Positions 1-64,000 of a stretch of DNA of 64,000 bases are shown one piece after another. Position numbers and translations under genes: made by a program. Origin of the DNA: Dehalococcoidia bacterium (GTDB lineage: Bacteria > Chloroflexota > Dehalococcoidia > Lucifugimonadales > UBA3495); the NCBI GenBank assembly GCA_965203855.1, contig CBDBDN010000005.1, forward strand, positions 321,804 through 385,803, written 5' to 3'. The notes under the pieces were generated by a model. It ran no database searches. It was given only the letters and a program-made list of their open reading frames with translations, and had not been told where the DNA came from. The stretch's first letter is position 1; every line of letters begins with the position of its first letter.

Positions 1-2
1 TG

Positions 3-338
3 CAAAGCCATCTGGACGCCGCCGACCGCAGCTTCGCCGCCGGCGACACACTGCAAGCTTCGTCGGAATTGTGGCAGGCGTCGCTGTGCGCGCTGCAAAT
101 GGTAGCCGACGCGCACGGCTGGGAATGCCGCACGGAAAAGGACTGGAACGCCATCGTCAACCGACTAGCGGTAAAGCTGGACGACCCCTATCTGCTACAA
201 GCCGGCTTGGGCGCGCCCGAACTTTTCCGCGCCAACGCCGTTTATGATTTCCTGGAGGATGTGGATGCCCGGGTGTTCCGCAAGAGCGTACCCATTTTCA
301 TCCGGAATTTACTCGAGCTGGGCGGCATGACGGACTAG
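3..338 (+). CDS. PaREP1-like small helical protein, 5' end off the window edge
   Basis: The frame is open from the left edge. SSELWQASLCALQ and a later LFRANAVYDF segment fit the PaREP1-type pattern (acidic-K/W-W-x-A ... H/R-x-N-F/V-Y). It is paralogous to the next ORF. Confidence 0.4.
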   Translation, partial: QSHLDAADRSFAAGDTLQASSELWQASLCALQMVADAHGWECRTEKDWNAIVNRLAVKLDDPYLLQAGLGAPELFRANAVYDFLEDVDARVFRKSVPIFIRNLLELGGMTD

Positions 339-342
339 CGCA

Positions 343-720
343 ATGGAATATCGGGAGCATCGGGACGCCGCTAATGATTTTCTGCGGGTTATGGACGAGG
401 GACTTGCCGCCGGGCGTCCCTTGCTGGCTTGCGAAGTGATGTGGGGCGCGGCTACCCATGCGATCCGAGCCTATGCGCGGTGGCGCGGCTGGCGGGTCGG
501 CAAATCGCCGCGTCTGGCCGAATTGGTTGAGCGGATGGTGCGGGAACAAAACGATATATTCCTGCGCGATGGGTTCTCCAAGGCGGCGCTGTTGCACGCC
601 AATTTCTACAACGGCTTTATGGATGCGGACTCCATAACGGAGAATCAGGCCATCGTCCGCATCTTTGCGGAGCGTGTGCTGGCCCTGGTTCCTGCTGATA
701 GCCCAACGGCTGGCAATTAG
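343..720 (+). CDS. PaREP1-like small helical protein
   Basis: 125 aa. CEVMWGAATHAIRAYA and ALLHANFYNGF match the same helical pattern as the upstream ORF, 4 nt after its stop. Confidence 0.4.
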   Translation: MEYREHRDAANDFLRVMDEGLAAGRPLLACEVMWGAATHAIRAYARWRGWRVGKSPRLAELVERMVREQNDIFLRDGFSKAALLHANFYNGFMDADSITENQAIVRIFAERVLALVPADSPTAGN

Positions 721-730
721 CGCGCTCCGG

Positions 731-1780
731 TTAGTCCGTGGCCGCCGGCGCCGGCCCGTCCTCGGTGTACAGATGGCAGGCCGTGAAGTGCTGCGGGCTG
801 TATTCGGTCAGCAGCGGCACGGCGCGGGAGCAGCGTTCCATAACAAAGGGGCAGCGCGGATGGAAAGCGCAGCCCTCCGGCGGGTTCAGCGGCGACGGCA
901 CTTCGCCGGCCAGCACAATTTCCTCCCGCTGCTGCCGGGGATGCGCCGGCAGCGACGCCGAAATCAGCGCGCGCGTGTAAGGATGCTGCGGGTCGGTGAA
1001 CAGCTCAATCGGCGGCGCTTCCTCCACAATTTTGCCCAGATACATCACGCCGACAATGTGGCTCATATAACGGACGGTCGCCAGGTTGTGGGCAATCAGC
1101 AAATAGCTCAAATCGTAGGCGGATTGCAACTCTTTGAGCAGATTCAGAATCTGCGCCCGGATGGAAACATCCAGCGCCGATACCGGTTCGTCCAGCACAA
1201 TCAGCTTGGGGCGGGTGGACAAGGCGCGGGCGATGGCGATGCGCTGCCGCTGCCCGCCGCTGAACTCGTGCGGATACCGCTCGGCGTGGAACGGATGCAG
1301 TCCCACCACGCTGAGCAGTTCCTGCACTTGGGAACGCACTTCCGCCCGGCTAACCCTTTGATGCGTAATCAGCGGTTCCGCGATAATCTGGTCAACGCGC
1401 ATCCGGGGATTAAGCGAGCTCCACGGGTCCTGAAAGACGGCCTGCACCGACGCCTTGAAATTGCGCCGTTCCTCTCCGGTGAAGCGGTGCATCGGGCGGC
1501 TGCCAAAGTAGATGCTGCCGTCCGTGGGGCGGTCGGCCATCAGCACCATTCGGCTGGTAGTAGTCTTGCCGCAGCCCGATTCGCCAACCAGGCTGTAAGT
1601 CTGGCCGGGCGGGATGTTGATAGAGATGCCGTCAACGGCTTTTACGGTGCCGGTGCGCCGGCGCAGCAGGTTGCCTTTGTACACCGGAAAATGGCGGCGG
1701 ATGCCTTCCAGCCGGACCAGCGGCTCCCCGACCGCGGCGTTATCCGCCGTGCCGGGCGCCGGCGTAGCGACGCTAACCAT
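731..1780 (-). CDS. Peptide-type ABC transporter ATP-binding protein (OppF/DppF-like)
   Basis: Walker A GESGCGKTT, signature FSGGQRQRIAIARAL, Walker B LIVLDEPVSALD, and a C-terminal Cys-rich oligopeptide-type tail. Start taken at the ATG at 1780 (MVSVATP), one nt after the upstream stop. Confidence 0.9.
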   Translation of the reverse strand: MVSVATPAPGTADNAAVGEPLVRLEGIRRHFPVYKGNLLRRRTGTVKAVDGISINIPPGQTYSLVGESGCGKTTTSRMVLMADRPTDGSIYFGSRPMHRFTGEERRNFKASVQAVFQDPWSSLNPRMRVDQIIAEPLITHQRVSRAEVRSQVQELLSVVGLHPFHAERYPHEFSGGQRQRIAIARALSTRPKLIVLDEPVSALDVSIRAQILNLLKELQSAYDLSYLLIAHNLATVRYMSHIVGVMYLGKIVEEAPPIELFTDPQHPYTRALISASLPAHPRQQREEIVLAGEVPSPLNPPEGCAFHPRCPFVMERCSRAVPLLTEYSPQHFTACHLYTEDGPAPAATD

Positions 1781-1781
1781 A

Positions 1782-2747
1782 TTATTCAGCCCTCCAGCAG
1801 CGGGACGAGTGGCCGGGTTGAACGATGAACTCCGGCGGGTATTCGGCGCAGCGCTCGTAAGCGTAAGGGCAGCGCGGCGCAAACGAGCAGCCCTCCGGCA
1901 GCGCGTCCAAAGACGGCGGCTGCCCCTCAATCGACGGCAGCAAATCCACATCGGTATCCAGGTCCGGCACCGACTGTAGCAGCGCCTCGGTGTAGGGATG
2001 CGCCGGCCGGTCAAACATATCCAGCACATCCGACTGCTCGACGATGCGGCCGGCGTACATCACGGCTACCCGGTCGCACATACGCGCCACGATGCCGAAA
2101 TCGTGGGTAATAAAGATGATGGCGGCGCCGGTCTGCTCTTGAATGTCCTTGAGCAAGCGCAGGTATTGCAACTGGATCGTGGCGTCCAGAGAGGTGGTCG
2201 GCTCATCGGCAATCAGCAGGTTGGGCGCGCGGGATATTGAGATGGCGCCGACGACGCGCTGGCGCATCCCGCCGCTCATCTGATGGGGGAAGTTGGCGAG
2301 ACGCTCCTCCGGCGCCGGGATGCGGACATTGTCCAGCAGCCGGGCGGCGCGGTCGCGCAGCGAGCGTTTAGGTTCGTTGTACTCCAGCCGTAGGGTTTCC
2401 AGCAGCTGGTCGCCCACAGTGAACACCGGATTGAGCGAAGTAAGCGGATCCTGCATAACCATGCAGATGCCGGAGCCGCGGATTTCCCGCATTTCGGCGC
2501 GGCTCTTTTCCAGCAGGTTTTCGCCCAGATAGTCAATGCGGCCGCCGATGATGCGGCCCGGGTGGGGCACCATACCCAGGATTGACCAGGCAGTCATACT
2601 CTTGCCGGAGCCGGATTCGCCGACGATGCCCAGAGTTTCGCCCCGCCGCAGGTCAAAGCTGATGCCGTCCACTGCCTTGACCACGCCGGTGCGCGTAAAG
2701 AAATGGGTTTGCAGTTCCTGAACGCTCAGGATTACATCGTCAGTCAT
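1782..2747 (-). CDS. Peptide-type ABC transporter ATP-binding protein (OppD/DppD-like)
   Basis: GESGSGKSM Walker [13 protein letters not shown] signature, [12 protein letters not shown] Walker B, and a C-terminal [11 protein letters not shown] motif. Confidence 0.9.
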
Positions 2748-2818
2748 TGAACACCTGTCAATCCGGGTCTGCCAATTCGGGGAAGGTATAGATAGCGTCG
2801 GGCTACAATACCTGTTGT

Positions 2819-3616
2819 TTATGCGCCGCGCAACCGCCGCAGTTCGGCTTGCAGGCGGGCGACTTCCGCTTCCGCAGTTTGCCGCCGATTACGCTCGGCC
2901 TGCGTCGCGGCTTCGGCGGCCTGCGCTATGGCTTCGGCGGCCTGCGCTGCGGCTTCGGCGGCCAATCTCCCCCGCTGCTGCTCCAGCACATTGCCCAGGA
3001 ATTCACCGGTGGACGGGTTGCGGAACCACAAGCGGTCGTCGGTTGCCCATAAATCAAGCCCCAGCGTTGGGCTGTATCCCCAAACCGCGCCCGACGGGTC
3101 ATCATGCAGCTCAACCGGAATGTAAGCGCCATCCGCCAGATATTCGCCGGCCAGCAGTTGGCCGTACAACTCACCGCCGCTAGGGTCGTAGCGCCAGTAT
3201 TCGCCGATGCCGACCCGCGCATACAAATCCCGCTTGTAGCCCAAATCGTTCTGCCAAGTGCTTTTGGAGCCGATTTCCAGGGCGAAGGCCGGCGGCTGGC
3301 CGAAATCCCAGATGCGGTAGGCGTAGGGCCACCACAAGCGGTCGGCGTTCTCGCCAAACACTACATAGCAATCGGGGATGAACACGGCGTCGGGGTTGCC
3401 CTCCTCGTAATAGACGCCGGTGTTGCCGGAAACGAACACATCGGAGCGGTCGCCGAACCAGCTGCGGATGGCTTCCATAATGTCATTGCGGGGGCGTTCC
3501 TGCATTTCGGGATCCGGCAGCGGGGATAGGATTTCCGGGTAGGCGTCCAGCAGGTCATCGTCAATATGCGCTGGCAGGGGCGGGTAGCGGTAGTAGTAGC
3601 GGGATTTGACAACCAT
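2819..3616 (-). CDS. Uma2-family (DUF820) putative endonuclease with a C-terminal coiled-coil tail
   Basis: The Uma2 core reads VFVSGNTGVYYEEGNPDAVFIPDCYVVFG ... ALEIGSKST ... KRDLYARVGIGEYWRYDP. An Ala/Glu-rich tail ends in ARLQAELRRLRGA. Confidence 0.85.
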   Translation of the reverse strand: MVVKSRYYYRYPPLPAHIDDDLLDAYPEILSPLPDPEMQERPRNDIMEAIRSWFGDRSDVFVSGNTGVYYEEGNPDAVFIPDCYVVFGENADRLWWPYAYRIWDFGQPPAFALEIGSKSTWQNDLGYKRDLYARVGIGEYWRYDPSGGELYGQLLAGEYLADGAYIPVELHDDPSGAVWGYSPTLGLDLWATDDRLWFRNPSTGEFLGNVLEQQRGRLAAEAAAQAAEAIAQAAEAATQAERNRRQTAEAEVARLQAELRRLRGA

Positions 3617-3689
3617 AGCAGAGCCTCAATCATACATACGGCCAGCCGAGCTGGGGCCGAGAATTGGCCATTCGGTTGAGCAGTTCCAC

Positions 3690-4445
3690 TTATGCGCCGC
3701 GCAACCGCCGCAGTTCGGCTTGCAGGCGGGCGACTTCGGCTTCGGCAATCTGCCGCCGGCTGCGCTCGGACTGCGCGTCGGCTTCGGCAGTGATGCGGCC
3801 TTGCTGCTGTTCCAGGACATTGCCCAGGAATTCCCCGTTAGCCGGATTGCGGAACCGCAGCCGGTCTCCGGCGGCCCACAAGTCCAGCCCCAGCGTTGGG
3901 CTGTATCCCCAAACTGCGCCCGACGGGTCATCATGCATCTCAAACGCGATGTAAGCGCCATCGGCCAGATGTTCGCCGGCCAGCGGCTGGCCGTACAGCT
4001 CGCCGTCATTGGGGTCGTAACGCCAGTATTCGCCGATGCCGACCCGCGCATACAAATCCCGCTTGTAGCCCAAATCATTCTGCCAAGTGCTTTTGGAGCC
4101 GATTTCCAGGGCAAAGTCCGGCGGCTTGCCGAAATCCCAGATGCGGTAGGCGTAGGGCCACCACAAGCGGTCGGCGTTCTCGCCAAACACTACATAGCAA
4201 TCGGGGATGAACACGGCGTCGGGGTTGCCCTCCTCGTAATAGACGCCGGTGTTGCCGGAAACGAACACATCGGAGCGGTCGCCGAACCAGCTGCGAATGG
4301 CTTCCATAATGTCCTGTCGGGGGCGTTCCTGCATTTCGGGATCCGGCAGCGGGGATAGGATTTCCGGGTAGGCGTCCAGCAGGGTATCGTCCAGCGTAGC
4401 CGGCCATCCGGCAGGGTAGCGGCGGGTTCGCACTTTGGTAGTCAT
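3690..4445 (-). CDS. Uma2-family putative endonuclease, tandem paralogue
   Basis: Near-identical central core to 2819..3616 at both protein and DNA level, with the same C-terminal ARLQAELRRLRGA. Confidence 0.85.
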   Translation of the reverse strand: MTTKVRTRRYPAGWPATLDDTLLDAYPEILSPLPDPEMQERPRQDIMEAIRSWFGDRSDVFVSGNTGVYYEEGNPDAVFIPDCYVVFGENADRLWWPYAYRIWDFGKPPDFALEIGSKSTWQNDLGYKRDLYARVGIGEYWRYDPNDGELYGQPLAGEHLADGAYIAFEMHDDPSGAVWGYSPTLGLDLWAAGDRLRFRNPANGEFLGNVLEQQQGRITAEADAQSERSRRQIAEAEVARLQAELRRLRGA

Positions 4446-4590
4446 AGCAGCGTCTCAAACCGGAGTGTACCCAAGGCATACCTTACGACAGCGGCCGTTT
4501 GCGCCGGCGTCAAAAAGTGGCTGCCGCGCTTCCGGCCTTTGGCGCCTATTATACCCGATACTTGCGCCAGGGTTGACGGCTGGCCGGCCG

Positions 4591-5488
4591 TCAGCGCGCC
4601 CGCCGCAGCCGCGGGTCAAGGTAGTCCCGTAGCCAGTCGCCAAAGAAATTGAACGCCATTACCACGACAGTGATAATCAAGCCGGGGAACAGGGCCAGCC
4701 ACCACGCCTGCGTCAGGAACTCTTTGCCTTCGGCAATCATTATGCCCCAGGCCGGGTCGCCTACTTTGAGGCCCAGCCCCAGGAAGCTCAACGAGGCTTC
4801 CAGCAAGATGACCTGGCCGATGCTGACGCTGGTCAACACCATCAGCGTGTTGATGACATTGGGGAACAGATGCCGCCAGACAATCATTGAGGAGGAGACG
4901 CCGTAGATTTGGGCCAGGATGACGAAATCGCGGTCGCGTACCGACAGCACTTCGCCGCGTATCATCCTGGCGAACCGCGCCCACTGCGTAGCGGCAATGG
5001 CAATCATCACATTCCAGACGCCGGTGGCCCAGGTAGGATACAATCAGCAGGGCCACCAGGATAGAGGGGAATCCCAGCACGGCGTCGGTAATCCGCATCA
5101 GTATGGAGTCCACCCAACGGCCGGAATAGCCGGAAACCAGCCCGACTACCGTGCCGGCCAGGATGGCCACGGCGATTGACGGGACGGTAACCTGCAACAT
5201 CGTCCGCGCCCCGAAAATGAGGCGGCTCAACATATCCTTGCCCAGGCGGTCGCTGCCGAGGATATGCTCGGTGCTGGTGAACGGCGGTTGCTGCTTGTTG
5301 CGGACGTCGTTTTCGCGCGGATCGTAGGGCGCAATCAGGTTGGCGAAAACGGCGCAGAAAACGATAACCAGCAGAATGGCAATCGGAATCCACGGCAGCC
5401 GGGCGTCGCGGATACGCTGCGCCAGGCTCGGGCGGGCGCGCGCTTCAAGCAGCAGGATGGGGTTTTCAGCGGTCAAAACGCGCTCCAA
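4591..5488 (-). pseudogene. ABC transporter permease (OppC/DppC-like), apparent frameshift near 5024-5030
   Basis: The N-terminal half is in ORF 4616..5488 (up to GFPSILVALLIVSYLG). The C-terminal half is in ORF 4591..5043 (TGVWNVMIAIAATQWARFARMIRGEVLSV...DYLDPRLR). The two frames join at a short C/G run (gggccacc). Confidence 0.8.
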
Positions 5489-5519
5489 AGTTCCGGTGCG
5501 ATGCGTGCTTTATCATCAT

Positions 5520-6062
5520 TCAGAAAGATTGGTCTTGAAAACGGGAGCGCAAAGGCTCGGAAGCCGGGTCTTTCAATTCCTCGACGATGAGCTGGCAGAT
5601 ACGGGTTCCCGGAATGAGGCGGCAAACGAATGGGCCAACATTGGAGATTTCCAACCGAATGCTGCCGCGAAAATCAGCGTGGACAGTAGGTGCGGTTTGG
5701 TGTATTGACAAACCAAACCGTGCGATTGAGCTTTTGCCTTCGACTCTTGCCGCCAGATGCAACGGCATAGCCACGCGTTCCAAAGTACTGGTCAGCGCAA
5801 ATGCGCCCGGCGGCAGTTCCAGATATTCACCATCCGGCACCTCTTTGTTTATACCGTAGCGGACTGCTGTGGCTTCCGGTTCGGTCTGTCCGATGGTTAC
5901 GAAAATGCCGGCGCCGGGAATGGGCTGTTCAAATACCGAGAACCGGCTCCCCAGCCGCAAGTCCACCGCCGAAGTCGCAAACATCGCCTTTTCCGGCAAT
6001 GGGTCGATAATCAGCTGCCCGGACTGCAAAGCGTCGGCAATGTTCTGTCCGCTGTAAATCAT
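5520..6062 (-). CDS. dCTP deaminase / dUTPase-superfamily protein
   Basis: 180 aa from the ATG at 6062. LIIDPL, SAVDLRLG, PGAFALTSTLERV, ARVEGKSSIARFGLSIH and FRGSIRLEISN match the Dcd-type layout. The ATG overlaps the upstream TGA (TGATG). Confidence 0.75.
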   Translation of the reverse strand: MIYSGQNIADALQSGQLIIDPLPEKAMFATSAVDLRLGSRFSVFEQPIPGAGIFVTIGQTEPEATAVRYGINKEVPDGEYLELPPGAFALTSTLERVAMPLHLAARVEGKSSIARFGLSIHQTAPTVHADFRGSIRLEISNVGPFVCRLIPGTRICQLIVEELKDPASEPLRSRFQDQSF

Positions 6063-6388
6063 CACCACCAACCATCAACCACGGTAATTCCCTGCTCCGC
6101 TTTCGGCACACGCAAGAATTCCGTGGACTGGACGGTTTCCTCCGGTATCAGGACGTGCCAGTCGCCATTGTCATAATCGCCAACGATGATGGCTTTGAGC
6201 CATTTTTCGGCGACGTTGACAGAGTAGTCCGGCATCCAGCCGTGATAAATCTGGTCGCCGAGTACAAAGGATACGGTGAACTCCTCCGGGAACCAGCTGC
6301 TGTCGGCGACGGAACGCAGCCTGATTTTAGCGGCGGCTTTCTGTTTCCGGTCAGTAGGCCAATCCCAGTTGATTTTGGCGGTGGTCAT
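6062..6388 (-). CDS. Hypothetical 108-aa protein, translationally coupled to the dCTP-deaminase-like gene
   Basis: ATG at 6388 (MTTAKINWDWP...). Trp-rich with no family recognised. Its stop overlaps the start of the downstream gene. Confidence 0.55.
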   Translation of the reverse strand: MTTAKINWDWPTDRKQKAAAKIRLRSVADSSWFPEEFTVSFVLGDQIYHGWMPDYSVNVAEKWLKAIIVGDYDNGDWHVLIPEETVQSTEFLRVPKAEQGITVVDGWW

Positions 6389-6459
6389 TATGGTGTTCCC
6401 CGGTTTGCGAAAGTGAGGCGGGATAGTAGCGTTCCAAACCGAACCCGTCAACCGCAAAC

Positions 6460-7425
6460 CTACCCCAGCCGCACCCGCGGGTCGGCGTAGCCGTACAGGA
6501 TGTCCACCACCAACGCGGTCAGGATATAGGCCGCGCCGGATACCATAATGGCGCCGAGAACCTGCGGGTAGTTGTTGGACAGCACCCCGTCCAGCAGCAT
6601 CAGCCCGACGCCGGGCCAGGCGAACACCACTTCCACCACTACCGAGCCGTTGAGCAGGCCGGCCAGGCTGATGCCGCCAAAGGTGATGACGGGTATCAGC
6701 GCATTGCGGGCGGCGTGTTTCCAGATAACCGCCCGCTCGCCCATGCCTTTGACCTGGGCGAATTTGACATAGTCGGTGTCCAGCACTTCCAGCATTGCGG
6801 AACGGGCCAGCCGCATTATGGCGGCGATGATGGCCAGGGCCAGCACCGAGGCCGGCAGTATCAGATGGAGCAGCATATTGGGGATCTGCGACCATTCGGG
6901 CAGCCAGCCCTGCGTATCGCCGCGTCCAAAGGCCGGCAGCCAGCCCCAATAGCCGGCGAACAGGATAATCAGCATTATGGCAATCCAGAACTGCGGTGCC
7001 GCCATTCCGAATACGGCGAAGGCTTTGCAGGCGCGGTCCAGCAGGGTGTCGCGCTTGACTGCCGAGATGATGCCTAACGGCACGCCGACGCCGATGGCGA
7101 GGATGATGCCGGACAGAGCCAGATGCACCGTCGCCGGGATGCGTTCCAGCAGTATTTCCTGCACCGGACGGCGCGCCGTAAAGGAGTTGCCGAAGTCCAG
7201 CCGCACCGCATTTTTGAGGAAGTTCCAGTACTGGATGATGAACGGCTTGTCCAGCCCCAGGGCGGCTTTCTGCTTTTCGTACACCGCCTCGTCGTGGTCC
7301 TCGGAGATGGGCAGCAGGAAACGGGCCGGGTCGCCGGCCAGGTGGACGCTGCCGAAAACGACGAAGCTGAGGGCGATGAGGGTAATGACGCCCTCAATCA
7401 GGCGGCGGGCGATGTAGCCGGTCAT
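6460..7425 (-). CDS. ABC transporter permease (OppB/DppB-like)
   Basis: MTGYIARRLIEGVITLI start, multi-TM, EAA-like region, and a C-terminal YGYADPRVR typical of OppB/DppB. Confidence 0.9.
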   Translation of the reverse strand: MTGYIARRLIEGVITLIALSFVVFGSVHLAGDPARFLLPISEDHDEAVYEKQKAALGLDKPFIIQYWNFLKNAVRLDFGNSFTARRPVQEILLERIPATVHLALSGIILAIGVGVPLGIISAVKRDTLLDRACKAFAVFGMAAPQFWIAIMLIILFAGYWGWLPAFGRGDTQGWLPEWSQIPNMLLHLILPASVLALAIIAAIMRLARSAMLEVLDTDYVKFAQVKGMGERAVIWKHAARNALIPVITFGGISLAGLLNGSVVVEVVFAWPGVGLMLLDGVLSNNYPQVLGAIMVSGAAYILTALVVDILYGYADPRVRLG

Positions 7426-7562
7426 AGCGTATCAGTCCCGGAATTGGCGGGGGTAAGCGGCATTGAGCTGCGAATTGAATCGGATTTTAGATTACCGGAT
7501 TTTAGATTAGACGGAACTACGCTGCGCTGATTGATGTTGTCAAGGGTTTGATGCAGGCGTCG

Positions 7563-7590
7563 CCGGGGCGGGCTTTTAGACCCGCCCCGG
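7563..7590 (-). other. Intercistronic GC-rich stem-loop between the binding-protein and permease genes
   Basis: CCGGGGCGGG-N8-CCCGCCCCGG about 30 nt after the binding-protein stop. No U-tract follows. Confidence 0.4.
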
Positions 7591-7618
7591 CCGGTTGGCG
7601 TACCGTTGGCCGGCTGCC

Positions 7619-9448
7619 TTACTTGAGCTGCACCGTCCAGATGGCGGTTACATAAGGCACCAGGCTCCAAGGTTCGTAGGAGGCCACGTCGGCGCCCAGT
7701 CCCCAGGGTACATTGGTGTTGAAGCCGTCGCCCCAATACGCCTGGTCGTACAGGTAGGCGTACATTTCGTTGTACGACTGCTGCCGGGTGTCGGGGTTGA
7801 GGTCGGCGAGGCCCTCAATCACTACCGGGGTAGTGGTGCTGGCCCACGGCTCCTTTACGGGGTCGTCGATGGCGCGCCAGGCGATGGCCTTGTTGTTGTA
7901 CGCGCCTTGGGTGATGGAAGTGCCGTCGTAGCGGGCTTCGTTGGTGCGTACCAGGACGTCGCCGGGGTATTCGCGGTTGTTCCATGCCTGACGGGTGGCG
8001 GCGGCGGCGCCGACCACTACTTCAACATCCCAGCCGAGTTCGTCCCAGAAATCCTTGTAGAGCTGGGCCAGGTCGGGCAGTCCGGGCAGGTCGCCGGCTT
8101 CCCAGGTATAGACGGTGAAGGAGATCTGCTCGCCGTTGGCGTCGGTGCCGTCCAGTCCGGTTTCGCCGCCGTAGCCGATGGACTTCAGCAGTTCGGCCGA
8201 CTTGTCCAGGTCATAGGGACGCGGCTCCAGGTTCGGCCCCCAGCCCAGGGAGTTGGGGGTTACATGGGACCAGCTGTTGGCGTTGATGGCCTCGGGGGAG
8301 TAGAGGTCGTTGACGATGGACTGCTTGTCCAGGGCGTGTTCGGCGGCCTGGCGGGCTTCCTTGGGGTAGCACCACAGCGATTCGTTCCAGCAGTCCACAT
8401 AGACGACCCAGTTGTAGGAGGATTCGTTTTGCCAGGCGATGCTGGCGCCGTCAATGTTGTTGATGTCATCCACCATATTGATGTTGGCTTCAATCAACTG
8501 GGCGGTGCCGGAGCGGAGGGCGGCCTGTCGGGAGGCGGGTTCCGGCACCACATCCATCGTCAGGGTGTCAAATCCGACGCGGCGATCTTCGTCATAGCCG
8601 TTGCCGGGATGCCAGAAAAAGTCGTCAAACCGCTCAAAGGCGTACTTCTGCTCCAGGATGGAATCGGCCTTGTTGACGGTCATCGAGCCGATGCCGATGG
8701 GGTTGTCCTCGTAGCAGGCGAACCCGACGTTGTCGGCAACATCGGCGCAGGCGCGCATGGCGGATTCGGGGACAATCATCGGGTCGGCGCCCTGGGCGTT
8801 TTCGGACCAGTTGAAGGCGAAGTCCAAGCGCACGGTATTGAAAGTTACCGAGACCTGGTTGTCGGCCGGGCCTTTGTCCACGCTGTCCACGCGCTCGGCG
8901 AAAGCGACGTCGCGCGGTTCGTAGTAGCCGGCTTCCAGCAGTTCCTGGGCTTCCAGGCCCATGCGGCTGTCCAGATTAAAGAACACGTCGTCGCGGGTGA
9001 TGGTGTCGCCGTTGTGGGCCTGGATGGTGTTCTCTTTGATGTCAAAAGTCCAGACCAGGCCGTCATCGCTTACCGACCATTTTTCGGCGACGGCGGGGGT
9101 AAGTTCGCTGCCGCCCTTGCCGCCGACGAGGGCGACCTGGAACATCCGCTGGAACTTGAGATCTTCGCCCTCAGTGAGGAACGGGTCGTACTTGCCGTTG
9201 CCGATGTTGGTAATCAGGACGGTAACATCGCCGCCGGATGATTCGGACATCATTGCATCGGTAGGGGCCGGCATGGCGGTGGGGGCGGCGCTGGCGGGGG
9301 CCGATGTGGCGGCGGGGGCCGCGGCGGAGCCGGAGCTGGCCGGGGCGGGTTCATCGGACGCGCCGCTACAGGCGACTGCGGCGATGAGCCCGGCAGAAAG
9401 CCCGGCGGCCAGCAGCAGCCTCCAGTTCAGAAATCGTTGCAGTGGCAT
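7619..9448 (-). CDS. ABC transporter substrate-binding lipoprotein (family 5, OppA/DppA-like)
   Basis: Start at the ATG at 9448 (MPLQRFLNWRLLLAAGLSAGLIAAVACSG, lipobox-like). Ala/Pro/Ser linker followed by a long solute-binding domain. Confidence 0.88.
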   Translation of the reverse strand: MPLQRFLNWRLLLAAGLSAGLIAAVACSGASDEPAPASSGSAAAPAATSAPASAAPTAMPAPTDAMMSESSGGDVTVLITNIGNGKYDPFLTEGEDLKFQRMFQVALVGGKGGSELTPAVAEKWSVSDDGLVWTFDIKENTIQAHNGDTITRDDVFFNLDSRMGLEAQELLEAGYYEPRDVAFAERVDSVDKGPADNQVSVTFNTVRLDFAFNWSENAQGADPMIVPESAMRACADVADNVGFACYEDNPIGIGSMTVNKADSILEQKYAFERFDDFFWHPGNGYDEDRRVGFDTLTMDVVPEPASRQAALRSGTAQLIEANINMVDDINNIDGASIAWQNESSYNWVVYVDCWNESLWCYPKEARQAAEHALDKQSIVNDLYSPEAINANSWSHVTPNSLGWGPNLEPRPYDLDKSAELLKSIGYGGETGLDGTDANGEQISFTVYTWEAGDLPGLPDLAQLYKDFWDELGWDVEVVVGAAAATRQAWNNREYPGDVLVRTNEARYDGTSITQGAYNNKAIAWRAIDDPVKEPWASTTTPVVIEGLADLNPDTRQQSYNEMYAYLYDQAYWGDGFNTNVPWGLGADVASYEPWSLVPYVTAIWTVQLK

Positions 9449-9803
9449 TGTTCGGTTAGTCCTCCTACAAGTTCTATTGGCAGCGCGCGCGGCGTCAGTT
9501 TCTGCCAAGTCGGTTGGGAATGGGGCAGAATTAAACGCTGATAGCGCCATATTGTCAATAGCGGGTTGCGAAATCCGCGCGCCGGGTAGATGATATGCGG
9601 CGGCGGCTCAGGTATGATATGCGGACGGCAGCCGCCGCCGGAACGCCGTTTTGGGGATATGGTTTCTCAGGATGCCGTCTTTCGGGATGCCGAGACTCTG
9701 GGAATGCCATCTACTGGAATGTCGTCTTTTGGAATGCCGAAACTGGCGGAGAAATTCGCTCGCTGCGCTGTCGCTGGGCGGGCGTGAAACCGGAAAATAG
9801 CTG

Positions 9804-10145
9804 ATGCCAACCTGGATGCCGACTATAACGCCGACCCGACTGCTGTATATCGTTTGCGCCGCTGCGGGCGGTTTTGGCGCCGCCGGGTATTTAATCTGGG
9901 CGGTTATCGCCCGGTTCAGTTTCATTGCGGCGCTGAACGACCGGGCGCAGCTGGAGACGAATGTGCTGGTGGTGCTGTGCGCGGCCATCGGGCTGCTGGC
10001 TTTTCCGCTGGGGGCGGCGGCGGGCCTGCTGTGCGCCGTAGTGGTGAACCGTCTGGCCGACTATGCGCGCCGGGCGCTCCGGTCGTCGGGCGACAGCCGG
10101 GGGCATAGTTCCTGGGTAACCCGGCGCGGCCCGCGGGACGGATAG
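9804..10145 (+). CDS. Hypothetical small membrane protein
   Basis: Two hydrophobic helices. There is no other support. Confidence 0.3.
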   Translation: MPTWMPTITPTRLLYIVCAAAGGFGAAGYLIWAVIARFSFIAALNDRAQLETNVLVVLCAAIGLLAFPLGAAAGLLCAVVVNRLADYARRALRSSGDSRGHSSWVTRRGPRDG

Positions 10146-10307
10146 GCCGCTGCCGTCGGGGTTTTACTTTTACGCCGATGGACAGGAGGGACGGGATTTC
10201 GGCTTTGGAGGAGTTGTGTATAATGCGGGGCAGTTCCGGCGGATACTGTGGCCGGCGCGTCCGGGCGGCCCAAGCAAGCGGCCCGGAATTGGACAAGGAG
10301 ATTACCG

Positions 10308-10676
10308 ATGCCGCAATTTTTACGCGTCTATACCGGGTCGGACGGGCAGTCGCATCTGGAGCCCTACGAGCCGCCATTTGAGGACTTTGTGGATACCGAG
10401 GGGGCCTACGGGCGGGGGACGCCGTTGCAGCCGACTACGGGGATGACCATACGGGTATCGCCGCCGGATTACTTTCTGGATTTCCACTGCGCGCCGCGGC
10501 GGCAATACACGGTGACGCTGTCCGGGCAGGCCGAAATCGGGTTGGGCGACGGCAGCATTTACCGGGTTGGGCCTGGCGATGTGCTGCTGGCGGAGGATTT
10601 GACCGGGCAGGGGCATACTACGCGGGTGGTGGGCGGCGGAGAGCGCGTTTATCTGGTGATACCGCTTGCCGACTGA
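10308..10676 (+). CDS. Cupin-domain protein
   Basis: AAGGAG sits 9 nt before the ATG at 10308. Beta-rich, with GDVLLAEDLTGQGHTT in a cupin-like motif region. Confidence 0.65.
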   Translation: MPQFLRVYTGSDGQSHLEPYEPPFEDFVDTEGAYGRGTPLQPTTGMTIRVSPPDYFLDFHCAPRRQYTVTLSGQAEIGLGDGSIYRVGPGDVLLAEDLTGQGHTTRVVGGGERVYLVIPLAD

Positions 10677-10740
10677 CGGCGGCGTTCCGGTAACCGTCAT
10701 TCCTATAACCGTCATTTCGGTATCTACGGTAACGGAGCCG

Positions 10741-11056
10741 GCAGTCATAGATTCCGGCTTGCGCCGGAATGACGGTGAATATGACTGCCGGTTACGGTGA
10801 ATATGACTGTCGGAAATGGCGCCGGCAAGGGTAGATTCCGGCTTGCGCCGGAATGACGGGGAATGTGCCTGCCGGTTGCGGGGAATGTGCCTGCCGGTTA
10901 TGGGGCCGGCAAGGATAGATTCCGGCTTGCGCCGGAATGACAGTGCATATGACTGACGGTTACGGTGAATATGACTGCCGGTTATGGGGCCGGCAAGGAT
11001 AGATTCCGGCTTGCGCCGGAATGACGGTGAATGTGCCTGCCGGGATGATGGTGAAT
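10741..11056. repeat. Tandem array of four 84-bp units, each carrying the REP-like palindrome ATTCCGGC-TTGC-GCCGGAAT
   Basis: Palindromes at 10751-10770, 10835-10854, 10919-10938 and 11003-11022, an exact 84-nt period. Each unit also holds two ~21-nt subrepeats (GGTGAATATGACTGCCGGTTA). Confidence 0.9.
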
Positions 11057-12370
11057 ATGACTACACGCCCGGGTTCCGCCCCTGCCGCATCCGGTTGGGG
11101 CGGCGTTTTTTATGGCTGGTGGGTGCTGGCGGCGGCGGCGGCGCTGGGGTTTTTCGCTTTTGGAGTAGTGATACCGGGGTTTCTGGCGTTTTCGGTGCCG
11201 GTGCGGGCGGAGCTGGGGCTGTCGGCGGCGCAGACGGCTTTTATCGTGGGCGCGGCCTGGGGCGTGGGCGACATTACGACGCTGCTGTCGGGCTGGCTGG
11301 CGGATCGTTACGGGGCGCGGCGGCTGGTACTGGCGGGCGGGCTGCTGTGCGGCGCCGGGTTTGCGGCGATGGGATTGGCCGGCTCTTTCTGGGGGATAGC
11401 GCTGGCGTATTCGGCAGCGGCGTCGGCCGGGCGCGGGCTGGGCATATTTCCGACGCTGATGACGGCGGTGAACCAGTGGTTTCAGCGGCGGAAAGCGTTT
11501 GCGATTACGGTAGTCAGCACGGCGGTAACGGCGGGGGCGGCGGCGCTGCTGCCGGCGATGTCATACGCGGCGGCGCAGTGGGATTGGCGCAGCGCGGCAT
11601 TTGTGTGCGGCGGGCTGGTAGCGCTGCTGACGCTGCCGGCGGCGGCGATTATCCGCAGCCGGCCGGAGGATTTGGGGCTGCTGCCGTATGGCGCCGATGC
11701 GGAGGTATATGCCGAGGCGCGCCGCCGTCCGGCAAGCCGGGCCGGCCGCAATCGCCGGGATGACAGGGCTGCGGAGCCGTCGGCTTCGGCAATGCCGGAT
11801 TATACGGTGGGGCAGGCGGCAGTTACGCTGGCTTTCGGGGCATTGGCCGCGGGGGCAATCCTGCGCACGGTTACCTCTGATGTGCTGGTAATTAACCAGA
11901 TACCGATACTGGTCTGGAAAGGGGTTGACGCCGAGCGCGCCGGGCTGTATTTGTCGCTGACTTACTTTGCGACGATACCGGCGCGCTTTGTGATGGGACT
12001 GGCGGCGTCGTGGATTGCGCCGCGTCATTTGCTGGGCGGGAGTATGGCGGCGGTTGCGGTGTGTACGGGGGCGGCGGTACTGCTGCGGGGGGATGCGGCG
12101 GCCTGGCTGCTGATTACGGCCGCTGCGCTGGGGCAAGGGGTAAGCGCGGCGGCGTGGATTGCGCTGGGGTCGTATTTTGGGCGGCGCAGTTTCGGCACTT
12201 TGGTGGGGATGATAACGGTGGCATACGGGGTCAGCGGGCTGATATTTCCGTCGCTAGCGGGAGCGGCGTTTGACCGGACGGGGAGTTTTACGCTGGCGCT
12301 GCTGGTGATTGCCGGGTTGCAGGCGGCGTCGGCGGGGGCGTTTGCGCTGGTGCGGCGGCCGGGGGGCTAG
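11057..12370 (+). CDS. MFS transporter
   Basis: About 12 TM segments and a GWLADRYGARR motif. Start placed at the ATG at 11057 because the earlier in-frame codons lie inside the repeat array. Confidence 0.8.
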   Translation: MTTRPGSAPAASGWGGVFYGWWVLAAAAALGFFAFGVVIPGFLAFSVPVRAELGLSAAQTAFIVGAAWGVGDITTLLSGWLADRYGARRLVLAGGLLCGAGFAAMGLAGSFWGIALAYSAAASAGRGLGIFPTLMTAVNQWFQRRKAFAITVVSTAVTAGAAALLPAMSYAAAQWDWRSAAFVCGGLVALLTLPAAAIIRSRPEDLGLLPYGADAEVYAEARRRPASRAGRNRRDDRAAEPSASAMPDYTVGQAAVTLAFGALAAGAILRTVTSDVLVINQIPILVWKGVDAERAGLYLSLTYFATIPARFVMGLAASWIAPRHLLGGSMAAVAVCTGAAVLLRGDAAAWLLITAAALGQGVSAAAWIALGSYFGRRSFGTLVGMITVAYGVSGLIFPSLAGAAFDRTGSFTLALLVIAGLQAASAGAFALVRRPGG

Positions 12371-12421
12371 GGGGTGTGGGCATATTCATCGCAATTCCGA
12401 TTCAATGCCTCTATAACCGTC

Positions 12422-12483
12422 ATTCCGGTGAAAACCGGAATCCCCCCGATGCGGATGGATTTCGATTTGCACCGGAATGACGG
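12422..12483. repeat. REP-like palindrome copy (ATTCCGG-TGAAAA-CCGGAAT) plus a CCGGAATGACGG half-site
   Basis: Same core as the 10.7-kb array. Intergenic, downstream of the MFS gene. Confidence 0.6.
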
Positions 12484-12631
12484 TTGTAGGGGCGCCGAAA
12501 TGACGAAAAGTATACGTCCGACTGCGGTAATTTGAACATTACTATGTAAGGCCAGCTGATGACGCAAAGAAACTTGCTGCTTTCAACGCAAAGCTACGGC
12601 AAGCCAACAAACCGTCGGCTAAATCTTAACC

Positions 12632-12684
12632 TTGCGATGGTGCCGGGTTGCCGCTTTATTTGCGGCAACCCGGCACCATCGCAA
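12632..12684. other. Perfect 23-bp inverted repeat with a 7-nt AT loop, function unknown
   Basis: TTGCGATGGTGCCGGGTTGCCGC-TTTATTT-GCGGCAACCCGGCACCATCGCAA read directly. It lies at the edge of a lower-GC islet. Confidence 0.6.
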
Positions 12685-12872
12685 CCATCCGTCACTTCGG
12701 CTTATCCGCCGCTTTCGCCTGTGGGTTGGCCTCCGTAGGCAATTTGCCCCCCGGCGGCTTGCTGGAATCCCACGCTTTCGAGGATGTTTTCCTGGGGCCG
12801 GTCCCTATCAACTGGACTGTTTTGCCCTTGAATGTAGGCCGCTTGTCGTCTGGTGGCATAGTTCATCTCCTG

Positions 12873-13622
12873 CTATGTGCTGCTTTTATCGCTTTCCAGC
12901 ACTATATCATGGAACGTGGTTGCAGTCCAGCCTTGCGCGGAACGCGAACCCTCCGAATGTGCATGGTTGTAGAAGTACGAATATACCAGAATCGTCCTTG
13001 TGTCCTTTGAAATTATGAATTCGCCCGGCTCATGATGAGATTCACCCGGCTCCACAATCAGTTTATTGGGATCGCGCTGACGATGAATTTCATCCAGTAA
13101 AGGCCAGTCAATATTTTGGGGATCATCGGGATTGAATGCTTGTTTATAGAGGCGTTCAACATAGTCATCGCTCAAAGGCTGTATTTGATGAATACGAAAG
13201 AAACCCTGACGAATTTCTACTTTGACCTTTGAGCTGTTGTGCAAGGTAGTCATTACGGAGATATGGGCATACTGCGTTCCAACGGCGCGGCTGGCAACCG
13301 ATTGCGTGACCGTCAGATGCGGCTCAAAATCACGGAACAGTTGCAACTTGCGATATGCAAAAACGCCGCCCACCAGGATTAGCAAAGCCTACACAAAACC
13401 CTGTACGATGCTTACAACATCCCGGATTCTGCTAATCTCGGTTGGGCTGGTCTGATTCCGCGCCGCATCTGACAGCCAAAAATTCAGACCCCAAACCGCC
13501 ACACCCAAGATGCCGACAACGACCAACATTTCAATTGCCAGCCGCCAGTAAGGCCGTAACCGCCGCCATAGCTTCCGCATACTGACACCCCCCGGTCTAT
13601 CGCGAACCCGCTTGCCGTCCAT
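12873..13622 (-). pseudogene. Two-TM membrane protein with a C-terminal soluble domain, interrupted by an in-frame TAG
   Basis: ORFs 13389..13622 and 12873..13385 are in the same frame, separated by TAG (13389-13391) plus one codon. The stop falls inside a hydrophobic stretch (VVSIVQGFV*ALLILVGGVFAY). Confidence 0.6.
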
Positions 13623-13834
13623 CTGCCAGCCCTAACCCCGCAACCGCGATTGTATCATACCTTACGCCGCGCCTCGGCAACGCAGCGTAAGCCTCCCCGT
13701 TTCGCCCTTGCCTGGACGAACCACCCCATCTACGCCTGCTCCCCCTGCACCGCCGCCGCCCCATTCCCGCTACAATATAACCAGCAATTCACCCCGATAC
13801 CCCGGCATCCCCCAGCAACCCCAGGAGGCCCCTC

Positions 13835-15739
13835 ATGGTTCAGCAAGGACAGATTGACCATCTTTTGCAGGAGGCCGGCGAAATCCCGCCGCCGTCCCAT
13901 GTTTCCGCCCAGGCTACCCTGGCCGACTATGACGCCGTTTATCAGCGTTCCGTTGCCGACCCGCAAGGGTTCTGGGCCGAGGCCGCCGCCGAACTGCACT
14001 GGTTCCGACCCTGGGATGCAGTGTTCCAGTGGGATTACCCCAACTTCCGCTGGTTCGTCGGCGGGCAGACCAACATCGCCTACAACGCCTTGGACCGCCA
14101 TCTCGCTACGGAACGGCGCAACAAAGCCGCCCTCATCTGGCTGGGCGAGGATGGTGCGGAGCAGGTCTATACCTATGCCCGCTTGGCGCAGCAGGTCAAC
14201 CGCTGCGCCAACGGCCTCAAATCTCTGGGCATCGGCAAGGGCGACCGCGTGGTCATCTATATGCCGCTTACCCCCGAAGGCGCCATCAGTATGCTGGCCT
14301 GCGCCCGCATCGGCGCTATCCACAGCGTGGTCTATGCCGGTTTCAGCGTCGGCTCTCTCCGCGACCGCATCCAGGACGCCCAGGCCAAAGCGCTGATTAC
14401 CGGCGATGTCGGTTATCGTCGGGGCGGCAAAGTTGACCTGAAAAGCATCGCCGACGCGGCCGTCGTCGGCTGCGACAGCCTGGACGCCGTCATCGTCTGG
14501 CGGCGCGAACTGCCCCGCGCCGACCTGCGCCCCGGCGAAACCGACTTTGACGAACTGCTGGCCGGCCAGTCCATTGACTGCCCCGCTGAAGTAATGGACG
14601 CCGAGGATCCGCTCTACATCCTCTACACCAGCGGCACTACCGGCAAGCCCAAGGGCGTCGTCCATGTCCACGGCGGCTATATGGTAGGCACCCATTACCA
14701 TTTCAAGAACTTCTGGGATGTCAAAGACAACGACGTTTTCTGGTGTATGTCCGACATTGGCTGGGTTGTCGGCCACAGCTACATCGTTTATGCGCCGCTG
14801 GTGGCCGGCGCTACTACGGTGTTCCGCGAGGGCGCGCCCGATTTCCCGCACAACGCCGTTTTCTACGAAGTCATTGAAAAATACGGCGTCAATGTGATTT
14901 TCACGGCGCCCACCGCCGTGCGGATGCTGATGCGCTACGGCGACGAGCCGGCTCGCCGCTACAACCTCCGTTCCCTCCGCTTTCTGACCTGCGCCGGCGA
15001 ACCGCTGAACCCCGAAGCCCTGCGCTGGGCCTACGAGCATATCTGCGGCGGCGGCGAATGGGCGCATATGGTGGACAACTGGTGGCAGACCGAAACCGGC
15101 GGCCCCTGCCTCGGCACTACCGCTACTATGGCCGCCCGGCCCGGACGCGTCGGCAAGCCGCTGCCCGGCGCCGTTATGGACATCGTCGACCGGGAGGGCC
15201 AGTCCATTGAGGAACCGGACAAAGGCGGGCTGCTGGTCATCCGGCGTCCGTTCCCCCATTTCTCCCGCACCGTGTGGGGCGACCACGACCGCTACGCCGA
15301 TACCTGGCAGCAGATTCCCGGCGTCTATTTATCCGGCGATGTAGCCCTGCGCGACGCCGACGGCTACTATATGGTCGTCGGCCGCGCCGACGATGTGCTG
15401 AATGTAGCCGGCCATCGCATCGGCTCTGCCGAAGTGGAAAGCGCGCTGGTGTCGCATCCCGAAGTCGCCGAGGCCGCCGTCATCGGCAAGCCTGACGAGC
15501 TGCGCGGCGAAGTCATCAAAGGATTCGTAACGCTGCGTATGGGCAGCGCGGGCTCCGACCGGATGATTCACGAACTGCAACAGCACGTACGCCAGGAGCT
15601 GGGCCCCATCGCCGTGCCGGCCGAAATTGAGTTCACGCCAACGCTCCCCAAAACCCGCTCCGGCAAGATAATGCGCCGCCTGCTCAAAGCCCAGGAACTG
15701 GGCCTGGACCCGGGCGACATCACTACGCTGGAGGACTGA
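13835..15739 (+). CDS. acs: Acetyl-CoA synthetase (acetate--CoA ligase)
   Basis: AGGAGG before the ATG. Matching segments are FWAEAA...NIAYNALDRH, YTSGTTGKPKGV, WWQTETGG and a C-terminal LPKTRSGKIMRRLL. Confidence 0.95.
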   Translation: MVQQGQIDHLLQEAGEIPPPSHVSAQATLADYDAVYQRSVADPQGFWAEAAAELHWFRPWDAVFQWDYPNFRWFVGGQTNIAYNALDRHLATERRNKAALIWLGEDGAEQVYTYARLAQQVNRCANGLKSLGIGKGDRVVIYMPLTPEGAISMLACARIGAIHSVVYAGFSVGSLRDRIQDAQAKALITGDVGYRRGGKVDLKSIADAAVVGCDSLDAVIVWRRELPRADLRPGETDFDELLAGQSIDCPAEVMDAEDPLYILYTSGTTGKPKGVVHVHGGYMVGTHYHFKNFWDVKDNDVFWCMSDIGWVVGHSYIVYAPLVAGATTVFREGAPDFPHNAVFYEVIEKYGVNVIFTAPTAVRMLMRYGDEPARRYNLRSLRFLTCAGEPLNPEALRWAYEHICGGGEWAHMVDNWWQTETGGPCLGTTATMAARPGRVGKPLPGAVMDIVDREGQSIEEPDKGGLLVIRRPFPHFSRTVWGDHDRYADTWQQIPGVYLSGDVALRDADGYYMVVGRADDVLNVAGHRIGSAEVESALVSHPEVAEAAVIGKPDELRGEVIKGFVTLRMGSAGSDRMIHELQQHVRQELGPIAVPAEIEFTPTLPKTRSGKIMRRLLKAQELGLDPGDITTLED

Positions 15740-15791
15740 CGGCAGAACTGCGCCTTTTGACGGACGCGCCGCGGCGCCGGACCATACGGCA

Positions 15792-15999
15792 ATGAACGGG
15801 CCGGAATTCGTGCGACGCGCCCGTCGTTACGCCAGACGCCACGGGCTGGATTACTATTTCGACCCTACGCAGGGCAAAGGGAGCCACGGGACTTTGCATC
15901 TGAGCGATCATCAAACTACGGTTCAGCGCGGAGAGATTCCCCGGAGAACATTTTTTTGCCATGCTGCGGCAGCTGCGGATTGAAGCGAAGGAGTTCTGA
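15792..15999 (+). pseudogene. hicA: HicA-family toxin, frameshifted at a T7 run
   Basis: GKGSHGTLHL...TTVQRGEIPRRTFF is followed by a T7 run (15951-15957). With T6 the frame continues AMLRQLRIEAKEF* and stops 2 nt before hicB. Confidence 0.7.
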
Positions 16000-16001
16000 C
16001 T

Positions 16002-16436
16002 ATGCGATACCTTTACCCCTGCAACATTGTAGGCAGCGCGGCCGACGGAGATGGGTTTGCAGCTACATTTCCCGACGTGCCAGGCGCCGTCACCGGCGGC
16101 TTTACATTCAAGGAAACTCTCATCCTGGCCGAGGACTGCCTGGTAGCAGCTCTAGGCGCATATATTGACCGCCAGCGCGCTCTGCCCATTCCCAGCCCGA
16201 TGCAAGACGGCCAGGAACTGCTGACCGTGCAGCCGGTTATCGCCGCCCAGCTTGACCTCTACACCGCTATGCGCGAGCAGAACATCAGCCGGGCCGACTT
16301 GGCAGAGCGACTGGGTATCAGCGTTGCAGAAGCGAGCAAACTGCTGCGCCTTGACTACGGCACGCCTATCAGCCGGATCAACAAGGCTCTGCATACCCTC
16401 GGTTGCGGACTGTCGACAGCAGACCGGGCCGCTTGA
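16002..16436 (+). CDS. hicB: HicB-family antitoxin with a C-terminal HTH
   Basis: The N-terminal HicB fold segment reads GFAATFPDVPGAVTGGFTFKETLILAEDCL. The C-terminal XRE-like part reads ISRADLAERLGISVAEASKLL. Confidence 0.85.
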   Translation: MRYLYPCNIVGSAADGDGFAATFPDVPGAVTGGFTFKETLILAEDCLVAALGAYIDRQRALPIPSPMQDGQELLTVQPVIAAQLDLYTAMREQNISRADLAERLGISVAEASKLLRLDYGTPISRINKALHTLGCGLSTADRAA

Positions 16437-16467
16437 CCATCACATATATGCAGCAAGGAGCAGCCCT

Positions 16468-16890
16468 ATGGACATCAGCCAAATCTATCGGCAATATCCC
16501 CATCTCCGCATCGACTACGGCGGCGTGCAGGGCATCATCAAGGCCCTGCCGGCTGCCGGCGGAAGCCGCAAATACCTGGTAGCGGAGCAGCTCACCGACC
16601 GGGAAGTGGAGTGCATCGTCCCGCCCGAACTGGCGCAGCAGGCAGACGCCGCCGCCGCCGAACATCGCCGCGTGGAAATGTCCGGCAAATTGTACCGCAA
16701 TGCGGACGGCGCCAAAGAGCGCGTGGAAGTCAGCCATATCTTGGTAATGCCCGAAGCCCACGAACTGCCGTCGCTGGACGAACTGGCGGGCAGCCTGCCC
16801 AACATCACCGGAGGCCGCAGCGTCGAGGAACATCTCCGCATACTCCGTAGCGAAGGCTACGACGACTACCCGGATCCCTACGATGACTAG
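16468..16890 (+). CDS. Hypothetical 140-aa protein, candidate partner or antitoxin of the downstream PIN protein
   Basis: AAGGAG before the ATG. 8-nt overlap (ATGACTAG) with the PIN gene. No recognisable DNA-binding fold. Confidence 0.5.
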   Translation: MDISQIYRQYPHLRIDYGGVQGIIKALPAAGGSRKYLVAEQLTDREVECIVPPELAQQADAAAAEHRRVEMSGKLYRNADGAKERVEVSHILVMPEAHELPSLDELAGSLPNITGGRSVEEHLRILRSEGYDDYPDPYDD

Positions 16891-17338
16891 CCCGCCACGG
16901 TTACGCTATGCTGATTCATCGCTCCTGTTGGCATTGCTCAACAGGGAGAGTATCGCGACGGGTACTGGGACGACCCGGTTCAATGCCGCGCTCCGCGTTT
17001 TCCGAAACGCCGCCGCCGGCGAATATCGGATGCTCACGTCGGTGTTGACTATTGCCGAAGTACGCACTACGCCAGGCGGTACACTAGCCTCCGATCTGCC
17101 ACAGAGCGAAGGCGGCATCTTTGCGCTGCCGTACCTGCGCCTCGTAAGTGTTGATACGGAAATAGCCTTTGCTGCACAGCGTATGGGCGATGAATATGGA
17201 CTGAAACCGCCCGACGCCATCCACCTGGCAACCGCTATCCAATACAACTGCGCCGAATTGCTGGTTTGGGATGACGCCTTTATCCGCCGCGTCAACCGCC
17301 GCCCCATCCCCGGCCTGCGGGTTTGCGAACCCTATTGA
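16883..17338 (+). CDS. PIN-domain ribonuclease (VapC-like)
   Basis: Acidic positions sit in YADSS, LTIAEV, PDAIHLATA and VWDD, the typical PIN spacing. Confidence 0.8.
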   Translation: MTSPPRLRYADSSLLLALLNRESIATGTGTTRFNAALRVFRNAAAGEYRMLTSVLTIAEVRTTPGGTLASDLPQSEGGIFALPYLRLVSVDTEIAFAAQRMGDEYGLKPPDAIHLATAIQYNCAELLVWDDAFIRRVNRRPIPGLRVCEPY

Positions 17339-17393
17339 TTGTTGCGATGGGTTATAATCGGGCCAACCTTTCCATTCTATATGGAGAACCGCA

Positions 17394-18347
17394 ATGCCGC
17401 TTGACGACTTGACCGGCGTAATTGAAACGCTGCAACAGCGCATCCGCCAGCACGGCGCAACCTTGCGGGCCAATGAAACCCGGACTCGGATGGCCCTGAT
17501 TGACCCATTGCTGTGCGCCTTGGGGTGGGATACTGCCGACCCGGCTCTCGTTACGCCGGAATATCGCGTCGACGTGGGATGGGCGGACTATGCCCTGCAT
17601 GGCCCCGGAACCCAACCGATTGCCGTCATTGAAGCCAAACGGCTGGGTTCAATTGTCGACAACCACTTGGAGCAAGCAGTGGGATACTGCATCCAGCAAG
17701 GCATTGCTTACGCTGGAGTCACCGACGGCAGTCATTGGCAGCTGTACCGTACTTTCGAGCCGGTGCCGCTAGTTGATAAACTGGTGCTAGACATTCATAT
17801 CGCCGATGCGCCGGCCCATCAATCTGCTCTCCAACTGCTGCTCCTCTGGCGCCCCAACTTGTCCTCGGGCCAACCGACGCCGGCCAGCGCGCCGATCCTG
17901 GCAGCGCCGCCACCACCATCTCCTGTTGAGCCAATACATCATCAAACGCCATCCGATCAATCTCAATCAGAATGGGTTGCGCTGTCGTCATTTACCTGGA
18001 ACAAAGGCGCGCAGGTCCCGCCGTTAATTAAGTTCTCCGACGGAAGCGAACATCCGGCGCAACGCTGGCGGCATTTGGTAGAAATAGCCGCAACTTGGCT
18101 GTGGTCAAAGGGCCTGTTGACGCCGTCCAACTTGCCAGTATCGGTGCCTGGCGGTTCGCGCTACGTGGTTAGTTCGGAACCGATTCACAGCTCAGGTAAT
18201 CCTTTCATAGCCCCGCAAGCCATACCGGGGACTACGGCAGTCATTGAGGGCAACGTTGGCGGTGCACAAGCAATCAGCTACGCAAAAACCCTACTGCAAC
18301 ACTGCGGCGTCAACCCCGCCGAAGTATTCCTCAAAACCGGCCCCTAA
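17394..18347 (+). CDS. HsdR_N-like (type I restriction R-subunit N-terminal, PD-(D/E)XK-type) domain protein with an unassigned C-terminal domain
   Basis: NETRTRMALIDPLLCALGW ... YRVDVGWADYAL ... AVIEAKRLG is the characteristic HsdR_N pattern. A Pro-rich linker and then ~130 aa of unknown sequence follow. Confidence 0.65.
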   Translation: MPLDDLTGVIETLQQRIRQHGATLRANETRTRMALIDPLLCALGWDTADPALVTPEYRVDVGWADYALHGPGTQPIAVIEAKRLGSIVDNHLEQAVGYCIQQGIAYAGVTDGSHWQLYRTFEPVPLVDKLVLDIHIADAPAHQSALQLLLLWRPNLSSGQPTPASAPILAAPPPPSPVEPIHHQTPSDQSQSEWVALSSFTWNKGAQVPPLIKFSDGSEHPAQRWRHLVEIAATWLWSKGLLTPSNLPVSVPGGSRYVVSSEPIHSSGNPFIAPQAIPGTTAVIEGNVGGAQAISYAKTLLQHCGVNPAEVFLKTGP

Positions 18348-18376
18348 CCTCAACCGCGCAACTCAAAGTGAAAACT

Positions 18377-18829
18377 ATGGACACCATCCTCAAACCCGAG
18401 ACCGCCGCCCGCATTGATGCGCTGGCCGACCGGCTTGGCTATTCCGGGTCTGATGCTGCTGAGAGGGTACTCAAAATCGCGCTGGACGACCTGGACGCCA
18501 AAGCGCCCCGTCCGCATCGCAAGCTGACGCCTGAGGAAATTGCCGCCGAATATCGGCGGTTGACCGCCGCCGGACGCCGCTATCGTCAGGAACACCCCGA
18601 CGAGTACGCCGACCCTACTAATCCTCCCTCCAAAGTATGGCAGGACGACCTGTATGCCAAAACGCTCCATCCTCCTTATCGGCCAAAGCCCGCCGAAATT
18701 ACTGCGGAAATGGAATACTGGGCCGAGCTCGGCCGGCGAAATCGCGCCTTGCACCCGTTTGACGATGCCAACCCGCCTTCCAAGGTATGGCAGGACGAAC
18801 TATATGACGAAAACGGGTTGCCCAAATGA
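18377..18829 (+). CDS. Antitoxin-like protein (VapB/Rv0623-type N-terminus) with a duplicated NPPSKVWQD(D/E)LY motif
   Basis: The N-terminal part AARIDALADRLGYSGSDAAERVLKIAL is antitoxin-like. Its stop overlaps the ATG of the vapC remnant (ATGA). Confidence 0.5.
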   Translation: MDTILKPETAARIDALADRLGYSGSDAAERVLKIALDDLDAKAPRPHRKLTPEEIAAEYRRLTAAGRRYRQEHPDEYADPTNPPSKVWQDDLYAKTLHPPYRPKPAEITAEMEYWAELGRRNRALHPFDDANPPSKVWQDELYDENGLPK

Positions 18830-18913
18830 TGGCTGGCGTCGACTTACCGCATCCCGCTGCTGTTCAAGGGCGCCGATTTTGCGCTGACCGATCTAACCCC
18901 GGCCGCGCTCTAA
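18826..18913 (+). pseudogene. Collapsed VapC (PIN toxin) remnant
   Basis: An ATG is coupled to the upstream stop. A different frame encodes IPLLFKGADFALTDL...*, the typical VapC C-terminus. The whole PIN core is missing. Confidence 0.45.
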
Positions 18914-19001
18914 TCCCCAATCGGTGTTAGAATATGCCCGGCGGCTAACTGCCGGCCCGCTTGCCGGCCTGCGCCGACTATGCAAATCACCGGACTGCCT
19001 T

Positions 19002-19934
19002 ATGTACTCCAAAATCATCGTCCCGTTGGACGGCTCGGAACTTTCCGAACAAGCCCTCCCCTATGCCCAGCTGGTGGCCCGTTCCCTGTCGGCGCCCCTT
19101 GAGCTGGTGCAGGCTTTCGATATTCTGTCGCCCCGCGTACTGGGGGCGTCGGCGCACCACGATGTCGCCGGCCGCCTGGAACGCAGCGCGCTGCGCCGTT
19201 CCCAGGATTATCTAGCATCGGTTGCGGAACGACTGTCCGCCGCCGGCCATTCCGCCAGTTTCACCGCTTTGCGCGGCGCCCCCGCCGAGGCCGTAGTCTC
19301 CGTGGCCAGCTCCGACCCGGACGCGCTGGTTGTAATGTCCACCCACGGACGCGGCGGCATCGCCCGCTGGGTGTTGGGCAGCGTTACCGACAAAGTTCTG
19401 CATATGATGCCCAACCCGATGCTGATTGTCCGCGCTGCGGTAACCGGCCCGGCGTCCCCCGAAAGCTCGGTCAAAACCGTCGTCGTGCCGCTGGACGGCT
19501 CCCCACTGGCCGAACTGTCCCTGCCCCATGCCCTCAGCATCGCCGCCGCCCTCGGCAGCGGCATTACGCTGCTGCGCGTAACGCATACCGAGGACTATTA
19601 CCGCTACCAGCTCACGGTTACGCCGGATATGGCGTCTATCCCGGATTTTGACGGGGTATCCGCCACTGAACTGGTTGCCGCCGATGCCCAGGAAGTCGCC
19701 GACTATCTGGCCGATGTGGAGAACCGGCTGGCTACCGACCACGCCCACGGAGTCGTTTCCGACCACCAATTGCATCAGAATGTGGCCCAGGCCATCATCG
19801 CCAAAACCGCCGAGCAGCCCTCGCTGGTAGTGATGACGACTCATGGACGCAGCGGCGTGGGCCGCGTCGTCCTCGGCAGCATTACCGACCGCGTCCTGCG
19901 GCACAGCAATATCCCCGTCCTGGTAATCCGCTAA
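19002..19934 (+). CDS. Universal stress protein, tandem UspA domains
   Basis: Two copies of the pattern IVPLDGS...A ... VMSTHGRGG..RW.LGSVT..V. Start taken at MYSKIIVPLDGS. Confidence 0.85.
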   Translation: MYSKIIVPLDGSELSEQALPYAQLVARSLSAPLELVQAFDILSPRVLGASAHHDVAGRLERSALRRSQDYLASVAERLSAAGHSASFTALRGAPAEAVVSVASSDPDALVVMSTHGRGGIARWVLGSVTDKVLHMMPNPMLIVRAAVTGPASPESSVKTVVVPLDGSPLAELSLPHALSIAAALGSGITLLRVTHTEDYYRYQLTVTPDMASIPDFDGVSATELVAADAQEVADYLADVENRLATDHAHGVVSDHQLHQNVAQAIIAKTAEQPSLVVMTTHGRSGVGRVVLGSITDRVLRHSNIPVLVIR

Positions 19935-20013
19935 TCGGCCAATCCCATTTCAACCGGCAACCCAATTCCCCGCGCCGGTAGCATAATGGTTAGGGCACAA
20001 TGGTGAGGACACA

Positions 20014-20835
20014 ATGACCGCTGCCGATACCGCCGTTGCGCCGGCCGCCCCTATCTCCGTCGTCATTCACGGCGCTACCGGGCGGATGGGTCTGGAAACC
20101 GTCCGCGCCGTTTCCGCCGCCGCCGACCTGACCCTGGCCGGCGCAACCTGCCATACGCCGCGCGGCGCTACTTTGGATACCCCGGCCGGACCGGCGCCGC
20201 TGTCCACCGACTTGGCGGCGATGCTGGACTCCGCGCAGCCGTCCGTGATGGTAGAGTTCACCCACGCCGCCGCCTGTATGGAAGCCGCGCCATTGGCCGC
20301 CGCCCGCGGCGTCCACATGGTGCTGGGCGCCAGCGGCCTGGACGCCGCACAGCTGCAAACCCTGGACGCGCTGAGTCGGGAGCATAATATCGGCGTCATC
20401 GTCGCCCCCAATTTCGCCCTCGGCGCTGTTGTCCTGAAAAAACTGGCCGAGCAGGCCGCCGCCCTGTTTGACTATGTTGATGTAGTTGAGGCGCATCACG
20501 AAATGAAAATCGACGCCCCCTCCGGGTTCGCATTAGCCCTAGCGCGCGACTTGCGCGCAGCTAGAGGCGACGATTTTCAGCGCAATCAAACCGCCGTCCA
20601 TCATCTGCCGGAAACCCGTGGCGGCGCAGCCGGCGGCGTCGGCATCCATAGCCTGCGCCTGCCCGGACGCAGCGCCCATCACGAAGTCATTTTCGGCGCC
20701 GCCGGCCAGACTTTGAGCATCCGCCACGATACCCTGGACCGCAGCTGCTATATGCCCGGCGTGCTCCGCTGCATCCGCGAAGTCCCGCACCGCCCCGGCC
20801 TCACTGTCGGCCTGGAAACCGTGCTGGGCCTGTAA
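20014..20835 (+). CDS. dapB: 4-hydroxy-tetrahydrodipicolinate reductase
   Basis: HGATGRMG NAD(P) motif, VVEAHHEMKIDAPSG, HSLRLPG and HEVIFG. Confidence 0.9.
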   Translation: MTAADTAVAPAAPISVVIHGATGRMGLETVRAVSAAADLTLAGATCHTPRGATLDTPAGPAPLSTDLAAMLDSAQPSVMVEFTHAAACMEAAPLAAARGVHMVLGASGLDAAQLQTLDALSREHNIGVIVAPNFALGAVVLKKLAEQAAALFDYVDVVEAHHEMKIDAPSGFALALARDLRAARGDDFQRNQTAVHHLPETRGGAAGGVGIHSLRLPGRSAHHEVIFGAAGQTLSIRHDTLDRSCYMPGVLRCIREVPHRPGLTVGLETVLGL

Positions 20836-20883
20836 GCCCCGGATGCCGCAGTAGAACGACTGCGACATCCCGTAGTTTCCGCA

Positions 20884-22962
20884 ATGCGTTACGGATTTTC
20901 AGCGCCGCGATTTTACTTTGCCATATCGGTCCTGCCTTGGTTGGCGCTGCTGGGCTGGCTGGCCGCGTTGTCGTGGTTTATCAATGATGACGCCTTCATC
21001 AGCTTCCGCTATGCGCGCAACCTGCTGGAGGGGCACGGCCTGGTTTTCAATCCCGGCGAGCGGGTTGAGGGCTACTCCAACTTTCTGTGGACGCTGGAGC
21101 TGGCCGCTATCTGGGGCGTCTTTGGCCTAAAGCCGGAACACGCCGCGCCTTGGCTGTCCGTAGCCTGCACCGTCGGCACCCTGGCCGCCCTGCTGTGGTG
21201 GGGGCTACGCGCGCCGGCGCTGCCCTACCCGAAACTAACCACCTGGATGGCGTTGGGCCTGGTGTGCAGCAGCGCCACCTTTGCCGTCTGGACTTCCGGC
21301 GGCGGTCTGGAAACGCGGCAGTTCACCCTTTTTATCGTCCTGGAGGTGGTAAGCCTGTCCCTATACCGCCGCAACCGGTGGGGTTTGCTGGCGGCATCGC
21401 TGAGTCTGGCGGCGGCATCGCTGACCCGCCCGGAGGGGCCGCTTATTGCGGCGCTCTGCTGCGGCTGGTTCGTCATCCAGAGCATGGCCGACGCCGGCCG
21501 GCTGCGCCCCGACTGGCGCGGAATGGCGCACCTAATCGCCCCGTGCGCCATCTTGATTACCGCCCATTTTCTGTTTCGCTACGGCTACTATGGCGAATGG
21601 CTGCCCAACACTTACTACGCCAAATATGTACGCCCCTGGTACGAGCTCGGCTTTCAGTATCTGTCGGCGGCGGCGCTGGAAACCGGGCTGTATCTGCTGC
21701 TGCCATTGGCCTGGGTCGGACTGCGGCAGCGTTGGCGGGAATGCCGTGACGGGAGCTATGCGCTGGTTCTGCTCCTGGTCATCGTTTATAGCGTCTATGT
21801 AATGCGTATCGGCGGCGACATTTTTGAATACCGGCCGCTGGATTTCTACTGGCCGCTGCTGGCGCTGCCGGCGGCGACGGGCATAGTGCATCTGGGCCGC
21901 CGGATTGCCGACATAACACGAACATTTATACGGGGGAGGGTAATTTGGGGTACGCCGGCCTGGGCGCTGCTGATTTTTACGCCCGTGCTATTTTACGCCA
22001 GCGCGCTGCAAATAGCGCTGAGGCTTGAAGACAACATGAGATCCAGTAAAATATATATTGAACTTACTGCGGCAAACTACCCTTGGCTGCTGGCGGCGCC
22101 GGGAATGCCCGCCTTGTCTGCTCTCTCGCACGATTTACGCGTCTCTCTTTATCCACATAAGGCACGTAAGTTCACGCGCTATGATGTAGGCCGACTTGCC
22201 AGTCGGTGGCGGGCTGAATATCAACCTTATGAGAATCTGGAGCGCGGTCTAATTCCCGATGATGCGGTGACGGCTATCAACCGGTCGGGCATAATACCTT
22301 ACTATCTTGCGGATCTGAAAATTATTGACCGGTATGGCTTGACGGATGCAACCATAGCGCGCAACCCGGTCGCTAAACCCAACAGCCAGCGTGCTATCGC
22401 GCACGACCGCGAGCCGCCGCCCGGCTATCTGGCAGAGCGGGGCGTCAACATTTACGTATTCCCGGCCGTGAAAACGCCGGCCGCAGCCCTGGAACGCGCG
22501 CCCTACGCGGCGCAAGTCGGTCCCGACCTGTGGATGCCCTTTGACGCCATTGACCGGCAGTGGGTACTCCAACATTTCGGCAACTATAACCTGTTATTTC
22601 TGAACAGCGGGCCGGCTGTTGACGCGCCGCTTGCCGGCGGGCCGGCGATCCGCTCTACCTACTCCGTATATCACACTGGCAAATACCTACTGTATGTCAA
22701 AAAGGCTTGCCGGCTGACGGATTTGACAACGAATTTCATGGTGCATATAACTCCGGCTGATCCGAAAGACCTGCCCGCCGACCGGCGGCAGTACGGCTAT
22801 GACAACCTGGATTTCAGTATCATAAATTATGCGGCGCCCCGCAGCGGCGAGTGCGTTGTAATCCGCAAACTGCCGTCATATCCGATTGCCGCAATCACAA
22901 CCGGCCAATATAATGCGGAAGGCCGCCTCTGGGAAGGCGAAATCATCCCGGAGCCGCAATGA
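20884..22962 (+). CDS. GT-C-fold-like polytopic membrane glycosyltransferase candidate with a C-terminal unassigned module (paralogue A)
   Basis: About 12 TM segments. The first loop reads INDDAFISFRYARNLLEGHGLVFNPGERVEGYSNFLW. The C-terminal soluble part ends with the shared module (FMVHITPADPKDLPADRRQYGYDNLDF...TGQYNAEGRLWEGEI). Confidence 0.65.
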   Translation: MRYGFSAPRFYFAISVLPWLALLGWLAALSWFINDDAFISFRYARNLLEGHGLVFNPGERVEGYSNFLWTLELAAIWGVFGLKPEHAAPWLSVACTVGTLAALLWWGLRAPALPYPKLTTWMALGLVCSSATFAVWTSGGGLETRQFTLFIVLEVVSLSLYRRNRWGLLAASLSLAAASLTRPEGPLIAALCCGWFVIQSMADAGRLRPDWRGMAHLIAPCAILITAHFLFRYGYYGEWLPNTYYAKYVRPWYELGFQYLSAAALETGLYLLLPLAWVGLRQRWRECRDGSYALVLLLVIVYSVYVMRIGGDIFEYRPLDFYWPLLALPAATGIVHLGRRIADITRTFIRGRVIWGTPAWALLIFTPVLFYASALQIALRLEDNMRSSKIYIELTAANYPWLLAAPGMPALSALSHDLRVSLYPHKARKFTRYDVGRLASRWRAEYQPYENLERGLIPDDAVTAINRSGIIPYYLADLKIIDRYGLTDATIARNPVAKPNSQRAIAHDREPPPGYLAERGVNIYVFPAVKTPAAALERAPYAAQVGPDLWMPFDAIDRQWVLQHFGNYNLLFLNSGPAVDAPLAGGPAIRSTYSVYHTGKYLLYVKKACRLTDLTTNFMVHITPADPKDLPADRRQYGYDNLDFSIINYAAPRSGECVVIRKLPSYPIAAITTGQYNAEGRLWEGEIIPEPQ

Positions 22963-23099
22963 CCCGCCGCCCGCGCAATATGCTATACTAGCCATCGGCG
23001 ACCAGTATGCGCCGATGGCGGCAAATTAATTAACCGGTAACCGGCTCGTGGAGCCGGACGCTTATGCCCCGGGCCGAAACTTTCGTTGGCGCTCTCAAA

Positions 23100-25181
23100 A
23101 TGAATGCCAGGTTTTCAGCGCCGCGACTTTATTTCGTCATCGCAGTGCTGCCCTGGCTGGGGCTGCTGGGATGGCTGGCCGCGTTATCGTGGTTTATCAC
23201 TGATGACGCTTTCGTCAGTTTTCGCTATGCGCGCAATCTGCTGGAGGGGCACGGCCTGGTTTTCAATCCCGGCGAGCGGGTTGAGGGCTACTCCAACTTT
23301 CTGTGGACGCTGGAACTGGCTGCCCTTTGGGGCGTCTTTGGCGTAAAGCCGGAACACACCGCGCCCTGGCTGTCGGTGGCTTGCACTGTCGGAACCTTGG
23401 CCGCCCTGCTGTGGTGGGGGCTACGCACGCCGGCGTTGCCGCACCGGAAATTGACCACCTGGCTGGCCTTGGGCTTGGTGTGCAGCAGCGCCACTTTTGC
23501 GGTCTGGACTTCCGGCGGCGGGCTGGAAACGCGGCAGTTCACCCTTTTTATCGTCCTGGCAGTGGTCAGCCTCGCCTTATACCGCCGCAACCGTTGGGGT
23601 CTGTTGGCGGCATCGCTGAGTCTGACGGCGGCATCGCTGACCCGCCCGGAGGGGCCGTTGATTGCGGCTCTGTGCTGCGGCTGGTTCGTCATCCAGAGTA
23701 TGGCCGACGCCGGCCGGCTGCGCCCCGACTGGCGCGGAATGGCGTACTTAATCGCGCCGTGCGCCATCTTAATCGCCGCCCATTTTCTGTTTCGCTACGC
23801 CTACTATGGCGAATGGCTGCCCAACACTTACTACGCCAAATATGTGCGGCCCTGGTACGAGCTCGGGTTTCGGTATCTGTCGGCGGCGGCAATTGAAACG
23901 GGGTTGTATCTGCTGCTGCCGCTGGCCTGGGTCGGGCTGCGGCAGCGGTGGCGGGAATGCCGCGATGGGAGCTATGCGCTGGTTCTGCTCCTGGTCATCG
24001 TTTATAGCGTCTATGTAATGCGTATCGGCGCCGACCATTTTGAATACCGGCCGCTGGATTTCTACTGGCCGCTGCTGGCGCTGCCGGCGGCGACGGGCAT
24101 AGTGCATCTGGGCTGCCGGATTGCCGGCGCATTACAAACAATTGTATGGGTGCGAGGGGTAATTTTCAATGCGCCGGCCTGGGCGCTGCTGATTTTTATG
24201 CCCGTGCTATTTTACGCCAACATTATGCAAGCAATACTGCTGTTTGAGCACATCAACCAACCAGAGAAAGTGAGAGTTGAACTTACTGCGGCAAACTACC
24301 GCTGGCTGTTGGCGGCGCCGGGAATGCTGGCGCTGAACTCCATAGCCAACGACCTGCGCTACAGTAACTTGAAATATTTCGTCAGATCGCCCACATATCA
24401 TGACTTCTTAGCCGGCTCATGGCTGGCGGAATATACTCCCTACGAGAATATGCCGGTCGGGCTCATTCCTGATGATGCGGTTATGTATTCATGGCCTGCG
24501 GGTATAATACCTTACTATCTTGCCGATGTGAAGATTATTGACCGGTATGGCTTGACGGATGCAACCATAGCGCGCAACCCGGTCGCTAAACCCAACCAGG
24601 GGCGCCGCATCGCGCACGACCGCGAGCCGCCGCCCGGCTATCTGGTAGAGCGGGGCGTCAACATCTACGTATTCCCGGCGGCGAAAACGCCGTCCGCAGC
24701 CTTGGAACGCGCGCCCTACGCGGCGCAAGTCGGGCCCGACCTGTGGATGCCCTTTGACGCCATTGACCGGCATTGGGTACTCCAACATTTCGGCAACCAT
24801 AATCTGTTATTTCTGAACCACGCTCAAACCGTTGACGCGCCGTTTCTCGAAGGAAGGTTGCCGGCGATTCACTCTACCTACGCCGTATATCACACTGGCA
24901 AATACCTCGTATATGCCAAATCACGCTGCCGGCCGACCGATTTAACAACAAACTTCCTGGTGCATATAACTCCGGCTAATCCGAAAGACCTGCCCGCCGA
25001 CCGGCGGCAGTACGGCTATGACAACCTGGATTTCAGTTTCCAAAATTATGCGGCGCCCCGCAGCGGCGAGTGTGTCCTAACCGTCAAACTGCCGCAATAC
25101 CCGATTGCATCAATCAGAACCGGCCAGTACAATGACCAGGGCCGCATCTGGGAAGGCGAAATCATCCTGGATCCGCAATGA
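23100..25181 (+). CDS. GT-C-fold-like membrane glycosyltransferase candidate (paralogue B)
   Basis: Tandem paralogue of 20884..22962. Start placed at MNARFSAPRLYF because codons 23064-23099 look like a relic of the comD-like 5' end. Confidence 0.65.
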   Translation: MNARFSAPRLYFVIAVLPWLGLLGWLAALSWFITDDAFVSFRYARNLLEGHGLVFNPGERVEGYSNFLWTLELAALWGVFGVKPEHTAPWLSVACTVGTLAALLWWGLRTPALPHRKLTTWLALGLVCSSATFAVWTSGGGLETRQFTLFIVLAVVSLALYRRNRWGLLAASLSLTAASLTRPEGPLIAALCCGWFVIQSMADAGRLRPDWRGMAYLIAPCAILIAAHFLFRYAYYGEWLPNTYYAKYVRPWYELGFRYLSAAAIETGLYLLLPLAWVGLRQRWRECRDGSYALVLLLVIVYSVYVMRIGADHFEYRPLDFYWPLLALPAATGIVHLGCRIAGALQTIVWVRGVIFNAPAWALLIFMPVLFYANIMQAILLFEHINQPEKVRVELTAANYRWLLAAPGMLALNSIANDLRYSNLKYFVRSPTYHDFLAGSWLAEYTPYENMPVGLIPDDAVMYSWPAGIIPYYLADVKIIDRYGLTDATIARNPVAKPNQGRRIAHDREPPPGYLVERGVNIYVFPAAKTPSAALERAPYAAQVGPDLWMPFDAIDRHWVLQHFGNHNLLFLNHAQTVDAPFLEGRLPAIHSTYAVYHTGKYLVYAKSRCRPTDLTTNFLVHITPANPKDLPADRRQYGYDNLDFSFQNYAAPRSGECVLTVKLPQYPIASIRTGQYNDQGRIWEGEIILDPQ

Positions 25182-25304
25182 CTTGCCGCCCCCGGCCGGC
25201 CGCTTTATGCGCTATACTATCCATCCGTCCATACCGCACCGCCGCCGGCCGCCGGCGGCGTCCAGCCAATCAGCCAACCTACCCGCACAAGGAGCCAGTC
25301 GCCT

Positions 25305-25811
25305 ATGCCCTGGGCCGAAACCATCGTTGACACCCTCAAAAAGTGGGACACTTCACTCATCGCCTATGTCCCCGACATATCCATCGACCGCGTAACCAGC
25401 ATCATTGACGCCGACCCTTTCTTTCATCTGGTGTCCTGCACCCGAGAGGAGGAAGCCGTCGGCGTGGCCGTAGGCAGCTATGCCGTCGGGCGCAACGCCG
25501 CCGTCTTTATGCAGTCCAGCGGGTTCGGCAACAGCGTCAACGCCATCGCCAGCCTCTGCCTGCCCGCCCGCACCCCCATCCCCATCTTTATGAACCTGCG
25601 CGGCCAGGTCGGCGAATTCAACATCGCCCAGGTCGCTATGGGCCGCAACACTACCCCCATCCTCGACCTGTTCGGCATCGCCCACTACACCATTGAAAGC
25701 GAGGAACGGATGGATACCCTGCTGGACGGCATAATGAAATTGTGCCACGCCCACCGCAATCCGGTCGCCGTCTGTATGACCCCTATGCTGCACGGAGGCA
25801 AAATTGCTTAG
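25305..25811 (+). CDS. comD: Sulfopyruvate decarboxylase alpha-subunit-like (ThDP enzyme, Pyr domain)
   Basis: 168 aa. Matching segments are YVPDISIDRV, CTREEEAVGVAVG and FMQSSGFGNSVNAI. The split two-subunit layout is typical of ComDE. A phosphonopyruvate decarboxylase cannot be excluded. Confidence 0.7.
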   Translation: MPWAETIVDTLKKWDTSLIAYVPDISIDRVTSIIDADPFFHLVSCTREEEAVGVAVGSYAVGRNAAVFMQSSGFGNSVNAIASLCLPARTPIPIFMNLRGQVGEFNIAQVAMGRNTTPILDLFGIAHYTIESEERMDTLLDGIMKLCHAHRNPVAVCMTPMLHGGKIA

Positions 25812-26361
25812 GTTTGACGCCACCCAACTGGTACTCCGCCACGCCGGCGACAGCCCCATCGTCGGCAACCTCGGCCCCACCAGCGACGAGCTGTATCACG
25901 CCGGCCATCGCGACCGCAATTTCTACACCTATGGCAGTATGGGCCTCTGTTCGTCCATCGCCCTCGGCATGGCCTTGTCCACCAACGACAAGGTGATTTC
26001 GCTGGACGGCGACGGTTCCCTGCTGATGAACCTGGGCGCCATCGCCACCATTGGACGGGAAAACCCCGCCAACCTGGTAGTGGTCGTCTGGGACAACGAA
26101 GCCTGGGGGCAGACCGGCGGCCAGACCAGCCACACCGGAACCGGCACCGACCTGGCGGAAGTCGCCCGTTCCTGCGGCATCGGCAAAACGGCTACCGTCA
26201 ACGACCTGGAAACCCTGGAGGATATATTCGGGCGGGCCATGCGCGAGCCGGGTCCCTGGTTCATCGTCGCCAAAATTGAGGAAGCCCCGGAATATATGCC
26301 GGTAGCTCCGGTAGAGCCGGAGTTCACGCTGTACCGGTTCCGCAATACTTATACGGAATGA
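25804..26361 (+). CDS. comE: Sulfopyruvate decarboxylase beta-subunit-like (ThDP-binding PP domain)
   Basis: GSMGLCSSIALGMAL and the GDGSLLMNLGA...N ThDP motif. TTG start with an 8-nt overlap with the alpha subunit. Confidence 0.7.
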   Translation: MLRFDATQLVLRHAGDSPIVGNLGPTSDELYHAGHRDRNFYTYGSMGLCSSIALGMALSTNDKVISLDGDGSLLMNLGAIATIGRENPANLVVVVWDNEAWGQTGGQTSHTGTGTDLAEVARSCGIGKTATVNDLETLEDIFGRAMREPGPWFIVAKIEEAPEYMPVAPVEPEFTLYRFRNTYTE

Positions 26362-27089
26362 TTGGCGGGCGGCTGCCGGCCGGGTTCTCCTGCCGCATCG
26401 CCGCCGTTGCCGCTGCTATTGCCATTGCCATCGCCGCTGCCATTGTGGTTGTCGGCGGCGCGGTTGATCGCCAGCTCCGAAAGTTCCAGCACTTTGGCAG
26501 CGAGGACGGCGTTGCGCTCGCCCTCGGCCTTTAGTTGCGCCAGAAATTCCGACTGCATCGCCTGCATCACTTTCCGATCCTCTGCGCGTTCCTGCTCCTG
26601 CCGGGCGCGTTGCTGTTCTCGCTGGACGCGCTCTTCCTGACGCTCCTGCTCCTGCCGGGCGCGCTCCTGTTCTCGCTGGATGCGCTCTTCCTGACGCTCC
26701 TGCTCCTGCCGGGCGCGCTCCTGTTCTTGCCGGGCGCGTTCCTGTTCTCGCTGGACGCGCTCTTCCTGACGCTCCTGCTCCTGCCGGGCGCGCTCCTCTT
26801 GGCGTTCCTGTTCCCAACGCGCCTTGTCTTCCAGGCGCTCCTGCTGGCGGGCCTGCTCCGCCTCATGGTTCTTCATAAACTGCCAGAGGGACAAAATCAT
26901 CTCAAATCCTCCAACGAACCCTGACGCAGCAACCACAGCCGCCGTGTTGATTACCGCCGCCGTTACCGTGTCGGAGACCATCCGCGCATCCGTATTATAC
27001 GCCCAAAGCGTTACCAGCAGCGCCGCCGCTCCGCCAATTGCCGCAGCAATCGGGTAGATTATAACGATGGCAATGACAATCCGACTCAT
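26349..27089 (-). CDS. Membrane-anchored protein with a long (Q/R)EQER-repeat coiled coil
   Basis: Start at MSRIVIAIVII. Two TM helices, then ~130 aa of an E/R/Q periodic repeat and a Gly/Asn-rich tail. Confidence 0.55.
   Translation of the reverse strand: MSRIVIAIVIIYPIAAAIGGAAALLVTLWAYNTDARMVSDTVTAAVINTAAVVAASGFVGGFEMILSLWQFMKNHEAEQARQQERLEDKARWEQERQEERARQEQERQEERVQREQERARQEQERARQEQERQEERIQREQERARQEQERQEERVQREQQRARQEQERAEDRKVMQAMQSEFLAQLKAEGERNAVLAAKVLELSELAINRAADNHNGSGDGNGNSSGNGGDAAGEPGRQPPANHSV
26591..26800. repeat. In-frame 54-nt (18-aa) tandem repeat inside the coiled-coil gene
   Basis: The unit CCTGCTCCTGCCGGGCGCG..CTGTTCTCGCTGGA.GCGCTCTTCCTGACGCT occurs at 26591 and 26645. The copy at 26699 carries a 21-nt insertion, and a partial fourth copy follows. 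Confidence 0.85.
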
Positions 27090-27337
27090 CAGCTCCTTGC
27101 TCCCGCCCGCCGGCTGATGTAGCAATCCCGGCTGGCGCAGCGATTATAGCGGCAATACCCGCATTCCCGCCATCCGGCATAGAGATGCGAAACCCGCGCC
27201 TCAGCCGCGCCGGCCCATCCCGTTTGCGGCCGGCATCGGGTACTTCCTGCGTCGGCCCGGCGCAAACTGTACTGCCGGCGCTTCAGGCCCGTAGCAGCGC
27301 CGCAGATTTCTCCCCGAAAAATCCGGCAGCCGCTTGG

Positions 27338-29086
27338 TTAAGGCGCGGACGGCAGCGCAAACTCCGCTTCCCACAGTCGCGGCCCATCCGGTATGTACTG
27401 TCCAGTGTGAATCGCGGCAATAGAATACGGCGGCAGCTCCACTGTTGCGTTGCATTGTGCGCCAATCCGCCTGCCGTGTGTTGCAAAGGCAAAATCCAGG
27501 CCCTGATAGCCGTGCTGTTGTCGGTTAACTGATAAGTCTTCCGTTCTAATCGGGTAAATATGCAAAAAGAACAGAGCATCAACATCCGCTGCCGCGCAAT
27601 TCTCTTTGATATAGTACAGATTGCCGTCGCCCGCATAAATATCAAAATACGCGCGCGCCAGCGGTTCGCCTCCGGCAATCGGAGTATAAACGCCGGCTTC
27701 GCCGGAGGGCGCCATCGCAAACTCCGCTTCCCAAAGTCGCGGCCCGCCCCGTGTGTACTGGCCGGTGACTAGCAGCGTTATCGGGTGTCCCGGTAGCGCT
27801 ACGGACGCCGCGCACTTTCCGTCAGACAACAGGCCAACCCTTCTAAAATCAAAGTCCCGGTTCAGGAAGCCGTATTGTTGCCTACTGGCCGGCAAATCGC
27901 TTGGCTGCGCCGGGTAAATATGCAAAAAGAAGCTATCGGAAATATCCTCCGGAGAATAATTATCTTTGAAATAATATAGCCGGCCGTCTCTGCTGAAAAC
28001 ATTAAATACGGAACTGGATACTTGCTCAGCATCAGCAGCCGGCGTCGTGTAACTGGCCTCAAAGTACACCGACTGGTGCGTATCCGTAGTGAAATGCGCC
28101 AAAAGCGCCAGTCCGATGCCAACGGCAATTACCAGAACACATACCGCCGTGCCCAGCCGCTGCGGAGTAATCATTCCGGGCAATTTCAGGCCGCGACCCG
28201 GCCAATCCACTAATATGGCAAACCGCTTTTGCGACAGCAGTATCTCAACCGCATACCAGACGCTAATGATGCCAAGCAAATACTCGGTGAATTCCAGCGA
28301 GCGGTACGGGAAATACGCCGCCGCGTGGGCTTGCTGCATAGCATAAGCCTTGCCGCCAATGATTGCCGTGGCCGAAATTATCGCCGGCAGCAATTTGACG
28401 CGACCGCTGATTAGAGCATAACACGCCAGCAACGGCAGCAGCATAGTTATCTGGTTAAACAAAAAATACAAATATCTAGGCGACCAAACGTCATACTCAT
28501 ATGCGCTTGTTGCAATGATGCCCAGAATCATCAAAAACGAAGGCGCTGGAATACCCAGCAACCGATCCCGGCCGCAGAAAAATGCCGCAATCGCTATAAT
28601 ACACCAAATCAGGGCCGGTTGTGTGTAGAGTATATCGAACTGATCAGTGTATTTAGTACGAATGTTATGCAAATTCAATTCCTCTTGAATATTATTGTCC
28701 AGTAAATAATCCGGCGTCGCGAATCCAATAATTCGTTGCCCCCAGCTGATTTCTTCCCCGGCAACAAATACCAGCCCGATGCCGGCCAGAATGTACATAC
28801 TGCATACAAACTTACTCCCCCCCCCCCCCCGAGTCCGGCGGCGAGAAACAGCGTCGCTCCGGCTACCAAGAACCAAAACGCCGTAAGATATTCTACCCAG
28901 CTGTCCTCCAGCGCGAGCGCACTGTAAGTCGCCGGTTCGATGAGAGCTAGAACGCTAAAGCATAGAATATGTAAGCACACCACTCCGTAGCCGACCGCAG
29001 CAATACGGCCACCAAAACCGGCTGCGTCCCCCAGTAGATAGCTGAGATGCGGAGAACCCGTCGTCCGCCGCTGTCGGTGTAGCCAT
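27338..29086 (-). pseudogene. Polytopic membrane protein with two C-terminal copies of the shared module. The reading frame is broken at a C5/G5 run and a C14/G14 run.
   Basis: A strong RBS (AAGGAGGG) plus the ATG at 29086 are in frame with the long ORF 27338..28876. The ~200 nt between 29028-29032 and 28817-28830 is open only in another frame (ORF 28675..28983). That segment aligns with the N-terminus of the paralogue at 62840. Confidence 0.7.
28817..28830. repeat. 14-nt poly-C (poly-G on the coding strand) homopolymer inside a coding region
   Basis: Counted directly: cttact + 14 C + gagtcc. Confidence 0.95.
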
Positions 29087-29262
29087 CAGATTCCCTCCTT
29101 ATTCCCAAGCTCTTCCCCACCCGGCGCCGACATTATACAGCAACACGGCCCGGCGGCAATCAGCCAGCCCGTTTGCCACTGCCCGCCCGGTAGTCTATCA
29201 TTAGGGCGCGGGCGGCAGCCTCGGGCTGTCCCATTCGCGGCCCTCAGGAGATTACCAATTCT

Positions 29263-30327
29263 ATGACACCCGCCAACGTAGCCGATTCCGATATTGCCAT
29301 TGCCTCCGCTGCCCCCGGCGTTGCGAACACGCCGGCCGCCGGCGCATCCGCGCCCCTGCCCGACGGCCTCGCCGCTGCCGACCTGGTGGAAATCTGCCGC
29401 CAGCTGATCCTGGTGCGCGCCATGGACGAGCGCATCTGGATGATGAACCGGCAGGGCAAAGTGCCCATTGCCGCCTCCGCCCAAGGCCACGAAGCGGCGC
29501 AGCTCGGCTCCCTGCTGGCCGCCCGGCAGGATGGCAACTGCTTCCTGTTCCCCTACTACCGCGACCTGGCCATCAAAATGGCCGCCGGCCTCACGCCCCG
29601 CCAGGTAATGCTCTCCTTCATGGGCAAAGCCGGCGAACCCTACTCCGGCGCGCGCCAGTTCCCCTTGCAGGGCGCCGACCTCCCCCGCCGCATCATCCAA
29701 ATCTCCAATGTAGTAGCCGCCAGCCTGACCCAGAGCGTCGGCTACGCCCTCGGCTGCCAAATGCAGGGCGATGACACGGTAACCCTCTGCTACTTCGGCG
29801 ACGGCGCTACCAGCCAGGGCGAAACCCACGAAGCCATGAACTTCGCCGCCATTCACCGCCTCCCCATCGTCTTTATCTGCGAAAACAACAAATACGCCAT
29901 ATCCACCCCGCAAGACTTGCAGATGGTAGTTAGCGATGTCGCCGCGCGCGCCGAAGCCTACGGCTTCCCCGGCTTCGTAGTTGACGGAATGGATGTAATA
30001 GCCTGCTACGAGGCGGCCCGCCAAGGAATCGTCCACGCCCGCCGCGCCGGCCCGTCCCTGGTGGAAATGAAAGTAGAGCGCTTTATGCCTCACACTACCG
30101 ACGATGACGACCGCCGCTATCGCGACCGCGACGCCGTGGACGCGGCCCGCGCCCGCGACCCGGTAACCGCCTTCCCCGCCGACCTGCTGCGCCGCGGCAT
30201 CCTGTCCCAGCAGCAGATTGACCAGTTCCACGCCGACGCCCAGCAGCAAGTCAACGACGCCACCGACTTCGCCGACGCCGCCGCCCCGCCGGACGCCGCT
30301 ACGATTTACGACCATCTGTATGCGTAG
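29263..30327 (+). CDS. 2-oxo-acid dehydrogenase E1 alpha subunit (PDH/BCKDH type, ThDP-dependent)
   Basis: Matching segments are RAMDERIWMMNRQGK, YFGDGATSQGETHEAMNFAA and PIVFICENNKYAIS. Confidence 0.9.
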   Translation: MTPANVADSDIAIASAAPGVANTPAAGASAPLPDGLAAADLVEICRQLILVRAMDERIWMMNRQGKVPIAASAQGHEAAQLGSLLAARQDGNCFLFPYYRDLAIKMAAGLTPRQVMLSFMGKAGEPYSGARQFPLQGADLPRRIIQISNVVAASLTQSVGYALGCQMQGDDTVTLCYFGDGATSQGETHEAMNFAAIHRLPIVFICENNKYAISTPQDLQMVVSDVAARAEAYGFPGFVVDGMDVIACYEAARQGIVHARRAGPSLVEMKVERFMPHTTDDDDRRYRDRDAVDAARARDPVTAFPADLLRRGILSQQQIDQFHADAQQQVNDATDFADAAAPPDAATIYDHLYA

Positions 30328-30395
30328 CGGCGCCGGTATGTGCAGTAGAATGTTGACGGCGCCGGCGGTTGCCGGCAGCGGGCGGCGGCACTAAA

Positions 30396-30845
30396 ATGAC
30401 TGCCAAAAGCGCTGCGCTCCCGGCCCGTCTGCTGCGTTATCTGGGGAACATCGTCCGCCTGGCGATTCTGGTCGGCATTTATGCGCTGGTGCTGTTTTAT
30501 TTGAATGCCACCGCCGCCGACCTGGATACCCCGCCCATCCCGACCAAAATCACCATCGCCCTTATCGCCCTCGGCATCACCGGCAGCATCTACCGCATTC
30601 TGGCCCAAATCGCCGCCGAAGCCAAAGGAGCTATCATGGTAATCGCCGCTTTCCTCAACACCCATCTGCTGGAACCCCGCAAGCAACGCCTCCGCGCCGA
30701 AGGATTCAACGAAGGCCAAGCGCAAGGCCGCGCCGCAACCTTGGCCGAAGTCCGTTCACTTTTGCAGGAACAGGGCTTCAATCTGAACGAGATCGCGCTG
30801 CCCCATGCCGGCGATACCGAATCCGAAAACGCGGAACGCTGCTAA
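30396..30845 (+). CDS. Hypothetical membrane protein inserted between the E1 alpha and E1 beta genes
   Basis: Two or three TM helices, then the tail FLNTHLLEPRKQRLRAEGFNEG...LQEQGFNLNEIALPHAGDTESENAERC. Confidence 0.5.
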   Translation: MTAKSAALPARLLRYLGNIVRLAILVGIYALVLFYLNATAADLDTPPIPTKITIALIALGITGSIYRILAQIAAEAKGAIMVIAAFLNTHLLEPRKQRLRAEGFNEGQAQGRAATLAEVRSLLQEQGFNLNEIALPHAGDTESENAERC

Positions 30846-30940
30846 ACCAACCTCAACCCGGCCCGACGCACCCGCAGTTCCCGAATGCAACGCCAATGGA
30901 CGAAAACATTAGGGCAAAAATGACGATGTAAAAGGACATC

Positions 30941-31174
30941 ATGGTAATCGCCGATTTCCTCAATACCCATCTGCTGGAACCCCGCAAGCAGCGCCTCCGC
31001 GCCGAAGGATTTAGCGAAGGCTACGCGCTGGGCTATTCCGAAGGATTCAGCGAAGGCCGCGCTGCAACGCTGCCCGAAGCTCGTTCACTTTTGCAGGAAC
31101 AGGGCTTCAATCTGGACGAAATAGCCCTGCCCCACGCCGGCGATACCGAATCCGAAAACGCGGAACGCTGCTAA
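30941..31174 (+). pseudogene. Duplicated C-terminal fragment of the preceding membrane-protein gene
   Basis: 77-aa ORF nearly identical to the tail of 30396..30845. It is part of a ~306-bp tandem duplication. Confidence 0.55.
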
Positions 31175-31239
31175 ACCAACCTCAACCCGGCCCGACGCAT
31201 CCGCCATTGCCGAATGCAACGCCAACGGACGAAAACATT

Positions 31240-32223
31240 ATGCCTGAAATGACGGTTATCGAAGCAGTCCGCTCCGCACTCCACGAGGAAATGGCCCGCG
31301 ACGACCGCGTTTTCGTGATGGGCGAGGACGTCGGACAGCGCGGCGGCGTATTCCTCGCTACCCAAGGCTTCATCGAGGATTTCGGCCCCCAGCGCGTGTT
31401 GGATACCCCCCTGGCCGAAGCCTCTATCATGGGCATTGCCCTCGGCGCCGCTTTCCGCGGGATGCGCCCCGTCCCCGAAGTCCAGTTCTCCGATTTCGTC
31501 TGGCCCAGCGTCAACCAGCTTATCGGCGAAGCCGCCCGCGTCCATTACGGCACCAACGGCGCGCTCAAAGTCCCCATGACCGTCCGCATTCCCTACGGCG
31601 GCGGCATCCGCGGCGGCTTGTATCATTCGCAGAATGTCGAAGCCCTGTTCTTTCACACCCCCGGCCTGCTGGTCGTAACCCCCGCTACGCCTTACGAAGC
31701 CAAAGGCCTGCTCAAGTCGGCCATCCGCGACGACAACCCCGTCATCTTTCTGGAACACAAAAAAACCTATCGGCTGGTGCGCGGCGAAGTCCCGGATGAC
31801 GACTACACCATCCCCATCGGCCCGGCCGACATCAAGCGCGCCGGCAGCGATGTAACCGTAGTATCCTACGGGCTGGCGATGCATTACTGCCTCGCCGCCG
31901 CCAACACGGTAGCCGCCGAGGGCGTCAGCGCCGAAGTCGTTGACCTCCGCACTCTCAAGCCGCTGGATACCGATACCATCCTGCAATCCGTCCGCAAGAC
32001 CGGCCGGCTGCTGGTGGTGCATGAGGACAACATCAGCGGCGGCATCGGCGCCGAAATCGCCGCCCGCGCCGCCAATGACGCTTTTGAGTACCTGGACGCC
32101 CCCGTCGCCCGACTCTGCGGCCCCGATGTTCCGACCATGCCATTCGCCCAGTCCCTGGAGGACGCCTATATGCCCAGCCCGGATACCATCGCCGCCGCAC
32201 TCCGCCGCCTCGCCGCCTACTAA
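31240..32223 (+). CDS. 2-oxo-acid dehydrogenase E1 beta subunit
   Basis: Matching segments are MTVIEAVRSALHEEMARDDRVFVMGEDVG and TPLAEASIMGIALGAA, followed by a transketolase-like C-terminal domain. Confidence 0.9.
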   Translation: MPEMTVIEAVRSALHEEMARDDRVFVMGEDVGQRGGVFLATQGFIEDFGPQRVLDTPLAEASIMGIALGAAFRGMRPVPEVQFSDFVWPSVNQLIGEAARVHYGTNGALKVPMTVRIPYGGGIRGGLYHSQNVEALFFHTPGLLVVTPATPYEAKGLLKSAIRDDNPVIFLEHKKTYRLVRGEVPDDDYTIPIGPADIKRAGSDVTVVSYGLAMHYCLAAANTVAAEGVSAEVVDLRTLKPLDTDTILQSVRKTGRLLVVHEDNISGGIGAEIAARAANDAFEYLDAPVARLCGPDVPTMPFAQSLEDAYMPSPDTIAAALRRLAAY

Positions 32224-32301
32224 CCCTGCGTCGCCCAACCAGATCGCAAACCCGTCCCGGCAGCCGGACAGCCAATAGCGCATTCCCAGTCATTAGCCGT
32301 C

Positions 32302-32321
32302 ATTCCGGCTTGCGCCGGAAT
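32302..32321. repeat. REP-like palindrome copy (inverted orientation)
   Basis: GTCATTCCGGCTTGCGCCGGAATCTA, intergenic between the E1 beta and E2 genes. Confidence 0.7.
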
Positions 32322-32432
32322 CTACGCACGCCGGTGGACTACGGCTTTCGCCGGGGATAAGGATCCATGCCCGAAAAGAAACGTTGCCATCCCAGTATTG
32401 GCTAACTAGATTGACCCAATGAGGATTAACCA

Positions 32433-33902
32433 GTGGCGCAATTTATTGAACTGCCTCACGTCGGTGAAAGCGTCGTCGAAGGCACCATCGGCAAGTGGCT
32501 CAAGCAGCCCGGCGAGCGCGTAGAACGCTACGACCCGCTGGTGGAAGTCGTTACCGACAAAGTAACGATGGAAGTCCCCTCTCCCGTCGCCGGAGAGCTG
32601 CTCCGCATCATCGCCCAGGAGGGCGAAACCGTGCCGATGGGCGCCCCCATCGCCGAGGTTGACACCGGAGACGCAGCCCCCGCGCCAGCCCGGCCTGCGC
32701 CCGCATCCGTGGCATCCGCAGCATCAGCGCCGCCCGCCCCGCCGTCGCCGCCCGCCGCCCCGGTTCCCGTCGCCTACCTGCTGGACGCGCAGCCCGTCGG
32801 ACCTACCGGCGGCTCCGCCGTCGCAGCCCGCGCCGCTGAACAGAATGACCCGGCGCCGGCCCCAGCCACCGTTGCATCGCCCGCCCCGGCCTCGGCGTCC
32901 ATCCCTCCCAACCGGCCAACCCCGCCGGCAGCAGATATTCCGCCGGCAGCCGACGCCACAGCGCCGCCCAACCGCCTCTCCCCGGCGGTACGCCGGCTGG
33001 CGCGTGAACACAATATAGATGTGAGCCGCATCGCCGGCTCCGGCATGGGCGGGCGCGTTACCCGCAACGACGTCCTGCGCTACCTGGAAACCGCCGCCGT
33101 CGCTGATGCCCCTGCCCCTGCCGCGGCCGCCGCCATTGCCGACGCCGTCGCTCCGATGCCGTCCGCCCCGGTTGCGCCAATGCCGCCCATTGCCGCTGCT
33201 GCTGCCGACGATGAACGCATCCCCCTAACCCCCGTGCGCCGTATGATTGCCGATGCAATGGTGCGCTCGGTCACGCAAATCCCCCACGCTTGGAGTATGG
33301 TTGAGGCGGACATTACCAATCTGGTAAGCCTCCGCAGTCGGGAACGCGACGCTTTCCGCCGCCGCGAGGGCGTCAGCCTCACCTATCTGCCCTTTGCCCT
33401 CAAAGCGGTAGCCGCCGCCCTGAAAGACAACCCCACGCTGAACGCATCCTGGGCCGATGACGCCATCATCCTGAAACGCCGCATCAATCTGGGCATCGCC
33501 GTTGCCGCCCCCGGCGGCCTGGTAGTGCCGGTTATCCACGACGCCGACCGTTTGAGCATCGCCGGCCTGTCCCACGCCGTCGCCGATTTGTCCGACCGCG
33601 CCCGCGCCGGCACCCTCCGCCTGGACGATGTGCAAGGCGGCACTTTTACCGTCAACAACACCGGCGCCCTCGGCAGCATCCTCGGCGGCCCAATCATCAA
33701 CTATCCGCAAGCCGCCATCCTCACTACCGAAGCCGCCCAGCAACGCCCCATCGTTATCAACGACGCCATCGCCATCCGCTGGATGATGAACCTCTGCCTC
33801 TCCTTTGACCACCGCATCAACGACGGCGCCGAATCCGGCGCATTCCTGCAATCCGTCAAGCATCGCCTCGAGACGATGGATGACGCTACCCCCATTTACT
33901 GA
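32433..33902 (+). CDS. Dihydrolipoamide acyltransferase E2 component
   Basis: GTG start after GAGGA. Lipoyl domain (VVTDKVTMEVPSP), Ala/Pro linkers, E3-binding domain (SPAVRRLAREHNIDVSRIAGSGMGGRVT) and a catalytic DHRINDG. Confidence 0.9.
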   Translation: MAQFIELPHVGESVVEGTIGKWLKQPGERVERYDPLVEVVTDKVTMEVPSPVAGELLRIIAQEGETVPMGAPIAEVDTGDAAPAPARPAPASVASAASAPPAPPSPPAAPVPVAYLLDAQPVGPTGGSAVAARAAEQNDPAPAPATVASPAPASASIPPNRPTPPAADIPPAADATAPPNRLSPAVRRLAREHNIDVSRIAGSGMGGRVTRNDVLRYLETAAVADAPAPAAAAAIADAVAPMPSAPVAPMPPIAAAAADDERIPLTPVRRMIADAMVRSVTQIPHAWSMVEADITNLVSLRSRERDAFRRREGVSLTYLPFALKAVAAALKDNPTLNASWADDAIILKRRINLGIAVAAPGGLVVPVIHDADRLSIAGLSHAVADLSDRARAGTLRLDDVQGGTFTVNNTGALGSILGGPIINYPQAAILTTEAAQQRPIVINDAIAIRWMMNLCLSFDHRINDGAESGAFLQSVKHRLETMDDATPIY

Positions 33903-34602
33903 CGCTGCGTCCAACGCCAATGCCAACGCCGCCGGCGCTCCCGGCGTCTGCCGCATCATCCGCGCCGGCATCGTACCCTACCGCCAGGCGTGGGACTGGC
34001 AGCTTGAAATTGCCGACCAGGTGCGGAACGGCGCCGCCCCCGAAACCCTCCTGCTGCTGGAACACCCCCCCACTTACACCCGCGGCCGCCTGGCCCCCGA
34101 CAGCCACCTCCTCCTGGACGCCGCCGCCCTGGCCGCGCGCGGCATCACTCTGGTAGAAACCGACCGCGGCGGCCTGATTACCTGGCACGGCCCCGGCCAG
34201 CTCGTAGCCTACCCCGTCATCCGGCTGCGCGGGCGCGGCGGTCCCCACTGGTATGTCCGCACTCTCGAGCAGGTAATCATCGCCGCCTTGTCCGATTTCG
34301 GAATGCCGGCGACTGCCGTTGCCGGATTGACCGGCGTCTGGACCGCCGACGGACGTCGCAAGATTGCCGCCATCGGCGTCAAAATCGCCGGCGGCATCGC
34401 CTATCACGGCTTTGCCGTCAACATTGACCCCGACTTGACGATGTACGACGGCATCATCCCCTGCGGCATCCCCGACCGGGGCGTAACCGCCCTGGCCGCC
34501 GAACTGCCCACGCCGCCGCCCCCAGACGCCGTAGCCAACGCCCTGTCCCATCATTTCTGCGCCGCCATCGGCCTGAAGCCTTTGTACCCGGATTTTTTGT
34601 AA
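33880..34602 (+). CDS. lipB: Octanoyltransferase (lipoyl(octanoyl) transferase)
   Basis: Matching segments are LLLEHPPTYTRG, ETDRGGLITWHGPGQLVAYP, KIAAIGVKI and PCGI. The only in-frame ATG overlaps the E2 end by 23 nt. Confidence 0.85.
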   Translation: MTLPPFTDAASNANANAAGAPGVCRIIRAGIVPYRQAWDWQLEIADQVRNGAAPETLLLLEHPPTYTRGRLAPDSHLLLDAAALAARGITLVETDRGGLITWHGPGQLVAYPVIRLRGRGGPHWYVRTLEQVIIAALSDFGMPATAVAGLTGVWTADGRRKIAAIGVKIAGGIAYHGFAVNIDPDLTMYDGIIPCGIPDRGVTALAAELPTPPPPDAVANALSHHFCAAIGLKPLYPDFL

Positions 34603-34607
34603 TCATC

Positions 34608-34640
34608 ATCCCGGCGCAAGCCGGAATGACGATGAATATG
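34608..34640. repeat. REP-like palindrome copy
   Basis: ATCCCGGCGCAAGCCGGAATGACGATGAATATG sits between lipB and the convergent SGNH gene. Confidence 0.6.
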
Positions 34641-34661
34641 TCCGCACGCCTTGATAGAGCG

Positions 34662-35942
34662 CTAGGGCGATGTCCCCATCTCGCAAACCTCCCGGTTGTG
34701 TTCCAGCCATTCCAGCAAGGCTTCCGCCGCCCACTGGTGGCCGGCGGGAGTCCAGTGAATATCGTTAGTCCAGACGGCTGCGGAGAGGTCTCCGCCCTGG
34801 CGGAGGATGTAATCGTGCAGGTTGATGACTGGAATGTTATGCGCGGCGGCAAGTCGGTTTAAGAGATTAAACCGGGGGTGCTGCCGACCGCCCATTGCGG
34901 TTTCGGAGAGGATAACCAGGGCGGCGCCGTCGCGTGCGGCGCGGGCCTGAAATTCGCCCAGCGCCAAGCCGGTAAGCGTAATGGCTTGCTGGTAGGCGGG
35001 GGCGGGATTGTCGGCGGCAATCTGATCATACAATGCCTGGTGGCCGGACAGCGCGGCGTCTGTTGGCTGCCAGCCGTCCAACAGGCCGGACGCATCATAA
35101 TGCTGGCGGTACAGTTCCAGGTACTGGCGGCGCTCCGGCACGATGTCCACTAGATACCTGCGATGCAGCTGTTTGAACTTGAGGTCCAGCCACCGCGCGA
35201 ACCAGGATACCCGGCCAGCTTGGTGAAGTTCCCGGCTAATCAGCGGCGGCGGCGTTGCCGGCGGCACATAAGCCGGATTATCCGGGTCAGGATTATGCCA
35301 TTGCAAAGTTCCGTCCGGGGCCAATTCCGCAGCCAGATACTCACCCTGCCCCGGCGGTTTCCGAGTATAGACCATGGTTAATAGAGGAGAATTGTCTTGC
35401 AGGTCGTTAGGGTAAAAGACCAAAACTACCAAATCGGGGTTCAGCCGGCGCGCAAACCGGTCGTAAAGCGGCAGCTGACCAAACTGGCCGCTGCCGTTAA
35501 GTCCGTATGCGGATACAGTAAGGGCGAGCTCCGGCAGTCTCTGCTCGGCCAACTGCGCCAGCTTTACCTGAATTTTGTCGGCAATGGGTACTTCTGTCGC
35601 TGCTACGAAAGAATCGCCGATGATGCTGATGTGGCAGCCCGCCGCCGCCCGCTCCGGGCTGACGGGTTCCCGATCCATAAAGCCCAGGCTGTTGGTGCGC
35701 TCGGTTACCCAGAAATCATCGTAGTTGGTCCAGCGCATTTCGGTGTCGGGCGCAAACAAACGGCCAATGCCGGGGACAAACACCGTCAGCAACTGCCGTT
35801 CCATAAAGGGCTTGGACAGTCGGAAATAGGCTTCTCCGGCAAGCCAAATCAAGGCCAAGCCCGCTAGAATGAGCAGCGCATTCCAGCTAATCAGCCTGGC
35901 AACCCGGTAGAGTCGGGGGGGGGGGATAGAATTTAGTCGCAT
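34662..35942 (-). CDS. Membrane-anchored SGNH/GDSL-type hydrolase (paralogue 1)
   Basis: N-terminal TM helix. SGNH blocks are IIGDSF, YGLNGSG, FYPNDL and a C-terminal DIHWTPAGH. A C11 run spans codons 6-9 (IPPPR). Confidence 0.72.
   Translation of the reverse strand: MRLNSIPPPRLYRVARLISWNALLILAGLALIWLAGEAYFRLSKPFMERQLLTVFVPGIGRLFAPDTEMRWTNYDDFWVTERTNSLGFMDREPVSPERAAAGCHISIIGDSFVAATEVPIADKIQVKLAQLAEQRLPELALTVSAYGLNGSGQFGQLPLYDRFARRLNPDLVVLVFYPNDLQDNSPLLTMVYTRKPPGQGEYLAAELAPDGTLQWHNPDPDNPAYVPPATPPPLISRELHQAGRVSWFARWLDLKFKQLHRRYLVDIVPERRQYLELYRQHYDASGLLDGWQPTDAALSGHQALYDQIAADNPAPAYQQAITLTGLALGEFQARAARDGAALVILSETAMGGRQHPRFNLLNRLAAAHNIPVINLHDYILRQGGDLSAAVWTNDIHWTPAGHQWAAEALLEWLEHNREVCEMGTSP
35915..35925. 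repeat. 11-nt poly-G (poly-C on the coding strand) tract in codons 6-9 of the SGNH gene
   Basis: Counted directly: agtc + 11 G + ataga. Confidence 0.95.
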
Positions 35943-36029
35943 AGGTTGGAGCCGTAACGATAGCGGATGCGCTGGGGTTCAGCAGGATGAAATCGGCAAC
36001 TGGCCAGCATCAACTAACTCTCGCATCAG

Positions 36030-37298
36030 TTAGCCATTCCGCTGGCAGACTTCCGGGTCTTGTTCCAGCCATTCCAGCAGGGCCTCCGCCGCCCACTGGT
36101 GGCCTTGGGGAGTCCAGTGGGAGTCGTGATTCCAGACGCCGGCGGCGAGGTCTCCGCCTTGGCGGCGAATGTAGTCGTGCTGGCTGATAACCGGAATGCC
36201 ACGTGCGGTGGCCAATCTACTTAATAGATTAAACTGGGCGTGGCCGCGGCCGCCCATTTGGATTTCGGAGAGTATCACCAGCGCGGCGCCGTCCCGTTCT
36301 GCGCGGGCCTGGAATTCGCCAAGGGCCAGGTCGGTAAGCGTAACGGCTTGCTGGTATGGGGGAGGAGGATTTGCGGCGGCAAGCTGGTCGCGCAGCGCCC
36401 GGAGTTTGGACAGCGCGGCAGTTTCGGGCTGCCAGCCGTCAAGCACGCCCGCATCATCATAGCGCTGGCGGTAGAGTTCCAGGCGCCGGCGCCGCTCCAC
36501 TACAATATCCTGTAGGTACTCTTTGTGCCACAATCGGTACTTGGCGCCCAGCCACTGCGCGAACCAGGATACCCGGCCGGCTCGGTAAAGCGCCCGGGTA
36601 AGCAAGGGATTTGGCCTTGCCGGGCTTGCGTAAGCCAGAAAATCCGGATCAGGCAAATGCCATTGCAAGGTTCCGTCTGGGCCCAGCGCCGCGGCTAGAT
36701 ACTGGTGCCGGCCCGGTACTATCCCATTATAGACCAGGTCCAGTAAAGGGGAATTATTTTCCAGGTCGTTAACGACAAATACCAGAATTACCAACTCGGG
36801 GTTCAGCCGGCGCGCATAGCGGTCGTAAAGTGGCAGCTGTCCGAACTGGCCGCTGCCGTCGAGGCCATAGGCTGATGCGGTAATGTCCAGTTCCGGCAGC
36901 CGCTGCGCCGCCAGCTGCGTCATCCGGGTCTGAAACTTGTCGGCAACAGGCACTTGCCGGGCGCCTACGAAAGAATCGCCGATGATGCTGATATGGCAGC
37001 TTGACGCCGCCCGCTCTGCGCTGACGGGTTCCCGGTCCAGAAAACCTAGGCTGTTGGTGCGCTCCGTTACCCAGAAATCCAGATAGTTGGTCCAGTTCAC
37101 TGCTGTGTTGGGCGCGTACATATAGCCCACGCCGGGGACAAACACATTCGGATACGACCGTTCCATATGGGGCTTGGTCAGGCGGAGCCAGCCTTCGCCG
37201 GCAATTCCAATCAGCGCCAAGCCGACGACAATCAGCAGCGCATTCCAGCCAATCAGTTTGGCGACCCGATAAAGTCGGGGCGGTAAAATCAGGCGCAT
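36030..37298 (-). CDS. Membrane-anchored SGNH/GDSL-type hydrolase (paralogue 2)
   Basis: Same block structure (IIGDSF, YGLDGSG, VNDL, DSHWTPQGH). ATG at 37298 (MRLILPPRLYRV) matches the paralogue's start. Confidence 0.72.
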   Translation of the reverse strand: MRLILPPRLYRVAKLIGWNALLIVVGLALIGIAGEGWLRLTKPHMERSYPNVFVPGVGYMYAPNTAVNWTNYLDFWVTERTNSLGFLDREPVSAERAASSCHISIIGDSFVGARQVPVADKFQTRMTQLAAQRLPELDITASAYGLDGSGQFGQLPLYDRYARRLNPELVILVFVVNDLENNSPLLDLVYNGIVPGRHQYLAAALGPDGTLQWHLPDPDFLAYASPARPNPLLTRALYRAGRVSWFAQWLGAKYRLWHKEYLQDIVVERRRRLELYRQRYDDAGVLDGWQPETAALSKLRALRDQLAAANPPPPYQQAVTLTDLALGEFQARAERDGAALVILSEIQMGGRGHAQFNLLSRLATARGIPVISQHDYIRRQGGDLAAGVWNHDSHWTPQGHQWAAEALLEWLEQDPEVCQRNG

Positions 37299-37380
37299 AG
37301 ATTGGAGCCACAACGATAGCGGATGTGTTGGCGTTCAGCAGATGAAATCAGCGGGACAGGGCCTGCGATGTTGAGGTCCG

Positions 37381-40300
37381 CTACTGTACCATAAACTCCT
37401 TTTCCCACAGCCTATACTGCCCGGTGGCGATTTTATGGATGGGATAATCCGGCAGCAGCGCCGTGGCAATGCACTGCCGGCCCAGCCGCGTCCCGTTGTC
37501 CTCAAACGCAAAATCCCGGTTTTCAAATTCAACGCCGTTCTCACGGGCCTGTCGCGGCAAGTCGTCCCCGTCCACCGGATACACGTGCAACAAGAACCCC
37601 GCCTCGGTTGCGGACGCCGCGCACAAGATCTCAATGTAATACACCCGGCCCGCCTTGTGGTACACATCAAAATCGCCCCGCGCCGCCGGCTGCTCCATTG
37701 CCAAATACTCCAGCATTGCCGCGCCTAGCCATCCTTCCGACTCCCACAGCCGCGTCCGGCCATCCGAATCCACCTGCCCCGTGCGGACGCCAATCACCGT
37801 GTACCCCGGCAATGGCACGGCTGCCAGGCAGTTCCCGTCAAACTCCCCGCCGCCTTCCAGGTCAAACTCAAAGGCCAGGTTTTCATACCCGTGTGCGCGC
37901 CGCCCCTCGTCCAGGTCATTCACATCGGCCGGTATCAGATGCAGAAAGAATGTCGCCGCCGTATCCCCCGCCGCGCAACCCTCTCTGGCATAAATCAATT
38001 CCCCGCCGACTTGATATAGGTCAAAAAAGTCCTCCGCTATGGGTTCCAACCCGGCCAGCGTAGCATACTTGTCGCGCAGCGCCGGCACATCGGCCGCCGA
38101 CGCCGTTGACGCCGTAGCCGCCGGCTGTAGCAGCGTCGGCACATCCGGCGTCGCCGCCGTTCCAACGCCTTGCGCTGCGTCATCCCCCGGCAGCGTCGTC
38201 GCCGTCCAAAGCCGATCCTGGCCGGGGATATATTGCCCGGTGCGGATGCCCGCCAGCGGGTAGTCGGGCAAAGGCGCGCTGAACAGGCATTTCCCGTCAA
38301 TTCGCACGCTGCCCGTCCGCTCAAACCCGAAATCCCGGTTCTCGTATCCATACTCTTGCCGGCCGGCCGGCAAGTCATTCACATCATCAGGAAACAGATG
38401 CAGAAAGAAAGGCGCCGCCGTATCCGCATCAGCGCATTCCGCCCGCGCGTAAATCACCGCATTACCGCTGCGGTAAATGTCAAAAAAGCCTTCCGCTATC
38501 GGTGCCCCCGCCGTCAGCGACGCATACCGGGCCCGCTGGGCGTCAAAATAAGCGTCGGTGTAAATCTCCCCTTCCCACAGCCGGTCGTCGCCAGTAATGT
38601 ATTGCCCGGTTCGTATCACCCCCACCGCATAATCGGGCAGCGGAACGGACGCCAGGCATTTGCCGTCAAACCGCCCGCCCGCTTGGCTGAACACAAAATC
38701 CCGGTTCTGAAACCCCAATTCCCGCCGGCCGTCCGGCAAATCGGCGCTGTCCACCGGTATCAGATGCAGGAAAAAGGGCGCCGCAGTGTCGTCAATGGCG
38801 CAAGATTCCCGAATGTACACCACCGCATCATCCTGGACATACACCTCAAAATCAGTGCGGAGCGCCGGCGTCCCGGCAACTGCATAGTCATACTTGCTCC
38901 GGTACAGCGTCGCGTTCACTTGCCAATGCCTTAGCTCATCAGACTGCCCGGTGCTGATATTGCCGATACTGTAATCCGGCAGGGGCGCAAACGCCAGGCA
39001 CTGCTCGCCAAAAATCGCCCCCCGTTCCTCAAATCGGAAATCCCGGAATTCCAGCCCATCAGCGCGTATCCCGGCCGGCAGCCGGCTCCGGTCGTTAGGC
39101 GTGATATGCAGGTAAAACGGCGTTGCCGTATCCTCCGCAGCGCACGATTCCCGCAGATAAGACACCGTCCGCGCGCCCACATAAACATCAAACGCCCCGT
39201 CTCTGCCGTCAATCTCGGCCCCGGTCGCCACATCGTGGGCCACATACCGGCGATAAAAGTCGGCGTTGCCAACGCCCGCCGCGTCAAACCCGAAACCCAC
39301 GCCGTACCCCAGCAGCGCCGTCGGTTCCAGCCCCGGCGTCGTCAGCAGCCCGGCAGTCCCGTAATCTGTGCCGCCGCCATCCGTCGCTGCCGCGCATCCC
39401 CGGTCGCCCCGGCCCGGCAGCCAGGCAATAGATACGGGGCCGGCGGCGCTTTCTACCGCCAGCGCCGCCCGCAATTCCGACAAATCGCAGGGCAGACGGC
39501 GCAGCTCCCCCGGAGTTTCTTGCGGAGTTTCCTGCGGCCTGTTCTGATGAATATACGCCGCCGCCAGGTTGTTGGTGAACACGGCCCCGCCGTCCGCCGC
39601 CGCCCGCTCCAGGTAATCCGGCAACGGCGAATCGACCCACCCCGCCCCGGCGTATCCCAGCTCGGCATCGCTGCCCTGATTGGCCGCCGCTACCGCGCGC
39701 CCGTTGGACACCGCCAGCAATGCCAGCCAGATGCCCAGCGCCGCCGCCAGTACCGCCAGCGGCAGCGGCATCGCCCCATTGCCGGCCCGCCCCTGTTCCT
39801 GCCGCCGCGCCAGAAACAGATCGGCGGCCAGCAGCCCCAGGAACAGCAGCGGCAAATAGACCGGCGCCAGCTGCCGCGCCTGGAATCCGGCCCCGCCGGC
39901 ATCGCCGAGCGCCAGCGTCGTCAATAGCGCAATGAAATACAACAGCGCAAACCCGCCGAATACATAGCCGGGACGCGGCCCTTCCGCATCGTAATAGCCG
40001 CCCTCCGACCGGCCGCCATAGTCATAAGCGATTGCGAACACGCACAGCAGGATTGCCGCCAGCAGCCCCAGCGCGCCCAGCGCAATCACTGCCGCGCCTA
40101 ATCCCAGCTGCGCCAGGCTGATGCCCGGCAAGTCGGGAATAACCCAGCCGAACAGGGCCGCGGGTATGCCGGCCAGCGCATCGCGGAACGAACCGGATGC
40201 GACCCCGCCGCTGGTGTCCGTTTCGCCGCCGGACAGCAGTCTCCATAGCAGCCACAGCACCAGCGGAACTACCCCAATCAGCGCATAAATGCCGATGCGT

Positions 40301-40950
40301 TTCACTTTATCCAACGCCGCCGTCCCGCCCTGCAACGCCAGCAGTATTATCACCGTCGCCAGTACTGCCAGCCCCATATAGTTCGTCAGGCCGGCCAGCG
40401 CGGTGAACCCCGCCGCCCACAGCAAAGCGGAGATTTTGCCCCCGCTCAGGAACCGTTCCGTATGGATCAATGCCAAAGTCGCCCAGAGGACAAACGCCGT
40501 TTCCGGCAATGCCCACGCCGCCGCTCCCGCCAGCGGTATGGACAGCATTACCGCCAAGCATCCCGCCGCCGCCAGCAAGCCGGACTGCAAACGCGTCCGC
40601 AGGTAGATCCCGGCCGCCGCTATCGTTGCGGCGAATAGCACGGCATTGAGCGGGCCGGCAACGCTGTGCGGGTCCAACACTCCCCACAGACTTGCCGCCG
40701 CCAGCATCAGCGGATACAGCGGCGGGAACGACGCATAAGGCAAGCCGCTGTATCCCGTGAACCCGTTGCCGGCCAGCAGGCTGCGCGCCGCGGCGATATG
40801 CTCCACGGCATCCCATTCCAGCCCTATGCCGTAGCCCAAGCCGCGCGCCAGAACCAGCGCGCCGCCCACCACGGCAGCAACGGCCAGCAGCGCGGCGTAC
40901 CAGTCCAACCGGAATCCGCCGCCGCCCTCATATTCCACCCGATTTACCAT
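37381..40950 (-). CDS. Giant GT-C/ArnT-PMT-like polytopic membrane protein with five C-terminal copies of the shared module
   Basis: The N-terminal ~560 aa is multi-TM, with AAARSLLAGNGFTGYSGLPYASFPPLYPLMLA. The C-terminal ~600 aa is five ~115-aa repeats with the pattern FD.Y...Y..E.C...DT...FFLH..P.D..DLP..R..G..NRDF.F.....G.C.....LPDY.....RTGQY....RLWE.E. Confidence 0.75.
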   Translation of the reverse strand: MVNRVEYEGGGGFRLDWYAALLAVAAVVGGALVLARGLGYGIGLEWDAVEHIAAARSLLAGNGFTGYSGLPYASFPPLYPLMLAAASLWGVLDPHSVAGPLNAVLFAATIAAAGIYLRTRLQSGLLAAAGCLAVMLSIPLAGAAAWALPETAFVLWATLALIHTERFLSGGKISALLWAAGFTALAGLTNYMGLAVLATVIILLALQGGTAALDKVKRIGIYALIGVVPLVLWLLWRLLSGGETDTSGGVASGSFRDALAGIPAALFGWVIPDLPGISLAQLGLGAAVIALGALGLLAAILLCVFAIAYDYGGRSEGGYYDAEGPRPGYVFGGFALLYFIALLTTLALGDAGGAGFQARQLAPVYLPLLFLGLLAADLFLARRQEQGRAGNGAMPLPLAVLAAALGIWLALLAVSNGRAVAAANQGSDAELGYAGAGWVDSPLPDYLERAAADGGAVFTNNLAAAYIHQNRPQETPQETPGELRRLPCDLSELRAALAVESAAGPVSIAWLPGRGDRGCAAATDGGGTDYGTAGLLTTPGLEPTALLGYGVGFGFDAAGVGNADFYRRYVAHDVATGAEIDGRDGAFDVYVGARTVSYLRESCAAEDTATPFYLHITPNDRSRLPAGIRADGLEFRDFRFEERGAIFGEQCLAFAPLPDYSIGNISTGQSDELRHWQVNATLYRSKYDYAVAGTPALRTDFEVYVQDDAVVYIRESCAIDDTAAPFFLHLIPVDSADLPDGRRELGFQNRDFVFSQAGGRFDGKCLASVPLPDYAVGVIRTGQYITGDDRLWEGEIYTDAYFDAQRARYASLTAGAPIAEGFFDIYRSGNAVIYARAECADADTAAPFFLHLFPDDVNDLPAGRQEYGYENRDFGFERTGSVRIDGKCLFSAPLPDYPLAGIRTGQYIPGQDRLWTATTLPGDDAAQGVGTAATPDVPTLLQPAATASTASAADVPALRDKYATLAGLEPIAEDFFDLYQVGGELIYAREGCAAGDTAATFFLHLIPADVNDLDEGRRAHGYENLAFEFDLEGGGEFDGNCLAAVPLPGYTVIGVRTGQVDSDGRTRLWESEGWLGAAMLEYLAMEQPAARGDFDVYHKAGRVYYIEILCAASATEAGFLLHVYPVDGDDLPRQARENGVEFENRDFAFEDNGTRLGRQCIATALLPDYPIHKIATGQYRLWEKEFMVQ

Positions 40951-41059
40951 AACCAGCGAACTATACCAGATGACGGCATCCGATTCCAGTTGCCGCCCAG
41001 GCCGGGTATTCTTAACGTTCCGGGATAATGGATTTTGCCCCCATCCGCCGGCGGACTAG

Positions 41060-41405
41060 CGTTACGGAATAGACCAGCACCTCGATGCTCTTTGCTGTAC
41101 CCTTTCGTCCGTGGCACCAATCGGTTCAACTTGCCGCCCGGAACGAATGCCGCCCTTTCGTTCCGGTTCACCGTACCCTCTTTTCCGACCCGATGACGCC
41201 CCGGCGGCAGCCACGTACAATACACCGCGTAAGCATCGCTGCGGTACAAATCCGCCGCTACTGCCGTCCACACCCGGCGATAACGCCGTTTGACCGGCCG
41301 CCTACACCGTTGCCGAGCAACTTGCAACGCCTGCTCGTATTGACGGGATTTTTTTAACCCGTGAAACCTACCGTGCCGGCTTTGATTGGCAACGACCGCC
41401 CAATG
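41060..41405 (-). mobile_element. Degenerate IS1-family transposase (InsB-like DDE region) remnant
   Basis: YRSDAYAVYCTWLPPGRHRVGKEGTVNRNER...LNRLVPRTKGYSK resembles Y.TD.W.AY...LP...H.VGK..G.TN.IER.N..LR....RLVRKT..FSK. No intact N-terminus or terminal inverted repeats were recognised. Confidence 0.45.
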
Positions 41406-41699
41406 TCGGCGACGCTCAGGCCCTCGGTGTACATCCGCACTGCCTGACTGCCTGGACTTTAGTGGTTGCGGGGTAGTAATGACGATTGCCGTCGGGGAAT
41501 AAAGCGGTAAGGACACTGCTAGCAGCGATAGGTGTGCTTGCCGCGGGAAGCGCCGTGTTTCAGAGTGCGGTTAGAGCCGCAACACGGGTCAGGCTGGTCA
41601 TTTGCGATAGACGGGCCGGGTCGTAGCAGCGGCCTCCGGCAGCGTTGCCATCTGCTACAATTTAGCGCCCCGACGCGTGTTGGATACCGCATATCTGAA

Positions 41700-42329
41700 A
41701 TGCTGATGAACCGGATTATCATTGCAACCGGAACCGCTGTCGTTGCCGTACTGCGCGTAATCGGCGGCGCTCTGTATCAACCGGACGACGGGGAACGGGT
41801 ATCAACCTGGAGCGTCCGCAAGCGGGATGCGCGCACTTTCTATCTGCTGCTGGCAGCGTTATGGATTGGCGCGGCGGGCGGCTTGGCGTGGGCGCAGTAT
41901 GACCCGGCGCCGCCCCGTGTGGTAGAATGGGCTACATTGCCGCCCCATACTGGCGATGGCAGCGTGTTCGTGGTAGGGCAAAGGTTTGGCGTCGTGGTCA
42001 TTCCGCTGCTGGCGGCGGCGCTGCTGCTAACTCCGGTCATGGCCGGCATCGGGAGAGTTCTGATGACAATTGTCAGTTTCATCAACGAAAAAATCTTGGA
42101 CCCGTTTATTGAGTCCCAAGCCATTGCGCCGCGTATGGCAGTGCGCGAGGAACAGATGCAAGCCCGCGAAGCCAGGCTGCAAACCCGCGAGGAACAGATG
42201 CAAAAGGAGTTGCAAACCCGCGAGGAGCAGATGGAAACCCGCGAGCAGGAATTGCAAGCCCGCGAAGCAAGGTTGCAAACCCGCGAGCAAGAATTGCAAG
42301 CCCGCGAAGCTGAGTCTCAGGTCCGTTAG
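41700..42329 (+). CDS. Membrane protein with a C-terminal REEQMQ/REQELQAREARLQT repeat coiled coil
   Basis: ATG at 41700. Three or four TM helices, then the tail SFINEKILDPFIE followed by heptad-like E/Q/R repeats. Confidence 0.5.
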   Translation: MLMNRIIIATGTAVVAVLRVIGGALYQPDDGERVSTWSVRKRDARTFYLLLAALWIGAAGGLAWAQYDPAPPRVVEWATLPPHTGDGSVFVVGQRFGVVVIPLLAAALLLTPVMAGIGRVLMTIVSFINEKILDPFIESQAIAPRMAVREEQMQAREARLQTREEQMQKELQTREEQMETREQELQAREARLQTREQELQAREAESQVR

Positions 42330-42422
42330 TCCGACTGGTCGCCCGGAGGGACGCCGCTATGGCGCAGGGTCTGGAGTTTAACGAACCACGCCCCGACGCA
42401 ACTGGCGGCTAAACGGCAGCCC

Positions 42423-42450
42423 CCATCCATTCTTTCGGAAAAATGGATGG
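42423..42450. terminator. Stem-loop between convergent genes
   Basis: CCATCCATT-N10-AATGGATGG. No clear U-tract. Confidence 0.3.
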
Positions 42451-42491
42451 AGGCCGTCGCTTTAAGCTATCGCCGGGCGCATCAAGCCCGT

Positions 42492-42821
42492 TCAGTCCAC
42501 CGGCGGCCGCTTTTCCCACTGCTCCGGGGCCGGATATACCGGCGTGGCGATTTTGCGGATGTTCTCGGTGGCGAACCAGTCAGCGCACTCCTGCCGCCAT
42601 TTGACGAAATGGGGCGCGTTGCGGTGTGCGTCCAGCGCCGCATCGTCCTCATAAACCTCAAACAGATGCAGCTTGTTCTCGTCCTCGTTGTCTTGCAGGA
42701 CATCAAAGCGCAGGCAGCCCGGCTCGTCGTTGTTGGAGCCGCGGGCGTCTCCCAGCATCGAGGCCATAAACTGGTCCTTGAAACCGGGCTTGATATTGAT
42801 TTCGACAATCAGGGCAATCAT
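42492..42821 (-). CDS. Antibiotic-biosynthesis-monooxygenase (ABM) domain protein
   Basis: 109 aa. MIALIVEINIKPG...CLRFDVLQD...LHLFEVYEDDAALDAHRNAPHF is the typical ABM ferredoxin-like pattern. Confidence 0.75.
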   Translation of the reverse strand: MIALIVEINIKPGFKDQFMASMLGDARGSNNDEPGCLRFDVLQDNEDENKLHLFEVYEDDAALDAHRNAPHFVKWRQECADWFATENIRKIATPVYPAPEQWEKRPPVD

Positions 42822-42995
42822 TGTTCGTCTCCTTGCCGATGCGGGATTCCTGCGGCAGCGGTTCCCAATCAGTTCCCCAATCGGTTCTGTACAGCAAAAC
42901 GCCGCCGCTACCCGCCGGATTATAGCATCAGCAGCCGCAAAGTTGTAGAATGCCGAACCTAACCCGCCATCGGCTGAACGGAACGGGAGGCGATT

Positions 42996-43211
42996 ATGGC
43001 AGACATTCCCATTGTCTATACGCTTACGGTTTGCCCGGCGTGCGATTCGCTGCGCGCCGCTTGGCGCCGGGAGGGCGTGGAGTATGAGGAGCGCCGCGTT
43101 GACCAGAGCCAGGATACGCTGGACGAAGCCCTGGACTATGGCGATGCCGTCCCCATCATCGTCTGGCCCGACGGCAAAGTGGAGACGGGCTTTCGCGGCC
43201 AGCGGGGTTGA
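42996..43211 (+). CDS. Glutaredoxin-like small redox protein
   Basis: 71 aa. CPAC active-site motif near the N-terminus, VP...G later. GGAGG before the ATG. Confidence 0.7.
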   Translation: MADIPIVYTLTVCPACDSLRAAWRREGVEYEERRVDQSQDTLDEALDYGDAVPIIVWPDGKVETGFRGQRG

Positions 43212-43328
43212 GAAATCGGATAACGGGCCGTCGGCTCGTATCCCATACCCCCTATTCCCAATCACCGACAATTGCCGACTGGCAGCGGCAATCACCAGAG
43301 CAATCAGGTAACCCCAGGAGGTGCAATT

Positions 43329-43916
43329 ATGGCGCAGCAGACCGGCAGCGTGGTAACCCCGGAGCGCTTTGCTCAGGGAATGACCTATGACGAATACATG
43401 GACAGCGTCAAGGTGAACAAGGCCCGCATTGAGGAATACTACGCCAATGTGGACCTGGAGTCGGCGCAGGCGGCGGCGCTGCGGGAACTGGCCGACGCCG
43501 ACGGCGGCCCGGCCCGGATGATGGTTATCGGCGAGGACTGGTGCGGCGATGTAGTGCGCGAGCTGCCCGTGCTGGCGCGCGTCGCCGAGGCCGCCGGCTT
43601 GGAACTCCGCATCTTTCCGCGCGACGCCAACCACGACATAATGAACGAGTTCCTCAAAGAGGGCCAGTATATGTCCATTCCGGTGGCCGTCTTTTACGAC
43701 CGGGGCCACGAGTACATTTGCCACTGGATTGAGCGCTCTCAAACGGCGAACCGGGAGCAGGGCGAAATTGAGGCCGGTATCCGCGCCGAGACGCCCGACA
43801 TCAGCGACCAAGATTTTGGGCGTCAACGCCGCGCCCGCACCGCCGCCCGCGCCGGCGACTGGCAGAAAGCCACGGTTGCGGAACTGGTAGCCCTGCTGCA
43901 AGAAAACGCCCACTAA
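43329..43916 (+). CDS. Thioredoxin-fold family protein
   Basis: AGGAGG before the ATG. VIGEDWCGDVVRELPVL (WCxD-type site) and SIPVAVFYD. Confidence 0.6.
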   Translation: MAQQTGSVVTPERFAQGMTYDEYMDSVKVNKARIEEYYANVDLESAQAAALRELADADGGPARMMVIGEDWCGDVVRELPVLARVAEAAGLELRIFPRDANHDIMNEFLKEGQYMSIPVAVFYDRGHEYICHWIERSQTANREQGEIEAGIRAETPDISDQDFGRQRRARTAARAGDWQKATVAELVALLQENAH

Positions 43917-43998
43917 TAGACGCGGTCCACTATCACAGTGATAGCGGGCCGCAAACTTCAATCCTTGCTCCCTAATCCCTGCTCCCTTTGTGCGAGGG

Positions 43999-44250
43999 TC
44001 AGGGCGCCGGTTCCAGCGTGAACCGGAACTCCTCAATCACCGGGTTGCTGAGCAGCTGCGCGCACATCCCGCCTACCTGCGCCTCCGCTTGCGCCCGGTC
44101 AGCGCCGTCCAGCCGCACTTCCAGATACTTGCCGATGCGGACATCGGCGACGGCAGCGTAGCCCAGGCTGTGCAGGCCGCCCATCACCGTTTGCCCCTGC
44201 GGGTCGTTGACGCCGGCCTTAAGGGTTACATAAATGCGCGCAATAAACAT
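43999..44250 (-). CDS. purS: Phosphoribosylformylglycinamidine synthase subunit PurS
   Basis: 83 aa. The N-terminal segment VTLKAGVNDPQGQTV is typical of PurS. Confidence 0.9.
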   Translation of the reverse strand: MFIARIYVTLKAGVNDPQGQTVMGGLHSLGYAAVADVRIGKYLEVRLDGADRAQAEAQVGGMCAQLLSNPVIEEFRFTLEPAP

Positions 44251-44353
44251 CGGATGCTTTCCTTTCAGTCATTAACTCTCTTGGTAGGGCCGGGATGGAG
44301 CCGGCGCTGGCATTAGCACTTACGATGGCCGTACCGTACCGCCCCGTCGCCGT

Positions 44354-45175
44354 TCACCCACCGGACGACTGTATCAGGTCAATCCCGGTAGTGCAGGGCA
44401 GCCCGTTGGCGAATTCCGGCCCGGCGTTGCCCGGATACGCCGCAAAAAAGCGCGCGATGCGTTCCCCGTCCACTCCCAGCATCCGGTCCAGCGCGCCCCA
44501 GACGGACAGGGCTACCATACCCTCCGGGATGGCCGGATAGCGGCGCACGATGGCGAACTCCTCGGCCAGCGGGATGGCGGCCACGGCGTCCCGCAGCGCG
44601 CTGATGTCGGCTGCGCTGTCCAAGTTATAGCTGACGATGATGTTGCCGTGTTCCAGGTTGTGCACCAGCAGTTCATCCGGCAGCGGATGGTTGTAAAACC
44701 CGCACTTGCTCCACGCCCCCCAATGCGGCCCGGAAGTAGGCGGGACGGTGCTGTAGCCGTCAGGAATTACATCCGCAATGCGGTAGGTACTCGGAAAATG
44801 ATCCCGGTTCGGCATTACTGCTGTCGGCACGATTCCGTCGGTCGGCGGCACATCGGTTAGCGACGGGCCGGATGGTGTAGGCGCCGGCTGCGGTGTACTT
44901 GTCGGCATCGGCGGCGCCCTGGTTCGGGTTGTTGCCGCCGTTGGAGTGGGCGGCGCTGTCGCCGTTAGTATCGCCGGCCGGGTTGGCGGCAGAGCGGTTG
45001 CGGCCGGTTCAACGCCGGTTGCAGTCGGCATCGGTGCGACCGCAGCCGTCGCGGCCGCCGTTGGGGAGGGCAGTTGCGCCGCCGGCGCCGGCCCGGTCTG
45101 GCAAGCCGACGCCGCAGCCAAGACAAACCCGCCGGCAAGCGCAAAGGCTAGAACCGCAAGCGTTTTCATCAGCAT
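44354..45175 (-). CDS. DUF3105-domain lipoprotein with a Pro/Thr/Ala-rich linker
   Basis: Signal/lipobox LAAASAC, a PT-rich linker, then PPTSGPHWG...HNLEHGNIIVSYN... Confidence 0.7.
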   Translation of the reverse strand: MLMKTLAVLAFALAGGFVLAAASACQTGPAPAAQLPSPTAAATAAVAPMPTATGVEPAATALPPTRPAILTATAPPTPTAATTRTRAPPMPTSTPQPAPTPSGPSLTDVPPTDGIVPTAVMPNRDHFPSTYRIADVIPDGYSTVPPTSGPHWGAWSKCGFYNHPLPDELLVHNLEHGNIIVSYNLDSAADISALRDAVAAIPLAEEFAIVRRYPAIPEGMVALSVWGALDRMLGVDGERIARFFAAYPGNAGPEFANGLPCTTGIDLIQSSGG

Positions 45176-45325
45176 AGCCGGAAAATCCTTAAGCGGACAT
45201 CGCGGCCCGGCTGCTGTACCATTCCAAGCTCTGGGGCGATTCATACTGCGAAATCGCCGGCCTTTCCCGGCAGTCAAGCCAGCCACAAAGCCAATTTGTT
45301 TCCCAATAAGACGAATGGCAGAGCG

Positions 45326-46015
45326 TCAGGGCGACATTACCCCGCCCTGAGTGCACGGCGCGCCGTTGGGGAACTCCGGCCCCAGCTTGCCGGAGTAGGC
45401 TTCAAAGAAGCGTTCAATACGCCCCTGGTCCACTCCGTTCATAGGCCCATCCCTTACGCCCCAGGTGGTCAGCGCAACCGTCCCTACCGGGATTTGGTCG
45501 TAGGGACGCGCTACGCCCCATGCAGTGGTCTGTCCGATGGCATCGTAGGCATCGCGCAGCTCCGCCACTTGGGCCGCATCCGGCAGGTTGTAGTGGACGA
45601 TGATGTTGCCGTGTTCCATGTTATGGACAATGCGCTCGTCCGGCACCGGGTCGGTGTAGAACCCGCACGACACCCAGCCGTTCCAGTGCCGGCCCGAGGT
45701 GGGCGGCACGGTGTAGCCGTCCGGGTTGACTGCGCTGATGGAGATAGTATCCGGGAAATGCTCCCGGCTATCCTCTACATCCAGCTGTTCGCCAATGCCG
45801 TCAACATACCCGTCGGCGCTGCCCGTGCCGCCGCCCGGCCCGCCCAGCAGCGGCAACACTACCGGAACCAGCAAGGCAACTATGAATATCACCGCGATGA
45901 GGGCAAAGGCCGCCAATAGCCACTTGCTGTTGAACCCGCCGCCGATTGCTGCGGGCTGCGTGCGGCGCTGTTCGCGGCTGGCCGCTTGACGGCGGCGATG
46001 TCGTGATGGAGGCAT
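45326..46015 (-). CDS. DUF3105-domain membrane-anchored protein (paralogue)
   Basis: TM anchor, then PPTSGRHWN...HNMEHGNIIVHYN... and a C-terminal PEFPNGAPCT, as in the neighbour. Confidence 0.7.
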   Translation of the reverse strand: MPPSRHRRRQAASREQRRTQPAAIGGGFNSKWLLAAFALIAVIFIVALLVPVVLPLLGGPGGGTGSADGYVDGIGEQLDVEDSREHFPDTISISAVNPDGYTVPPTSGRHWNGWVSCGFYTDPVPDERIVHNMEHGNIIVHYNLPDAAQVAELRDAYDAIGQTTAWGVARPYDQIPVGTVALTTWGVRDGPMNGVDQGRIERFFEAYSGKLGPEFPNGAPCTQGGVMSP

Positions 46016-46044
46016 AATCCTGCTGCTCGCCGGTTCCGGGCTGC

Positions 46045-46947
46045 TTAAAAGGTTTCGCCAGTGAGACGCTGATACGCCTGCCGATAGCGTTCCGAAGTGC
46101 GCGCTACCACATCAGCGGGCAGTTCCGGCGCCGGCGGCTCCTGGTTCCAGCCCTGCGCCGAAAGCCAGTCGCGGACGAACTGCTTGTCATAGTTAGGCTG
46201 CGACTTGCCGGGCGCATACCCCTCCGCATCCCAGAAACGGCTGGAATCCGGGGTCAGCAGTTCGTCAATCAGAATCAGCTCTCCGTTGCGGATGCCGAAC
46301 TCCATCTTGGTATCGGCCAGCACGATGCCGCGTTCTTTGGCGTAATCGTGCGCGTACAGATACACGGCCTTGCTGGTATCGGCTAGCTGCTGCGCCATTG
46401 CCGCGCCAACCATGGCGACGACTTCATCATCGCTCATATTTTCGTCGTGGCCTTCCTCGGCCTTGGTCGTCGGCGTGAACAGCGGTTCCGGGAAACGGTC
46501 GCCCTCCACCAGGCCGGCCGGCATCGGTTTGCCGGACACGGTGCCTTGCCGCCGGTATTCGCCCCAGGCCGAGCCGGTAATGTAGCCGCGCACGATGCAT
46601 TCAATGTCAATGCGCTCGGCCCGATGGACAATCATCGCCTGCCCCGCCACTTTGTCCTCAGCGTAGGCGGGATGTGCAATGACCGGACTGTCGCCCCACT
46701 TGCCGGCCCCCGGCGTATCGGCGAGGGCAATCAAATGATTGGGTACGATGTCGCCGGTCTGCGCGAACCAGAAAGCGGACATCCGGTTCAGCACGGCGCC
46801 CTTGTCGGGTATCGCCGTCGGCAGCACCACATCAAAGGCCGAAATGCGGTCGGTGGCTACCATCAGCAGCACATCGTCGCTCAGCCGGTAGGTATCGCGC
46901 ACTTTGCCGCGATGGAGTCGGTTGGGAATGCGGGTTTCAATAATCAT
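46045..46947 (-). CDS. purC: Phosphoribosylaminoimidazole-succinocarboxamide (SAICAR) synthase
   Basis: Matching segments are GKVRDTY, ATDRISAFD, RGYITGS and LADTKMEFG. Confidence 0.95.
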   Translation of the reverse strand: MIIETRIPNRLHRGKVRDTYRLSDDVLLMVATDRISAFDVVLPTAIPDKGAVLNRMSAFWFAQTGDIVPNHLIALADTPGAGKWGDSPVIAHPAYAEDKVAGQAMIVHRAERIDIECIVRGYITGSAWGEYRRQGTVSGKPMPAGLVEGDRFPEPLFTPTTKAEEGHDENMSDDEVVAMVGAAMAQQLADTSKAVYLYAHDYAKERGIVLADTKMEFGIRNGELILIDELLTPDSSRFWDAEGYAPGKSQPNYDKQFVRDWLSAQGWNQEPPAPELPADVVARTSERYRQAYQRLTGETF

Positions 46948-47052
46948 AGCGTGGCATCGTCCTGGATTCCGGCCGGCGCCGGAACGAAATTGAGTAGGTT
47001 GAGAGTGTCAAGGATTGAAAATTGCGTCGGTTGAAAAGCGTAAGACGAAGCT

Positions 47053-48375
47053 TTAAGCGGCGCTCCTGGCCGGCGCATCGTTCAACAGCCCGATGCGCCG
47101 AAAGTTGTCGTCAACATAACGGGTATAGTACCCGTAGTCAAAAAGTTCGTCCATCTCGTCAGCGGACAGCAGCGCGGCGGCATCGGCGTCGGCTTTGAGC
47201 AGGCTGCGGAAGTCATCGCCGTCATCCCAGGCGCGCATCGCATTGCGCTGCACAATATCGTAAGCCGCCTCCCGGGCCAGCCCCTTATCCTCAACCAGGG
47301 ACAGCAGAACTCGCTGGCTGAAAATCAGGCCGCGGCTGCTTTCCAGGTTTTGCCACATCCGCGCCGTGTCCACCCGCAGCCCGCTGACCACATAGGTAAA
47401 GATGCTCAAAATGTAGTCCAGCATCAGGCAGGAATCCGGCAGGATGATGCGTTCCGATGACGAATGACTGATGTCGCGCTCGCCCCACAGGGCCACATTT
47501 TCCAGCGCCGGCACGGCGTTGCCGCGAATGGTGCGCGCCAGCCCGCAGATGCGTTCCGTAAGTTCGGGATTGCGCTTGTGCGGCATTGACGACGACCCGG
47601 TTTGCCCGGCGCCGAAAGGTTCCTCAACTTCATGGATTTCGGTGCGCTGCATCCCCCGGATTTCGGTAGCGAACTTCTCCAAAGAGGCGGCAACCAGGGC
47701 CAGCGTAGTGATGAAATGGGCGTAGCGGTCGCGCTGCACTACCTGATTGGAAACCGGGGCGACGGCCAGGCCCAGATGCTGGCAAACCCGTTCCTCAATA
47801 TGCGGCGGAATTGTGGCGTGAGTGCCTACCGCCCCGGAGATTTTGCCTACCCGGACGGTTTCACGGGCCGCTTGTAATCTCTCCCGCTGCCGGCGCAGTT
47901 CGTCCCACCACAGCGCCAGTTTCAGCCCGAAAGTAATCGGCTCGGCGTGGACGCCGTGCGTCCGGCCCATCATTATAGTGTCCTTGTGGCAAACGGCCTG
48001 CTGCTCCACGGCGGCGATGGCGGCGTCCAGCTCCGCCAGCAGCAAGTCGGCGGCGGCGACCAGCTGCAACGCCTGCCCGGTGTCCAGCATATCCGAGGAA
48101 GTCATTCCGAGATGCAGCCAGCGGCCCTCTGCGCCCAGCGTTTCGGTGATGGAACGCAGAAAGGCGGTAACATCGTGGCGCGTGGTGGCGAAAATCTCCA
48201 GCATCCGCTGATGGTTGTAAGCGGCGGAGCGCAGAGCGGCCATATCGGCGGCGGGAATGACGCCGGCCTCCGTCCACGCTTCGCAGACGGCCAGCTCCAC
48301 ATCCAGCCACATCCGATATTTATTTTCGTCCGACCAGACCTGCTGCATCGCCGGCCGGGAATAGCGGTCAATCAC
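47053..48375 (-). CDS. purB: Adenylosuccinate lyase
   Basis: GTG start (V/MIDRYSRPAM). Matching segments are TSSDMLDT, GKISGAVGT and the signature SSSMPHKRNP. Confidence 0.95.
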   Translation of the reverse strand: MIDRYSRPAMQQVWSDENKYRMWLDVELAVCEAWTEAGVIPAADMAALRSAAYNHQRMLEIFATTRHDVTAFLRSITETLGAEGRWLHLGMTSSDMLDTGQALQLVAAADLLLAELDAAIAAVEQQAVCHKDTIMMGRTHGVHAEPITFGLKLALWWDELRRQRERLQAARETVRVGKISGAVGTHATIPPHIEERVCQHLGLAVAPVSNQVVQRDRYAHFITTLALVAASLEKFATEIRGMQRTEIHEVEEPFGAGQTGSSSMPHKRNPELTERICGLARTIRGNAVPALENVALWGERDISHSSSERIILPDSCLMLDYILSIFTYVVSGLRVDTARMWQNLESSRGLIFSQRVLLSLVEDKGLAREAAYDIVQRNAMRAWDDGDDFRSLLKADADAAALLSADEMDELFDYGYYTRYVDDNFRRIGLLNDAPARSAA

Positions 48376-48565
48376 GGCATCGCCTCTGGGAATTGGCAGT
48401 AACGGCTAGGTATTGTACCACAGCCTTGCTATCGGAACCGGTCGATTTGGCCGGGTGATTAGCGTATAGAAAAACTCGGCCCCGCCCGGTGTAGCACGGC
48501 CGGCAATTCGCTATAATGATCCGTCAAATCCGACCCGCTGCAGCAAGAATCTGGAGGGAATCTTG

Positions 48566-49255
48566 ATGAACGGCGCCAACTTGCCCGCTACATATACCGC
48601 CGTTGCCCTGGCGGAAAAATGGGAACGCTGCAATCCCGATACCACCCGCACCAGCAACCTCGGCCTGCGTATGCGCCGCGCCATCAGCTGGCTGCAACGC
48701 GCCGAGCAGGAACCCGACGACCCGGACGCCGCATTCATTTTCTACTGGATCGCATTCAACGCCGTCTATGGCGAGGACCGTCCCGAGGATTATGACCGCA
48801 CCGGGCGAGAACGCGACACGTTCCAGCGGTATTTTGCGAAAGTGGTCGCTTTGGACACGGACAACTCAATCTACGCGGCCGTTTGGGAAAAATTCACGGA
48901 CTCGGTTCGGGGATTCTTGGAAAATCGGTTTGTCTTTGCTCCATTTTGGAAATCACGCAACCGCAACGCCCAAAACCCGGACTGGCAGCGTATGTTTGAC
49001 AACAGCCGGCGAAAAGAAACTTGGGCATTTGTAGATAAGGACGCCGTCGCTATCCTGGACGCCCTGTTCGACCGTCTCTATGTCCTCCGCAACCAGCTGC
49101 TGCACGGCGGCGCAACCTGGCAAGGCAGCGTCAACCGCAGCCAGGTGCAGGATGGCGCCGCCATCATGGCGTTCCTCGTCCCCCATTTCATCAACCTGAT
49201 GATAGACCATCCGCACATTGACTGGGGCAGCCCCCGCTACCCGGTAAGGCGCTGA
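48566..49255 (+). CDS. HEPN-like protein (Rx4H motif), family unassigned
   Basis: All-helical, 229 aa. The C-terminal LRNQLLHGG fits the HEPN R-x4-H catalytic motif. GGAGGG before the ATG. Confidence 0.45.
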   Translation: MNGANLPATYTAVALAEKWERCNPDTTRTSNLGLRMRRAISWLQRAEQEPDDPDAAFIFYWIAFNAVYGEDRPEDYDRTGRERDTFQRYFAKVVALDTDNSIYAAVWEKFTDSVRGFLENRFVFAPFWKSRNRNAQNPDWQRMFDNSRRKETWAFVDKDAVAILDALFDRLYVLRNQLLHGGATWQGSVNRSQVQDGAAIMAFLVPHFINLMIDHPHIDWGSPRYPVRR

Positions 49256-49290
49256 TCAGCCTGCTATCCGGCAAGACGCAGTAATCGCGG

Positions 49291-49800
49291 TTAGCGCCGG
49301 GTACGCCAGTCCGTCCGAAAATCCAGTTCGCGTATCAACCCAAAAATGTTGCTGTGGCGCACATTAAAATCATCGCATACGTCAGGCACTTTGCGGTTGG
49401 AGCCGCGCTTGCTGGGGCGGGAGGTTTCGTTGCTGATTACGCTTCGGCCGGCAGGGTCGGTCAGAGCATAAGCAATCAAAAAAGGATCTCGGCCGATTTT
49501 CTCAATATCAACATCGGTCAGGCCGTTGCCATAGCCTTGCTCAGTTACCAGAGCAACTAAATCCCGGCGAACTTCCTCGTCCAGCAGCAGCGCATCCCGG
49601 TTTGCCCGCAGCCAATCTACTACGGCATCCTGCCGTTCTGGCGGCGGATTTACTATTTCCTCGTAGATGTCCAGCGGAATCTTGACCAAGCCCCGCTCCC
49701 CTATTGCAGCGAGCCAGTCCCAAAACTCCGGCACCCGATCTATCGGGTAGTAATCGCGGTTAGCGTCGATCAGTACATTAGCATCCAGCAGGTAAAGCAT
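49291..49800 (-). CDS. DUF4411 (PIN-like nuclease fold) protein
   Basis: MLYLLDANVLIDA..YYP.D..PEFWDWL ... DPFLIAYAL ... KVPDVCDDF is the characteristic DUF4411 pattern. Confidence 0.8.
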   Translation of the reverse strand: MLYLLDANVLIDANRDYYPIDRVPEFWDWLAAIGERGLVKIPLDIYEEIVNPPPERQDAVVDWLRANRDALLLDEEVRRDLVALVTEQGYGNGLTDVDIEKIGRDPFLIAYALTDPAGRSVISNETSRPSKRGSNRKVPDVCDDFNVRHSNIFGLIRELDFRTDWRTRR

Positions 49801-49802
49801 AA

Positions 49803-50999
49803 CTACCTCTCGGACGGATGGCCAATGTTGAGGATCGGTTGCACCTGGCGGGATTTTACCCCTAGTATCCGGGCTGCTTTGGCGGTGGAAAGGGCATCGT
49901 CCGCCATCATTCGGCGCACCAGTTCGGTGATGCGACTGCCCAAACGATGGCGCCGGACGACATAATAATTCGGCCCGCTTTCCCGCTCTCTGGACTGAAT
50001 GCGCTGGCGTTCCTTTTCTTGTCGCCACTGCTGACGATATGTAGCGCAAAGACGATGATAAAATTCCTGGCTGATGCACCCCAGGCGATGCGCTTTGTAA
50101 GCCACCATTGCGCGGCTAACTTTGCATTCGCCAGCCAAATCGGCGATGCTTGCCGACAGATAATTGAAATCGCTGTCGCTGAAAACTGCCGCATCAAAAT
50201 CACTGGTCGGCAGCAAAAACTCGCCGGCCACGTCGTCGCAAAATCGTTCAATCACGCTGCTTCCTTGCGCGCTGCCTACGCCGGTCTGCCCCAGCAGCAA
50301 ATGCACCGTCTCATGCAGCAATGTGAATGACCATGCCGGGCGGGCGTCCTGGTCATTAATAACTATAAAGGGCGCTACCGTATCGGCGATAGAAAACCCG
50401 CGAAAAACATTCGTGTCCATTGCGGTATGATAGTTGCCCAAATCACCCTTAATCAGTACGAATATACCTGCTTTTTCCGCACTCATCCGCAGCAGATTAA
50501 AGGCAGCGGACGCATTGGGCTGCGCCCGGTATGTCGCCAAGTCAACTTCCAGCAGGTGTTGCAGCGATGCCAGGACAGCCGCTGGCCCATCCCCAATGGT
50601 GTGCGCGCCAATGAAATCCAGAGGCTCGGCTTCGTCTTCTTCATCCAGGACGGAGCGCACCATGCTTTGCCGTGCCCGCACATCCCGCACCAGCGCATCC
50701 AGCAAGGCTTCGTCCGCAGCTGAATGCTCTGCCGGCAAAGTGCGAAAATCTACTCCCCGATCCCCTTTCGCCGGCGGCTGCGACAAGTAGAAAGCGAGCA
50801 GCGGACGGCGGTACTGCTGCGACATTTTGACCAGCCGGCTGCGGCTTGGTTCCGCTGCGCCCGTTTCCAAAGCGGCGAGTTTGCTTACCGCTGAGGATCG
50901 CCCAGAGTCGCTGAGTCCCAATTTACGGGCTGCTTCCTCTGGCGTCAGACCGGCGGTTTCCCGCGCCCAAACTAGTATTTCCGGGTTAACCCTGGGCAT
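49803..50999 (-). CDS. XRE-HTH plus ImmA/IrrE-family zinc metallopeptidase
   Basis: N-terminal HTH (ARETAGLTPEEAARKLGLS) and peptidase HExxH (LLHETVHLL). Its stop lies 2 nt before the DUF4411 start. Confidence 0.85.
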   Translation of the reverse strand: MPRVNPEILVWARETAGLTPEEAARKLGLSDSGRSSAVSKLAALETGAAEPSRSRLVKMSQQYRRPLLAFYLSQPPAKGDRGVDFRTLPAEHSAADEALLDALVRDVRARQSMVRSVLDEEDEAEPLDFIGAHTIGDGPAAVLASLQHLLEVDLATYRAQPNASAAFNLLRMSAEKAGIFVLIKGDLGNYHTAMDTNVFRGFSIADTVAPFIVINDQDARPAWSFTLLHETVHLLLGQTGVGSAQGSSVIERFCDDVAGEFLLPTSDFDAAVFSDSDFNYLSASIADLAGECKVSRAMVAYKAHRLGCISQEFYHRLCATYRQQWRQEKERQRIQSRERESGPNYYVVRRHRLGSRITELVRRMMADDALSTAKAARILGVKSRQVQPILNIGHPSER

Positions 51000-51109
51000 T
51001 TCAGACACGCCATACTTGGTAGCGGATAGCGGCATTATAGGGAACGATGCCAAAATCTGCCAGGATTGCTTATCTACTCCGACCTGGCCGTATCGGCGAC
51101 GCGATACGG

Positions 51110-51823
51110 TCAACCACTAACATACTCCCGCACCGCCTCCAATACCCCCACAAAATCCGTAAATGGCCGCCAGGCGATCCCCGCCGCATCGCACAGCTCG
51201 GCCAATTGCCGGTGGGCCAGGACGGCATCGGCAATCTCCGCCGCCTCAAAATCGGAGCGGCCGTCGCCCATAAAGAATACATAATGCCCGGCATCTTGGA
51301 ACTGCCGCACGATGCGCGCCTTGCTGTTGCCCCGTTCCGGCGCATCCGGGTAGGGGAAATCGTAGCGATAGCCGGCGATGCGCCCGGCATCGTCAAAGTC
51401 GGTCGCTACGGCGTACACCGGAATAGCGGGGCCGCCGATGCCGTCCAGCAGGGCCTGGATGTAAAAGTCCAGGCCCTGGCTGACAATCACCAACGGAATA
51501 TCCCATTGTCGGCAGAAGTGCCAGAGTTCGGCGAAACCGGGGCGGAAATCGGCGTTGGCCCGCACGAAATCCTGCATCTCCCTTTTGGATGCCGTTATAT
51601 CCAGGAAAGTGATTTCCTGGTAATCCTTCAGCGACAGTTCGCCGTCGCGAAACCGCTGCCGCACTTCCTGCCAGTTGGGAGCTCCGAACCGATGCAGCAG
51701 CAGCTCGGCCACATTCTGCACGGCGGCGGTGTCGTCAAAGTCGGTAAGCACCGCCGGCGGCCGGACGGAACAAGCGTCGTTCCCGCCGGCCCGGTTCGGG
51801 TTGGCGTCAGTGTCAGCGTTCAC
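51110..51823 (-). CDS. HAD-superfamily phosphatase (MtnX/phosphoserine-phosphatase-like)
   Basis: DFDDT (DxDxT motif I), VSQG (motif II region) and MGDGRSD (motif IV). The start is uncertain: GTG at 51823 or at 51751. Confidence 0.6.
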   Translation of the reverse strand: MNADTDANPNRAGGNDACSVRPPAVLTDFDDTAAVQNVAELLLHRFGAPNWQEVRQRFRDGELSLKDYQEITFLDITASKREMQDFVRANADFRPGFAELWHFCRQWDIPLVIVSQGLDFYIQALLDGIGGPAIPVYAVATDFDDAGRIAGYRYDFPYPDAPERGNSKARIVRQFQDAGHYVFFMGDGRSDFEAAEIADAVLAHRQLAELCDAAGIAWRPFTDFVGVLEAVREYVSG

Positions 51824-52271
51824 GGAGGGACTGCCGGTACTGGTCCAGGGCGTCGCGGATCGCATCGTACTTCAGCGCCAGAATTGCGGCGGCGAAGTAG
51901 GCGGCGTTGCGCGCGCCCCAGCCGCCGACCGCCATCGCCGCTACCGGAATGCCCGGCGGCATCTGCGCGGTGGACAGCAGCGCATCCCAGCCGTTCAGCT
52001 CGCTGGAAGTCAGCGGAATGCCAATCACCGGCAGGGTGGTTTGGCCGGCCAAGGCGCCGGCCAGCGCCGCCGAGCCGCCGGCGGCGGCAATCAGCACTTC
52101 GATGCCCCGTTCCCGCGCGGCGGCGGCGTATTCGTGGACGCGTTCCGGCGTGCGGTGCGCCGACATTACCCGGACTTCGTAGTCAATGCCCAGGGATTCC
52201 AGAGTGTTGACGGTGGGTTGAACCGCATCCTCATCGGACGCGCTCCCCATAATTACTGCTACCAGGGGCAA
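51813..52271 (-). CDS. purE: N5-carboxyaminoimidazole ribonucleotide mutase
   Basis: Matching segments are VAVIMGSASD, VMSAHRTP, AAGGSAALAG and VIGIP. TTG start. Confidence 0.9.
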   Translation of the reverse strand: MPLVAVIMGSASDEDAVQPTVNTLESLGIDYEVRVMSAHRTPERVHEYAAAARERGIEVLIAAAGGSAALAGALAGQTTLPVIGIPLTSSELNGWDALLSTAQMPPGIPVAAMAVGGWGARNAAYFAAAILALKYDAIRDALDQYRQSLRER

Positions 52272-52363
52272 GATGGTTCCTCCTGTATTGGTTGGTATCG
52301 GTATCGGTTGCGTTTTACCCGATGCTAATAGTGAAAGCGACAGGATGCTGCGCCTGTTTCGGA

Positions 52364-52819
52364 TTAGTCGTCGTCGTCATCGCTGTCGTCATCATCGTCA
52401 TCAATGTCGGCGATGTCGCGGAAGGCGTCCAGCAAGGCGTCCTGTATCTCCGCCGGCTCGTCCTCAATTTCCTCGTCCTGCACGATGATATAGCCGGAAT
52501 CGTCCTCGTCAATGCCGATGCGTACCGCCAGCTCGACGGGGCTGCCGTCATACCAGAACAGGATGTACACGATCTCCTCGTCCGATTCGTCATCGGCCAC
52601 ATCATCATCGTCAAAGTCATACTCCCAGGAACGCTTGACGATGATGCGGCCGGCGTCGTCCAGCAGCGTGGAGTTCATCTGCTCCAGCAGGCTGGCGATG
52701 TCCAGGTTCCCGGCGTAGTTTTCCAGCAGCCTGCGCCGTTCATTAAAGTCGGCCAACAGCGGGCTGTAATCGCGCGCCATGCTGGCGCGCAGCCGGTTCA
52801 GTTCATCCTGCCAAGCCAT
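52364..52819 (-). CDS. Hypothetical, extremely acidic 151-aa protein
   Basis: The C-terminal third is almost entirely D/E (DIADIDDDDDDSDDDDD). No family recognised. Confidence 0.5.
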   Translation of the reverse strand: MAWQDELNRLRASMARDYSPLLADFNERRRLLENYAGNLDIASLLEQMNSTLLDDAGRIIVKRSWEYDFDDDDVADDESDEEIVYILFWYDGSPVELAVRIGIDEDDSGYIIVQDEEIEDEPAEIQDALLDAFRDIADIDDDDDDSDDDDD

Positions 52820-52900
52820 TGGAGTTCCTCCGTAGAGTAGAAATTGAGGAGTGAAATCGTGGAGTTGAAATTTGATGACACCGCCGCAAAACAGATGCGG

Positions 52901-53392
52901 CTATTCGTCGTCGCCGTGGTCCGGAGATTGATGCCATATTATAGCCACATTGAGCTGCCGGGCGGTTTCTGCGATTTCCTCCGGCCAATCGCCGTAGTGC
53001 GTAACCAGAAAAGCCTGCGTCCTGACTCCGGTAACTCGGTTGATGACGGCGGCGCGGCGGGCGGCGGTTTCCAGGTCGCCCCGGTTGAATGTAATGGAAC
53101 ATTCGCCAACCAGCAGCAAGTCGGCATGGTCGTCATCAGCGATGTCGCGGGCGATGATGTCGGCGTACAAGCCATCCAGGAATTCGTCGCGCGTAATCAG
53201 CCCGTCCCCACGCGCCTGCAAAAGCTGCACCTTGATGCGTTCCCGGTCGGCAAGTACCGCCAAAAGCGGACATTGGTCCAGAATTATGCCGATTTCATCA
53301 CGGCAGTAATCTGCGTAGTCAACGGCGTCCCAATATGCTATATCGCGGCTAATGCTCCGCTGTGTGCGGGTGATTTCGGAAATGGCAGTCAT
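52901..53392 (-). CDS. Hypothetical 163-aa protein, possible PD-(D/E)XK-like fold
   Basis: DADLLLVGECSITFNRGDLETAARRAAVINRVTG resembles the D...E-x-(K/S) core plus RA..RA helix of small nuclease-like proteins common in Chloroflexi and cyanobacteria. This is weak. Confidence 0.4.
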   Translation of the reverse strand: MTAISEITRTQRSISRDIAYWDAVDYADYCRDEIGIILDQCPLLAVLADRERIKVQLLQARGDGLITRDEFLDGLYADIIARDIADDDHADLLLVGECSITFNRGDLETAARRAAVINRVTGVRTQAFLVTHYGDWPEEIAETARQLNVAIIWHQSPDHGDDE

Positions 53393-53482
53393 ATCGCTGG
53401 TTCCAATGGGGGCGCCGGCTTATTTTGCGGATGGCGCCGGCGTTGCAATATCCCCGCTTAATACTATCACAAGCCTAGCAGC

Positions 53483-54796
53483 TTATTGGGCCACCGGGGC
53501 CGGCAATTCGGCAATGTCCCGCCGGCAGTAAGCGCCCTGGAAACTGATGCCGTCAATCCGGCTGTACGCCAGCCGCCGGGCATCGGCCACGGTGGCGCCG
53601 CAGCCCACCGCGCACAGCACCCTTCCGCCGGCGGTTACCGGGCGGTTGTCGGCATCAGGATTGACGCCGGCGCAAAACACCAGGCTGCCGCCCGTTCCCG
53701 CATCGCTGTGAATATCAACTCCAGCGGCAGCATCAACATCCAGCCCGGATACCGGGCAGCCCGTCCGGTAAGGGCCGGGGTAGCCGCCGGACGCCAGCAC
53801 TACGCCCACCGTCGTCCGGGGTGACCATTCTACGGGCGGCGCATCGTCCAGCGACCCGTTGGCGCAGGCCAGCATCACCGCCGCCGGGTCGGTAAGCAGC
53901 TGCGGCATAATTACCTGCGTTTCCGGGTCGCCAAAGCGGCAGTTGAATTCCAGGACGCGCGGGCCGGCGTCGGTAAGCATCAGCCCGCAGTACAACGCTC
54001 CGCGATAGGGGCAGCCGCGCCGGCCCATCTCGGCAATCACCGGCAGCATAAAGTCGCGGCGGATCCGTTCCGCCAGCGCGTCATTCCAGAAATGGGGCGG
54101 CCCGTAGCTGCCCATCCCGCCGGTGTTGGGGCCGGTATCTCCGTCGCCGGCGCGCTTGTAATCCGTAGCGGCTGCCACTGCCGAAAGGTTGACGCCGTCG
54201 GTGAACCCGAAAACGCTTACTTCCGCGCCCCGTATCCAATCCTCCACCACGATAGTATTGCCGGCATCGCCGAATATGCGCTCGGCCATACACGCTTGGA
54301 CGGCGGCCCTGGCGTCGGTCGGAGTGGCGCACATTGCCACGCCTTTGCCGGCGGCCAACCCGTCGGCTTTCACCACCAGCGGACGATTGGCGGCGTCAAT
54401 GTAGCGCAGGGCGGCGTCCGGGTCGTCAAAGACCCGGTAATTTGGACCGGTAACGCCGGCGGCGTCCATCACATCCCGCGCAAAACTTTTGCTGGATTCC
54501 AGCCGCGCCGCCGCTTGCGACGGCCCAAATACGGGAATGCCGGCGGCATTGAGCCGATCCGCCAGCCCCATCGCCAGCGGAACCTCCGGCCCTACCGCTA
54601 CCAGGCCAACCGCATAAGACGCAGCCGCGGCTACGATGCCGTCAAGGTCGGTTTCGGCCACCGGCAGATTCGTTCCCAGCTGCGCCGTGCCGTAGTTGCC
54701 GGGGGCGGTCAGCAGCTCCGTAACCACGGGCGACCGGCGCAGCCGCCAGGCCAGGGCGTGTTCCCGTCCGCCGGAGCCGATTACCAGGACGCGCAT
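53483..54796 (-). CDS. purD: Phosphoribosylamine--glycine ligase
   Basis: MRVLVIGSGGREHALAW, ATP-grasp segments, and EFNCRFGDPE. Confidence 0.95.
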   Translation of the reverse strand: MRVLVIGSGGREHALAWRLRRSPVVTELLTAPGNYGTAQLGTNLPVAETDLDGIVAAAASYAVGLVAVGPEVPLAMGLADRLNAAGIPVFGPSQAAARLESSKSFARDVMDAAGVTGPNYRVFDDPDAALRYIDAANRPLVVKADGLAAGKGVAMCATPTDARAAVQACMAERIFGDAGNTIVVEDWIRGAEVSVFGFTDGVNLSAVAAATDYKRAGDGDTGPNTGGMGSYGPPHFWNDALAERIRRDFMLPVIAEMGRRGCPYRGALYCGLMLTDAGPRVLEFNCRFGDPETQVIMPQLLTDPAAVMLACANGSLDDAPPVEWSPRTTVGVVLASGGYPGPYRTGCPVSGLDVDAAAGVDIHSDAGTGGSLVFCAGVNPDADNRPVTAGGRVLCAVGCGATVADARRLAYSRIDGISFQGAYCRRDIAELPAPVAQ

Positions 54797-54802
54797 CGCC
54801 GG

Positions 54803-56359
54803 CTACTCCCATTCAATAGTGCCGGGCGGCTTGCTGGTAATGTCATAAACCACCCGATTCACCCCGTCCACTTCGTTGACGATGCGGCTGCTGATGCGGG
54901 CCAGCACCTCGTAAGGCAGGCGCACCCAGTCCGCAGTCATCGCATCCTCGGAATTGACGGCGCGGATGACGCAGGCGTAGCCGTAAGTGCGGTAGTCGCC
55001 CATCACGCCCACTGTGCGGTTGTCGGTGAGTACGGCGAAACTCTGCCAGATGTCCCGGTACAGGCCGGCGGCGGCAATTTCCTCCAGCACGATATAGTCG
55101 CAGCGGCGCAGCAAGTTCAGTTTCTCGGCGGTTACTTCGCCGATGATGCGGATGGCCAGGCCCGGCCCCGGAAAAGGCTGCCGATATACAATATCTTCCG
55201 GCAGGCCCAGCTCCAGGCCGATGGCGCGCACTTCATCTTTGAACAGATACCGCAGCGGCTCTACCAGCTCAAAGTCCATATGCTCCGGCAGTCCGCCCAC
55301 ATTGTGATGCGACTTGATACGCGCCGAGGCCCGGTTCTCCGGCGTTTCGCTCTCAATCACATCGGGATACAGCGTGCCTTGCGCCAGCCACTTCACAGCG
55401 TCAAGTTCGCCGGCGGCGTCCTCAAATACGCGGATGAATTCCTCGCCGATGGCTTTGCGCTTGCTTTCCGGGTCAGTTATCCCCGCCAGCCGGCGAATGA
55501 AACGGGCTTCGGCGTCAACATAACGGAGGTCAAGCCCGAAGTTCCGTCGGAAAGTTTCCTGTACCTGTTCCGGTTCGCCTTGCCGCAGCAGCCCGTTGTT
55601 GACGAATATGCAGGTCAGCTGCGGCCCGATGGCCCGGTGCAGCAGCAGCGCCGCTACTGACGAATCCACGCCGCCGCTGAGAGCGCAGATTACCCGTTCC
55701 GCGCCCACCTGCTCCCGGATGCGGGCTATGCTGTCGGCAACGAAATTGCCGGGCGTCCAGTTCGGCGCGCAGCCGCAAATATCCCGCACAAAGTTATGCA
55801 GAATCGTCGTGCCGTCCGGCGTATGCTGCACTTCGGGATGAAACTGCAACCCGTGCCACCGCCGCCCGTCGGATATGGCGGCGCAATCGGTGTTGGCGGT
55901 GCGGGCGACGGCGCGCATCCCGTCGGGCAACCGTTCCACTTGGTCACCGTGGCTCATCCATACCGGCATCCGGTCGGGCAGGCCGTCCAAGAGCCCACCG
56001 CCTGGCCGGTCCGTAACTTCCAGTTCGGCGGAGCCGTACTCCCGGCGGTCGCCCGGCGCGACCGTTCCTCCCAGCCGCAATGCTAACGCCTGCATCCCGT
56101 AGCAGATGCCCAGCACGGGCAGCCGGCAGTCCAGTATCCATTCCGGGACTGCCGGCGCGCCGGGGTCGTACACGCTGGCCGGCCCGCCGGACAAGATGAC
56201 GCCTTTCGGATTGAGCCGGCCGACCGCATCCCAAGTCGCCCCGGCGGGAACGATTTCCGAGTACACGCTCAATTCACGCACCCGCCGGGCAATCAGATGC
56301 GTGTACTGCGAGCCGAAATCAACGACTACGATAGCGTCCGGTTGGGTTGCGCCGTTCAT
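54803..56359 (-). CDS. guaA: GMP synthase (glutamine-hydrolysing)
   Basis: Start at [29 protein letters not shown]. Matching segments are [15 protein letters not shown] and a C-terminal KPPGTIEWE. Confidence 0.95.
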
Positions 56360-56506
56360 AAAGCAAGCCTGCAATATCCTGAACTGAAAATCGGCAAAAT
56401 GCGCCGCCCATATTAGCACATCCGGCTCCGGCCCGGTAAGCGAAAAATCCAGCGTCTCACCCGTCGTTCCAGACCCCAACCGTCATTACAACACCCCCAA
56501 CCATAG

Positions 56507-56575
56507 ATTCCGGCTTTCGCCGGAATGACGGTGAATTGGGGAATGACGATAGAGAGGCCGGAATCACGATTGGAG
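56507..56575. repeat. REP-like palindrome copy with trailing GGAATGACG half-sites
   Basis: ATTCCGGCTTTCGCCGGAATGACGGTGAATTGGGGAATGACG...GGCCGGAATCACG. Confidence 0.65.
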
Positions 56576-56590
56576 GGCCGGCTGCGGGAT

Positions 56591-57171
56591 TTACTGGCAC
56601 CACATCATATTGGCCCAGCGGATGTACTGCCCGCCTCTGGCCGGAACGGCCGCTACCACCGCACTCAGGAGCCGGTAGCGGGTTGTGCCAACCTGTACAA
56701 AATCAGAGTTGGGAGTGGTGTCTCCGGGACTCCAGGGCGTATCAGCAAATCTGACAAATTGCCCGGTGTTGGGAGCAAGGTAATAATTGTTGGGGCTGGT
56801 TCTGTGAAAGACCCGGCCCATTGCGAGTACGTATGTGTGGGGCGTCGTAAGAGTGCTCCGTGCGTAACCTTGCTGCCTGGTAAGACTTAAATCAACCTCA
56901 TAGCGGGCGGGTATGGCATCTATGGCCGCGACATAACCGCTGCGTTCCAGCACAATCAGCCAGCCGCTGTCGCTGTTGCCGCAGTTATACGCCGCCTGTC
57001 CGTCGCGGACATTGTAGTAACGGGGCTGCTGCCCGTATTCCTGGCAAACCCGCTGCGTGTAAGTGTAGCCGCCTAGGCTGGTAGCTTTATCGGGGGGGGC
57101 AGAATTCCGATGGCGATGACGGCGGCGAAAATGCCGATGCCGGCCGCGGCTACTGCAATTTTACTCAACAT
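56591..57171 (-). pseudogene. Signal-anchored secreted or surface protein, frame broken at a C8/G8 run
   Basis: AGGAGGA plus the ATG at 57171 gives MLSKIAVAAAGIGIFAAVIAIGILPPP and stops 6 codons after the run (57092-57099). With 9 C the frame runs on into ORF 56591..56953. Confidence 0.6.
57092..57099. repeat. 8-nt poly-G (poly-C on the coding strand) tract
   Basis: Counted directly: tatc + 8 G + cagaatt. Confidence 0.95.
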
Positions 57172-57414
57172 GATGCTGTTTCCTCCTGGCGTCGGGATAA
57201 TTCCCATAGGTGCGCGGAGGCCGATTATATCATAAGACAGTCCGGGTGTCGCAGCGGTCTATACCTCGGCAAAATCCAAAATCCCGTTCATCCCCTTTAT
57301 TCATGCCATCACCCCCCCGCCCTCAAATCACCGGGCCGGCATCCGGTTGCTCTACCGCAATCACGGTGATAGCATAACCCGCGCGGCAGTACGATATATT
57401 TTTAGGAGATAACG

Positions 57415-57520
57415 ATGCCATCCAGCAACCACAATCTGTTTGACCTTACCGGGCGCGTCGCCCTGATTACCGGCGGCAACGGCGGCCTCGGCCTGGCCAT
57501 GGCCCTGGGGGTATCCCGCG
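57415..57520 (+). pseudogene. N-terminal fragment of a short-chain dehydrogenase/reductase
   Basis: AGGAG plus ATG, then [32 protein letters not shown] (TGxxxGxG Rossmann motif). Similarity ends where the inverted guaA-5' copy begins. Confidence 0.6.
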
Positions 57521-57532
57521 CCGTTGCCCATG

Positions 57533-57722
57533 TACACGCTCAACTCCCGCACCCGCCGGGCAATCAGATGCGTGTACTGCGATCCGAAATCAACGACTAC
57601 TATAGCGTCCGGTTGGGCGGCGTCGTACATAAAGCAAGCCTGCAATATCCTAAACTGGAAATCGGCAAAATGCGCCGCCCATATTAGCACATCCGGCTCC
57701 GGCCCGGTAAGCGAAAAATCCG
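57533..57722. repeat. 190-bp second copy of the guaA 5' end plus its upstream region (original at 56261-56450)
   Basis: The two are near-identical by direct comparison. The copy encodes [33 protein letters not shown] on the minus strand. Confidence 0.9.
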
Positions 57723-57907
57723 TCGGCGTTTCCGGCAGGTGGTACAGTCAAATTATGAATCACTACCGGCCGGCGTATGTTTTCGCTATTCCGACGCCCC
57801 TAATCGGAATGACGGTTGGGGGTATTGACACCGATGGACAGGATGGACGGGATTTTGGATTCCGGCTTGCGCCGGCGTTGGGTGTCCTGCTGCGCTGATG
57901 CCGTACA

Positions 57908-59404
57908 ATGGGCGCTATGCCCGCATCTGCCTGCCCGGAAACTGAACCGACGCCTGCTGCCAGCTCTGGCCAAAGCGCCTGGCATACCTTGACGCTGGCC
58001 GGCGCGGCTGCGCTGGGTATGATGCTGGCGTCGCTGGATTTTTCGGTGAATGTGGCGCTGCCGGCTTTTCGCGATGCGTTTGGCGTTGACCTGGCCGCCG
58101 TGCAGTGGGTCATTGTGGTGTTCATCGCGACGCGGGCCGGGCTGGCGCTGGGCGCCGGAGCCTTTGCCGACCGTTTCAGCCTGCGCGCGGTGTATCTGTT
58201 CGGCACGGCGGTCTATCTGGCGTCAATGGCCTGCCTGTCGCTGTCGCCTACTTTGGAAGCGATGGTGGGGTTCCGCGTCGTGCAGGCGGTGGGAACGGGC
58301 TGCTTGTACAGCACGGCGCCGGCCATCGCCGCGCGGGTGTTCCCGGAGCATAGGAGAGGCCTGTCAATGGGGTTCACTTCGGCCAGCCTGGCCTTGGGGA
58401 TGGTGGCGTCCACGCTGGCCGCCGGGGCGCTGGTGCAGAGCTACGGCTGGCCGGCGGTGTACTGGGGCCGGATTCCGCTGGCGGCGTTGGCATTGGCCGC
58501 CGGCCTGTTGAGCGTACCAGGCCGCCGCGTAACTGCGCCCAATACGGATACGGGAGCCGCAGCGTCATCCGCATCAGCGCGCCGTTTTGACTTGGCGGGA
58601 GCGACGCTGACGCTGGCGCTGCTGCTGTGCCTGATGATCGGGCTGAGGCTGGGGCAGGCCATCGGCTGGACGGATCCGGCAGTGATTGCGCTGCTGGCCG
58701 CCGCGCCCGTCGTGCTGGCGGCGCTGATAGCGGCAGAACGGCGGGCGGCTAATCCGGTGCTGCCGGGGACGCTGGCGCGGCTGGGGGGATTTCGCACGGC
58801 GACATTAGCGATGTTTCTGGGGCATTTCGCGCAGTTCGTCATCTGGTTCATATTTCCGTTCTACATCACAGATGCGCTGGGGCGGGGGTCGGTTACGCTG
58901 GGGATAATGCTGGCGACGATTTCCACAGCGAACATACTGTCGTCGCCCATCGGGGGCTGGCTTTGCGACCGCTGGAATGTGCGTCCGGTGGGCGCGCTGG
59001 GGCTGTGCGCGGTGGCAGCCGGGCTGCTGGCGATGTCGTTGCTGGACGGGGCATCGGCAATTTGGCATCCGGCGGCGGCCATCGCCGTAGTGGGGCTGGG
59101 AATTGGCTGGTTCCAATCGGCGGCTTATGCCTTGATGCTGGGAAGCGTGCCGTCGGAACGCTACGGCACGGCATCGGGGGCGATGTCGCTGGCGCAGGCG
59201 TCGGGAACCGTGCTTTGCGTGGCGGTAGTGGGAGCAGTGTTCGCCGCCCTGAATGATCATTACGCCGGCGGAGGCGCGACGGCAGCGGAAGCGTTTCTGC
59301 TGGCCTATCGGGATGCTTTTCGCATCGGGGCGGCGACGGCGGCGACGGCGGCGCTGTGGTTCGGGTTGAGGGCGCGGCGGCCGGCGCTGCGGTTCGCATC
59401 CTAA
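57908..59404 (+). CDS. MFS transporter (14-TM DHA2/EmrB-like)
   Basis: About 14 hydrophobic segments and a drug:H+ antiporter-like layout. Confidence 0.8.
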   Translation: MGAMPASACPETEPTPAASSGQSAWHTLTLAGAAALGMMLASLDFSVNVALPAFRDAFGVDLAAVQWVIVVFIATRAGLALGAGAFADRFSLRAVYLFGTAVYLASMACLSLSPTLEAMVGFRVVQAVGTGCLYSTAPAIAARVFPEHRRGLSMGFTSASLALGMVASTLAAGALVQSYGWPAVYWGRIPLAALALAAGLLSVPGRRVTAPNTDTGAAASSASARRFDLAGATLTLALLLCLMIGLRLGQAIGWTDPAVIALLAAAPVVLAALIAAERRAANPVLPGTLARLGGFRTATLAMFLGHFAQFVIWFIFPFYITDALGRGSVTLGIMLATISTANILSSPIGGWLCDRWNVRPVGALGLCAVAAGLLAMSLLDGASAIWHPAAAIAVVGLGIGWFQSAAYALMLGSVPSERYGTASGAMSLAQASGTVLCVAVVGAVFAALNDHYAGGGATAAEAFLLAYRDAFRIGAATAATAALWFGLRARRPALRFAS

Positions 59405-59544
59405 CCGGGCGGCGCCGGCGCAGTGGCAGCAGGTTGGCGTTTCGTGTATCATTGCTTGGCGGCGAAATCTTTGGCAGCGAAACCCGTTGCATTTGGCGGA
59501 CGGACGGTCTGAAAATCTACATCTATTGAGGGGCGGTATTGACG

Positions 59545-60687
59545 ATGGCGACTACCAAGAGGCGCGTTACCAAGCCGGTATATGTGGGCGGCGTGAAAGT
59601 CGGCGGGAACGCCGATATATCCGTGCAGTCAATGACCAAAACCGACACGCGGGATGTGAAAGCGACGGTGCGGCAGATTCACGAGCTGGAGGAAGCCGGC
59701 TGCGAAATCATCCGCTCTGCCGTCCCCGATATGGAGGCGGCGCAGGCGATGGGGGAAATCAAGAAGCGGATACGCATTCCGCTCATCGCCGACATTCATT
59801 TTCACTACCAGCTGGCGTTGGAGTGCGCGGCCGGCGGAGTGGACTGCCTGCGTCTGAATCCCGGCAATCTCCGCAACCCCGACCAGGTGCGCCAGGTGGT
59901 GCGCGCCGCCCAGGAACGGAACATACCTATCCGCATCGGCGTCAACTTTGGCAGCCTGCCCCCGGTGGGGGGCATCGGGCGGACGCGGGGGTTCTCCCGG
60001 CATATGGATCTGGTGAACCGCCTGCCCAAAGCCGGGGAGGCGCAGTCCGGCGATTACAGCGTGGTTGACCATATGGTGGCTACTGCGCTCTGGGAAATCA
60101 GCCTGCTGGAGGAGCAGGATTTTGAGCAAATCAAGATTTCAATGAAAGCGTTTGATGTGCCGACTACGGTAGAAGCGTACCGGCGGCTGGCCGAGATGGT
60201 GCCATACCCGCTGCATCTGGGCATTACCGAGGCCGGCACGGTGCAGTCGGGTTCCATTCGCACTGCGGTCGGTTTGGGAGTGCTGCTTTACGAGGGCATT
60301 GGCGATACTATTCGCGTGTCCCTCAGCGGCGACAGCGTGGAGGAAGTAACCGCCGGCTATGAGATATTGAAGTCGCTGAACCTGCGGGACAAAGGGACTA
60401 CGCTGGTGGCCTGCCCCAGCTGCGGACGGGCCGATGTTGATGTGGTGAAGCTGGCCAATGATGTGGACGCTTTGCTGAAGCGCAGCGACAAGAATATCAA
60501 GGTGGCCGTGATGGGGTGCGAAGTGAACGGCCCCGGGGAGGCGAAAGACGCCGATGTGGGCATTGCGGCGGGCGCCGGACGGGCTATTATATTCCGCAAA
60601 GGGGAGAAAATCCGAGTTGTGCCGGAAGCCGAAATGCTTACGGCGCTGATGGAGGAGATTGAAAAGACGCCGGTGGGAGTTCAGTAG
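59545..60687 (+). CDS. ispG: 4-hydroxy-3-methylbut-2-en-1-yl diphosphate synthase
   Basis: Matching segments are VQSMTKTDT, PLIADIHF, LRLNPGN, CPSCGR and GCEVNGPGE. Confidence 0.95.
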   Translation: MATTKRRVTKPVYVGGVKVGGNADISVQSMTKTDTRDVKATVRQIHELEEAGCEIIRSAVPDMEAAQAMGEIKKRIRIPLIADIHFHYQLALECAAGGVDCLRLNPGNLRNPDQVRQVVRAAQERNIPIRIGVNFGSLPPVGGIGRTRGFSRHMDLVNRLPKAGEAQSGDYSVVDHMVATALWEISLLEEQDFEQIKISMKAFDVPTTVEAYRRLAEMVPYPLHLGITEAGTVQSGSIRTAVGLGVLLYEGIGDTIRVSLSGDSVEEVTAGYEILKSLNLRDKGTTLVACPSCGRADVDVVKLANDVDALLKRSDKNIKVAVMGCEVNGPGEAKDADVGIAAGAGRAIIFRKGEKIRVVPEAEMLTALMEEIEKTPVGVQ

Positions 60688-60696
60688 CGCGTCGCT

Positions 60697-60999
60697 ATGT
60701 ATGAAATCCTGCGTACACCGGAATTTGACGAATGGCTGAACGCCCTTGCCCCGGCGGCGACGGTTCGGGTTTCCCGGGCGTTGTCGCGTATGGTTGAAGG
60801 TAATTGGGGCGATTACAAACCCCTAGCCGGCACCCAGGGCATTTTTGAACGGCGTCTGATAGGCAGAGGGCCGGGCATACGGCTGTACTTTTGCCGGCAA
60901 GGCAATCGCATCATAATAATACTGGCGGGCGGTGGTAAATCTACGCAGGAGCGCAGGGACATCAACCGAGCCCGCCTGATTCGTGAACGTTATCTATGA
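60697..60999 (+). CDS. RelE/ParE-superfamily addiction-module killer protein (HigB-like)
   Basis: 100 aa. The pattern F..WL..L......+v......L..G..GD.K.l......E.R......G.R.YF......IIILL.GG.K..Q..DI..A fits TPEFDEWL...GIRLYFCRQGNRIIIILAGGGKSTQERRDINRA. Confidence 0.8.
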   Translation: MYEILRTPEFDEWLNALAPAATVRVSRALSRMVEGNWGDYKPLAGTQGIFERRLIGRGPGIRLYFCRQGNRIIIILAGGGKSTQERRDINRARLIRERYL

Positions 61000-61012
61000 T
61001 GGAGACGGAACA

Positions 61013-61216
61013 ATGACGCTTACCAGACATGATGATGCTACCCGCGCGCGAGTGCAAAGGGATCCGGAATTCGCTCGCCTCTGGCGTGAGGCGGCGATTG
61101 AGCTTTTGGACGGCGATGATGTGGACCGGCGCGTTGCGAGGCGTATATTGAGCGATCATTTCGGCATGACGGATGATGAAATCAACGCCTTGCCGGTCAA
61201 AGAGGCCGCCGCGTGA
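61013..61216 (+). CDS. Short antitoxin-like protein lacking an obvious HTH
   Basis: DPEFARLWREAAIELLDGDD resembles the N-terminal part of HigA-type antidote proteins. The protein ends after ~67 aa. Confidence 0.45.
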   Translation: MTLTRHDDATRARVQRDPEFARLWREAAIELLDGDDVDRRVARRILSDHFGMTDDEINALPVKEAAA

Positions 61217-61389
61217 CCGACGCTGAAAGCGACGAACCGGCGCGCACCGTGGCAACGGAATGGTCGCGCGCATCCGTACTATCCTGGAAAGGCGGGAGCG
61301 CTTTGGTTATATTAGCCGGGGGCGACAAGGCATCTCAGCAACGGAGTGATGTTACCAAGGCGCGGCGTATTGGACTACGCTACCAATAA
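61213..61389 (+). pseudogene. Truncated RelE-type killer remnant
   Basis: The 58-codon frame ends VILAGGDKASQQRSDVTKARRIGLRYQ*, matching the C-terminus of 60697..60999. The N-terminal two thirds are missing. Confidence 0.55.
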
Positions 61390-61410
61390 ATGCGGAACGG
61401 GGAGTACCTT

Positions 61411-61614
61411 ATGCAGTTGACCCGACACGATGACTACGCTAGAGACCGGGCGGCACGTGACCCGGAATTCGCACGATTGCGGTATCAAACAGCGATTGAA
61501 CTACTTGACGGCAACGATGAGGACCGCCGCATCGCCTTGAGGATACTCCGCGACCAGCTCGGCTTGCCTAACGATGCAATCCGGGAACTGCAACGCAAAG
61601 AGGCGACGGCATGA
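61411..61614 (+). CDS. Short antitoxin-like protein, paralogue of 61013..61216
   Basis: MQLTRHDDYARDRAARDPEFARLRYQTAIELLDGNDEDRR. Its stop overlaps the ATG of the next gene (ATGA). Confidence 0.45.
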   Translation: MQLTRHDDYARDRAARDPEFARLRYQTAIELLDGNDEDRRIALRILRDQLGLPNDAIRELQRKEATA

Positions 61615-62834
61615 CCGATGCGATTGCGCCGTCTGCCGTAGCTGCGCTGGAGGATGGCGGCATAGCGGAGCTGCCGTCCGAAAGGGCCGCCTTGCGCCGC
61701 CATCTGCTGGACGCCGTGGCGCGTATCCGGCCCGTCCTGGAGGCGGACGCGGAGGCTAACGATGCGGGGGGAACGCTGGCCTGGACTTCGGCAGCGGCTT
61801 TGTACCGGGAGGGGCTGCTGTCGCTCAAAGTGCCGCGGGAGCTGGGCGGCCCGGAGGTTGACCCGCTGCTGTATTTGGAGCTGGTTGACGAACTGTCTTA
61901 TATCAATCCGTCGGCCGGCTGGTGTTCTTTTATCAACAGCACCAGCACGGCGTGGAAAGGGGCTTTCCTGCCCGATGCCGGCGTAGCGCAGATATTCGGC
62001 GGGGGCCGTATGCCCATTGCGTCCGGGTCGATAATTCCGCGCGGGCTGGGGACGCCGACGGCCGGCGGCTGGCGGGTCAGCGGACGCTGGCCGTTTGCCA
62101 GCGGGTCGGCGCATTCGTCCTGGCTGTCGGCCGGCTTTCGCATCGTGCGGGACGGCGCGCCGGGGCCGGAGCATATGATACTGGCCGTTCCTACCGCCGC
62201 CGTGCAGTTTCTGGACAACTGGCAGGTGATGGGGCTGAAAGGCACCGGGAGCCGCGATTTTGTACTGGCCGACTATTTTGTGCCAGAGGAGATGGCGTTT
62301 GACCTGCTGAATACGGATCCGCGGCGGGGCGGGGCGCTGTTCTGGCTGGGGCGTCCGGGGTTCGTGACTAGCGACCATGCTGCCTTTGCGCTGGGCGTAG
62401 GCCGCCGGGCGCTGGACGAAATTGCGCGGCAGGCCGGCTCTTATCAGCGGGGTTATCTGACATCGCCAATCGCACAGCGGGGCGCGCTGCAACACGACTT
62501 GGGACGGTGCGACCAGCAGCTGCGGGCGGCCCGCGCGCTGTGCCAGGAGGCGTTGCAAGAGGCGTGGGAGTTCTGCCGGCGCCGGGAGCGGCCTGACCTG
62601 GAACGGCAGCTGCGACTGCGCGCCGCCTGCGCCTACGCTACCGACATCGCTTGCCAGGTAACGGCGGCGGCGTTCCGCTACGGGGGCGGCGATGCCATCT
62701 ATAATGACCGGGTTTTGCAGCGGTGCTTGCGGGACATCAACGCCGCCGCCCAGCATTTTATGGTCAACAGCAGCGCATACGACAACCTGGGGCAGTTCCG
62801 GCTGGGGCTGACCGGCGTCAACGCGATGGGGTGA
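61611..62834 (+). CDS. Acyl-CoA dehydrogenase-family flavoprotein
   Basis: 407 aa with the three-domain ACAD layout. SGRWPFASG and a C-terminal helical domain are typical of group-D flavin monooxygenase / ACAD type 2 proteins. Confidence 0.75.
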   Translation: MTDAIAPSAVAALEDGGIAELPSERAALRRHLLDAVARIRPVLEADAEANDAGGTLAWTSAAALYREGLLSLKVPRELGGPEVDPLLYLELVDELSYINPSAGWCSFINSTSTAWKGAFLPDAGVAQIFGGGRMPIASGSIIPRGLGTPTAGGWRVSGRWPFASGSAHSSWLSAGFRIVRDGAPGPEHMILAVPTAAVQFLDNWQVMGLKGTGSRDFVLADYFVPEEMAFDLLNTDPRRGGALFWLGRPGFVTSDHAAFALGVGRRALDEIARQAGSYQRGYLTSPIAQRGALQHDLGRCDQQLRAARALCQEALQEAWEFCRRRERPDLERQLRLRAACAYATDIACQVTAAAFRYGGGDAIYNDRVLQRCLRDINAAAQHFMVNSSAYDNLGQFRLGLTGVNAMG

Positions 62835-62839
62835 AACTG

Positions 62840-64000
62840 ATGATGCGGTTCTTGCGGTCGCGGACGACAGGAGGGTCGGAGGCGGCGGAAAAATTGGACG
62901 CAGACCACGGCCTGACTGCGCTTCCTCTGCCGGCTATGAAACCGGATTGGTATGGCAACGCTGTTGCCATTGCCGGATACGGCTTGCTGTGCCTGCAAGT
63001 TATATTTTTCATTGCGCTGGCCCTTACCGAACCGTATGCGTACCGGGCGCTGGCGAGAGAGACCACCGCAGTGGAAATCTTTACGGCGGTATGGTATGGA
63101 TGCGGCGGCTTGCTCTTGATCGTTGTCGCCATTAGGGAAAAAGTGGTATTGACGCGCAGCATATACGCTCTGGGCGCCGTTGTGATGATATTTATTGCCG
63201 GCGAGGAAATCAACTATGGTCAATTTTTTTTGAAATTTCCGACGCCGGATTTTCTGGCTAATACTAATGATCTGGGTCAATTCAATGTTCACAATATCTA
63301 TGGCGACCATCGGAATTTGACTGCTCCTATTTTCCGAAACTGCCGGCTGGTATTGTGCATTGTAGCTATTGTTGCGCTTTTTCTCGGCAAAGAACGGCTG
63401 CTCGGCATTCCTTTGCCTTCAATGCCGTTGATACTGGGCATTATTGTAGCGGAATCATACGTGCATTTTTCCAACTGGATCAATACAGGGGATTTTCTTT
63501 TCGAGTCAACCAATATACTGCTGGTGGTTATAGCAGTTTATGCTATAATCACCAAACAGGTCAAGGCGCTCCCGACTTGCCTTTCTGTTATCGCCATTGT
63601 CATTGCAACAGCTTATGCTATGACTTTCATTCGCATAGGCAGCATTCCAGGGCACAAGCATCTTGAATTCCAGGAATATCTATACGCATTTGTTGCTTTG
63701 TGGTATGCCATTGAGCTGTGGCTGGGGCAGAGGCGGCTGTCCACATTTTCGGCAGTCCCAATAAAGGGCCTGCGGACGGCCGCAGCAATCAGCCGTCGCT
63801 GGGCTGGGCCGGTGGTATGCGTTTTGACGATTGCCGCCAGCGTCGGGTTGGCCCTGTTCGTGTATTTCGGCATTGAGCGTAACGACAGCTATTTTGATAG
63901 GCTCTATTATCAAGCAGTCGACGGTTTGAAGCCGATCGAACGCGCGACTTTTGATATTTACATCGAAAAGGGTAATCTGTATTACATTAAAGAGGGTTGC
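62840..64000 (+). CDS. Polytopic membrane protein, paralogue of 27338..29086, 3' end off the window edge
   Basis: I translated 387 codons without a stop, which is why it is absent from the ORF track. IFIAGEEINYGQFFLKFPTPDFL matches VFVAGEEISWGQRIIGFATPDYL. The last codons (FDIYIEKGNLYYIKEGC) begin the shared module. GC is lower than in the flanks. Confidence 0.65.
   Translation, partial: MMRFLRSRTTGGSEAAEKLDADHGLTALPLPAMKPDWYGNAVAIAGYGLLCLQVIFFIALALTEPYAYRALARETTAVEIFTAVWYGCGGLLLIVVAIREKVVLTRSIYALGAVVMIFIAGEEINYGQFFLKFPTPDFLANTNDLGQFNVHNIYGDHRNLTAPIFRNCRLVLCIVAIVALFLGKERLLGIPLPSMPLILGIIVAESYVHFSNWINTGDFLFESTNILLVVIAVYAIITKQVKALPTCLSVIAIVIATAYAMTFIRIGSIPGHKHLEFQEYLYAFVALWYAIELWLGQRRLSTFSAVPIKGLRTAAAISRRWAGPVVCVLTIAASVGLALFVYFGIERNDSYFDRLYYQAVDGLKPIERATFDIYIEKGNLYYIKEGC

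What the first reader, a model, noticed from the sequence alone, without database searches (positions are those of the whole stretch)
5520..6388. dCTP-deaminase-fold gene coupled to an unknown 108-aa partner, wedged between the two permease genes of an ABC operon
Seen in sequence. Between the OppB-like gene (ends 6460) and the OppC-like gene (starts 5488), on the same strand, lies a two-gene cassette. A Trp-rich 108-aa protein of no recognisable family has its TGA overlapping the ATG (TGATG at 6060-6064) of a 180-aa dCTP deaminase/dUTPase-superfamily protein.

Established: cytidine-nucleotide deaminases have been shown experimentally to act as anti-phage dNTP-depletion effectors, although the published ones carry extra domains or an sRNA partner.

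Inference: tight translational coupling to an unknown small protein, plus a location inside an unrelated operon, fits a mobile effector plus regulator or immunity pair better than a housekeeping dcd.
Basis: partly seen in the sequence, partly recalled or inferred. Interest (0 to 1): 0.7.

Follow-up and report, generated by a model that had tools for sequence, protein, structure and literature searches.

The report
Mobile Dcd-like enzyme plus partner cassette
A small protein of unknown family and an unusual dCTP-deaminase-like enzyme form a two-gene unit with its own promoter that comes and goes among Dehalococcoidia genomes and decays like a toxin-antidote pair, so it is probably not a housekeeping gene, but its activity is untested.

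Summary
On the minus strand a 108-aa ORF (6388..6062) overlaps by TGATG a 180-aa Dcd-fold ORF (6062..5520), between OppB and OppC.

The pair is a conserved module. Every relative of this Dcd clade that could be checked (about 90 loci, almost all Dehalococcoidia/Chloroflexota) has a member of the same small-protein family directly upstream. The two proteins co-evolve (r = 0.83).

The enzyme keeps the deaminase Ser/Arg/Glu residues. The whole clade has replaced the superfamily's motif-III Asp by His or Gln. The small protein is an all-beta protein with no sequence or structural relative.

The module is accessory and mobile:
- 41 of 44 orthologous Opp operons have OppB directly followed by OppC.
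- A second site is also occupied in some genomes and empty in others.
- 14 of 21 related complete chromosomes show no copy.
- Some genomes carry 2-4 copies.
- Distant versions lie beside AbiU, a type IIG restriction enzyme, a serine recombinase and conjugation genes.

In 10 independent decay events the enzyme was destroyed and the small gene stayed intact. The reverse was never seen.

Best reading (about 0.45): a toxin-antitoxin-like or effector-neutraliser module. It is not related to the published zinc-dependent defensive dCTP deaminases. Toxicity, activity and the presence of another dcd or dut in these genomes remain untested.

The parts
6423..6451 (-). Sigma-70-like promoter of the cassette: -35 TTGACG at 6451-6446, 17-nt spacer, -10 TACTAT at 6428-6423. 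It lies in the 71-nt spacer after the OppB stop.
   Evidence: One search finds the site at 9 of 12 matches. The two orthologous loci carry TTGACA/G at the same place. TTGACN-16..18-TANNNT occurs upstream of the small gene in 54 of 83 unique loci, against 22 of 1660 random 180-nt windows of the same loci.
6062..6388 (-). Small partner gene: 108 aa, Trp-rich, all-beta, no known family. Proposed neutraliser (antitoxin or inhibitor) of the downstream enzyme.
   Evidence: There are 21 close clusters but only 36 representatives among 1.84 billion proteins. The AF2 model has pLDDT 84.8 and 8 strands. Foldseek finds nothing better than E = 0.09 in PDB or BFVD. dN/dS is 0.13-0.21.
6060..6064 (-). TGATG stop/start overlap, which suggests translational coupling.
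   Evidence: The same 1-nt overlap is seen in close relatives, where the Dcd match starts 3 nt after the last small-protein codon. Distant relatives show 4-nt or 11-nt overlaps or a 10-nt gap.
5520..6062 (-). Dcd-fold enzyme, 180 aa, belonging to a divergent clade. Proposed effector: a monofunctional dCTP-to-dUTP deaminase.
   Evidence: Searches give the family matches. One search gives PDB Dcd hits at E = 1e-21. The AF2 model (pLDDT 93) superposes on M. tuberculosis DCD-DUT and E. coli Dcd with TM 0.84-0.86.
5670..5702 (-). Clade signature HQTAPTVHADF (residues 121-131). His128 (5681-5679) replaces the motif-III Asp of canonical Dcd and dUTPase (H.TAG.IDPGF/W).
   Evidence: All 120 best homologues have HQ[TS]APT[VI][HQ]A.
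5649..5741 (-). The deaminase catalytic residues are retained: EGKSSIAR (Ser111, Arg115) and Glu138 of LEISN (5651-5649).
   Evidence: by alignment to E. coli and M. tuberculosis Dcd. These columns are invariant in alignment A3.
6460..7425 (-). OppB-like permease. It forms the upstream flank of the insertion and is not part of the module.
   Evidence: BPD_transp_1. Searches recover 44 orthologues at 83% identity or more.
4591..5488 (-). OppC-like permease. It forms the downstream flank. It carries a 1-nt frameshift at about 5027 and probably starts at the TTG near 5476.

Best explanation
The pair is an autonomous, horizontally mobile two-gene module: own promoter, small gene, overlapping enzyme gene. 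It works like a toxin-antitoxin or effector-neutraliser pair.

Inferred mechanism:
1. The Dcd-fold enzyme is an active dCTP deaminase that has lost the motif-III Asp needed for dUTP hydrolysis. Its product would therefore be dUTP, not dUMP.
2. If unrestrained, it would drain dCTP and load the pool with dUTP. That would harm replication of the cell or of an invading phage.
3. The co-translated small beta-protein binds the trimer and keeps it inactive until some signal removes it.
4. The module persists by addiction and/or by abortive-infection-type defence. It spreads by insertion into intergenic spacers, here between oppB and oppC.

Shown: the obligate pairing, the co-evolution, the mobility and patchiness, the asymmetric decay, the retained deaminase residues and the lost Asp.

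Inferred: the toxicity, the physical binding, the trigger and the defence role.
For: 1. Obligate partnership. 75 of 80 clade loci have a small-family HMM hit ending at the enzyme's start. The other 5 lie at a contig end or carry a more divergent intact ORF of about 95-100 aa. Distant small-family members P0162, P0146, P0168, P0158 and P0151 are all followed by an overlapping Dcd. Mirror-tree r = 0.83, Mantel p = 0.001. The small protein evolves faster: 36% against 53% mean identity.

2. Accessory and mobile.
- Only 2 of 44 orthologous Opp operons, plus the window, carry the pair.
- At the Fer2/CoxL site 12 loci are occupied and 5 with identical flanks are empty.
- 14 of 21 related complete chromosomes show no copy.
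- Several genomes carry 2-4 copies.
- 80 loci fall into 36 flank contexts.
- One strain has a 1220-bp low-GC segment with a divergent pair where another has 114 bp.
- The cassette has its own promoter and GC is lower than in the flanks.

3. Asymmetric decay. In 10 independent events the enzyme gene is destroyed and the small ORF is intact: deletions in L010, L035, L012 and L026; indels in L015 and L036; nonsense codons in L075, L086 and L112; a roughly 480-bp insertion in L120. No locus has an intact enzyme with a broken small gene. Given the gene lengths, chance gives 0.624^10 = 0.009.

4. Enzyme. Ser111, Arg115 and Glu138 are conserved, while the motif-III Asp is His or Gln in all 120 homologues. 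In dUTPase an Asp-to-Asn change at that position abolishes hydrolysis without affecting binding (PMC4827122).

5. Some distant copies sit beside defence or mobile-element genes: AbiU at E = 3e-145 and IS1595 (L204); a large serine recombinase and a ParB-methylase (L202); a type IIG restriction enzyme and a PIN protein (L001); a TrwB coupling protein, a relaxase and an ImmA-like protein (L037).

6. Protein inhibitors of this fold have a precedent in Stl-dUTPase complexes in the PDB (7pwx, 8p8o).
Against: - No experiment shows toxicity, binding or defence.
- Canonical Dcd is a harmless metabolic enzyme, and this protein scores above NCBI's dCTP_deam equivalog cut-off.
- The immediate neighbours in 36 contexts are ordinary metabolic genes, with no defence or mobile-element enrichment.
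- Neither gene hits PADLOC.
- The small protein has no recognisable DNA-binding domain, unlike most type II antitoxins. I found no palindromic operator.
- At two sites the pair has been inherited vertically under purifying selection, with dS similar to OppB (the 22-locus synteny group). That fits any useful gene.
- The small family pairs only with Dcd and is not promiscuous.
- I could not check whether carrier genomes have another dcd, dut or dCMP deaminase.
Confidence: 0.45

Rival explanations
1. The pair is an accessory but benign two-subunit dCTP deaminase. The small protein is a structural or regulatory subunit, for example replacing dTTP feedback control or the shortened C-terminal tail. 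The module offers an optional route to dUTP or dUMP for thymidylate synthesis and is gained and lost like other dispensable metabolic genes.
For: - The enzyme passes the TIGR02274 equivalog cut-off and keeps its catalytic residues.
- The fold is a standard Dcd.
- Neighbours are mostly metabolic genes.
- The pair is stably inherited under purifying selection at two sites.
- The partnership is exclusive and the two proteins co-evolve.
- The clade's C-terminus ends about 10-15 residues earlier than canonical Dcd.
Against: - All 10 decay events destroyed the enzyme and spared the small gene. If both subunits were needed for one benign activity, decay should hit either gene.
- An orphan small gene is still intact in two species that share one enzyme deletion.
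- Several genomes carry multiple divergent copies.
- Some copies lie on mobile elements next to AbiU or restriction genes.
Confidence: 0.3
2. This is the organism's ordinary housekeeping dcd, which happens to have a lineage-specific upstream ORF.
For: NCBIfam calls the protein a dCTP deaminase equivalog. No other Dcd or dUTPase gene lies in the 64-kb window.
Against: - 41 of 44 orthologous operons lack it.
- 14 of 21 related complete chromosomes show no copy.
- 5 Cox sites are empty.
- In 10 lineages the enzyme is pseudogenised or deleted, including three clean nonsense codons.
- Some genomes carry 2-4 copies.
- The motif-III Asp is replaced throughout the clade.
Confidence: 0.05
3. The pair is cargo of mobile elements or prophages that reshapes the nucleotide pool for the element's own benefit. 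Examples would be dUTP supply, or a counter-measure against host dNTP-targeting defences. It has since been domesticated in chromosomes, with the small protein acting as a specificity or targeting factor.
For: Distant TAPT[VI]H-type pairs lie on IMG/VR contigs next to a serine recombinase and a ParB-methylase (L202). Another lies next to conjugation genes (L037). Phages commonly carry Dcd genes.
Against: - No close relative occurs in 50,697 phage or 72,556 plasmid records; the best match is 39% identity to canonical Dcd.
- Most copies are chromosomal, among metabolic genes.
- This reading does not explain the decay asymmetry.
Confidence: 0.12
4. The pair is a member of the published anti-phage dCTP deaminase or AvcID families.
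For: Only the name of the reaction is shared. dCTP deamination as a defence is established (10.1101/2021.04.26.441389).
Against: The published enzymes have a zinc-dependent cytosine deaminase domain plus a kinase or NTPase domain, or an sRNA partner. This protein has the dUTPase-superfamily fold and gives no PADLOC hit.
Confidence: 0.01

Closest known systems
Canonical homotrimeric dCTP deaminase (E. coli Dcd) and bifunctional DCD-DUT (M. tuberculosis, M. jannaschii), dUTPase superfamily
   Same: - Same fold: TM 0.84-0.86 and 31-35% identity.
- The Ser-Arg (EGKSSxAR) and Glu (LE) deaminase residues are present.
- His121 is conserved.
- The length is similar.
   Different: - The motif-III Asp (IDPG) is replaced by His or Gln in TAPT[VI][HQ]A throughout the clade.
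- The C-terminus stops right after S.FQ.Q, about 10-15 residues earlier.
- A dedicated small partner gene always precedes it.
- Its distribution is patchy, multi-copy and mobile, whereas canonical dcd is one housekeeping copy.
Type II toxin-antitoxin modules
   Same: - Bicistronic layout with the small gene first and a stop/start overlap.
- Own promoter.
- Scattered, patchy and multi-copy distribution.
- The partner evolves faster than the enzyme.
- Decay removes the putative toxin first and leaves orphan 'antitoxins'.
   Different: - In the literature I could search, no known TA toxin has the Dcd/dUTPase fold.
- The small protein has no DNA-binding domain and no similarity to any antitoxin family.
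- Toxicity has not been shown.
Defensive dCTP deaminase (Tal et al.) and AvcID (AvcD plus AvcI sRNA)
   Same: The proposed chemistry is the same: deamination of deoxycytidine nucleotides to starve or poison DNA replication. The effector is also held in check until needed.
   Different: - Unrelated fold: zinc-dependent CDA deaminase fused to a kinase or NTPase domain.
- Those systems are a single protein, or have an sRNA antitoxin and no protein partner.
- PADLOC models do not match.
Stl repressor-dUTPase complexes (staphylococcal pathogenicity islands)
   Same: They show that a protein can bind and inhibit a trimeric dUTPase-superfamily enzyme. The PDB holds such complexes (7pwx, 8p8o).
   Different: Stl is a helical DNA-binding repressor encoded elsewhere, and the biology is island derepression. 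It has no sequence or fold similarity to the 108-aa protein.

Membership tests
dCTP deaminase (Dcd, dUTPase superfamily; PF22769 / TIGR02274) | Sequence match above the curated family cut-offs | tested here: met
   PF22769 scores 115.9 bits against a cut-off of 27. TIGR02274 scores 130.6 bits against 92.8.
dCTP deaminase (Dcd, dUTPase superfamily; PF22769 / TIGR02274) | Jelly-roll subunit fold of Dcd or DCD-DUT | tested here: met
   The AF2 model has pLDDT 93. Foldseek's best hits are M. tuberculosis DCD-DUT and E. coli Dcd, with TM 0.84-0.86 and E about 1e-15. The trimeric state was not testable.
dCTP deaminase (Dcd, dUTPase superfamily; PF22769 / TIGR02274) | Deaminase catalytic residues (E. 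coli Ser111, Arg115, Glu138) | tested here: met
   EGKSSIAR and LEISN align with the E. coli and M. tuberculosis enzymes and are invariant in the clade.
dCTP deaminase (Dcd, dUTPase superfamily; PF22769 / TIGR02274) | Conserved motif-III Asp (IDPGF/W), which is the catalytic Asp of dUTPases | tested here: not met
   The window has TVHADF, and all 120 homologues have His or Gln at this position. Asp-to-Asn at this position kills dUTPase hydrolysis (PMC4827122).
dCTP deaminase (Dcd, dUTPase superfamily; PF22769 / TIGR02274) | Converts dCTP to dUTP or dUMP and is feedback-inhibited by dTTP | not testable with these tools
   This needs an enzyme assay.
Housekeeping dcd of the lineage | Present as a conserved gene in close relatives and orthologous operons | tested here: not met
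   2 of 44 orthologous Opp operons carry it. 5 Cox sites are empty. 14 of 21 related complete chromosomes have no copy detected. There are 10 independent inactivations.
Type II toxin-antitoxin module | Two small adjacent co-transcribed genes, usually overlapping, with their own promoter | tested here: met
   TGATG overlap. Promoter.
Type II toxin-antitoxin module | Patchy, mobile and often multi-copy distribution | tested here: met
Type II toxin-antitoxin module | The toxin gene can be lost while the antitoxin is retained, and not the reverse | tested here: met
   10 events against 0.
Type II toxin-antitoxin module | The toxin arrests growth, and the antitoxin binds and neutralises it | not testable with these tools
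   No multimer prediction or experiment was available.
Type II toxin-antitoxin module | The antitoxin has a DNA-binding domain that autoregulates the operon | tested here: inconclusive
   No DNA-binding family or fold was found in the 108-aa protein. One 204-aa variant, P0168, has a C-terminal extension with only a faint MarR_2 hit at E = 0.24.
Defensive dCTP deaminase / AvcD | Zinc-dependent cytidine-deaminase-fold domain plus an N-terminal kinase or NTPase domain | tested here: not met
   Pfam finds only DCD and dUTPase. There is no PADLOC hit. The published architecture was read.

The most novel reading that the evidence does not exclude
This is a previously undescribed toxin-antitoxin or abortive-infection family. 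Its effector would be a dUTPase-superfamily dCTP deaminase that has lost the dUTP-hydrolysis Asp, so it would flood the cell with dUTP while draining dCTP. A dedicated small protein of novel fold would keep it silent. If so, nucleotide-pool poisoning as a conflict strategy has arisen independently on a second, unrelated deaminase scaffold, in the largely uncultured Dehalococcoidia/SAR202 lineage.
Probability: 0.4. Interest if true: 0.75.

Novelty: new variant of a known kind. Interest (0 to 1): 0.62.

Why it matters
If the reading is right, the known conflict systems that target nucleotide pools gain a second, structurally unrelated deaminase scaffold and a new small inhibitor fold.

It would also warn annotators. 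Proteins that pass the dCTP_deam 'equivalog' model in Chloroflexota may be accessory effectors and not part of thymidylate metabolism.

The pair would be a compact, testable two-gene system from a phylum with almost no genetics. The small protein could become a natural inhibitor tool for Dcd/dUTPase-fold enzymes.

If instead it is a benign two-subunit Dcd, it would still be the first Dcd with an obligate partner subunit.

Tried and rejected
- **Small protein identity.** Pfam, NCBIfam, PADLOC and PHROGs give nothing. Foldseek against PDB and BFVD gives only weak OB-like hits with TM 0.36 or less. A profile search against PDB sequences gives nothing.
- **Small protein as a degenerate Dcd copy.** Profile-profile comparison of the small family against the Dcd clade gives probability 0.3%, so this idea is rejected.
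- **Giant repeat proteins.** Hits from the representative search are SdrD-B repeats sharing a D-x-D-N-G-D-like motif. I judged them spurious.
- **Phage and plasmid collections.** Only canonical Dcd turns up, at 39% identity or less.
- **Neighbour census.** Across 36 contexts and 140 proteins I found 140 different families and no defence enrichment.
- **Another dcd or dut.** None lies in the window, and none lies in about 2 Mb of fetched Dehalococcoidia loci. Whole-genome checks were not possible with these tools.
- **Literature.** Searches for a Dcd-fold toxin or defence effector found nothing.
- **Cassette ends.** I looked for target-site duplications. A TTGAC repeat appears at both ends at the Cox site, but no consistent rule holds across sites.

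Full report
**Observation.** On the minus strand a 108-aa ORF runs from ATG 6388 to TGA 6064-6062. It overlaps, in the string TGATG, the ATG (6062-6060) of a 180-aa ORF that ends at 5520. Upstream lie an SBP_bac_5 gene (9550..7619) and an OppB-like permease (7425..6460). Downstream lies an OppC-like permease. The 180-aa protein matches PF22769 DCD (2e-33) and exceeds the NCBIfam dCTP_deam equivalog cut-off, 130.6 bits against 92.8. The 108-aa protein, which has 8 Trp, matches nothing in Pfam, NCBIfam, PADLOC or PHROGs. GC falls to 0.55-0.565 across the pair, against 0.60-0.63 in the flanks. The description is therefore correct.

**The small protein is real and belongs to a tiny family.** It has 21 homologue clusters at 49-92% identity, all from metagenomes. 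A profile search of 1.84 billion representatives finds only 36 proteins, nearly all about 100 aa. The few giant hits are SdrD-B repeat proteins that share a Ca-binding-like motif, and I regard them as spurious. AlphaFold2 gives a confident all-beta model with pLDDT 84.8, pTM 0.75 and eight strands. Foldseek finds no match better than E = 0.09 in PDB or BFVD. A profile search of PDB sequences finds nothing. The family is not a degenerate copy of the enzyme.

**The enzyme is a divergent Dcd.** It aligns with M. tuberculosis DCD-DUT and E. coli Dcd at E about 1e-21. Its model (pLDDT 93) superposes on them with TM 0.84-0.86. The deaminase residues are invariant: Ser111 and Arg115 in EGKSSxAR, and Glu138 in LE. 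Canonical enzymes then read H.TAG.IDPG(F/W).G, whereas the window protein reads HQTAPTVHADFRG. All 120 best homologues have His or Gln in place of that Asp. The Asp is the catalytic residue of motif III in dUTPases, and its replacement by Asn abolishes hydrolysis but not binding (PMC4827122, read). I infer that the clade deaminates but cannot hydrolyse dUTP. The clade also ends just after S.FQ.Q, about 10-15 residues before canonical Dcd.

**The two genes are an obligate unit.**
- Two scans of 185,579 species genomes found 29 small-gene loci and 88 enzyme loci. Nearly all are Dehalococcoidia or other Chloroflexota MAGs.
- In the close clade the enzyme starts exactly 3 nt after the last small-protein codon, the same TGATG-type overlap as in the window.
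- Of 80 enzyme loci, 75 have a small-family HMM hit ending at the enzyme start. The remaining five lie at a contig end or carry a more divergent but intact ORF of about 95-100 aa in the same place.
- Remote small-family members at about 25% identity (P0162, P0146, P0168, P0158, P0151) are each followed by an overlapping Dcd of 182-183 aa.
- Three IMG/VR contigs carry even more distant TAPT[VI]H-type enzymes. A weakly similar small ORF upstream was detected on two of them.
- Across 69 intact pairs the identity matrices of the two proteins correlate (r = 0.83, Mantel p = 0.001). The small protein evolves faster, with mean identity 36% against 53%.

**The unit is accessory and mobile.**
- *Opp site.* Among 44 orthologous SBP-OppB-OppC operons (OppB at 83% identity or more, distinct MAGs), 41 have the OppB stop followed within about 15-150 nt by the OppC TTG start. 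One has an IS630-like transposase in the spacer. Only two, OZ241860.1 and OY282456.1, share the window's insertion. Within that trio both genes are under purifying selection (dN/dS 0.11-0.21), with dS like that of OppB. This indicates one old insertion inherited vertically.
- *Cox site.* At a second site, between a divergent Fer2/CoxS gene and CoxL, 12 loci are occupied and 5 with the same flanks are empty.
- *Complete chromosomes.* Of the 21 complete chromosomes in the Opp set, 14 show no copy in any scan. Three of these (OZ247427.1, OY764869.1, OY760687.1) are empty at both sites. One caveat applies: the scans are pattern-based, and one kept only 80 of 88 loci.
- *Copy number.* Several genomes hold 2-4 copies.
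- *Contexts.* The 80 loci fall into 36 unrelated flank contexts.
- *Strain-level difference.* In two metagenomic strains with otherwise 98-99.9% identical flanks, a 1220-bp low-GC segment with a divergent pair and its own upstream region replaces 114 bp.
- *Promoter.* The cassette carries its own sigma-70-like promoter. In the window this is TTGACG-17-TACTAT at 6451-6423. The same pattern occurs upstream of 54 of 83 unique loci, against 1.3% of random windows.

**Decay is one-sided.** I found ten independent inactivations of the enzyme with the small ORF intact:
- near-complete deletions in L010 and L035;
- an internal deletion in L012;
- a truncation in L026;
- indels in L015 and L036;
- clean nonsense codons in L075 (TAG at codon 119), L086 (TAG at 123) and L112 (TAA at 74);
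- an insertion of about 480 bp in L120.

L035 and L284 share one deletion, yet both keep an intact small gene. No locus has an intact enzyme with a broken small gene. If the first disabling hit fell at random in proportion to gene length, the probability of 10 out of 10 is 0.624^10 = 0.009. This is the pattern expected when the enzyme is costly or harmful without its partner. It also shows that the enzyme is dispensable.

**Context.** The two nearest genes on each side in 36 contexts are ordinary metabolic genes, with 140 families among 140 proteins and no defence enrichment. Some copies do lie next to conflict or mobile-element genes:
- AbiU (E = 3e-145) and IS1595 in L204;
- a large serine recombinase and a ParB-methylase in L202;
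- a type IIG restriction enzyme and a PIN gene in L001;
- a TrwB coupling protein, a relaxase, ThiF/JAB and an ImmA-like gene in L037.

No close relative exists in the phage or plasmid collections.

**Interpretation.** The best-supported reading is a toxin-antitoxin-like or effector-neutraliser module. A monofunctional dCTP-to-dUTP deaminase would deplete dCTP and raise dUTP, and it would be held inactive by a co-translated, fast-evolving, dedicated small protein. The module would spread by insertion into intergenic spacers and bring its own promoter. Toxicity, binding and any defence role are inferences.

The main rival is a benign two-subunit accessory Dcd. That reading explains the metabolic neighbours and the equivalog score, but not the one-sided decay. 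The housekeeping reading is contradicted by the empty sites, the absences and the pseudogenes.

Membership in the published defensive dCTP deaminase or AvcID families is excluded. Those enzymes are zinc-dependent CDA-fold proteins with a kinase domain or an sRNA partner (10.1101/2021.04.26.441389). Literature searches found no Dcd-fold toxin or defence effector. Stl-dUTPase complexes show that protein inhibitors of this fold are feasible.

**Limits.** I could not inspect whole genomes for other dcd, dut or dCMP deaminase genes. I could not run a multimer prediction. I have no experimental data.

Noticed in passing
window ~5027 (minus strand), within OppC-like gene 5488..4591: The OppC-like gene has one extra C in a GGGCC run compared with intact orthologues (L122, L156). 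This splits it into two frames, 5488..4616 and 5043..4591. The orthologue in OZ241860.1 is frameshifted at a different place. This could be a long-read assembly error or a real pseudogene.
   Followed up: partly
window 2819-3616 and 3690-4445 (minus strand): Two tandem paralogous Uma2-family (putative restriction endonuclease-like) genes lie directly downstream of the Opp operon.
   Followed up: no
L128:4966-6275: An IS630-like transposase (two overlapping ORFs) is inserted in the same oppB-oppC spacer in another Dehalococcoidia genome. This spacer therefore tolerates or attracts insertions.
   Followed up: partly
L255, L256, L261, L272 (~4280-4440) versus L249, L254 (~3290-4470): In empty Cox sites, CoxL starts about 7 nt after a TTGACG-17-TACCAT promoter, so the mRNA is apparently leaderless. 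In occupied sites L249 and L254 that promoter is kept downstream of the enzyme gene, and a second TTGACA-17-TAATAT drives the small gene. TTGAC thus flanks both cassette ends. This could be a hint about the insertion mechanism, or it could be coincidence.
   Followed up: partly
L120:4413-5252: The Dcd-like gene is split by an insertion of about 480 bp bounded by a direct repeat (translated as LLTYG**A**PRFGRRQ at both ends). It may be a small non-autonomous mobile element.
   Followed up: no
L005:1415-2634 versus L004:2530-2643: A 1220-bp AT-rich segment carrying a divergent small+Dcd pair replaces a 114-bp spacer that contains a REP-like palindrome. The flanks are otherwise 98-99.9% identical.
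   Followed up: yes
L251:3466-4307 and 10122-10974; L096/L079 (CBDCSX010000002.1): Two small+Dcd pairs lie within about 6-10 kb of each other in the same genome.
   Followed up: partly
L245:1367-1981 (protein P0168): A 204-aa variant of the small protein has an extra N-terminal segment and a C-terminal extension. The extension has a faint MarR-like helix-turn-helix signal (E = 0.24). The gene is still followed by an overlapping Dcd.
   Followed up: partly
L037:4234-5781 and 7795-8244: A ThiF plus Prok-JAB fusion protein and an HTH_3/Peptidase_M78 (ImmA-like) gene lie next to a distant pair. The same apparent conjugative or mobilisable element also carries a TrwB-like coupling protein and a relaxase.
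   Followed up: no
window 12800-13400: GC falls sharply to about 0.465, against about 0.62 elsewhere. I did not examine this region.
   Followed up: no

Follow-up and report, generated by a model that had tools for sequence, protein, structure and literature searches.

The DNA analysed here, a stretch of 64,000 nucleotides from a Dehalococcoidia bacterium (the window), contains five genes that all end in the same module of about 105 residues, and the question it raises is what this module does and why it recurs. The five bearer genes lie where the initial annotation had placed them:

20884–22962, plus strand: gene A, an AftB-like GT-C glycosyltransferase of 692 aa with one C-terminal module (NF041481, PDB 9dlf, module HMM)
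23064–25181, plus strand: gene B, a tandem paralogue of gene A (81% amino acid identity) with one C-terminal module; the true start is probably at 23100
27338–29086, minus strand: gene C, a 9-helix membrane domain without an assigned family followed by two modules, disrupted in this assembly (translation; ATG at 29086)
37381–40950, minus strand: gene D, 1189 aa, a putative GT-C-type (PMT_2-related) protein that is polytopic and ends in five modules (module HMM, homologues)
62840–64000, plus strand: gene E, a paralogue of gene C with the same 9-helix domain, cut by the window edge

Translation yields ten copies of the module, nine complete and one truncated, which form the extreme C-termini of all five proteins:

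22639–22959, plus strand: module of gene A
24858–25178, plus strand: module of gene B
27698–28027 and 27341–27667, minus strand: modules of gene C
38884–39213, 38542–38871, 38176–38505, 37717–38046 and 37384–37692, minus strand: modules of gene D
from 63932 past the window edge, plus strand: incomplete module of gene E

A six-frame scan of the window with an HMM made from these copies gave domain E-values of 1e-40 to 1e-46 (1.5e-44 for gene A; the partial module of gene E scored 6e-3) and no further copy, which confirms the earlier count of at least ten copies of one C-terminal module on five genes. Pairwise identity between the copies is 29–53%, with 79% for the modules of the paralogues A and B, and the modules therefore read as old, diverged repeats, neither recent duplicates nor chance resemblances. 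Invariant across the window copies are Y19, F33, H36, P39, L45, G53, F59, C72, L78, P79, T88, G89, Q90, R97 and W99, and the consensus first proposed, from F-D-[IV]-Y to R-L-W-E-x-E, was accurate.

The module had been described as belonging to no family, and this holds: the five window proteins and 75 relatives gave no match to it in Pfam-A 2025 or NCBIfam r20, a profile search of PDB chains reached E = 1 at best, and no significant relative was found among known CBMs in sequence or structure. The AlphaFold2 model is an all-beta sandwich of eight strands (pLDDT 94.7), for which Foldseek returned nothing at E ≤ 1e-3 from the PDB and BFVD, with best TM scores of about 0.45–0.5. Exactly two cysteines are present in 858 of 869 unique modules, C24 being conserved in 99.3% and C72 in 99.8%, and the module is thus predicted to be a new disulfide-stabilised beta-sandwich repeat. 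Family members with short N-termini begin with a signal peptide, a lipobox or a membrane anchor, and the AlphaFold2 model of one C-type protein has nine transmembrane helices ahead of the modules (pLDDT 83.8). Prediction of transmembrane segments from hydropathy gave inconsistent results, and in gene E a K/R-rich loop (8 K+R) lies ahead of the last predicted segment. The near-invariant cysteine pair, the export signals on the short members and the position after the last transmembrane helix place the module outside the cytoplasm, as first suggested. In diderm hosts it would be periplasmic, which suits binding of a substrate and not direct exposure to a host or phage.

The enzymes that carry the module are most readily recognised in genes A and B, which match the AftB family NF041481 (E = 4.6e-11 and 3.8e-9); gene A also matches the PDB entry of AftB, 9dlf, over residues 13–261 (E = 1.1e-6). 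The similarity is confined to the first ~260 residues and the family score is 41 bits against a cut-off of 1050 bits, so that A and B are relatives of AftB and not orthologues. Orthologues of the A type in Gammaproteobacteria, Alphaproteobacteria and Nitrospirales are 58–63% identical, and in L071, a related contig, one gene takes the place of A and B. Gene D itself has no match in Pfam or the PDB, and its placement among PMT_2/ArnT-like GT-C proteins comes by transitive homology, PMT_2 being matched by 6 of 19 gene D homologues (best E = 2.9e-6). The label GT-C-like given to these proteins at the outset thus stands directly for A and B, and for D only through its relatives. Inspection of the translations for acidic motifs found INDDAF in gene A and EWDAVEH in gene D, directly past the first hydrophobic helix. 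A protein 96% identical to that of gene D (P0062) occurs in other metagenome samples.

Genes C and E share an N-terminal domain (phmmer E = 5e-55), the family of which has invariant GEE..Q, H and E residues. Gene C had been reported as frameshifted, and its frame is in fact broken twice, at a T4 run (29014–29017) and at a G14 run (28817–28830); its module 1 also lacks the first cysteine. Several further features lie among or beside the bearer genes:

25305–25811 and 25804–26361, plus strand: alpha and beta subunits of a ThDP decarboxylase (TPP_enzyme_N and TPP_enzyme_C matches)
26349–27125, minus strand: a membrane-anchored Glu/Arg/Gln-rich coiled-coil protein adjoining gene C (translation)
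34662–35942, minus strand: SGNH1, a membrane-anchored SGNH/GDSL hydrolase (PF13472, Lipase_GDSL_2, E = 5e-9; anchor read from the translation)
36030–37313, minus strand: SGNH2, a paralogous SGNH/GDSL hydrolase directly downstream of gene D (PF13472, E = 3e-6)
45177–45247, no strand: an empty site between two DUF3105 genes (comparison with a 95–97% identical contig)

The two SGNH hydrolases and the ThDP decarboxylase pair are those already noted among these genes, and both appear only loosely linked to the module. The adjacency of SGNH2 and gene D is retained in the close relatives L064 and L065, and one family member has a GDSL domain fused to modules. The ThDP pair resembles sulfopyruvate/phosphonopyruvate decarboxylases (TIGR03845, 5e-36; TIGR03846, 3e-49; both under the NCBIfam cut-offs), and no PEP mutase motif was found within the window. 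It lies beside module genes elsewhere only in L002, L023 and L071, all related Dehalococcoidia, and seems to be a neighbour by ordinary synteny. A paralogue of the coiled-coil protein adjoins gene D (41532–42329, plus strand), and in L071 small genes resembling it flank C-type genes.

Beyond the window, the family comprises at least 2,440 cluster representatives at E ≤ 1e-3. The module array is strictly terminal, with a median of 0 aa after the last module, and contains 1–11 modules per protein, single-copy forms being common (A, B and many loci). In 46 members examined for fusion partners, PMT_2/PMT domains were found in 13, together with Wzy_C, Polysacc_deac_1 (a CE4 deacetylase) and GDSL domains; the AftB-like GT-C domain of A and B and the 9-helix domain of the C and E type are further partners. 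A predicted beta-sandwich is thus appended to carbohydrate-active enzymes, the arrangement of a CBM- or Ig-like accessory domain. Related cassettes contain UbiA+HAD, a FAD_binding_4 (DprE1-like) protein, GT2 and LPG_synthase_TM genes, and no UbiA or DprE1 gene lies within the window. These fusions and cassettes bear out the tie to envelope genes that had been proposed.

All 62 genome loci with the family are MAGs, assigned to Chloroflexota, Acidobacteriota, Nitrospirales, Binatia, Latescibacterota, Spirochaetia, Proteobacteria and Entotheonella. Cassettes are 90–97% identical in nucleotides over 4.5–7 kb across phyla, the high-identity pairs being Acidobacteriota/Gammaproteobacteria, Nitrospirales/Alphaproteobacteria and Gamma-/Alphaproteobacteria, and a DDE transposase lies at the edge of one cassette. 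From these alignments, the module genes appear to be shared horizontally between bacterial phyla as cassettes, and the description of the system as lineage-specific was wrong. Among the family loci, 263 modules occur in 142 ORFs, with up to six tandem genes per 20 kb, and the number of module genes varies between contigs that are 87–97% identical, including a clean 1.46-kb presence/absence: the contig 95–97% identical to the window has a C/E-type module gene of this length (P0249) between the DUF3105 genes. Nor do the window genes form one co-located system, as had been supposed; they are dispersed paralogues interleaved with dapB, BCKDH E1/E2 genes, lipB and purine genes, and their copy number varies in relatives.

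We think it rather probable that these genes belong to a family of surface-glycan enzymes that is shared horizontally, is probably phase-variable and carries a new repeat for glycan binding or spacing. The module would be appended to enzymes that work at the outer face of the cytoplasmic membrane, where they build or modify surface glycans; the repeats most likely bind the polymer under modification or set the distance of the catalytic domain from it, acting as C-terminal carbohydrate-binding domains do in mycobacterial arabinosyltransferases. The genes would then form a fast-evolving family, arranged in tandem paralogue arrays and gained and lost between close strains; the cassettes that cross phyla also contain donor genes for polyprenyl-phosphate sugars (HAD-UbiA and a DprE1-like oxidase, or GT2).

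Alternatively, the module could be a host-facing adhesin, an Ig/FN3-type 'eukaryote-like' domain that binds sponge matrix or receptors so that the symbiont is recognised or evades phagocytosis; the enzyme part would then be secondary. Its weak Foldseek likeness to FN3 monobodies, cytokine-receptor FN3/Ig and Ig-like domains (TM about 0.45), the multivalent arrays of up to 11 copies and the near-confinement of the family to a symbiont-like MAG consortium (it is nearly absent among 241 million JGI metagenome records) would all agree with such a role. However, wherever it occurs the module is fused to glycan enzymes of the cytoplasmic membrane or anchored next to them, in Proteobacteria, Acidobacteriota and Nitrospirales it would lie under the outer membrane, and the FN3, Ig and cadherin models of Pfam do not match its sequence; we consider this role unlikely. 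A similarly unlikely reading takes the module as passive structure without a specific ligand: it might serve as a stiff stalk or spacer, promote oligomerisation, or anchor the protein to the cell wall or S-layer. Variable copy number, strictly terminal position and a compact disulfide-stabilised fold are what such a part might show, but several polar and aromatic positions of a putative surface type (D28, H36, T88, G89, Q90 and W99) are 80–100% conserved in the 869 modules at an overall identity of about 30–50%, which would exceed the needs of a spacer, and the frequency of single-copy forms also speaks against it.

That surface-glycan enzymes of this family may also be switched on and off is suggested by G/C homopolymer tracts of 9–26 nt, which are concentrated at the 5' ends of module genes. 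In 1.2 Mb, the 5' zones of module ORFs cover 5.5% of the sequence and contain 18 of 33 G/C runs of at least 9 nt (P = 1e-14) and 7 of the 11 runs of at least 15 nt; an i.i.d. estimate gives about 0.02 runs of that length where 11 were observed. No A/T run of at least 9 nt occurs. The remaining tracts are mostly in split module genes or in HAD-UbiA and GT2 donor genes, and some tracts are non-coding and lie upstream of start codons (L048, L040, L055). Only two tracts of at least 9 nt are present in the window:

28817–28830, minus strand: G14 tract in gene C, the main frameshift site (C14 on the plus strand)
35915–35925, minus strand: C11 tract in codons 6–9 of SGNH1, in frame in this assembly (G11 on the plus strand)

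The site in gene C has G14, out of frame, in the window and G9, in frame, in the related metagenome contig L066, and SGNH2 has an interrupted CCGCCCC where SGNH1 has C11. Elsewhere, neighbouring paralogues whose leaders are nearly identical differ in their tract, C12 being in frame and C13 out of frame, and cassettes that are 95–97% identical differ at one tract site (G11, G12 and G9). Over-representation at 5' ends and frame-shifting length differences between near-identical alleles, which mark contingency loci, were thus both found, and the gene family is probably phase-variable. Switching is read here from static assemblies, and individual ON/OFF calls are unreliable because long homopolymers are error-prone in long-read consensus; tract-bearing genes mostly read OFF, which could also mean decay.

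The tracts might have no regulatory role: they could encode linkers of Pro or Gly, or be left over from mutation or reflect errors in the consensus, and the frameshifted genes would be pseudogenes of a decaying, selfish family that spreads horizontally. The predominance of out-of-frame genes in the assemblies, the second frameshift and the missing cysteine of gene C, the encoding of Pro or Gly runs in any frame and the lack of long tracts in the short-read relatives L071–L075 are consistent with this. Against it stand the strong 5' enrichment, which includes the non-coding sites, lengths that are not multiples of three, long ORFs that persist past the tracts and finish at the canonical module terminus, the presence of in-frame and out-of-frame paralogues side by side, and the use of single-codon homopolymers instead of mixed Pro/Gly codons; we regard this explanation as quite unlikely. 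Near-invariant His, Asp, Thr and Gln residues would suit a module that is itself catalytic, for instance as a small glycan esterase or lyase. Such activity is very improbable, since the module is a ~105-aa beta-sandwich that is repeated up to 11 times per chain, is invariably attached to a recognisable enzyme and matches no catalytic family.

For the phase-variable glycan enzymes favoured here, slipped-strand mispairing at poly-G/C tracts in or just upstream of the first codons would toggle individual enzymes, so that surface glycans would vary stochastically among the cells of a population. Such variation could plausibly protect against phages or against being recognised by a host, which is probably a sponge. 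The bacteria with the module family probably live together in marine sponges, a habitat read from the mix of taxa and the study code in contig names, not from sample metadata. Tentatively, a host-associated consortium, probably a high-microbial-abundance sponge microbiome, may share mobile phase-variable surface-glycan enzymes, with the new repeat and the 9-helix family, across at least eight phyla. If so, every symbiont population would have a glycan coat mixed at random through slippage at its poly-G/C tracts. No contingency-locus system would previously have been described in Chloroflexota or in the mutualistic community of an animal, and horizontal transfer, phase variation and recognition by host or phage would be directly linked. 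Tracts and horizontal transfer, both absent from the initial annotation, change what the locus is about.

Among known systems, the arabinan machinery of mycobacteria and corynebacteria uses the GT-C enzymes AftB, EmbA/B/C and AftD, which have periplasmic C-terminal carbohydrate-binding domains, and a DPA donor pathway of UbiA (Rv3806c), a phosphatase and DprE1/E2. Genes A and B likewise match AftB and have a beta-rich extracytoplasmic domain after the GT-C core, and related cassettes encode a fusion of a HAD phosphatase with a prenyl-phosphate transferase of the UbiA family, together with the DprE1-like oxidase. In contrast to that machinery, the match to AftB is N-terminal only, the module shares no sequence similarity with known CBMs and the window itself is without the donor genes. 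The gtrABC cassettes for O-antigen glucosylation in Shigella and Salmonella phages encode the flippase GtrA, the GT2 enzyme GtrB and the serotype-specific membrane transferase GtrC, and in Salmonella they are phase-variable through Dam/OxyR epigenetics. A possibly comparable order, absent from the window, is found in L040, L055 and L037: a small LPG_synthase_TM-like membrane protein (1e-14 in L040), a GT2 (6e-21 in L040) and a module-bearing polytopic transferase, with a putative on/off element between the last two and a transposase beside the mobile cassette. Here, however, the putative switch is a homopolymer tract and the transferase carries the new module; no GtrA match in Pfam and no phage context were seen. 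Sponge symbionts are enriched in eukaryote-like repeat proteins (ankyrin, TPR, LRR, FN3, cadherin), and the module is likewise a repeat common to unrelated members of one apparent host-associated consortium, with a putative link to that habitat. Unlike those repeats, which are secreted effectors or adhesins, it matches none of these Pfam families and is fused to bacterial envelope enzymes.

The closest parallel in the tracts themselves is offered by the poly-G/C contingency loci of Campylobacter jejuni, Neisseria and Haemophilus, where LOS, capsule and flagellin-glycan transferases are phase-variable (e.g. PMC8355987, PMC5084427, PMC3068675); a text search of the literature found no report of such loci in sponge symbionts. 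As in these pathogens, long G/C tracts lie early in, or just upstream of, genes for surface-glycan enzymes, in-frame and out-of-frame alleles occur, tract length varies between near-identical copies and there are many paralogous loci per genome. In contrast, the hosts of the module family are uncultured Chloroflexota, Acidobacteriota, Nitrospirales, Binatia, Spirochaetia and others instead of host-adapted pathogens, the tracts, known here from static assemblies, reach 26 nt, and the enzymes, membrane GT-C or other polytopic proteins, end in a new repeat.

The module of about 105 residues has now been traced to five genes of the window, which correspond to those named in the initial annotation.

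Module-bearing genes of the window
Gene A: 20884-22962, + strand, AftB-like gene, one module
Gene B: 23064-25181, + strand, tandem paralogue of A, one module
Gene C: 27338-29086, - strand, nine-helix domain, two modules
Gene D: 37381-40950, - strand, 1189-residue polytopic protein, five modules
Gene E: 62840-64000, + strand, paralogue of C, cut by the window edge

The ten copies counted by eye comprise nine complete modules and a tenth that starts at 63932 and is truncated by the end of the window, and the consensus derived from them (F-D-V-Y ... Y-x-K-E-x-C ... F-F-L-H ... D-L-P ... G-F-x-N-x-D-F ... C ... L-P-x-Y ... T-G-Q ... L-W-E) was borne out by a C-terminal alignment. In a six-frame scan, an HMM of the nine copies recovered every copy with domain E-values of 1e-40 to 1e-46 and no further copy in the 64 kb. 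Modules are pairwise 29-53% identical, and those of the A/B paralogues 79%. The module had been left unassigned at first sight and remains so: a profile HMM search yielded no Pfam-A, NCBIfam or PDB-sequence match, the profile matched PDB sequences by chance only (a GABA-A receptor at E=1) and a PADLOC scan returned nothing on the module. 'Subtilosin_A' matches were rejected as noise from Gly/Ala-rich linkers. Searched exhaustively, 1.84 billion cluster representatives contain 2,440 proteins that match the profile at E<=1e-3; 1,940 of these reach E<=1e-10 and 753 reach E<=1e-30. A single protein holds as many as 10 copies, and the family comprises at least 2,440 clusters (clustering at 50% identity). 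In the best 150 of the 2,440, the module array always forms the protein end (median tail of 0 aa after the last module) and is usually preceded by an N-terminal region of ~520 aa. The AlphaFold2 model, based on a 17-sequence alignment, is all-beta with eight strands (pLDDT 94.7, pTM 0.85), and Foldseek searches with the module against PDB and BFVD gave no match at E<=1e-3, the closest resemblances being FN3 monobodies, Ig-like domains, the Amuc_1438 glycopeptidase domain and CBM31 (TM-scores ~0.3-0.5). Hence, the module is predicted to be a beta-sandwich without a close solved relative.

An extracytoplasmic placement, as initially proposed, is backed by three lines of evidence. Exactly two cysteines are present in 858 of 869 unique complete modules; these residues, C24 (99.3%) and C72 (99.8%), rank with W99, P79 and G89 among the most conserved positions of the 869, a pattern that is a signature of an intradomain disulfide. 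A signal peptide, lipoprotein lipobox or signal anchor starts 10 of the 19 members with a short N-terminus, the others resembling truncated gene calls. Lastly, the AlphaFold2 model of the intact C-type protein P0221 (pLDDT 83.8) has nine transmembrane helices followed by two modules. Kyte-Doolittle helix counts were inconsistent and were set aside. Gene E encodes a Lys/Arg-rich loop before its last predicted transmembrane segment.

Every recognisable domain fused to the module belongs to a protein type that acts on glycans at the membrane's outer face. A and B are similar to AftB, an arabinofuranosyltransferase (NF041481, E=5e-11; PDB 9dlf, E=1e-6). PMT_2 is matched by 6 of 19 homologues of D, D itself being without a Pfam match and the D-type family profile without a PDB match. 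Of 46 other family members, 13 carry PMT_2 or PMT domains and single ones bear Wzy_C, a polysaccharide deacetylase or a GDSL hydrolase. The nine-helix domain shared by C and E has no Pfam or PDB match, and the C-type family profile found nothing in PDB; a Foldseek search of PDB with the full C-type model gave a generic Ig/FN3-like resemblance only and left the nine-helix domain unmatched. It has the invariant motifs 'AGEEISWGQ' (GEE..Q), 'NVHN' (His) and 'E..EYL' (Glu), and it looks like an enzyme with an active site at the outer face. At the related loci L018 and L034, AftB-like genes have as neighbours a gene for a HAD-UbiA fusion and one for a FAD_binding_4 (DprE1-like) oxidase, a set that follows the logic of the decaprenyl-phospho-arabinose pathway. 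At L040, L055 and L037, a GT2 glycosyltransferase and a small LPG_synthase_TM-like protein are encoded upstream of the module-bearing transferase. The module is best explained as a new accessory repeat, located outside the cytoplasm, of enzymes that act on envelope glycans; it most likely binds the glycan, its putative ligand, or spaces the catalytic domain. A passive spacer, a reading with which repeated copies at the protein end would agree, is unlikely for a repeat with such strictly conserved positions.

The pair of SGNH hydrolases (- strand) and the split ThDP decarboxylase reported among the window's envelope genes are present as described. The split enzyme (25305-26361) most resembles the sulfopyruvate decarboxylase ComDE (TIGR03845/03846) and phosphonopyruvate decarboxylase and stays under the cut-off for each. 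A role in making a phosphonate decoration was dropped, the PEP-mutase motif being absent from the window; the decarboxylase is probably a mere syntenic neighbour and may belong to sulfonate metabolism and not to the envelope genes.

The initial annotation regarded the system as lineage-specific, a view that does not hold. Scanning one peptide pattern across 185,579 species-representative genomes returned 62 loci, all in MAGs. Chloroflexota (Dehalococcoidia, Tepidiformaceae and Caldilineaceae) account for 38 of them, and the other 24 belong to Vicinamibacterales, Bryobacterales, Nitrospirales, Binatia, Latescibacterota, Spirochaetia, Thalassobaculaceae, Azotimanducaceae, Entotheonella, Pseudomonadales and other Gammaproteobacteria. 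The nearest Dehalococcoidia MAG, L002, shares 80-87% nucleotide identity with the window in ispG and the decarboxylase. A-type proteins of the window are, over ~685 aa, 58-63% identical to those of Gamma- or Alphaproteobacteria or Nitrospirales and 58% identical to that of another Dehalococcoidia, no higher than the cross-phylum values. Cassettes of ~7 kb are 95-97% nucleotide-identical between Vicinamibacterales, Bryobacterales and a gammaproteobacterium, one of 4.5 kb is 94% identical between Nitrospirales and Thalassobaculaceae, and one of ~6 kb is 90% identical between Gamma- and Alphaproteobacteria.

Cross-phylum cassettes (90-97% nucleotide identity) and an edge feature
L040, L055 and L037: about 5.8-15.4 kb
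L018 and L034
L038, L036 and L029
L040, 15562-17415: DDE transposase at one cassette edge

Such identities reflect recent horizontal transfer, which requires the partner organisms to share a habitat. Entotheonella is known from sponges. The same mix of taxa has been reported in MAG sets of high-microbial-abundance sponges (PMC12648040), and the closest relatives of the window genes lie on contigs named PANK22-1_SAMN1229..., a prefix that we read as the study code of Pankey et al. 2022, cited in PMC12717976 as a sponge-microbiome study. The habitat of the family, judged from these names and taxa and not from sample metadata, is therefore probably marine sponges. Literature searches by accession found nothing on these MAGs and samples, the texts of sponge genome notes make no mention of the family-level taxa, and module patterns retrieved four weak relatives only (27-36% identity) from 241 million JGI metagenome records. 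A host adhesin would suit life in a sponge, but the fusion to glycan-active enzymes gives this reading a low probability.

Within genomes, module genes stand in tandem on one strand, with as many as six paralogues in 20 kb, and 263 modules were counted in 142 ORFs at 65 loci. Copy number differs between close relatives: in the syntenic locus L071 (87-94% identity), a single A-type gene takes the place of A and B, and three C-type genes that of the window's one. In L072, 95-97% identical to the window, a 1.46-kb C/E-type gene lies between two DUF3105 genes. The complete module gene at this site in L072-L075 encodes P0249 (488 aa), and its counterpart in the window is ~70 nt (45177-45247) between the DUF3105 genes 44354-45286 and 45326-46015. 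This site is a clean presence/absence polymorphism. Paralogous membrane-anchored coiled-coil proteins with long Glu/Arg/Gln-rich (EQERQEER...) repeats are encoded next to C (26349-27125, - strand) and D (41532-42329, + strand), and similar genes flank C-type genes in L071 (9224-9520 and 12624-13202); such proteins might promote recombination between paralogues. Elsewhere in the window, tandem paralogues on the - strand (2819-3616 and 3690-4445; ~80% similar) have the same motifs at the N-terminus ('DAYPEILSPLPDPEMQERPR...') and a coiled coil at the C-terminus, and by eye resemble Uma2/DUF820-type endonuclease-like proteins. Small accessory genes are found among housekeeping genes at 16252-18347 and 48563-51113; by eye, 16883-17338 resembles a PIN-domain toxin, 49291-50079 a further PIN-like ORF and 49803-51113 an HTH plus ImmA/IrrE-like peptidase.

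Gene C is frameshifted, as had been noted, and the frameshift coincides with a G14 run (28817-28830). The only other G/C run of >=9 nt in the window is a C11 at codons 6-9 of the first SGNH hydrolase gene (35915-35925). In 1.2 Mb of genome loci, G/C runs of >=9 nt number 33, the longest being 26 nt, and A/T runs of >=9 nt are absent. Of the 33, 18 fall into the 5.5% of the sequence that extends from -200 to +300 nt around the 5' boundaries of module ORFs (binomial P=1e-14), as do 7 of the 11 runs of >=15 nt. In several phyla, tracts of 9-26 nt cluster where module genes and their sugar-donor genes begin (L002, L006, L012, L015, L018, L020, L023, L025, L027, L035, L048 and L063). Most tracts outside the 5' zones are still linked to the family, lying inside split module genes (L008, L015, L031, L063), at the 5' end of the HAD-UbiA gene (C22 in L018, C9 in L034) or at the junction of GT2 and module genes (L037, L040, L055). 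In C/E-type genes of Dehalococcoidia and Spirochaetia, poly-C follows shortly after the start codon, directly before the conserved N-terminal motif; the same placement is probable in the Binatia locus L022, where a clear upstream start codon was not found. Evidence that tract length sets the reading frame comes from three comparisons. Adjacent L002 paralogues with near-identical leaders carry a C12 in frame with the ATG and a C13 out of frame; an intact homologue of gene C on a related metagenome contig (86% amino acid identity) has G9 at the site of the G14; and the tracts of the 95-97% identical cassettes are G11, G12 and G9. An exact-pattern scan for the flanks of the gene C tract found no match in JGI metagenomes.

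That the tracts are without meaning, or their genes pseudogenes, would accord with several observations: long homopolymers are prone to errors in consensus length, most tract-bearing genes read OFF in the assemblies, and the short-read relatives are without long tracts. Gene C may itself be a decaying copy, since it has an additional T in 29014-29017 and its first module has lost Cys24. Given the clustering at 5' boundaries and the frame-setting length differences, such an explanation for the tracts as a whole is quite improbable. Tract-bearing genes also account for the 'frameshifted' ORFs and fragments of this family in MAG annotation: many family 'proteins' are fragments of 70-190 aa that start mid-module on megabase contigs (P0001-P0054) and apparently result from gene calling on genes that a tract has frameshifted. 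One such fragment is P0001, upstream of which lies a C22 tract (L063, 3889-6579).

What survives of the original idea is a novel repeat outside the cytoplasm, carried by enzymes of envelope glycans and supported by the Cys pair and the partner domains; the restriction to one lineage falls. That the module is itself catalytic is highly improbable beside partners that already supply the enzymes. As best read from sequence, the module genes form a family that is shared horizontally, turns over rapidly, is probably phase-variable and would diversify the cell surface. How hundreds of bacterial lineages persist in a phagocytic, phage-rich filter feeder is an open question, and surface glycans are the obvious interface. 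This large new domain family marks relevant enzymes, and the G/C tracts are a candidate switching mechanism that can be read from existing long-read data. The membrane-enzyme family with invariant GEE..Q, H and E is flagged, and the module's ligand is worth determining.

A text search for phase variation or homopolymeric tracts in sponge symbionts yielded no report. Glycan enzymes with accessory beta-sandwiches, contingency loci with poly-G tracts and mobile cassettes for glycan modification all have precedents. What appears to be undescribed is the module family, its nine-helix partner domain and the joint occurrence, in uncultured bacteria of symbiont type, of homopolymer tracts and sharing across phyla. 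The tracts, here read from static sequence only, have the same defining sequence features as the slipped-strand contingency loci of Campylobacter, Neisseria and Haemophilus (e.g. PMC8355987, PMC5084427), and SSR-type contingency loci, mainly known from a few pathogens, would extend to uncultured Chloroflexota and other environmental phyla.

What the first reader, a model, noticed from the sequence alone, without database searches (positions are those of the whole stretch)
28817..29032. A G14 tract and a G5 tract bracket an out-of-frame segment of an envelope gene: phase-variable switch or homopolymer miscalls
Seen in sequence. The strong RBS and the ATG at 29086 are in the same frame as the long ORF 27338..28876. 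The ~200 nt between the C5 run (29028-29032) and the C14 run (28817-28830) is open only in a different frame. That segment encodes the conserved first TM region, which aligns with the paralogue at 62840. One G fewer at the first run and one G more at the second would restore a single ~580-aa ORF.

Established: long G/C homopolymers in 5' coding regions are classic slipped-strand phase-variation switches for surface structures in several bacteria. A 14-nt G run is very improbable by chance even at this GC content.

Caveat: homopolymer length is also the main error mode of long-read assemblies.
Basis: partly seen in the sequence, partly recalled or inferred. Interest (0 to 1): 0.7.

Follow-up and report, generated by a model that had tools for sequence, protein, structure and literature searches.

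The report
Slippery poly-G tract breaks membrane-protein gene
A run of 14 G's knocks an uncharacterised membrane-protein gene of an uncultured Dehalococcoidia bacterium out of frame, and related samples carry other tract lengths at the same spot, so it looks like a real slippage-prone on/off site, but this copy also has a second, unrelated frameshift and is probably dead.

Summary
The upstream frame change, however, is not at the G5. Eight intact or near-intact relatives show it is one extra T in a T-run (29017..29014); the G5 is in frame and conserved.

The G14 sits in a Gly-rich loop between the second and third predicted membrane helices of a 582-aa multi-pass membrane protein. That protein ends in two beta-sandwich repeats and matches no Pfam, NCBIfam or PDB family. 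At this site relatives carry G9 (in frame), G-A-G7 with 2 nt fewer than the in-frame G9 allele (out of frame), or interrupted GGAGGAGGG-type codons (in frame).

Two other genes for membrane-anchored or exported proteins in the window carry 5' poly-C tracts that also differ in length and frame between samples. One is an SGNH/GDSL gene (C11 here, C13 in a relative). The other belongs to a small exported-protein family (C8 here, C7 in a relative).

In 1.18 Mb from 80 other Dehalococcoidia there is no G/C run of 9 or more.

Verdict: a genuine hypermutable tract of the contingency-locus kind, in a lineage rich in such tracts. This copy is doubly disrupted. Without reads, a miscall of the exact G14 length cannot be excluded, and reversibility is untested.

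The parts
27338..29086 (-). Gene A. It encodes a 582-aa multi-pass membrane protein with two C-terminal beta-sandwich repeats and is disrupted here by two frameshifts.
   Evidence: ORFs and frames. The reconstruction (remove one T, add one G) gives a 582-aa protein that is 85% identical to P0002 and 63% identical to full-length P0003. The AlphaFold2 model of P0003 has pLDDT 84.6, about 9 predicted membrane helices and two beta domains.
29093..29100 (-). Shine-Dalgarno-like AAGGAGGG, 6 nt upstream of ATG 29086..29084.
   Evidence: The AAGGAG core, the spacing and the N-terminus MATPTAADDGFSASQ are conserved, with minor changes, across the 8 relatives.
29028..29032 (-). It is in frame and is not the shift site.
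   Evidence: The same TGGGGGACGCAGCCGG is in frame in the intact relative L002. The ATG frame matches the relatives through GGRSRF.
29014..29017 (-). T4 run carrying one extra T. This is the real upstream frameshift.
   Evidence: All 8 relatives read CGG TTT GGC GGC. blastn reports a 1-nt insertion in the window at 29014-29017 against every comparator.
28831..29013 (-). Segment encoding the first two predicted membrane helices. It is readable only in the frame shifted by one base.
   Evidence: It aligns with the paralogue at 62840 and with the relatives.
28955..28957 (-). TAG that ends translation from ATG 29086 after 43 codons.
28817..28830 (-). G14 tract in the Gly-rich loop between the second and third predicted membrane helices. 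G12 or G15 would be in frame.
   Evidence: Relatives at this site carry G9 in frame (L002), G-A-G7 two nt shorter than G9 and out of frame (L001/L010), GGAGGAGGG (L008/L011), G8 (L009b) or other interrupted forms.
27338..28816 (-). Remainder of gene A, which has no further stop. The beta-sandwich repeats lie at about 28054..27713 and 27700..27341.
   Evidence: The window has two repeats where L010, L002 and L011 have one.
62840..64000 (+). Intact paralogue of gene A with no tract at the equivalent site (AIREKVVLTRS). It runs off the end of the window.
34662..35942 (-). Membrane-anchored SGNH/GDSL-type gene with a C11 tract (35925..35915) in codons 6-10, in frame here.
   Evidence: The relative in L010 has C13, out of frame, and its called gene is cut to 398 aa. 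L011 has C6-T-C5. The paralogue at 36030..37313 has no tract.
56591..57171 (-). Gene C, a small exported protein. A C8 tract (57099..57092) separates the signal anchor from the mature domain, and the two parts are out of frame.
   Evidence: Relatives carry C7 out of frame (L174), or C3-G-C7 plus a 2-nt deletion upstream (L173). The family has many copies on the same 1.47 Mb contig.

Best explanation
The G14 is a real slipped-strand hot spot inside the coding sequence of an uncharacterised envelope membrane protein. It arose from three Gly codons in the short, probably cytoplasmic loop between the second and third predicted membrane helices. In some lineages these codons became a pure G run (G9) and then expanded.

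Lengths divisible by three (9, 12, 15) keep the gene on and only vary the number of loop glycines. Any other length truncates the protein after the second membrane helix. At 14 the gene is off.

This copy also carries an independent 1-nt T insertion 184 nt upstream. Tract slippage alone therefore cannot switch it back on. It is best read as a recently inactivated copy of a contingency-type gene.

Shown here:
- the tract, the frames and the position of the T insertion;
- length and frame differences at this site among relatives;
- similar behaviour at two other tract-bearing genes;
- rarity of such tracts in other Dehalococcoidia;
- dN/dS well below 1.

Inferred, not shown:
- high-frequency reversible switching within a population;
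- any adaptive value of switching;
- the topology of the loop;
- that 14 is the true length.
For: - The tract is real and non-random.
- It uses the minor Gly codon GGG exclusively; GGG is 20% of Gly codons nearby.
- Alleles at the same site are G14 off, G9 on, G-A-G7 (2 nt shorter than G9) off, and interrupted forms on.
- A second paralogue in L011 runs AGACTC-G22-T-G31 into a contig end at the same position.
- The SGNH/GDSL gene has C11 on here and C13 off in L010.
- In the gene C family all three close alleles examined at DNA level are off (C8 here, C7 in L174, C3-G-C7 in L173); paralogue products range from 3-7 Pro in frame to one (P0164, same contig) read in the alternative frame of the anchor.
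- There are 3 G/C runs of 8 or more in this 64-kb window, against 3 runs of exactly 8 and none longer in 1.18 Mb from 80 related genomes of the same G+C content.
- dN/dS is 0.30-0.41 for all allele pairs, including pairs of off alleles.
- The remaining 512 codons have no further stop and the ribosome-binding site is conserved.
- Flanking genes aligned to L010, L011 and L172 show coding indels only in multiples of three at 93-95% identity, and long ORFs cover the window. The assembly is therefore not generally indel-ridden.
- 5' homopolymer tracts as on/off devices are established (PMC2831843, PMC3315296).
Against: - No reads are available, so neither within-population heterogeneity nor the true length is known.
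- The sequencing platform of the window's assembly is unknown. Many related public genomes are megabase-scale single contigs or whole chromosomes, which suggests long-read data (an inference from size and record names), and there homopolymer length is the main error.
- Only four close alleles of gene A could be retrieved.
- Most relatives have interrupted, stable codons at the site, so the tract is not a conserved feature of the family.
- The T insertion means this copy cannot act as a switch.
- In-frame C8-C10 runs in the housekeeping genes for E1-alpha and LplA of relatives arose by substitution. This suggests a neutral, lineage-wide tendency to build G/C runs rather than selection for switches.
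- Other family members in other genomes are truncated at unrelated positions.
Confidence: 0.55

Rival explanations
1. Assembly artefact. The gene is intact in the organism (T3 and G15 or G12), and both frameshifts are consensus errors of a long-read metagenome assembly.
For: - G14 needs only one more G, and long G/C homopolymers are the main residual error of long-read assemblies (established knowledge).
- The window's contig is 1.47 Mb, and its nearest public relatives are megabase-scale contigs or chromosomes.
- The two lesions cancel in length (+1 and -1).
Against: - T3 to T4 is not an error-prone context.
- About 20 kb of flanking genes show no other frameshift against three relatives, and the window has no other broken long ORFs apart from gene C.
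- A T8 inside the paralogue and a C11 in the SGNH/GDSL gene are in frame.
- Relatives from scaffold-named ENA metagenome assemblies, probably short-read, are out of frame at the same tract with only 7 G's, and at a C7 in gene C. Such lengths are not error-prone on short reads.
Confidence: 0.12
2. Ordinary pseudogene. One redundant copy of a multi-copy family is decaying, and the G tract is merely the mutational weak point that broke first. There is no switching role and no selection for the tract.
For: - There are two independent disabling lesions.
- The closest relative, L010, is also broken at the tract.
- Copy number varies between genomes: one copy beside the E1-alpha gene in the window and L010, a partial second copy downstream in L011, three in tandem in L172.
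- A paralogue is present at 62840.
- Other family members end in frame-shifted tails at unrelated positions.
- Most relatives lack a pure tract.
- G/C runs also arise by substitution in housekeeping genes of this lineage.
Against: - dN/dS of 0.30-0.41 shows no relaxation, even between the two off alleles.
- There are no stops in the remaining 512 codons, and the ribosome-binding site and start are intact.
- The same tract-associated frame variation recurs in two unrelated genes for membrane-anchored or exported proteins, always near the 5' end.
- The tract expanded from 9 to 14, rather than simply being lost.
Confidence: 0.25
3. Recoding. The frameshifts are bypassed during expression, by RNA-polymerase slippage on the G14 and a +1 ribosomal slip at UUU-U, so that full-length protein is still made.
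For: - A 14-nt homopolymer exceeds the length of the RNA-DNA hybrid in the transcribing polymerase, so transcript slippage is physically possible (established knowledge).
- UUU U allows the Phe-tRNA to re-pair in the +1 frame (from the sequence).
Against: - All intact relatives are in frame at both sites, so nothing is conserved as a shift signal.
- Off alleles in relatives need different corrections: 2 nt short in L010, 1 nt short in the window.
- There is no slow codon or properly spaced stimulator at the T4 site.
Confidence: 0.03

Closest known systems
Poly-G/C contingency genes of Campylobacter jejuni, Haemophilus influenzae and Neisseria (for example capsule, lipooligosaccharide and glycosylation genes switched by intragenic G/C tracts). 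Named from my own knowledge.
   Same: - An intragenic G/C homopolymer of 8 nt or more in the 5' part of a gene for an envelope component.
- Only tract lengths that keep the reading frame give protein.
- Several such loci occur per genome.
- Tract length differs between strains.
   Different: - The host is an uncultured Dehalococcoidia (Chloroflexota), where three full-text searches found no report of phase variation.
- There is no read-level or culture evidence of reversibility.
- The tract lies 86 codons into the gene, in a loop between membrane helices.
- This copy has a second, non-tract lesion.
- The protein family is uncharacterised.
Neisseria pilC (poly-G in the signal-peptide coding region) and opa (CTCTT repeats in the signal peptide). 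Named from my own knowledge.
   Same: Gene C and its paralogues place a poly-C tract exactly between the signal anchor and the mature domain of a multi-copy exported-protein family. Alleles are in or out of frame with the anchor.
   Different: This resemblance applies to the neighbouring gene C family, not to gene A itself. There is no functional information. All three close alleles examined are out of frame.
Listeria monocytogenes inlA 5' poly(A) tract, and the general 5' homopolymer-tract model (Orsi et al. 2010, PMC2831843; Lin and Kussell 2012, PMC3315296).
   Same: A hypermutable tract near the 5' end gives efficient gene inactivation that is reversible in principle. Inactivation has arisen independently in related lineages.
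   Different: The overrepresentation and 5' bias reported in PMC2831843 concern poly(A) and poly(T) tracts. Here the tracts are G/C runs in a 61% G+C genome, and they are much longer (11-14 nt).
Homopolymer-length errors of long-read assemblies.
   Same: A single-base length offset in a very long G run produces an apparent frameshift.
   Different: - The T4 lesion is not explained.
- Flanking genes are clean.
- Relatives have out-of-frame alleles at runs of only 7 nt.

Membership tests
Simple-sequence-repeat (homopolymer) phase-variable contingency locus | A homopolymer long enough to be unstable (about 8 nt or more of G/C) inside the coding region or promoter. | tested here: met
   G14 at 28830..28817 lies within codons 86-90 of gene A.
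Simple-sequence-repeat (homopolymer) phase-variable contingency locus | Changes in tract length toggle the reading frame between a full-length and a truncated product. | tested here: met
   G12 or G15 joins the frame encoding the first two membrane helices to the 512-codon downstream frame. G14 does not.
Simple-sequence-repeat (homopolymer) phase-variable contingency locus | Tract length is polymorphic at the same site among closely related strains, with both on and off alleles. | tested here: met
   G14 off, G9 on, G-A-G7 (2 nt shorter than G9) off, GGAGGAGGG on. Only four close alleles were available.
Simple-sequence-repeat (homopolymer) phase-variable contingency locus | High-frequency, reversible length heterogeneity within one population. 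| not testable with these tools
   No reads or cultures are available. The window's own record could not be retrieved.
Simple-sequence-repeat (homopolymer) phase-variable contingency locus | The gene is otherwise intact and maintained by selection, so that switching back restores function. | tested here: not met
   dN/dS is 0.30-0.41 and 512 codons have no further stop. But this copy has an extra T at 29017..29014, so tract slippage alone cannot restore it. The criterion is met for the relative L002 and fails for this copy.
Simple-sequence-repeat (homopolymer) phase-variable contingency locus | The product is a surface or envelope component. | tested here: inconclusive
   - About 9 predicted membrane helices and two beta-sandwich domains are predicted.
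- The same C-terminal domain occurs on PMT_2-type glycosyltransferases.
- There is no Pfam, NCBIfam or PDB match for the protein itself.
Long-read homopolymer assembly artefact | Frameshifts are confined to long homopolymers and recur across the assembly. | tested here: not met
   One lesion lies in a T3/T4 run. There is no other frameshift in about 20 kb of aligned flanks. T8 and C11 runs are in frame. Gene C (C8) is the only other case.
Long-read homopolymer assembly artefact | Reads disagree with the consensus length. | not testable with these tools
   No reads are available.
Decaying pseudogene | Multiple disabling lesions. | tested here: met
   A T insertion plus a non-3n tract length.
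Decaying pseudogene | Relaxed selection, with dN/dS approaching 1 and accumulated stops. | tested here: not met
   dN/dS between the window and L010 is 0.395, against 0.30-0.33 for on/on pairs. There are no internal stops downstream.
Programmed frameshift or transcriptional slippage site | The shift site and the out-of-frame arrangement are conserved in orthologues. | tested here: not met
   Seven of 8 relatives are in frame at the tract, and all 8 are in frame at the T-run site.

The most novel reading that the evidence does not exclude
This uncultured, probably sponge-associated Dehalococcoidia lineage carries a genome-wide set of poly-G/C contingency loci. The loci sit in a multi-copy family of small exported proteins, with the tract between the signal anchor and the mature domain, and in genes for membrane-anchored proteins such as gene A and the SGNH/GDSL gene.

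This would be the first repeat-based phase-variation repertoire described in Chloroflexota, and in an animal-associated symbiont outside the classic pathogens. It would plausibly serve to vary the cell surface seen by host cells or phages.
Probability: 0.35. Interest if true: 0.7.

Novelty: new member of a known kind. Interest (0 to 1): 0.45.

Why it matters
Repeat-mediated phase variation is known almost entirely from cultured pathogens and commensals. A set of long G/C tracts at the 5' ends of envelope and exported-protein genes, with frames differing between samples, would extend the strategy to Chloroflexota. It would also point to surface variation in the interaction of an uncultured, probably sponge-associated bacterium with its host or its phages.

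In practice it flags which 'broken' genes in such metagenome-assembled genomes should not be auto-corrected or discarded as pseudogenes.

Tried and rejected
1. The relatives showed the residues were wrong, so I rejected this in favour of removing one T.

2. Finding the window's own record to learn the platform or sample failed. Exact-product look-ups of P0001, E1-alpha and P0164 returned nothing. A 23-mer scan of genome contigs gave only chance hits in unrelated genomes.

3. A scan of JGI metagenome contigs with a 31-nt conserved anchor gave 0 hits.

4. I fetched 80 related genomes around the E1-alpha gene hoping for syntenic copies of gene A. None has gene A there. They served only as a background for tract frequency.

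5. A search with the N-terminal 146 aa, meant to collect more truncated alleles, returned only the L010 fragment, truncated paralogues and a stand-alone N-terminal-domain family.

6. Function could not be assigned. Pfam, NCBIfam, a PDB sequence profile and Foldseek against PDB gave nothing convincing for gene A. Only weak Ig-like hits to the C-terminal repeats appeared.

7. A GC3-based scan for other frameshifts was not discriminating. I replaced it with blastn indel counting against relatives and an ORF-coverage check.

8. Literature searches for phase variation in Chloroflexi, Dehalococcoidia or sponge symbionts found nothing relevant.

Full report
**What is in the sequence**

Read on the minus strand, the region carries these features:
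- a strong Shine-Dalgarno-like AAGGAGGG at 29100..29093;
- an ATG at 29086;
- a G5 at 29032..29028;
- a T4 at 29017..29014;
- a G14 at 28830..28817;
- a 512-codon open frame running down to 27338.

The ATG frame ends at TAG 28957..28955 after 43 codons. A second frame is open from 29087 to 28675. The ATG frame is open again from 28876 to 27338.

G14 is not a chance event. None of 100 dinucleotide-preserving shuffles contains one. For G11 the shuffle mean is 0.14 matching positions, against 5 observed from two separate runs. In real sequence, runs die out by length 7 apart from three outliers of 8, 11 and 14. GGG is the minor Gly codon, 20% of Gly codons in neighbouring genes against 66% for GGC.

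**Where the frame really changes**

A search with the reconstructed protein found close relatives in ENA metagenome assemblies:
- P0002: 85% identity, 460 aa;
- P0003: 63% identity, 575 aa, full coverage;
- P0004 to P0009.

All of these start MATPTA..D.GFSASQ....(G)RSRFGGRIAAVGYG. In the window the ATG frame reads ...STGGRSRF and then diverges, and the shifted frame picks up GGRIAAVGYG. The frame change is therefore after the G5.

A nine-sequence DNA alignment shows that every relative has CGG TTT GGC GGC where the window has CGG TTTT GGT GGC. blastn reports a 1-nt insertion in the window at 29014-29017 against each comparator. The G5 context, TGGGGGACGCAGCCGG, is identical and in frame in the intact relative L002.

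The correct repair is T4 to T3 plus G14 to G15 (or G12). This gives a 582-aa protein.

**The tract in relatives**

At the G14 position the relatives read as follows:

| Locus | Sequence after ACTC (ATTC in L009b, L172c; ACTG in L172a) | State |
|---|---|---|
| window | G14 AGTAAG | out of frame |
| L002 | G9 AGTAAG | in frame |
| L001/L010 | G-A-G7 TAAG | 2 nt short of L002's G9; called as separate 88-aa and 364-aa ORFs |
| L008/L011 | GGAGGAGGG AGTAAG | in frame |
| L009a, L172b | GGAGAGGGGGAGGGG | in frame |
| L009b | GGGCGTGGGGGGGGC (a G8) | in frame |
| L172a, L172c | interrupted | in frame |

L001/L010 is the closest relative, with flanking genes 93-95% identical. A partial second paralogue at the end of L011 has AGACTC followed by G22-T-G31 running into the contig end. 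This fits either a long tract that breaks short-read assembly or poly-G read artefacts seeded on a real tract.

The ancestral state therefore looks like three Gly codons in a loop. In a few lineages these became a pure G run, and the run then changed length.

**Is the assembly generally error-prone?**

Aligned at 85-96% identity to L010, L011 and L172, the flanking genes show no other frame-breaking indel. In the well-aligned (93-96%) blocks, coding gaps are multiples of three and single-base gaps fall between genes. In more divergent blocks, single-base gaps occur only as nearby offsetting pairs, which are alignment noise. The exceptions are gene A and the SGNH/GDSL tract.

Gene lengths match those called in L010. 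Long ORFs cover almost the whole window. A T8 inside the paralogue and the C11 of the SGNH/GDSL gene are in frame.

The T insertion is thus very unlikely to be a consensus error. The exact G14 length could still be one. The platform is unknown because the window's own record could not be retrieved.

**Selection**

The pair of off alleles (window against L010) gives 0.395. On/on pairs give 0.30-0.33. Inactivation is therefore recent relative to the divergence of these alleles, and it happened independently in the window and in L010.

**What the protein is**

There is no Pfam or NCBIfam match, and a profile search of PDB sequences found nothing.

An AlphaFold2 model of P0003 (pLDDT 84.6) shows about nine predicted membrane helices followed by two beta-sandwich domains. 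Foldseek gave only weak Ig-like matches to the beta-sandwich domains.

Invariant residues include the two Glu residues and the Gln of the GEEISWGQ motif at the end of the third helix. The tract codes for the short, basic loop between the second and third helices. That this loop faces the cytoplasm is my inference from the positive-inside rule.

The C-terminal repeat also occurs on PMT_2-type glycosyltransferases and in the neighbouring 1189-aa protein. An envelope role is therefore plausible but not shown.

Copy number and repeat number vary between genomes:
- one copy beside the E1-alpha gene in the window and L010, plus a partial second copy downstream in L011, and a distant paralogue at 62840 in the window;
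- three tandem copies in L172;
- one or two C-terminal repeats per copy.

**Context: other tracts**

The window's other long runs also lie at the 5' ends of genes for membrane-anchored or exported proteins.
- *SGNH/GDSL gene.* C11 at 35925..35915 occupies codons 6-10 of this membrane-anchored gene and is in frame here. L010 has C13, out of frame, and its called gene is cut to 398 aa. L011 has C6-T-C5. The adjacent paralogue has no tract.
- *Gene C.* C8 at 57099..57092 separates a signal anchor from the mature domain of a small exported protein, and the two parts are out of frame. L174 has C7, also out of frame. L173 has C3-G-C7 plus a 2-nt deletion upstream, so the anchor alone is out of frame. 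Paralogues show between 3 and 7 Pro in frame, or the alternative-frame translation of the anchor. One of the latter (P0164) is on the window's own contig.

By contrast, 1.18 Mb from 80 related Dehalococcoidia genomes at the same G+C content contains three G/C runs of 8 and none longer. In relatives of the window's clade, in-frame C8-C10 runs in the E1-alpha and LplA genes arose by substitution. A neutral tendency to build G/C runs in this lineage is therefore also possible.

**Organism**

E1-beta and E1-alpha are 80-92% identical to the best-matching Dehalococcoidia, SAR202 and Chloroflexota genomes assembled from metagenomes. Several of these have isolate names that I recognise as coming from sponge studies. 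The sponge origin of the ENA samples is my own recollection and is unverified (one search did not retrieve the source paper).

**Interpretation**

The best reading is a genuine slipped-strand hot spot of the contingency-locus kind. It is off in this genome, and an unrelated T insertion makes this copy unrecoverable by slippage alone.

The rivals are:
- pure assembly error, which the T4 lesion, the clean flanks and the relatives' off alleles at 7-nt runs make unlikely;
- an ordinary decaying pseudogene, which is plausible for this copy but fits poorly with dN/dS and with the recurrence of the pattern at other genes;
- recoding, for which nothing is conserved.

Homopolymer tracts near 5' ends as on/off devices are well established (PMC2831843, PMC3315296). 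Three full-text searches found no report for Chloroflexota or sponge symbionts. I therefore class this as a new member of a known kind, of moderate interest, pending read-level evidence.

Noticed in passing
window 35915..35925 (gene 34662..35942, minus strand); L010 2712..2724; L011 about 3060: The membrane-anchored SGNH/GDSL-type gene has a poly-C tract in codons 6-10. It is C11 and in frame in the window, C13 and out of frame in L010 (called gene cut to 398 aa), and C6-T-C5 in L011. The adjacent paralogue at 36030..37313 has no tract.
   Followed up: yes
window 56591..57171 (minus strand), C8 at 57092..57099; L173, L174: A small exported-protein gene is split at a C8 that lies between its signal anchor and its mature domain. 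Relatives have C7 or C3-G-C7 and are also out of frame with the anchor. The family (GGYTYTQRVCQEYGQQPR...WCR) has at least six further members on the same 1.47 Mb contig. Some of these have 6-7 Pro at this spot.
   Followed up: partly
L011 11880..11971 (contig end): A second gene A paralogue reaches its tract position (AGACTC) and then runs G22-T-G31 into the end of the contig. This is either a very long real tract that broke the assembly, or poly-G read artefacts attached to a real tract.
   Followed up: no
window as a whole, against L092-L171: The window has G/C runs of 8, 11 and 14 within 64 kb. Across 1.18 Mb from 80 related Dehalococcoidia genomes of the same G+C content there are three runs of 8 and none longer. 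Long tracts therefore look specific to this lineage.
   Followed up: partly
L011 8771 and 4472; L172 5946; window 30275..30290 and 34525..34540: In relatives, the C-terminal AAPPPD of E1-alpha and a PPPP in LplA are encoded by in-frame C8-C10 runs. The window has GCCGCCCCGCCG-type codons at the same positions. These runs arose by substitution, not slippage.
   Followed up: partly
L172 7171..12420; L009; window 27338..29086: The gene A locus varies in copy number. There is one copy between the E1-alpha gene and the 258-aa ORF in the window and L010, and three tandem copies in L172. The number of C-terminal beta-sandwich repeats also varies, one or two per copy.
   Followed up: partly
window 26349..27125 (minus strand): A 258-aa ORF has two N-terminal hydrophobic helices and a long, highly charged EQERQEER / QEQERARQ repeat. 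Against relatives it differs by in-frame indels of 3, 12 and 18 nt.
   Followed up: no
window 37381..40950 (minus strand); L010 1..2545; L011 1..2901: A 1189-aa protein with no convincing family match (only a sub-threshold Pfam hit) contains several copies of the same beta-sandwich repeat as the C-terminus of gene A. The repeat is also fused to PMT_2-type glycosyltransferases in other genomes.
   Followed up: partly
proteins P0126-P0129 (other genomes): Several more distant members of the gene A family are called as 170-230-aa products on megabase-scale contigs. Two end in what look like frame-shifted tails, at positions unrelated to the tract.
   Followed up: no
window 60983..61216 and 61390..61614 (+ strand): There are two similar small ORFs of 74-77 aa (LTRHDD...DPEFARL...ELLDG.D.DRR). 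They look like a duplicated small regulator or antitoxin-like gene.
   Followed up: no
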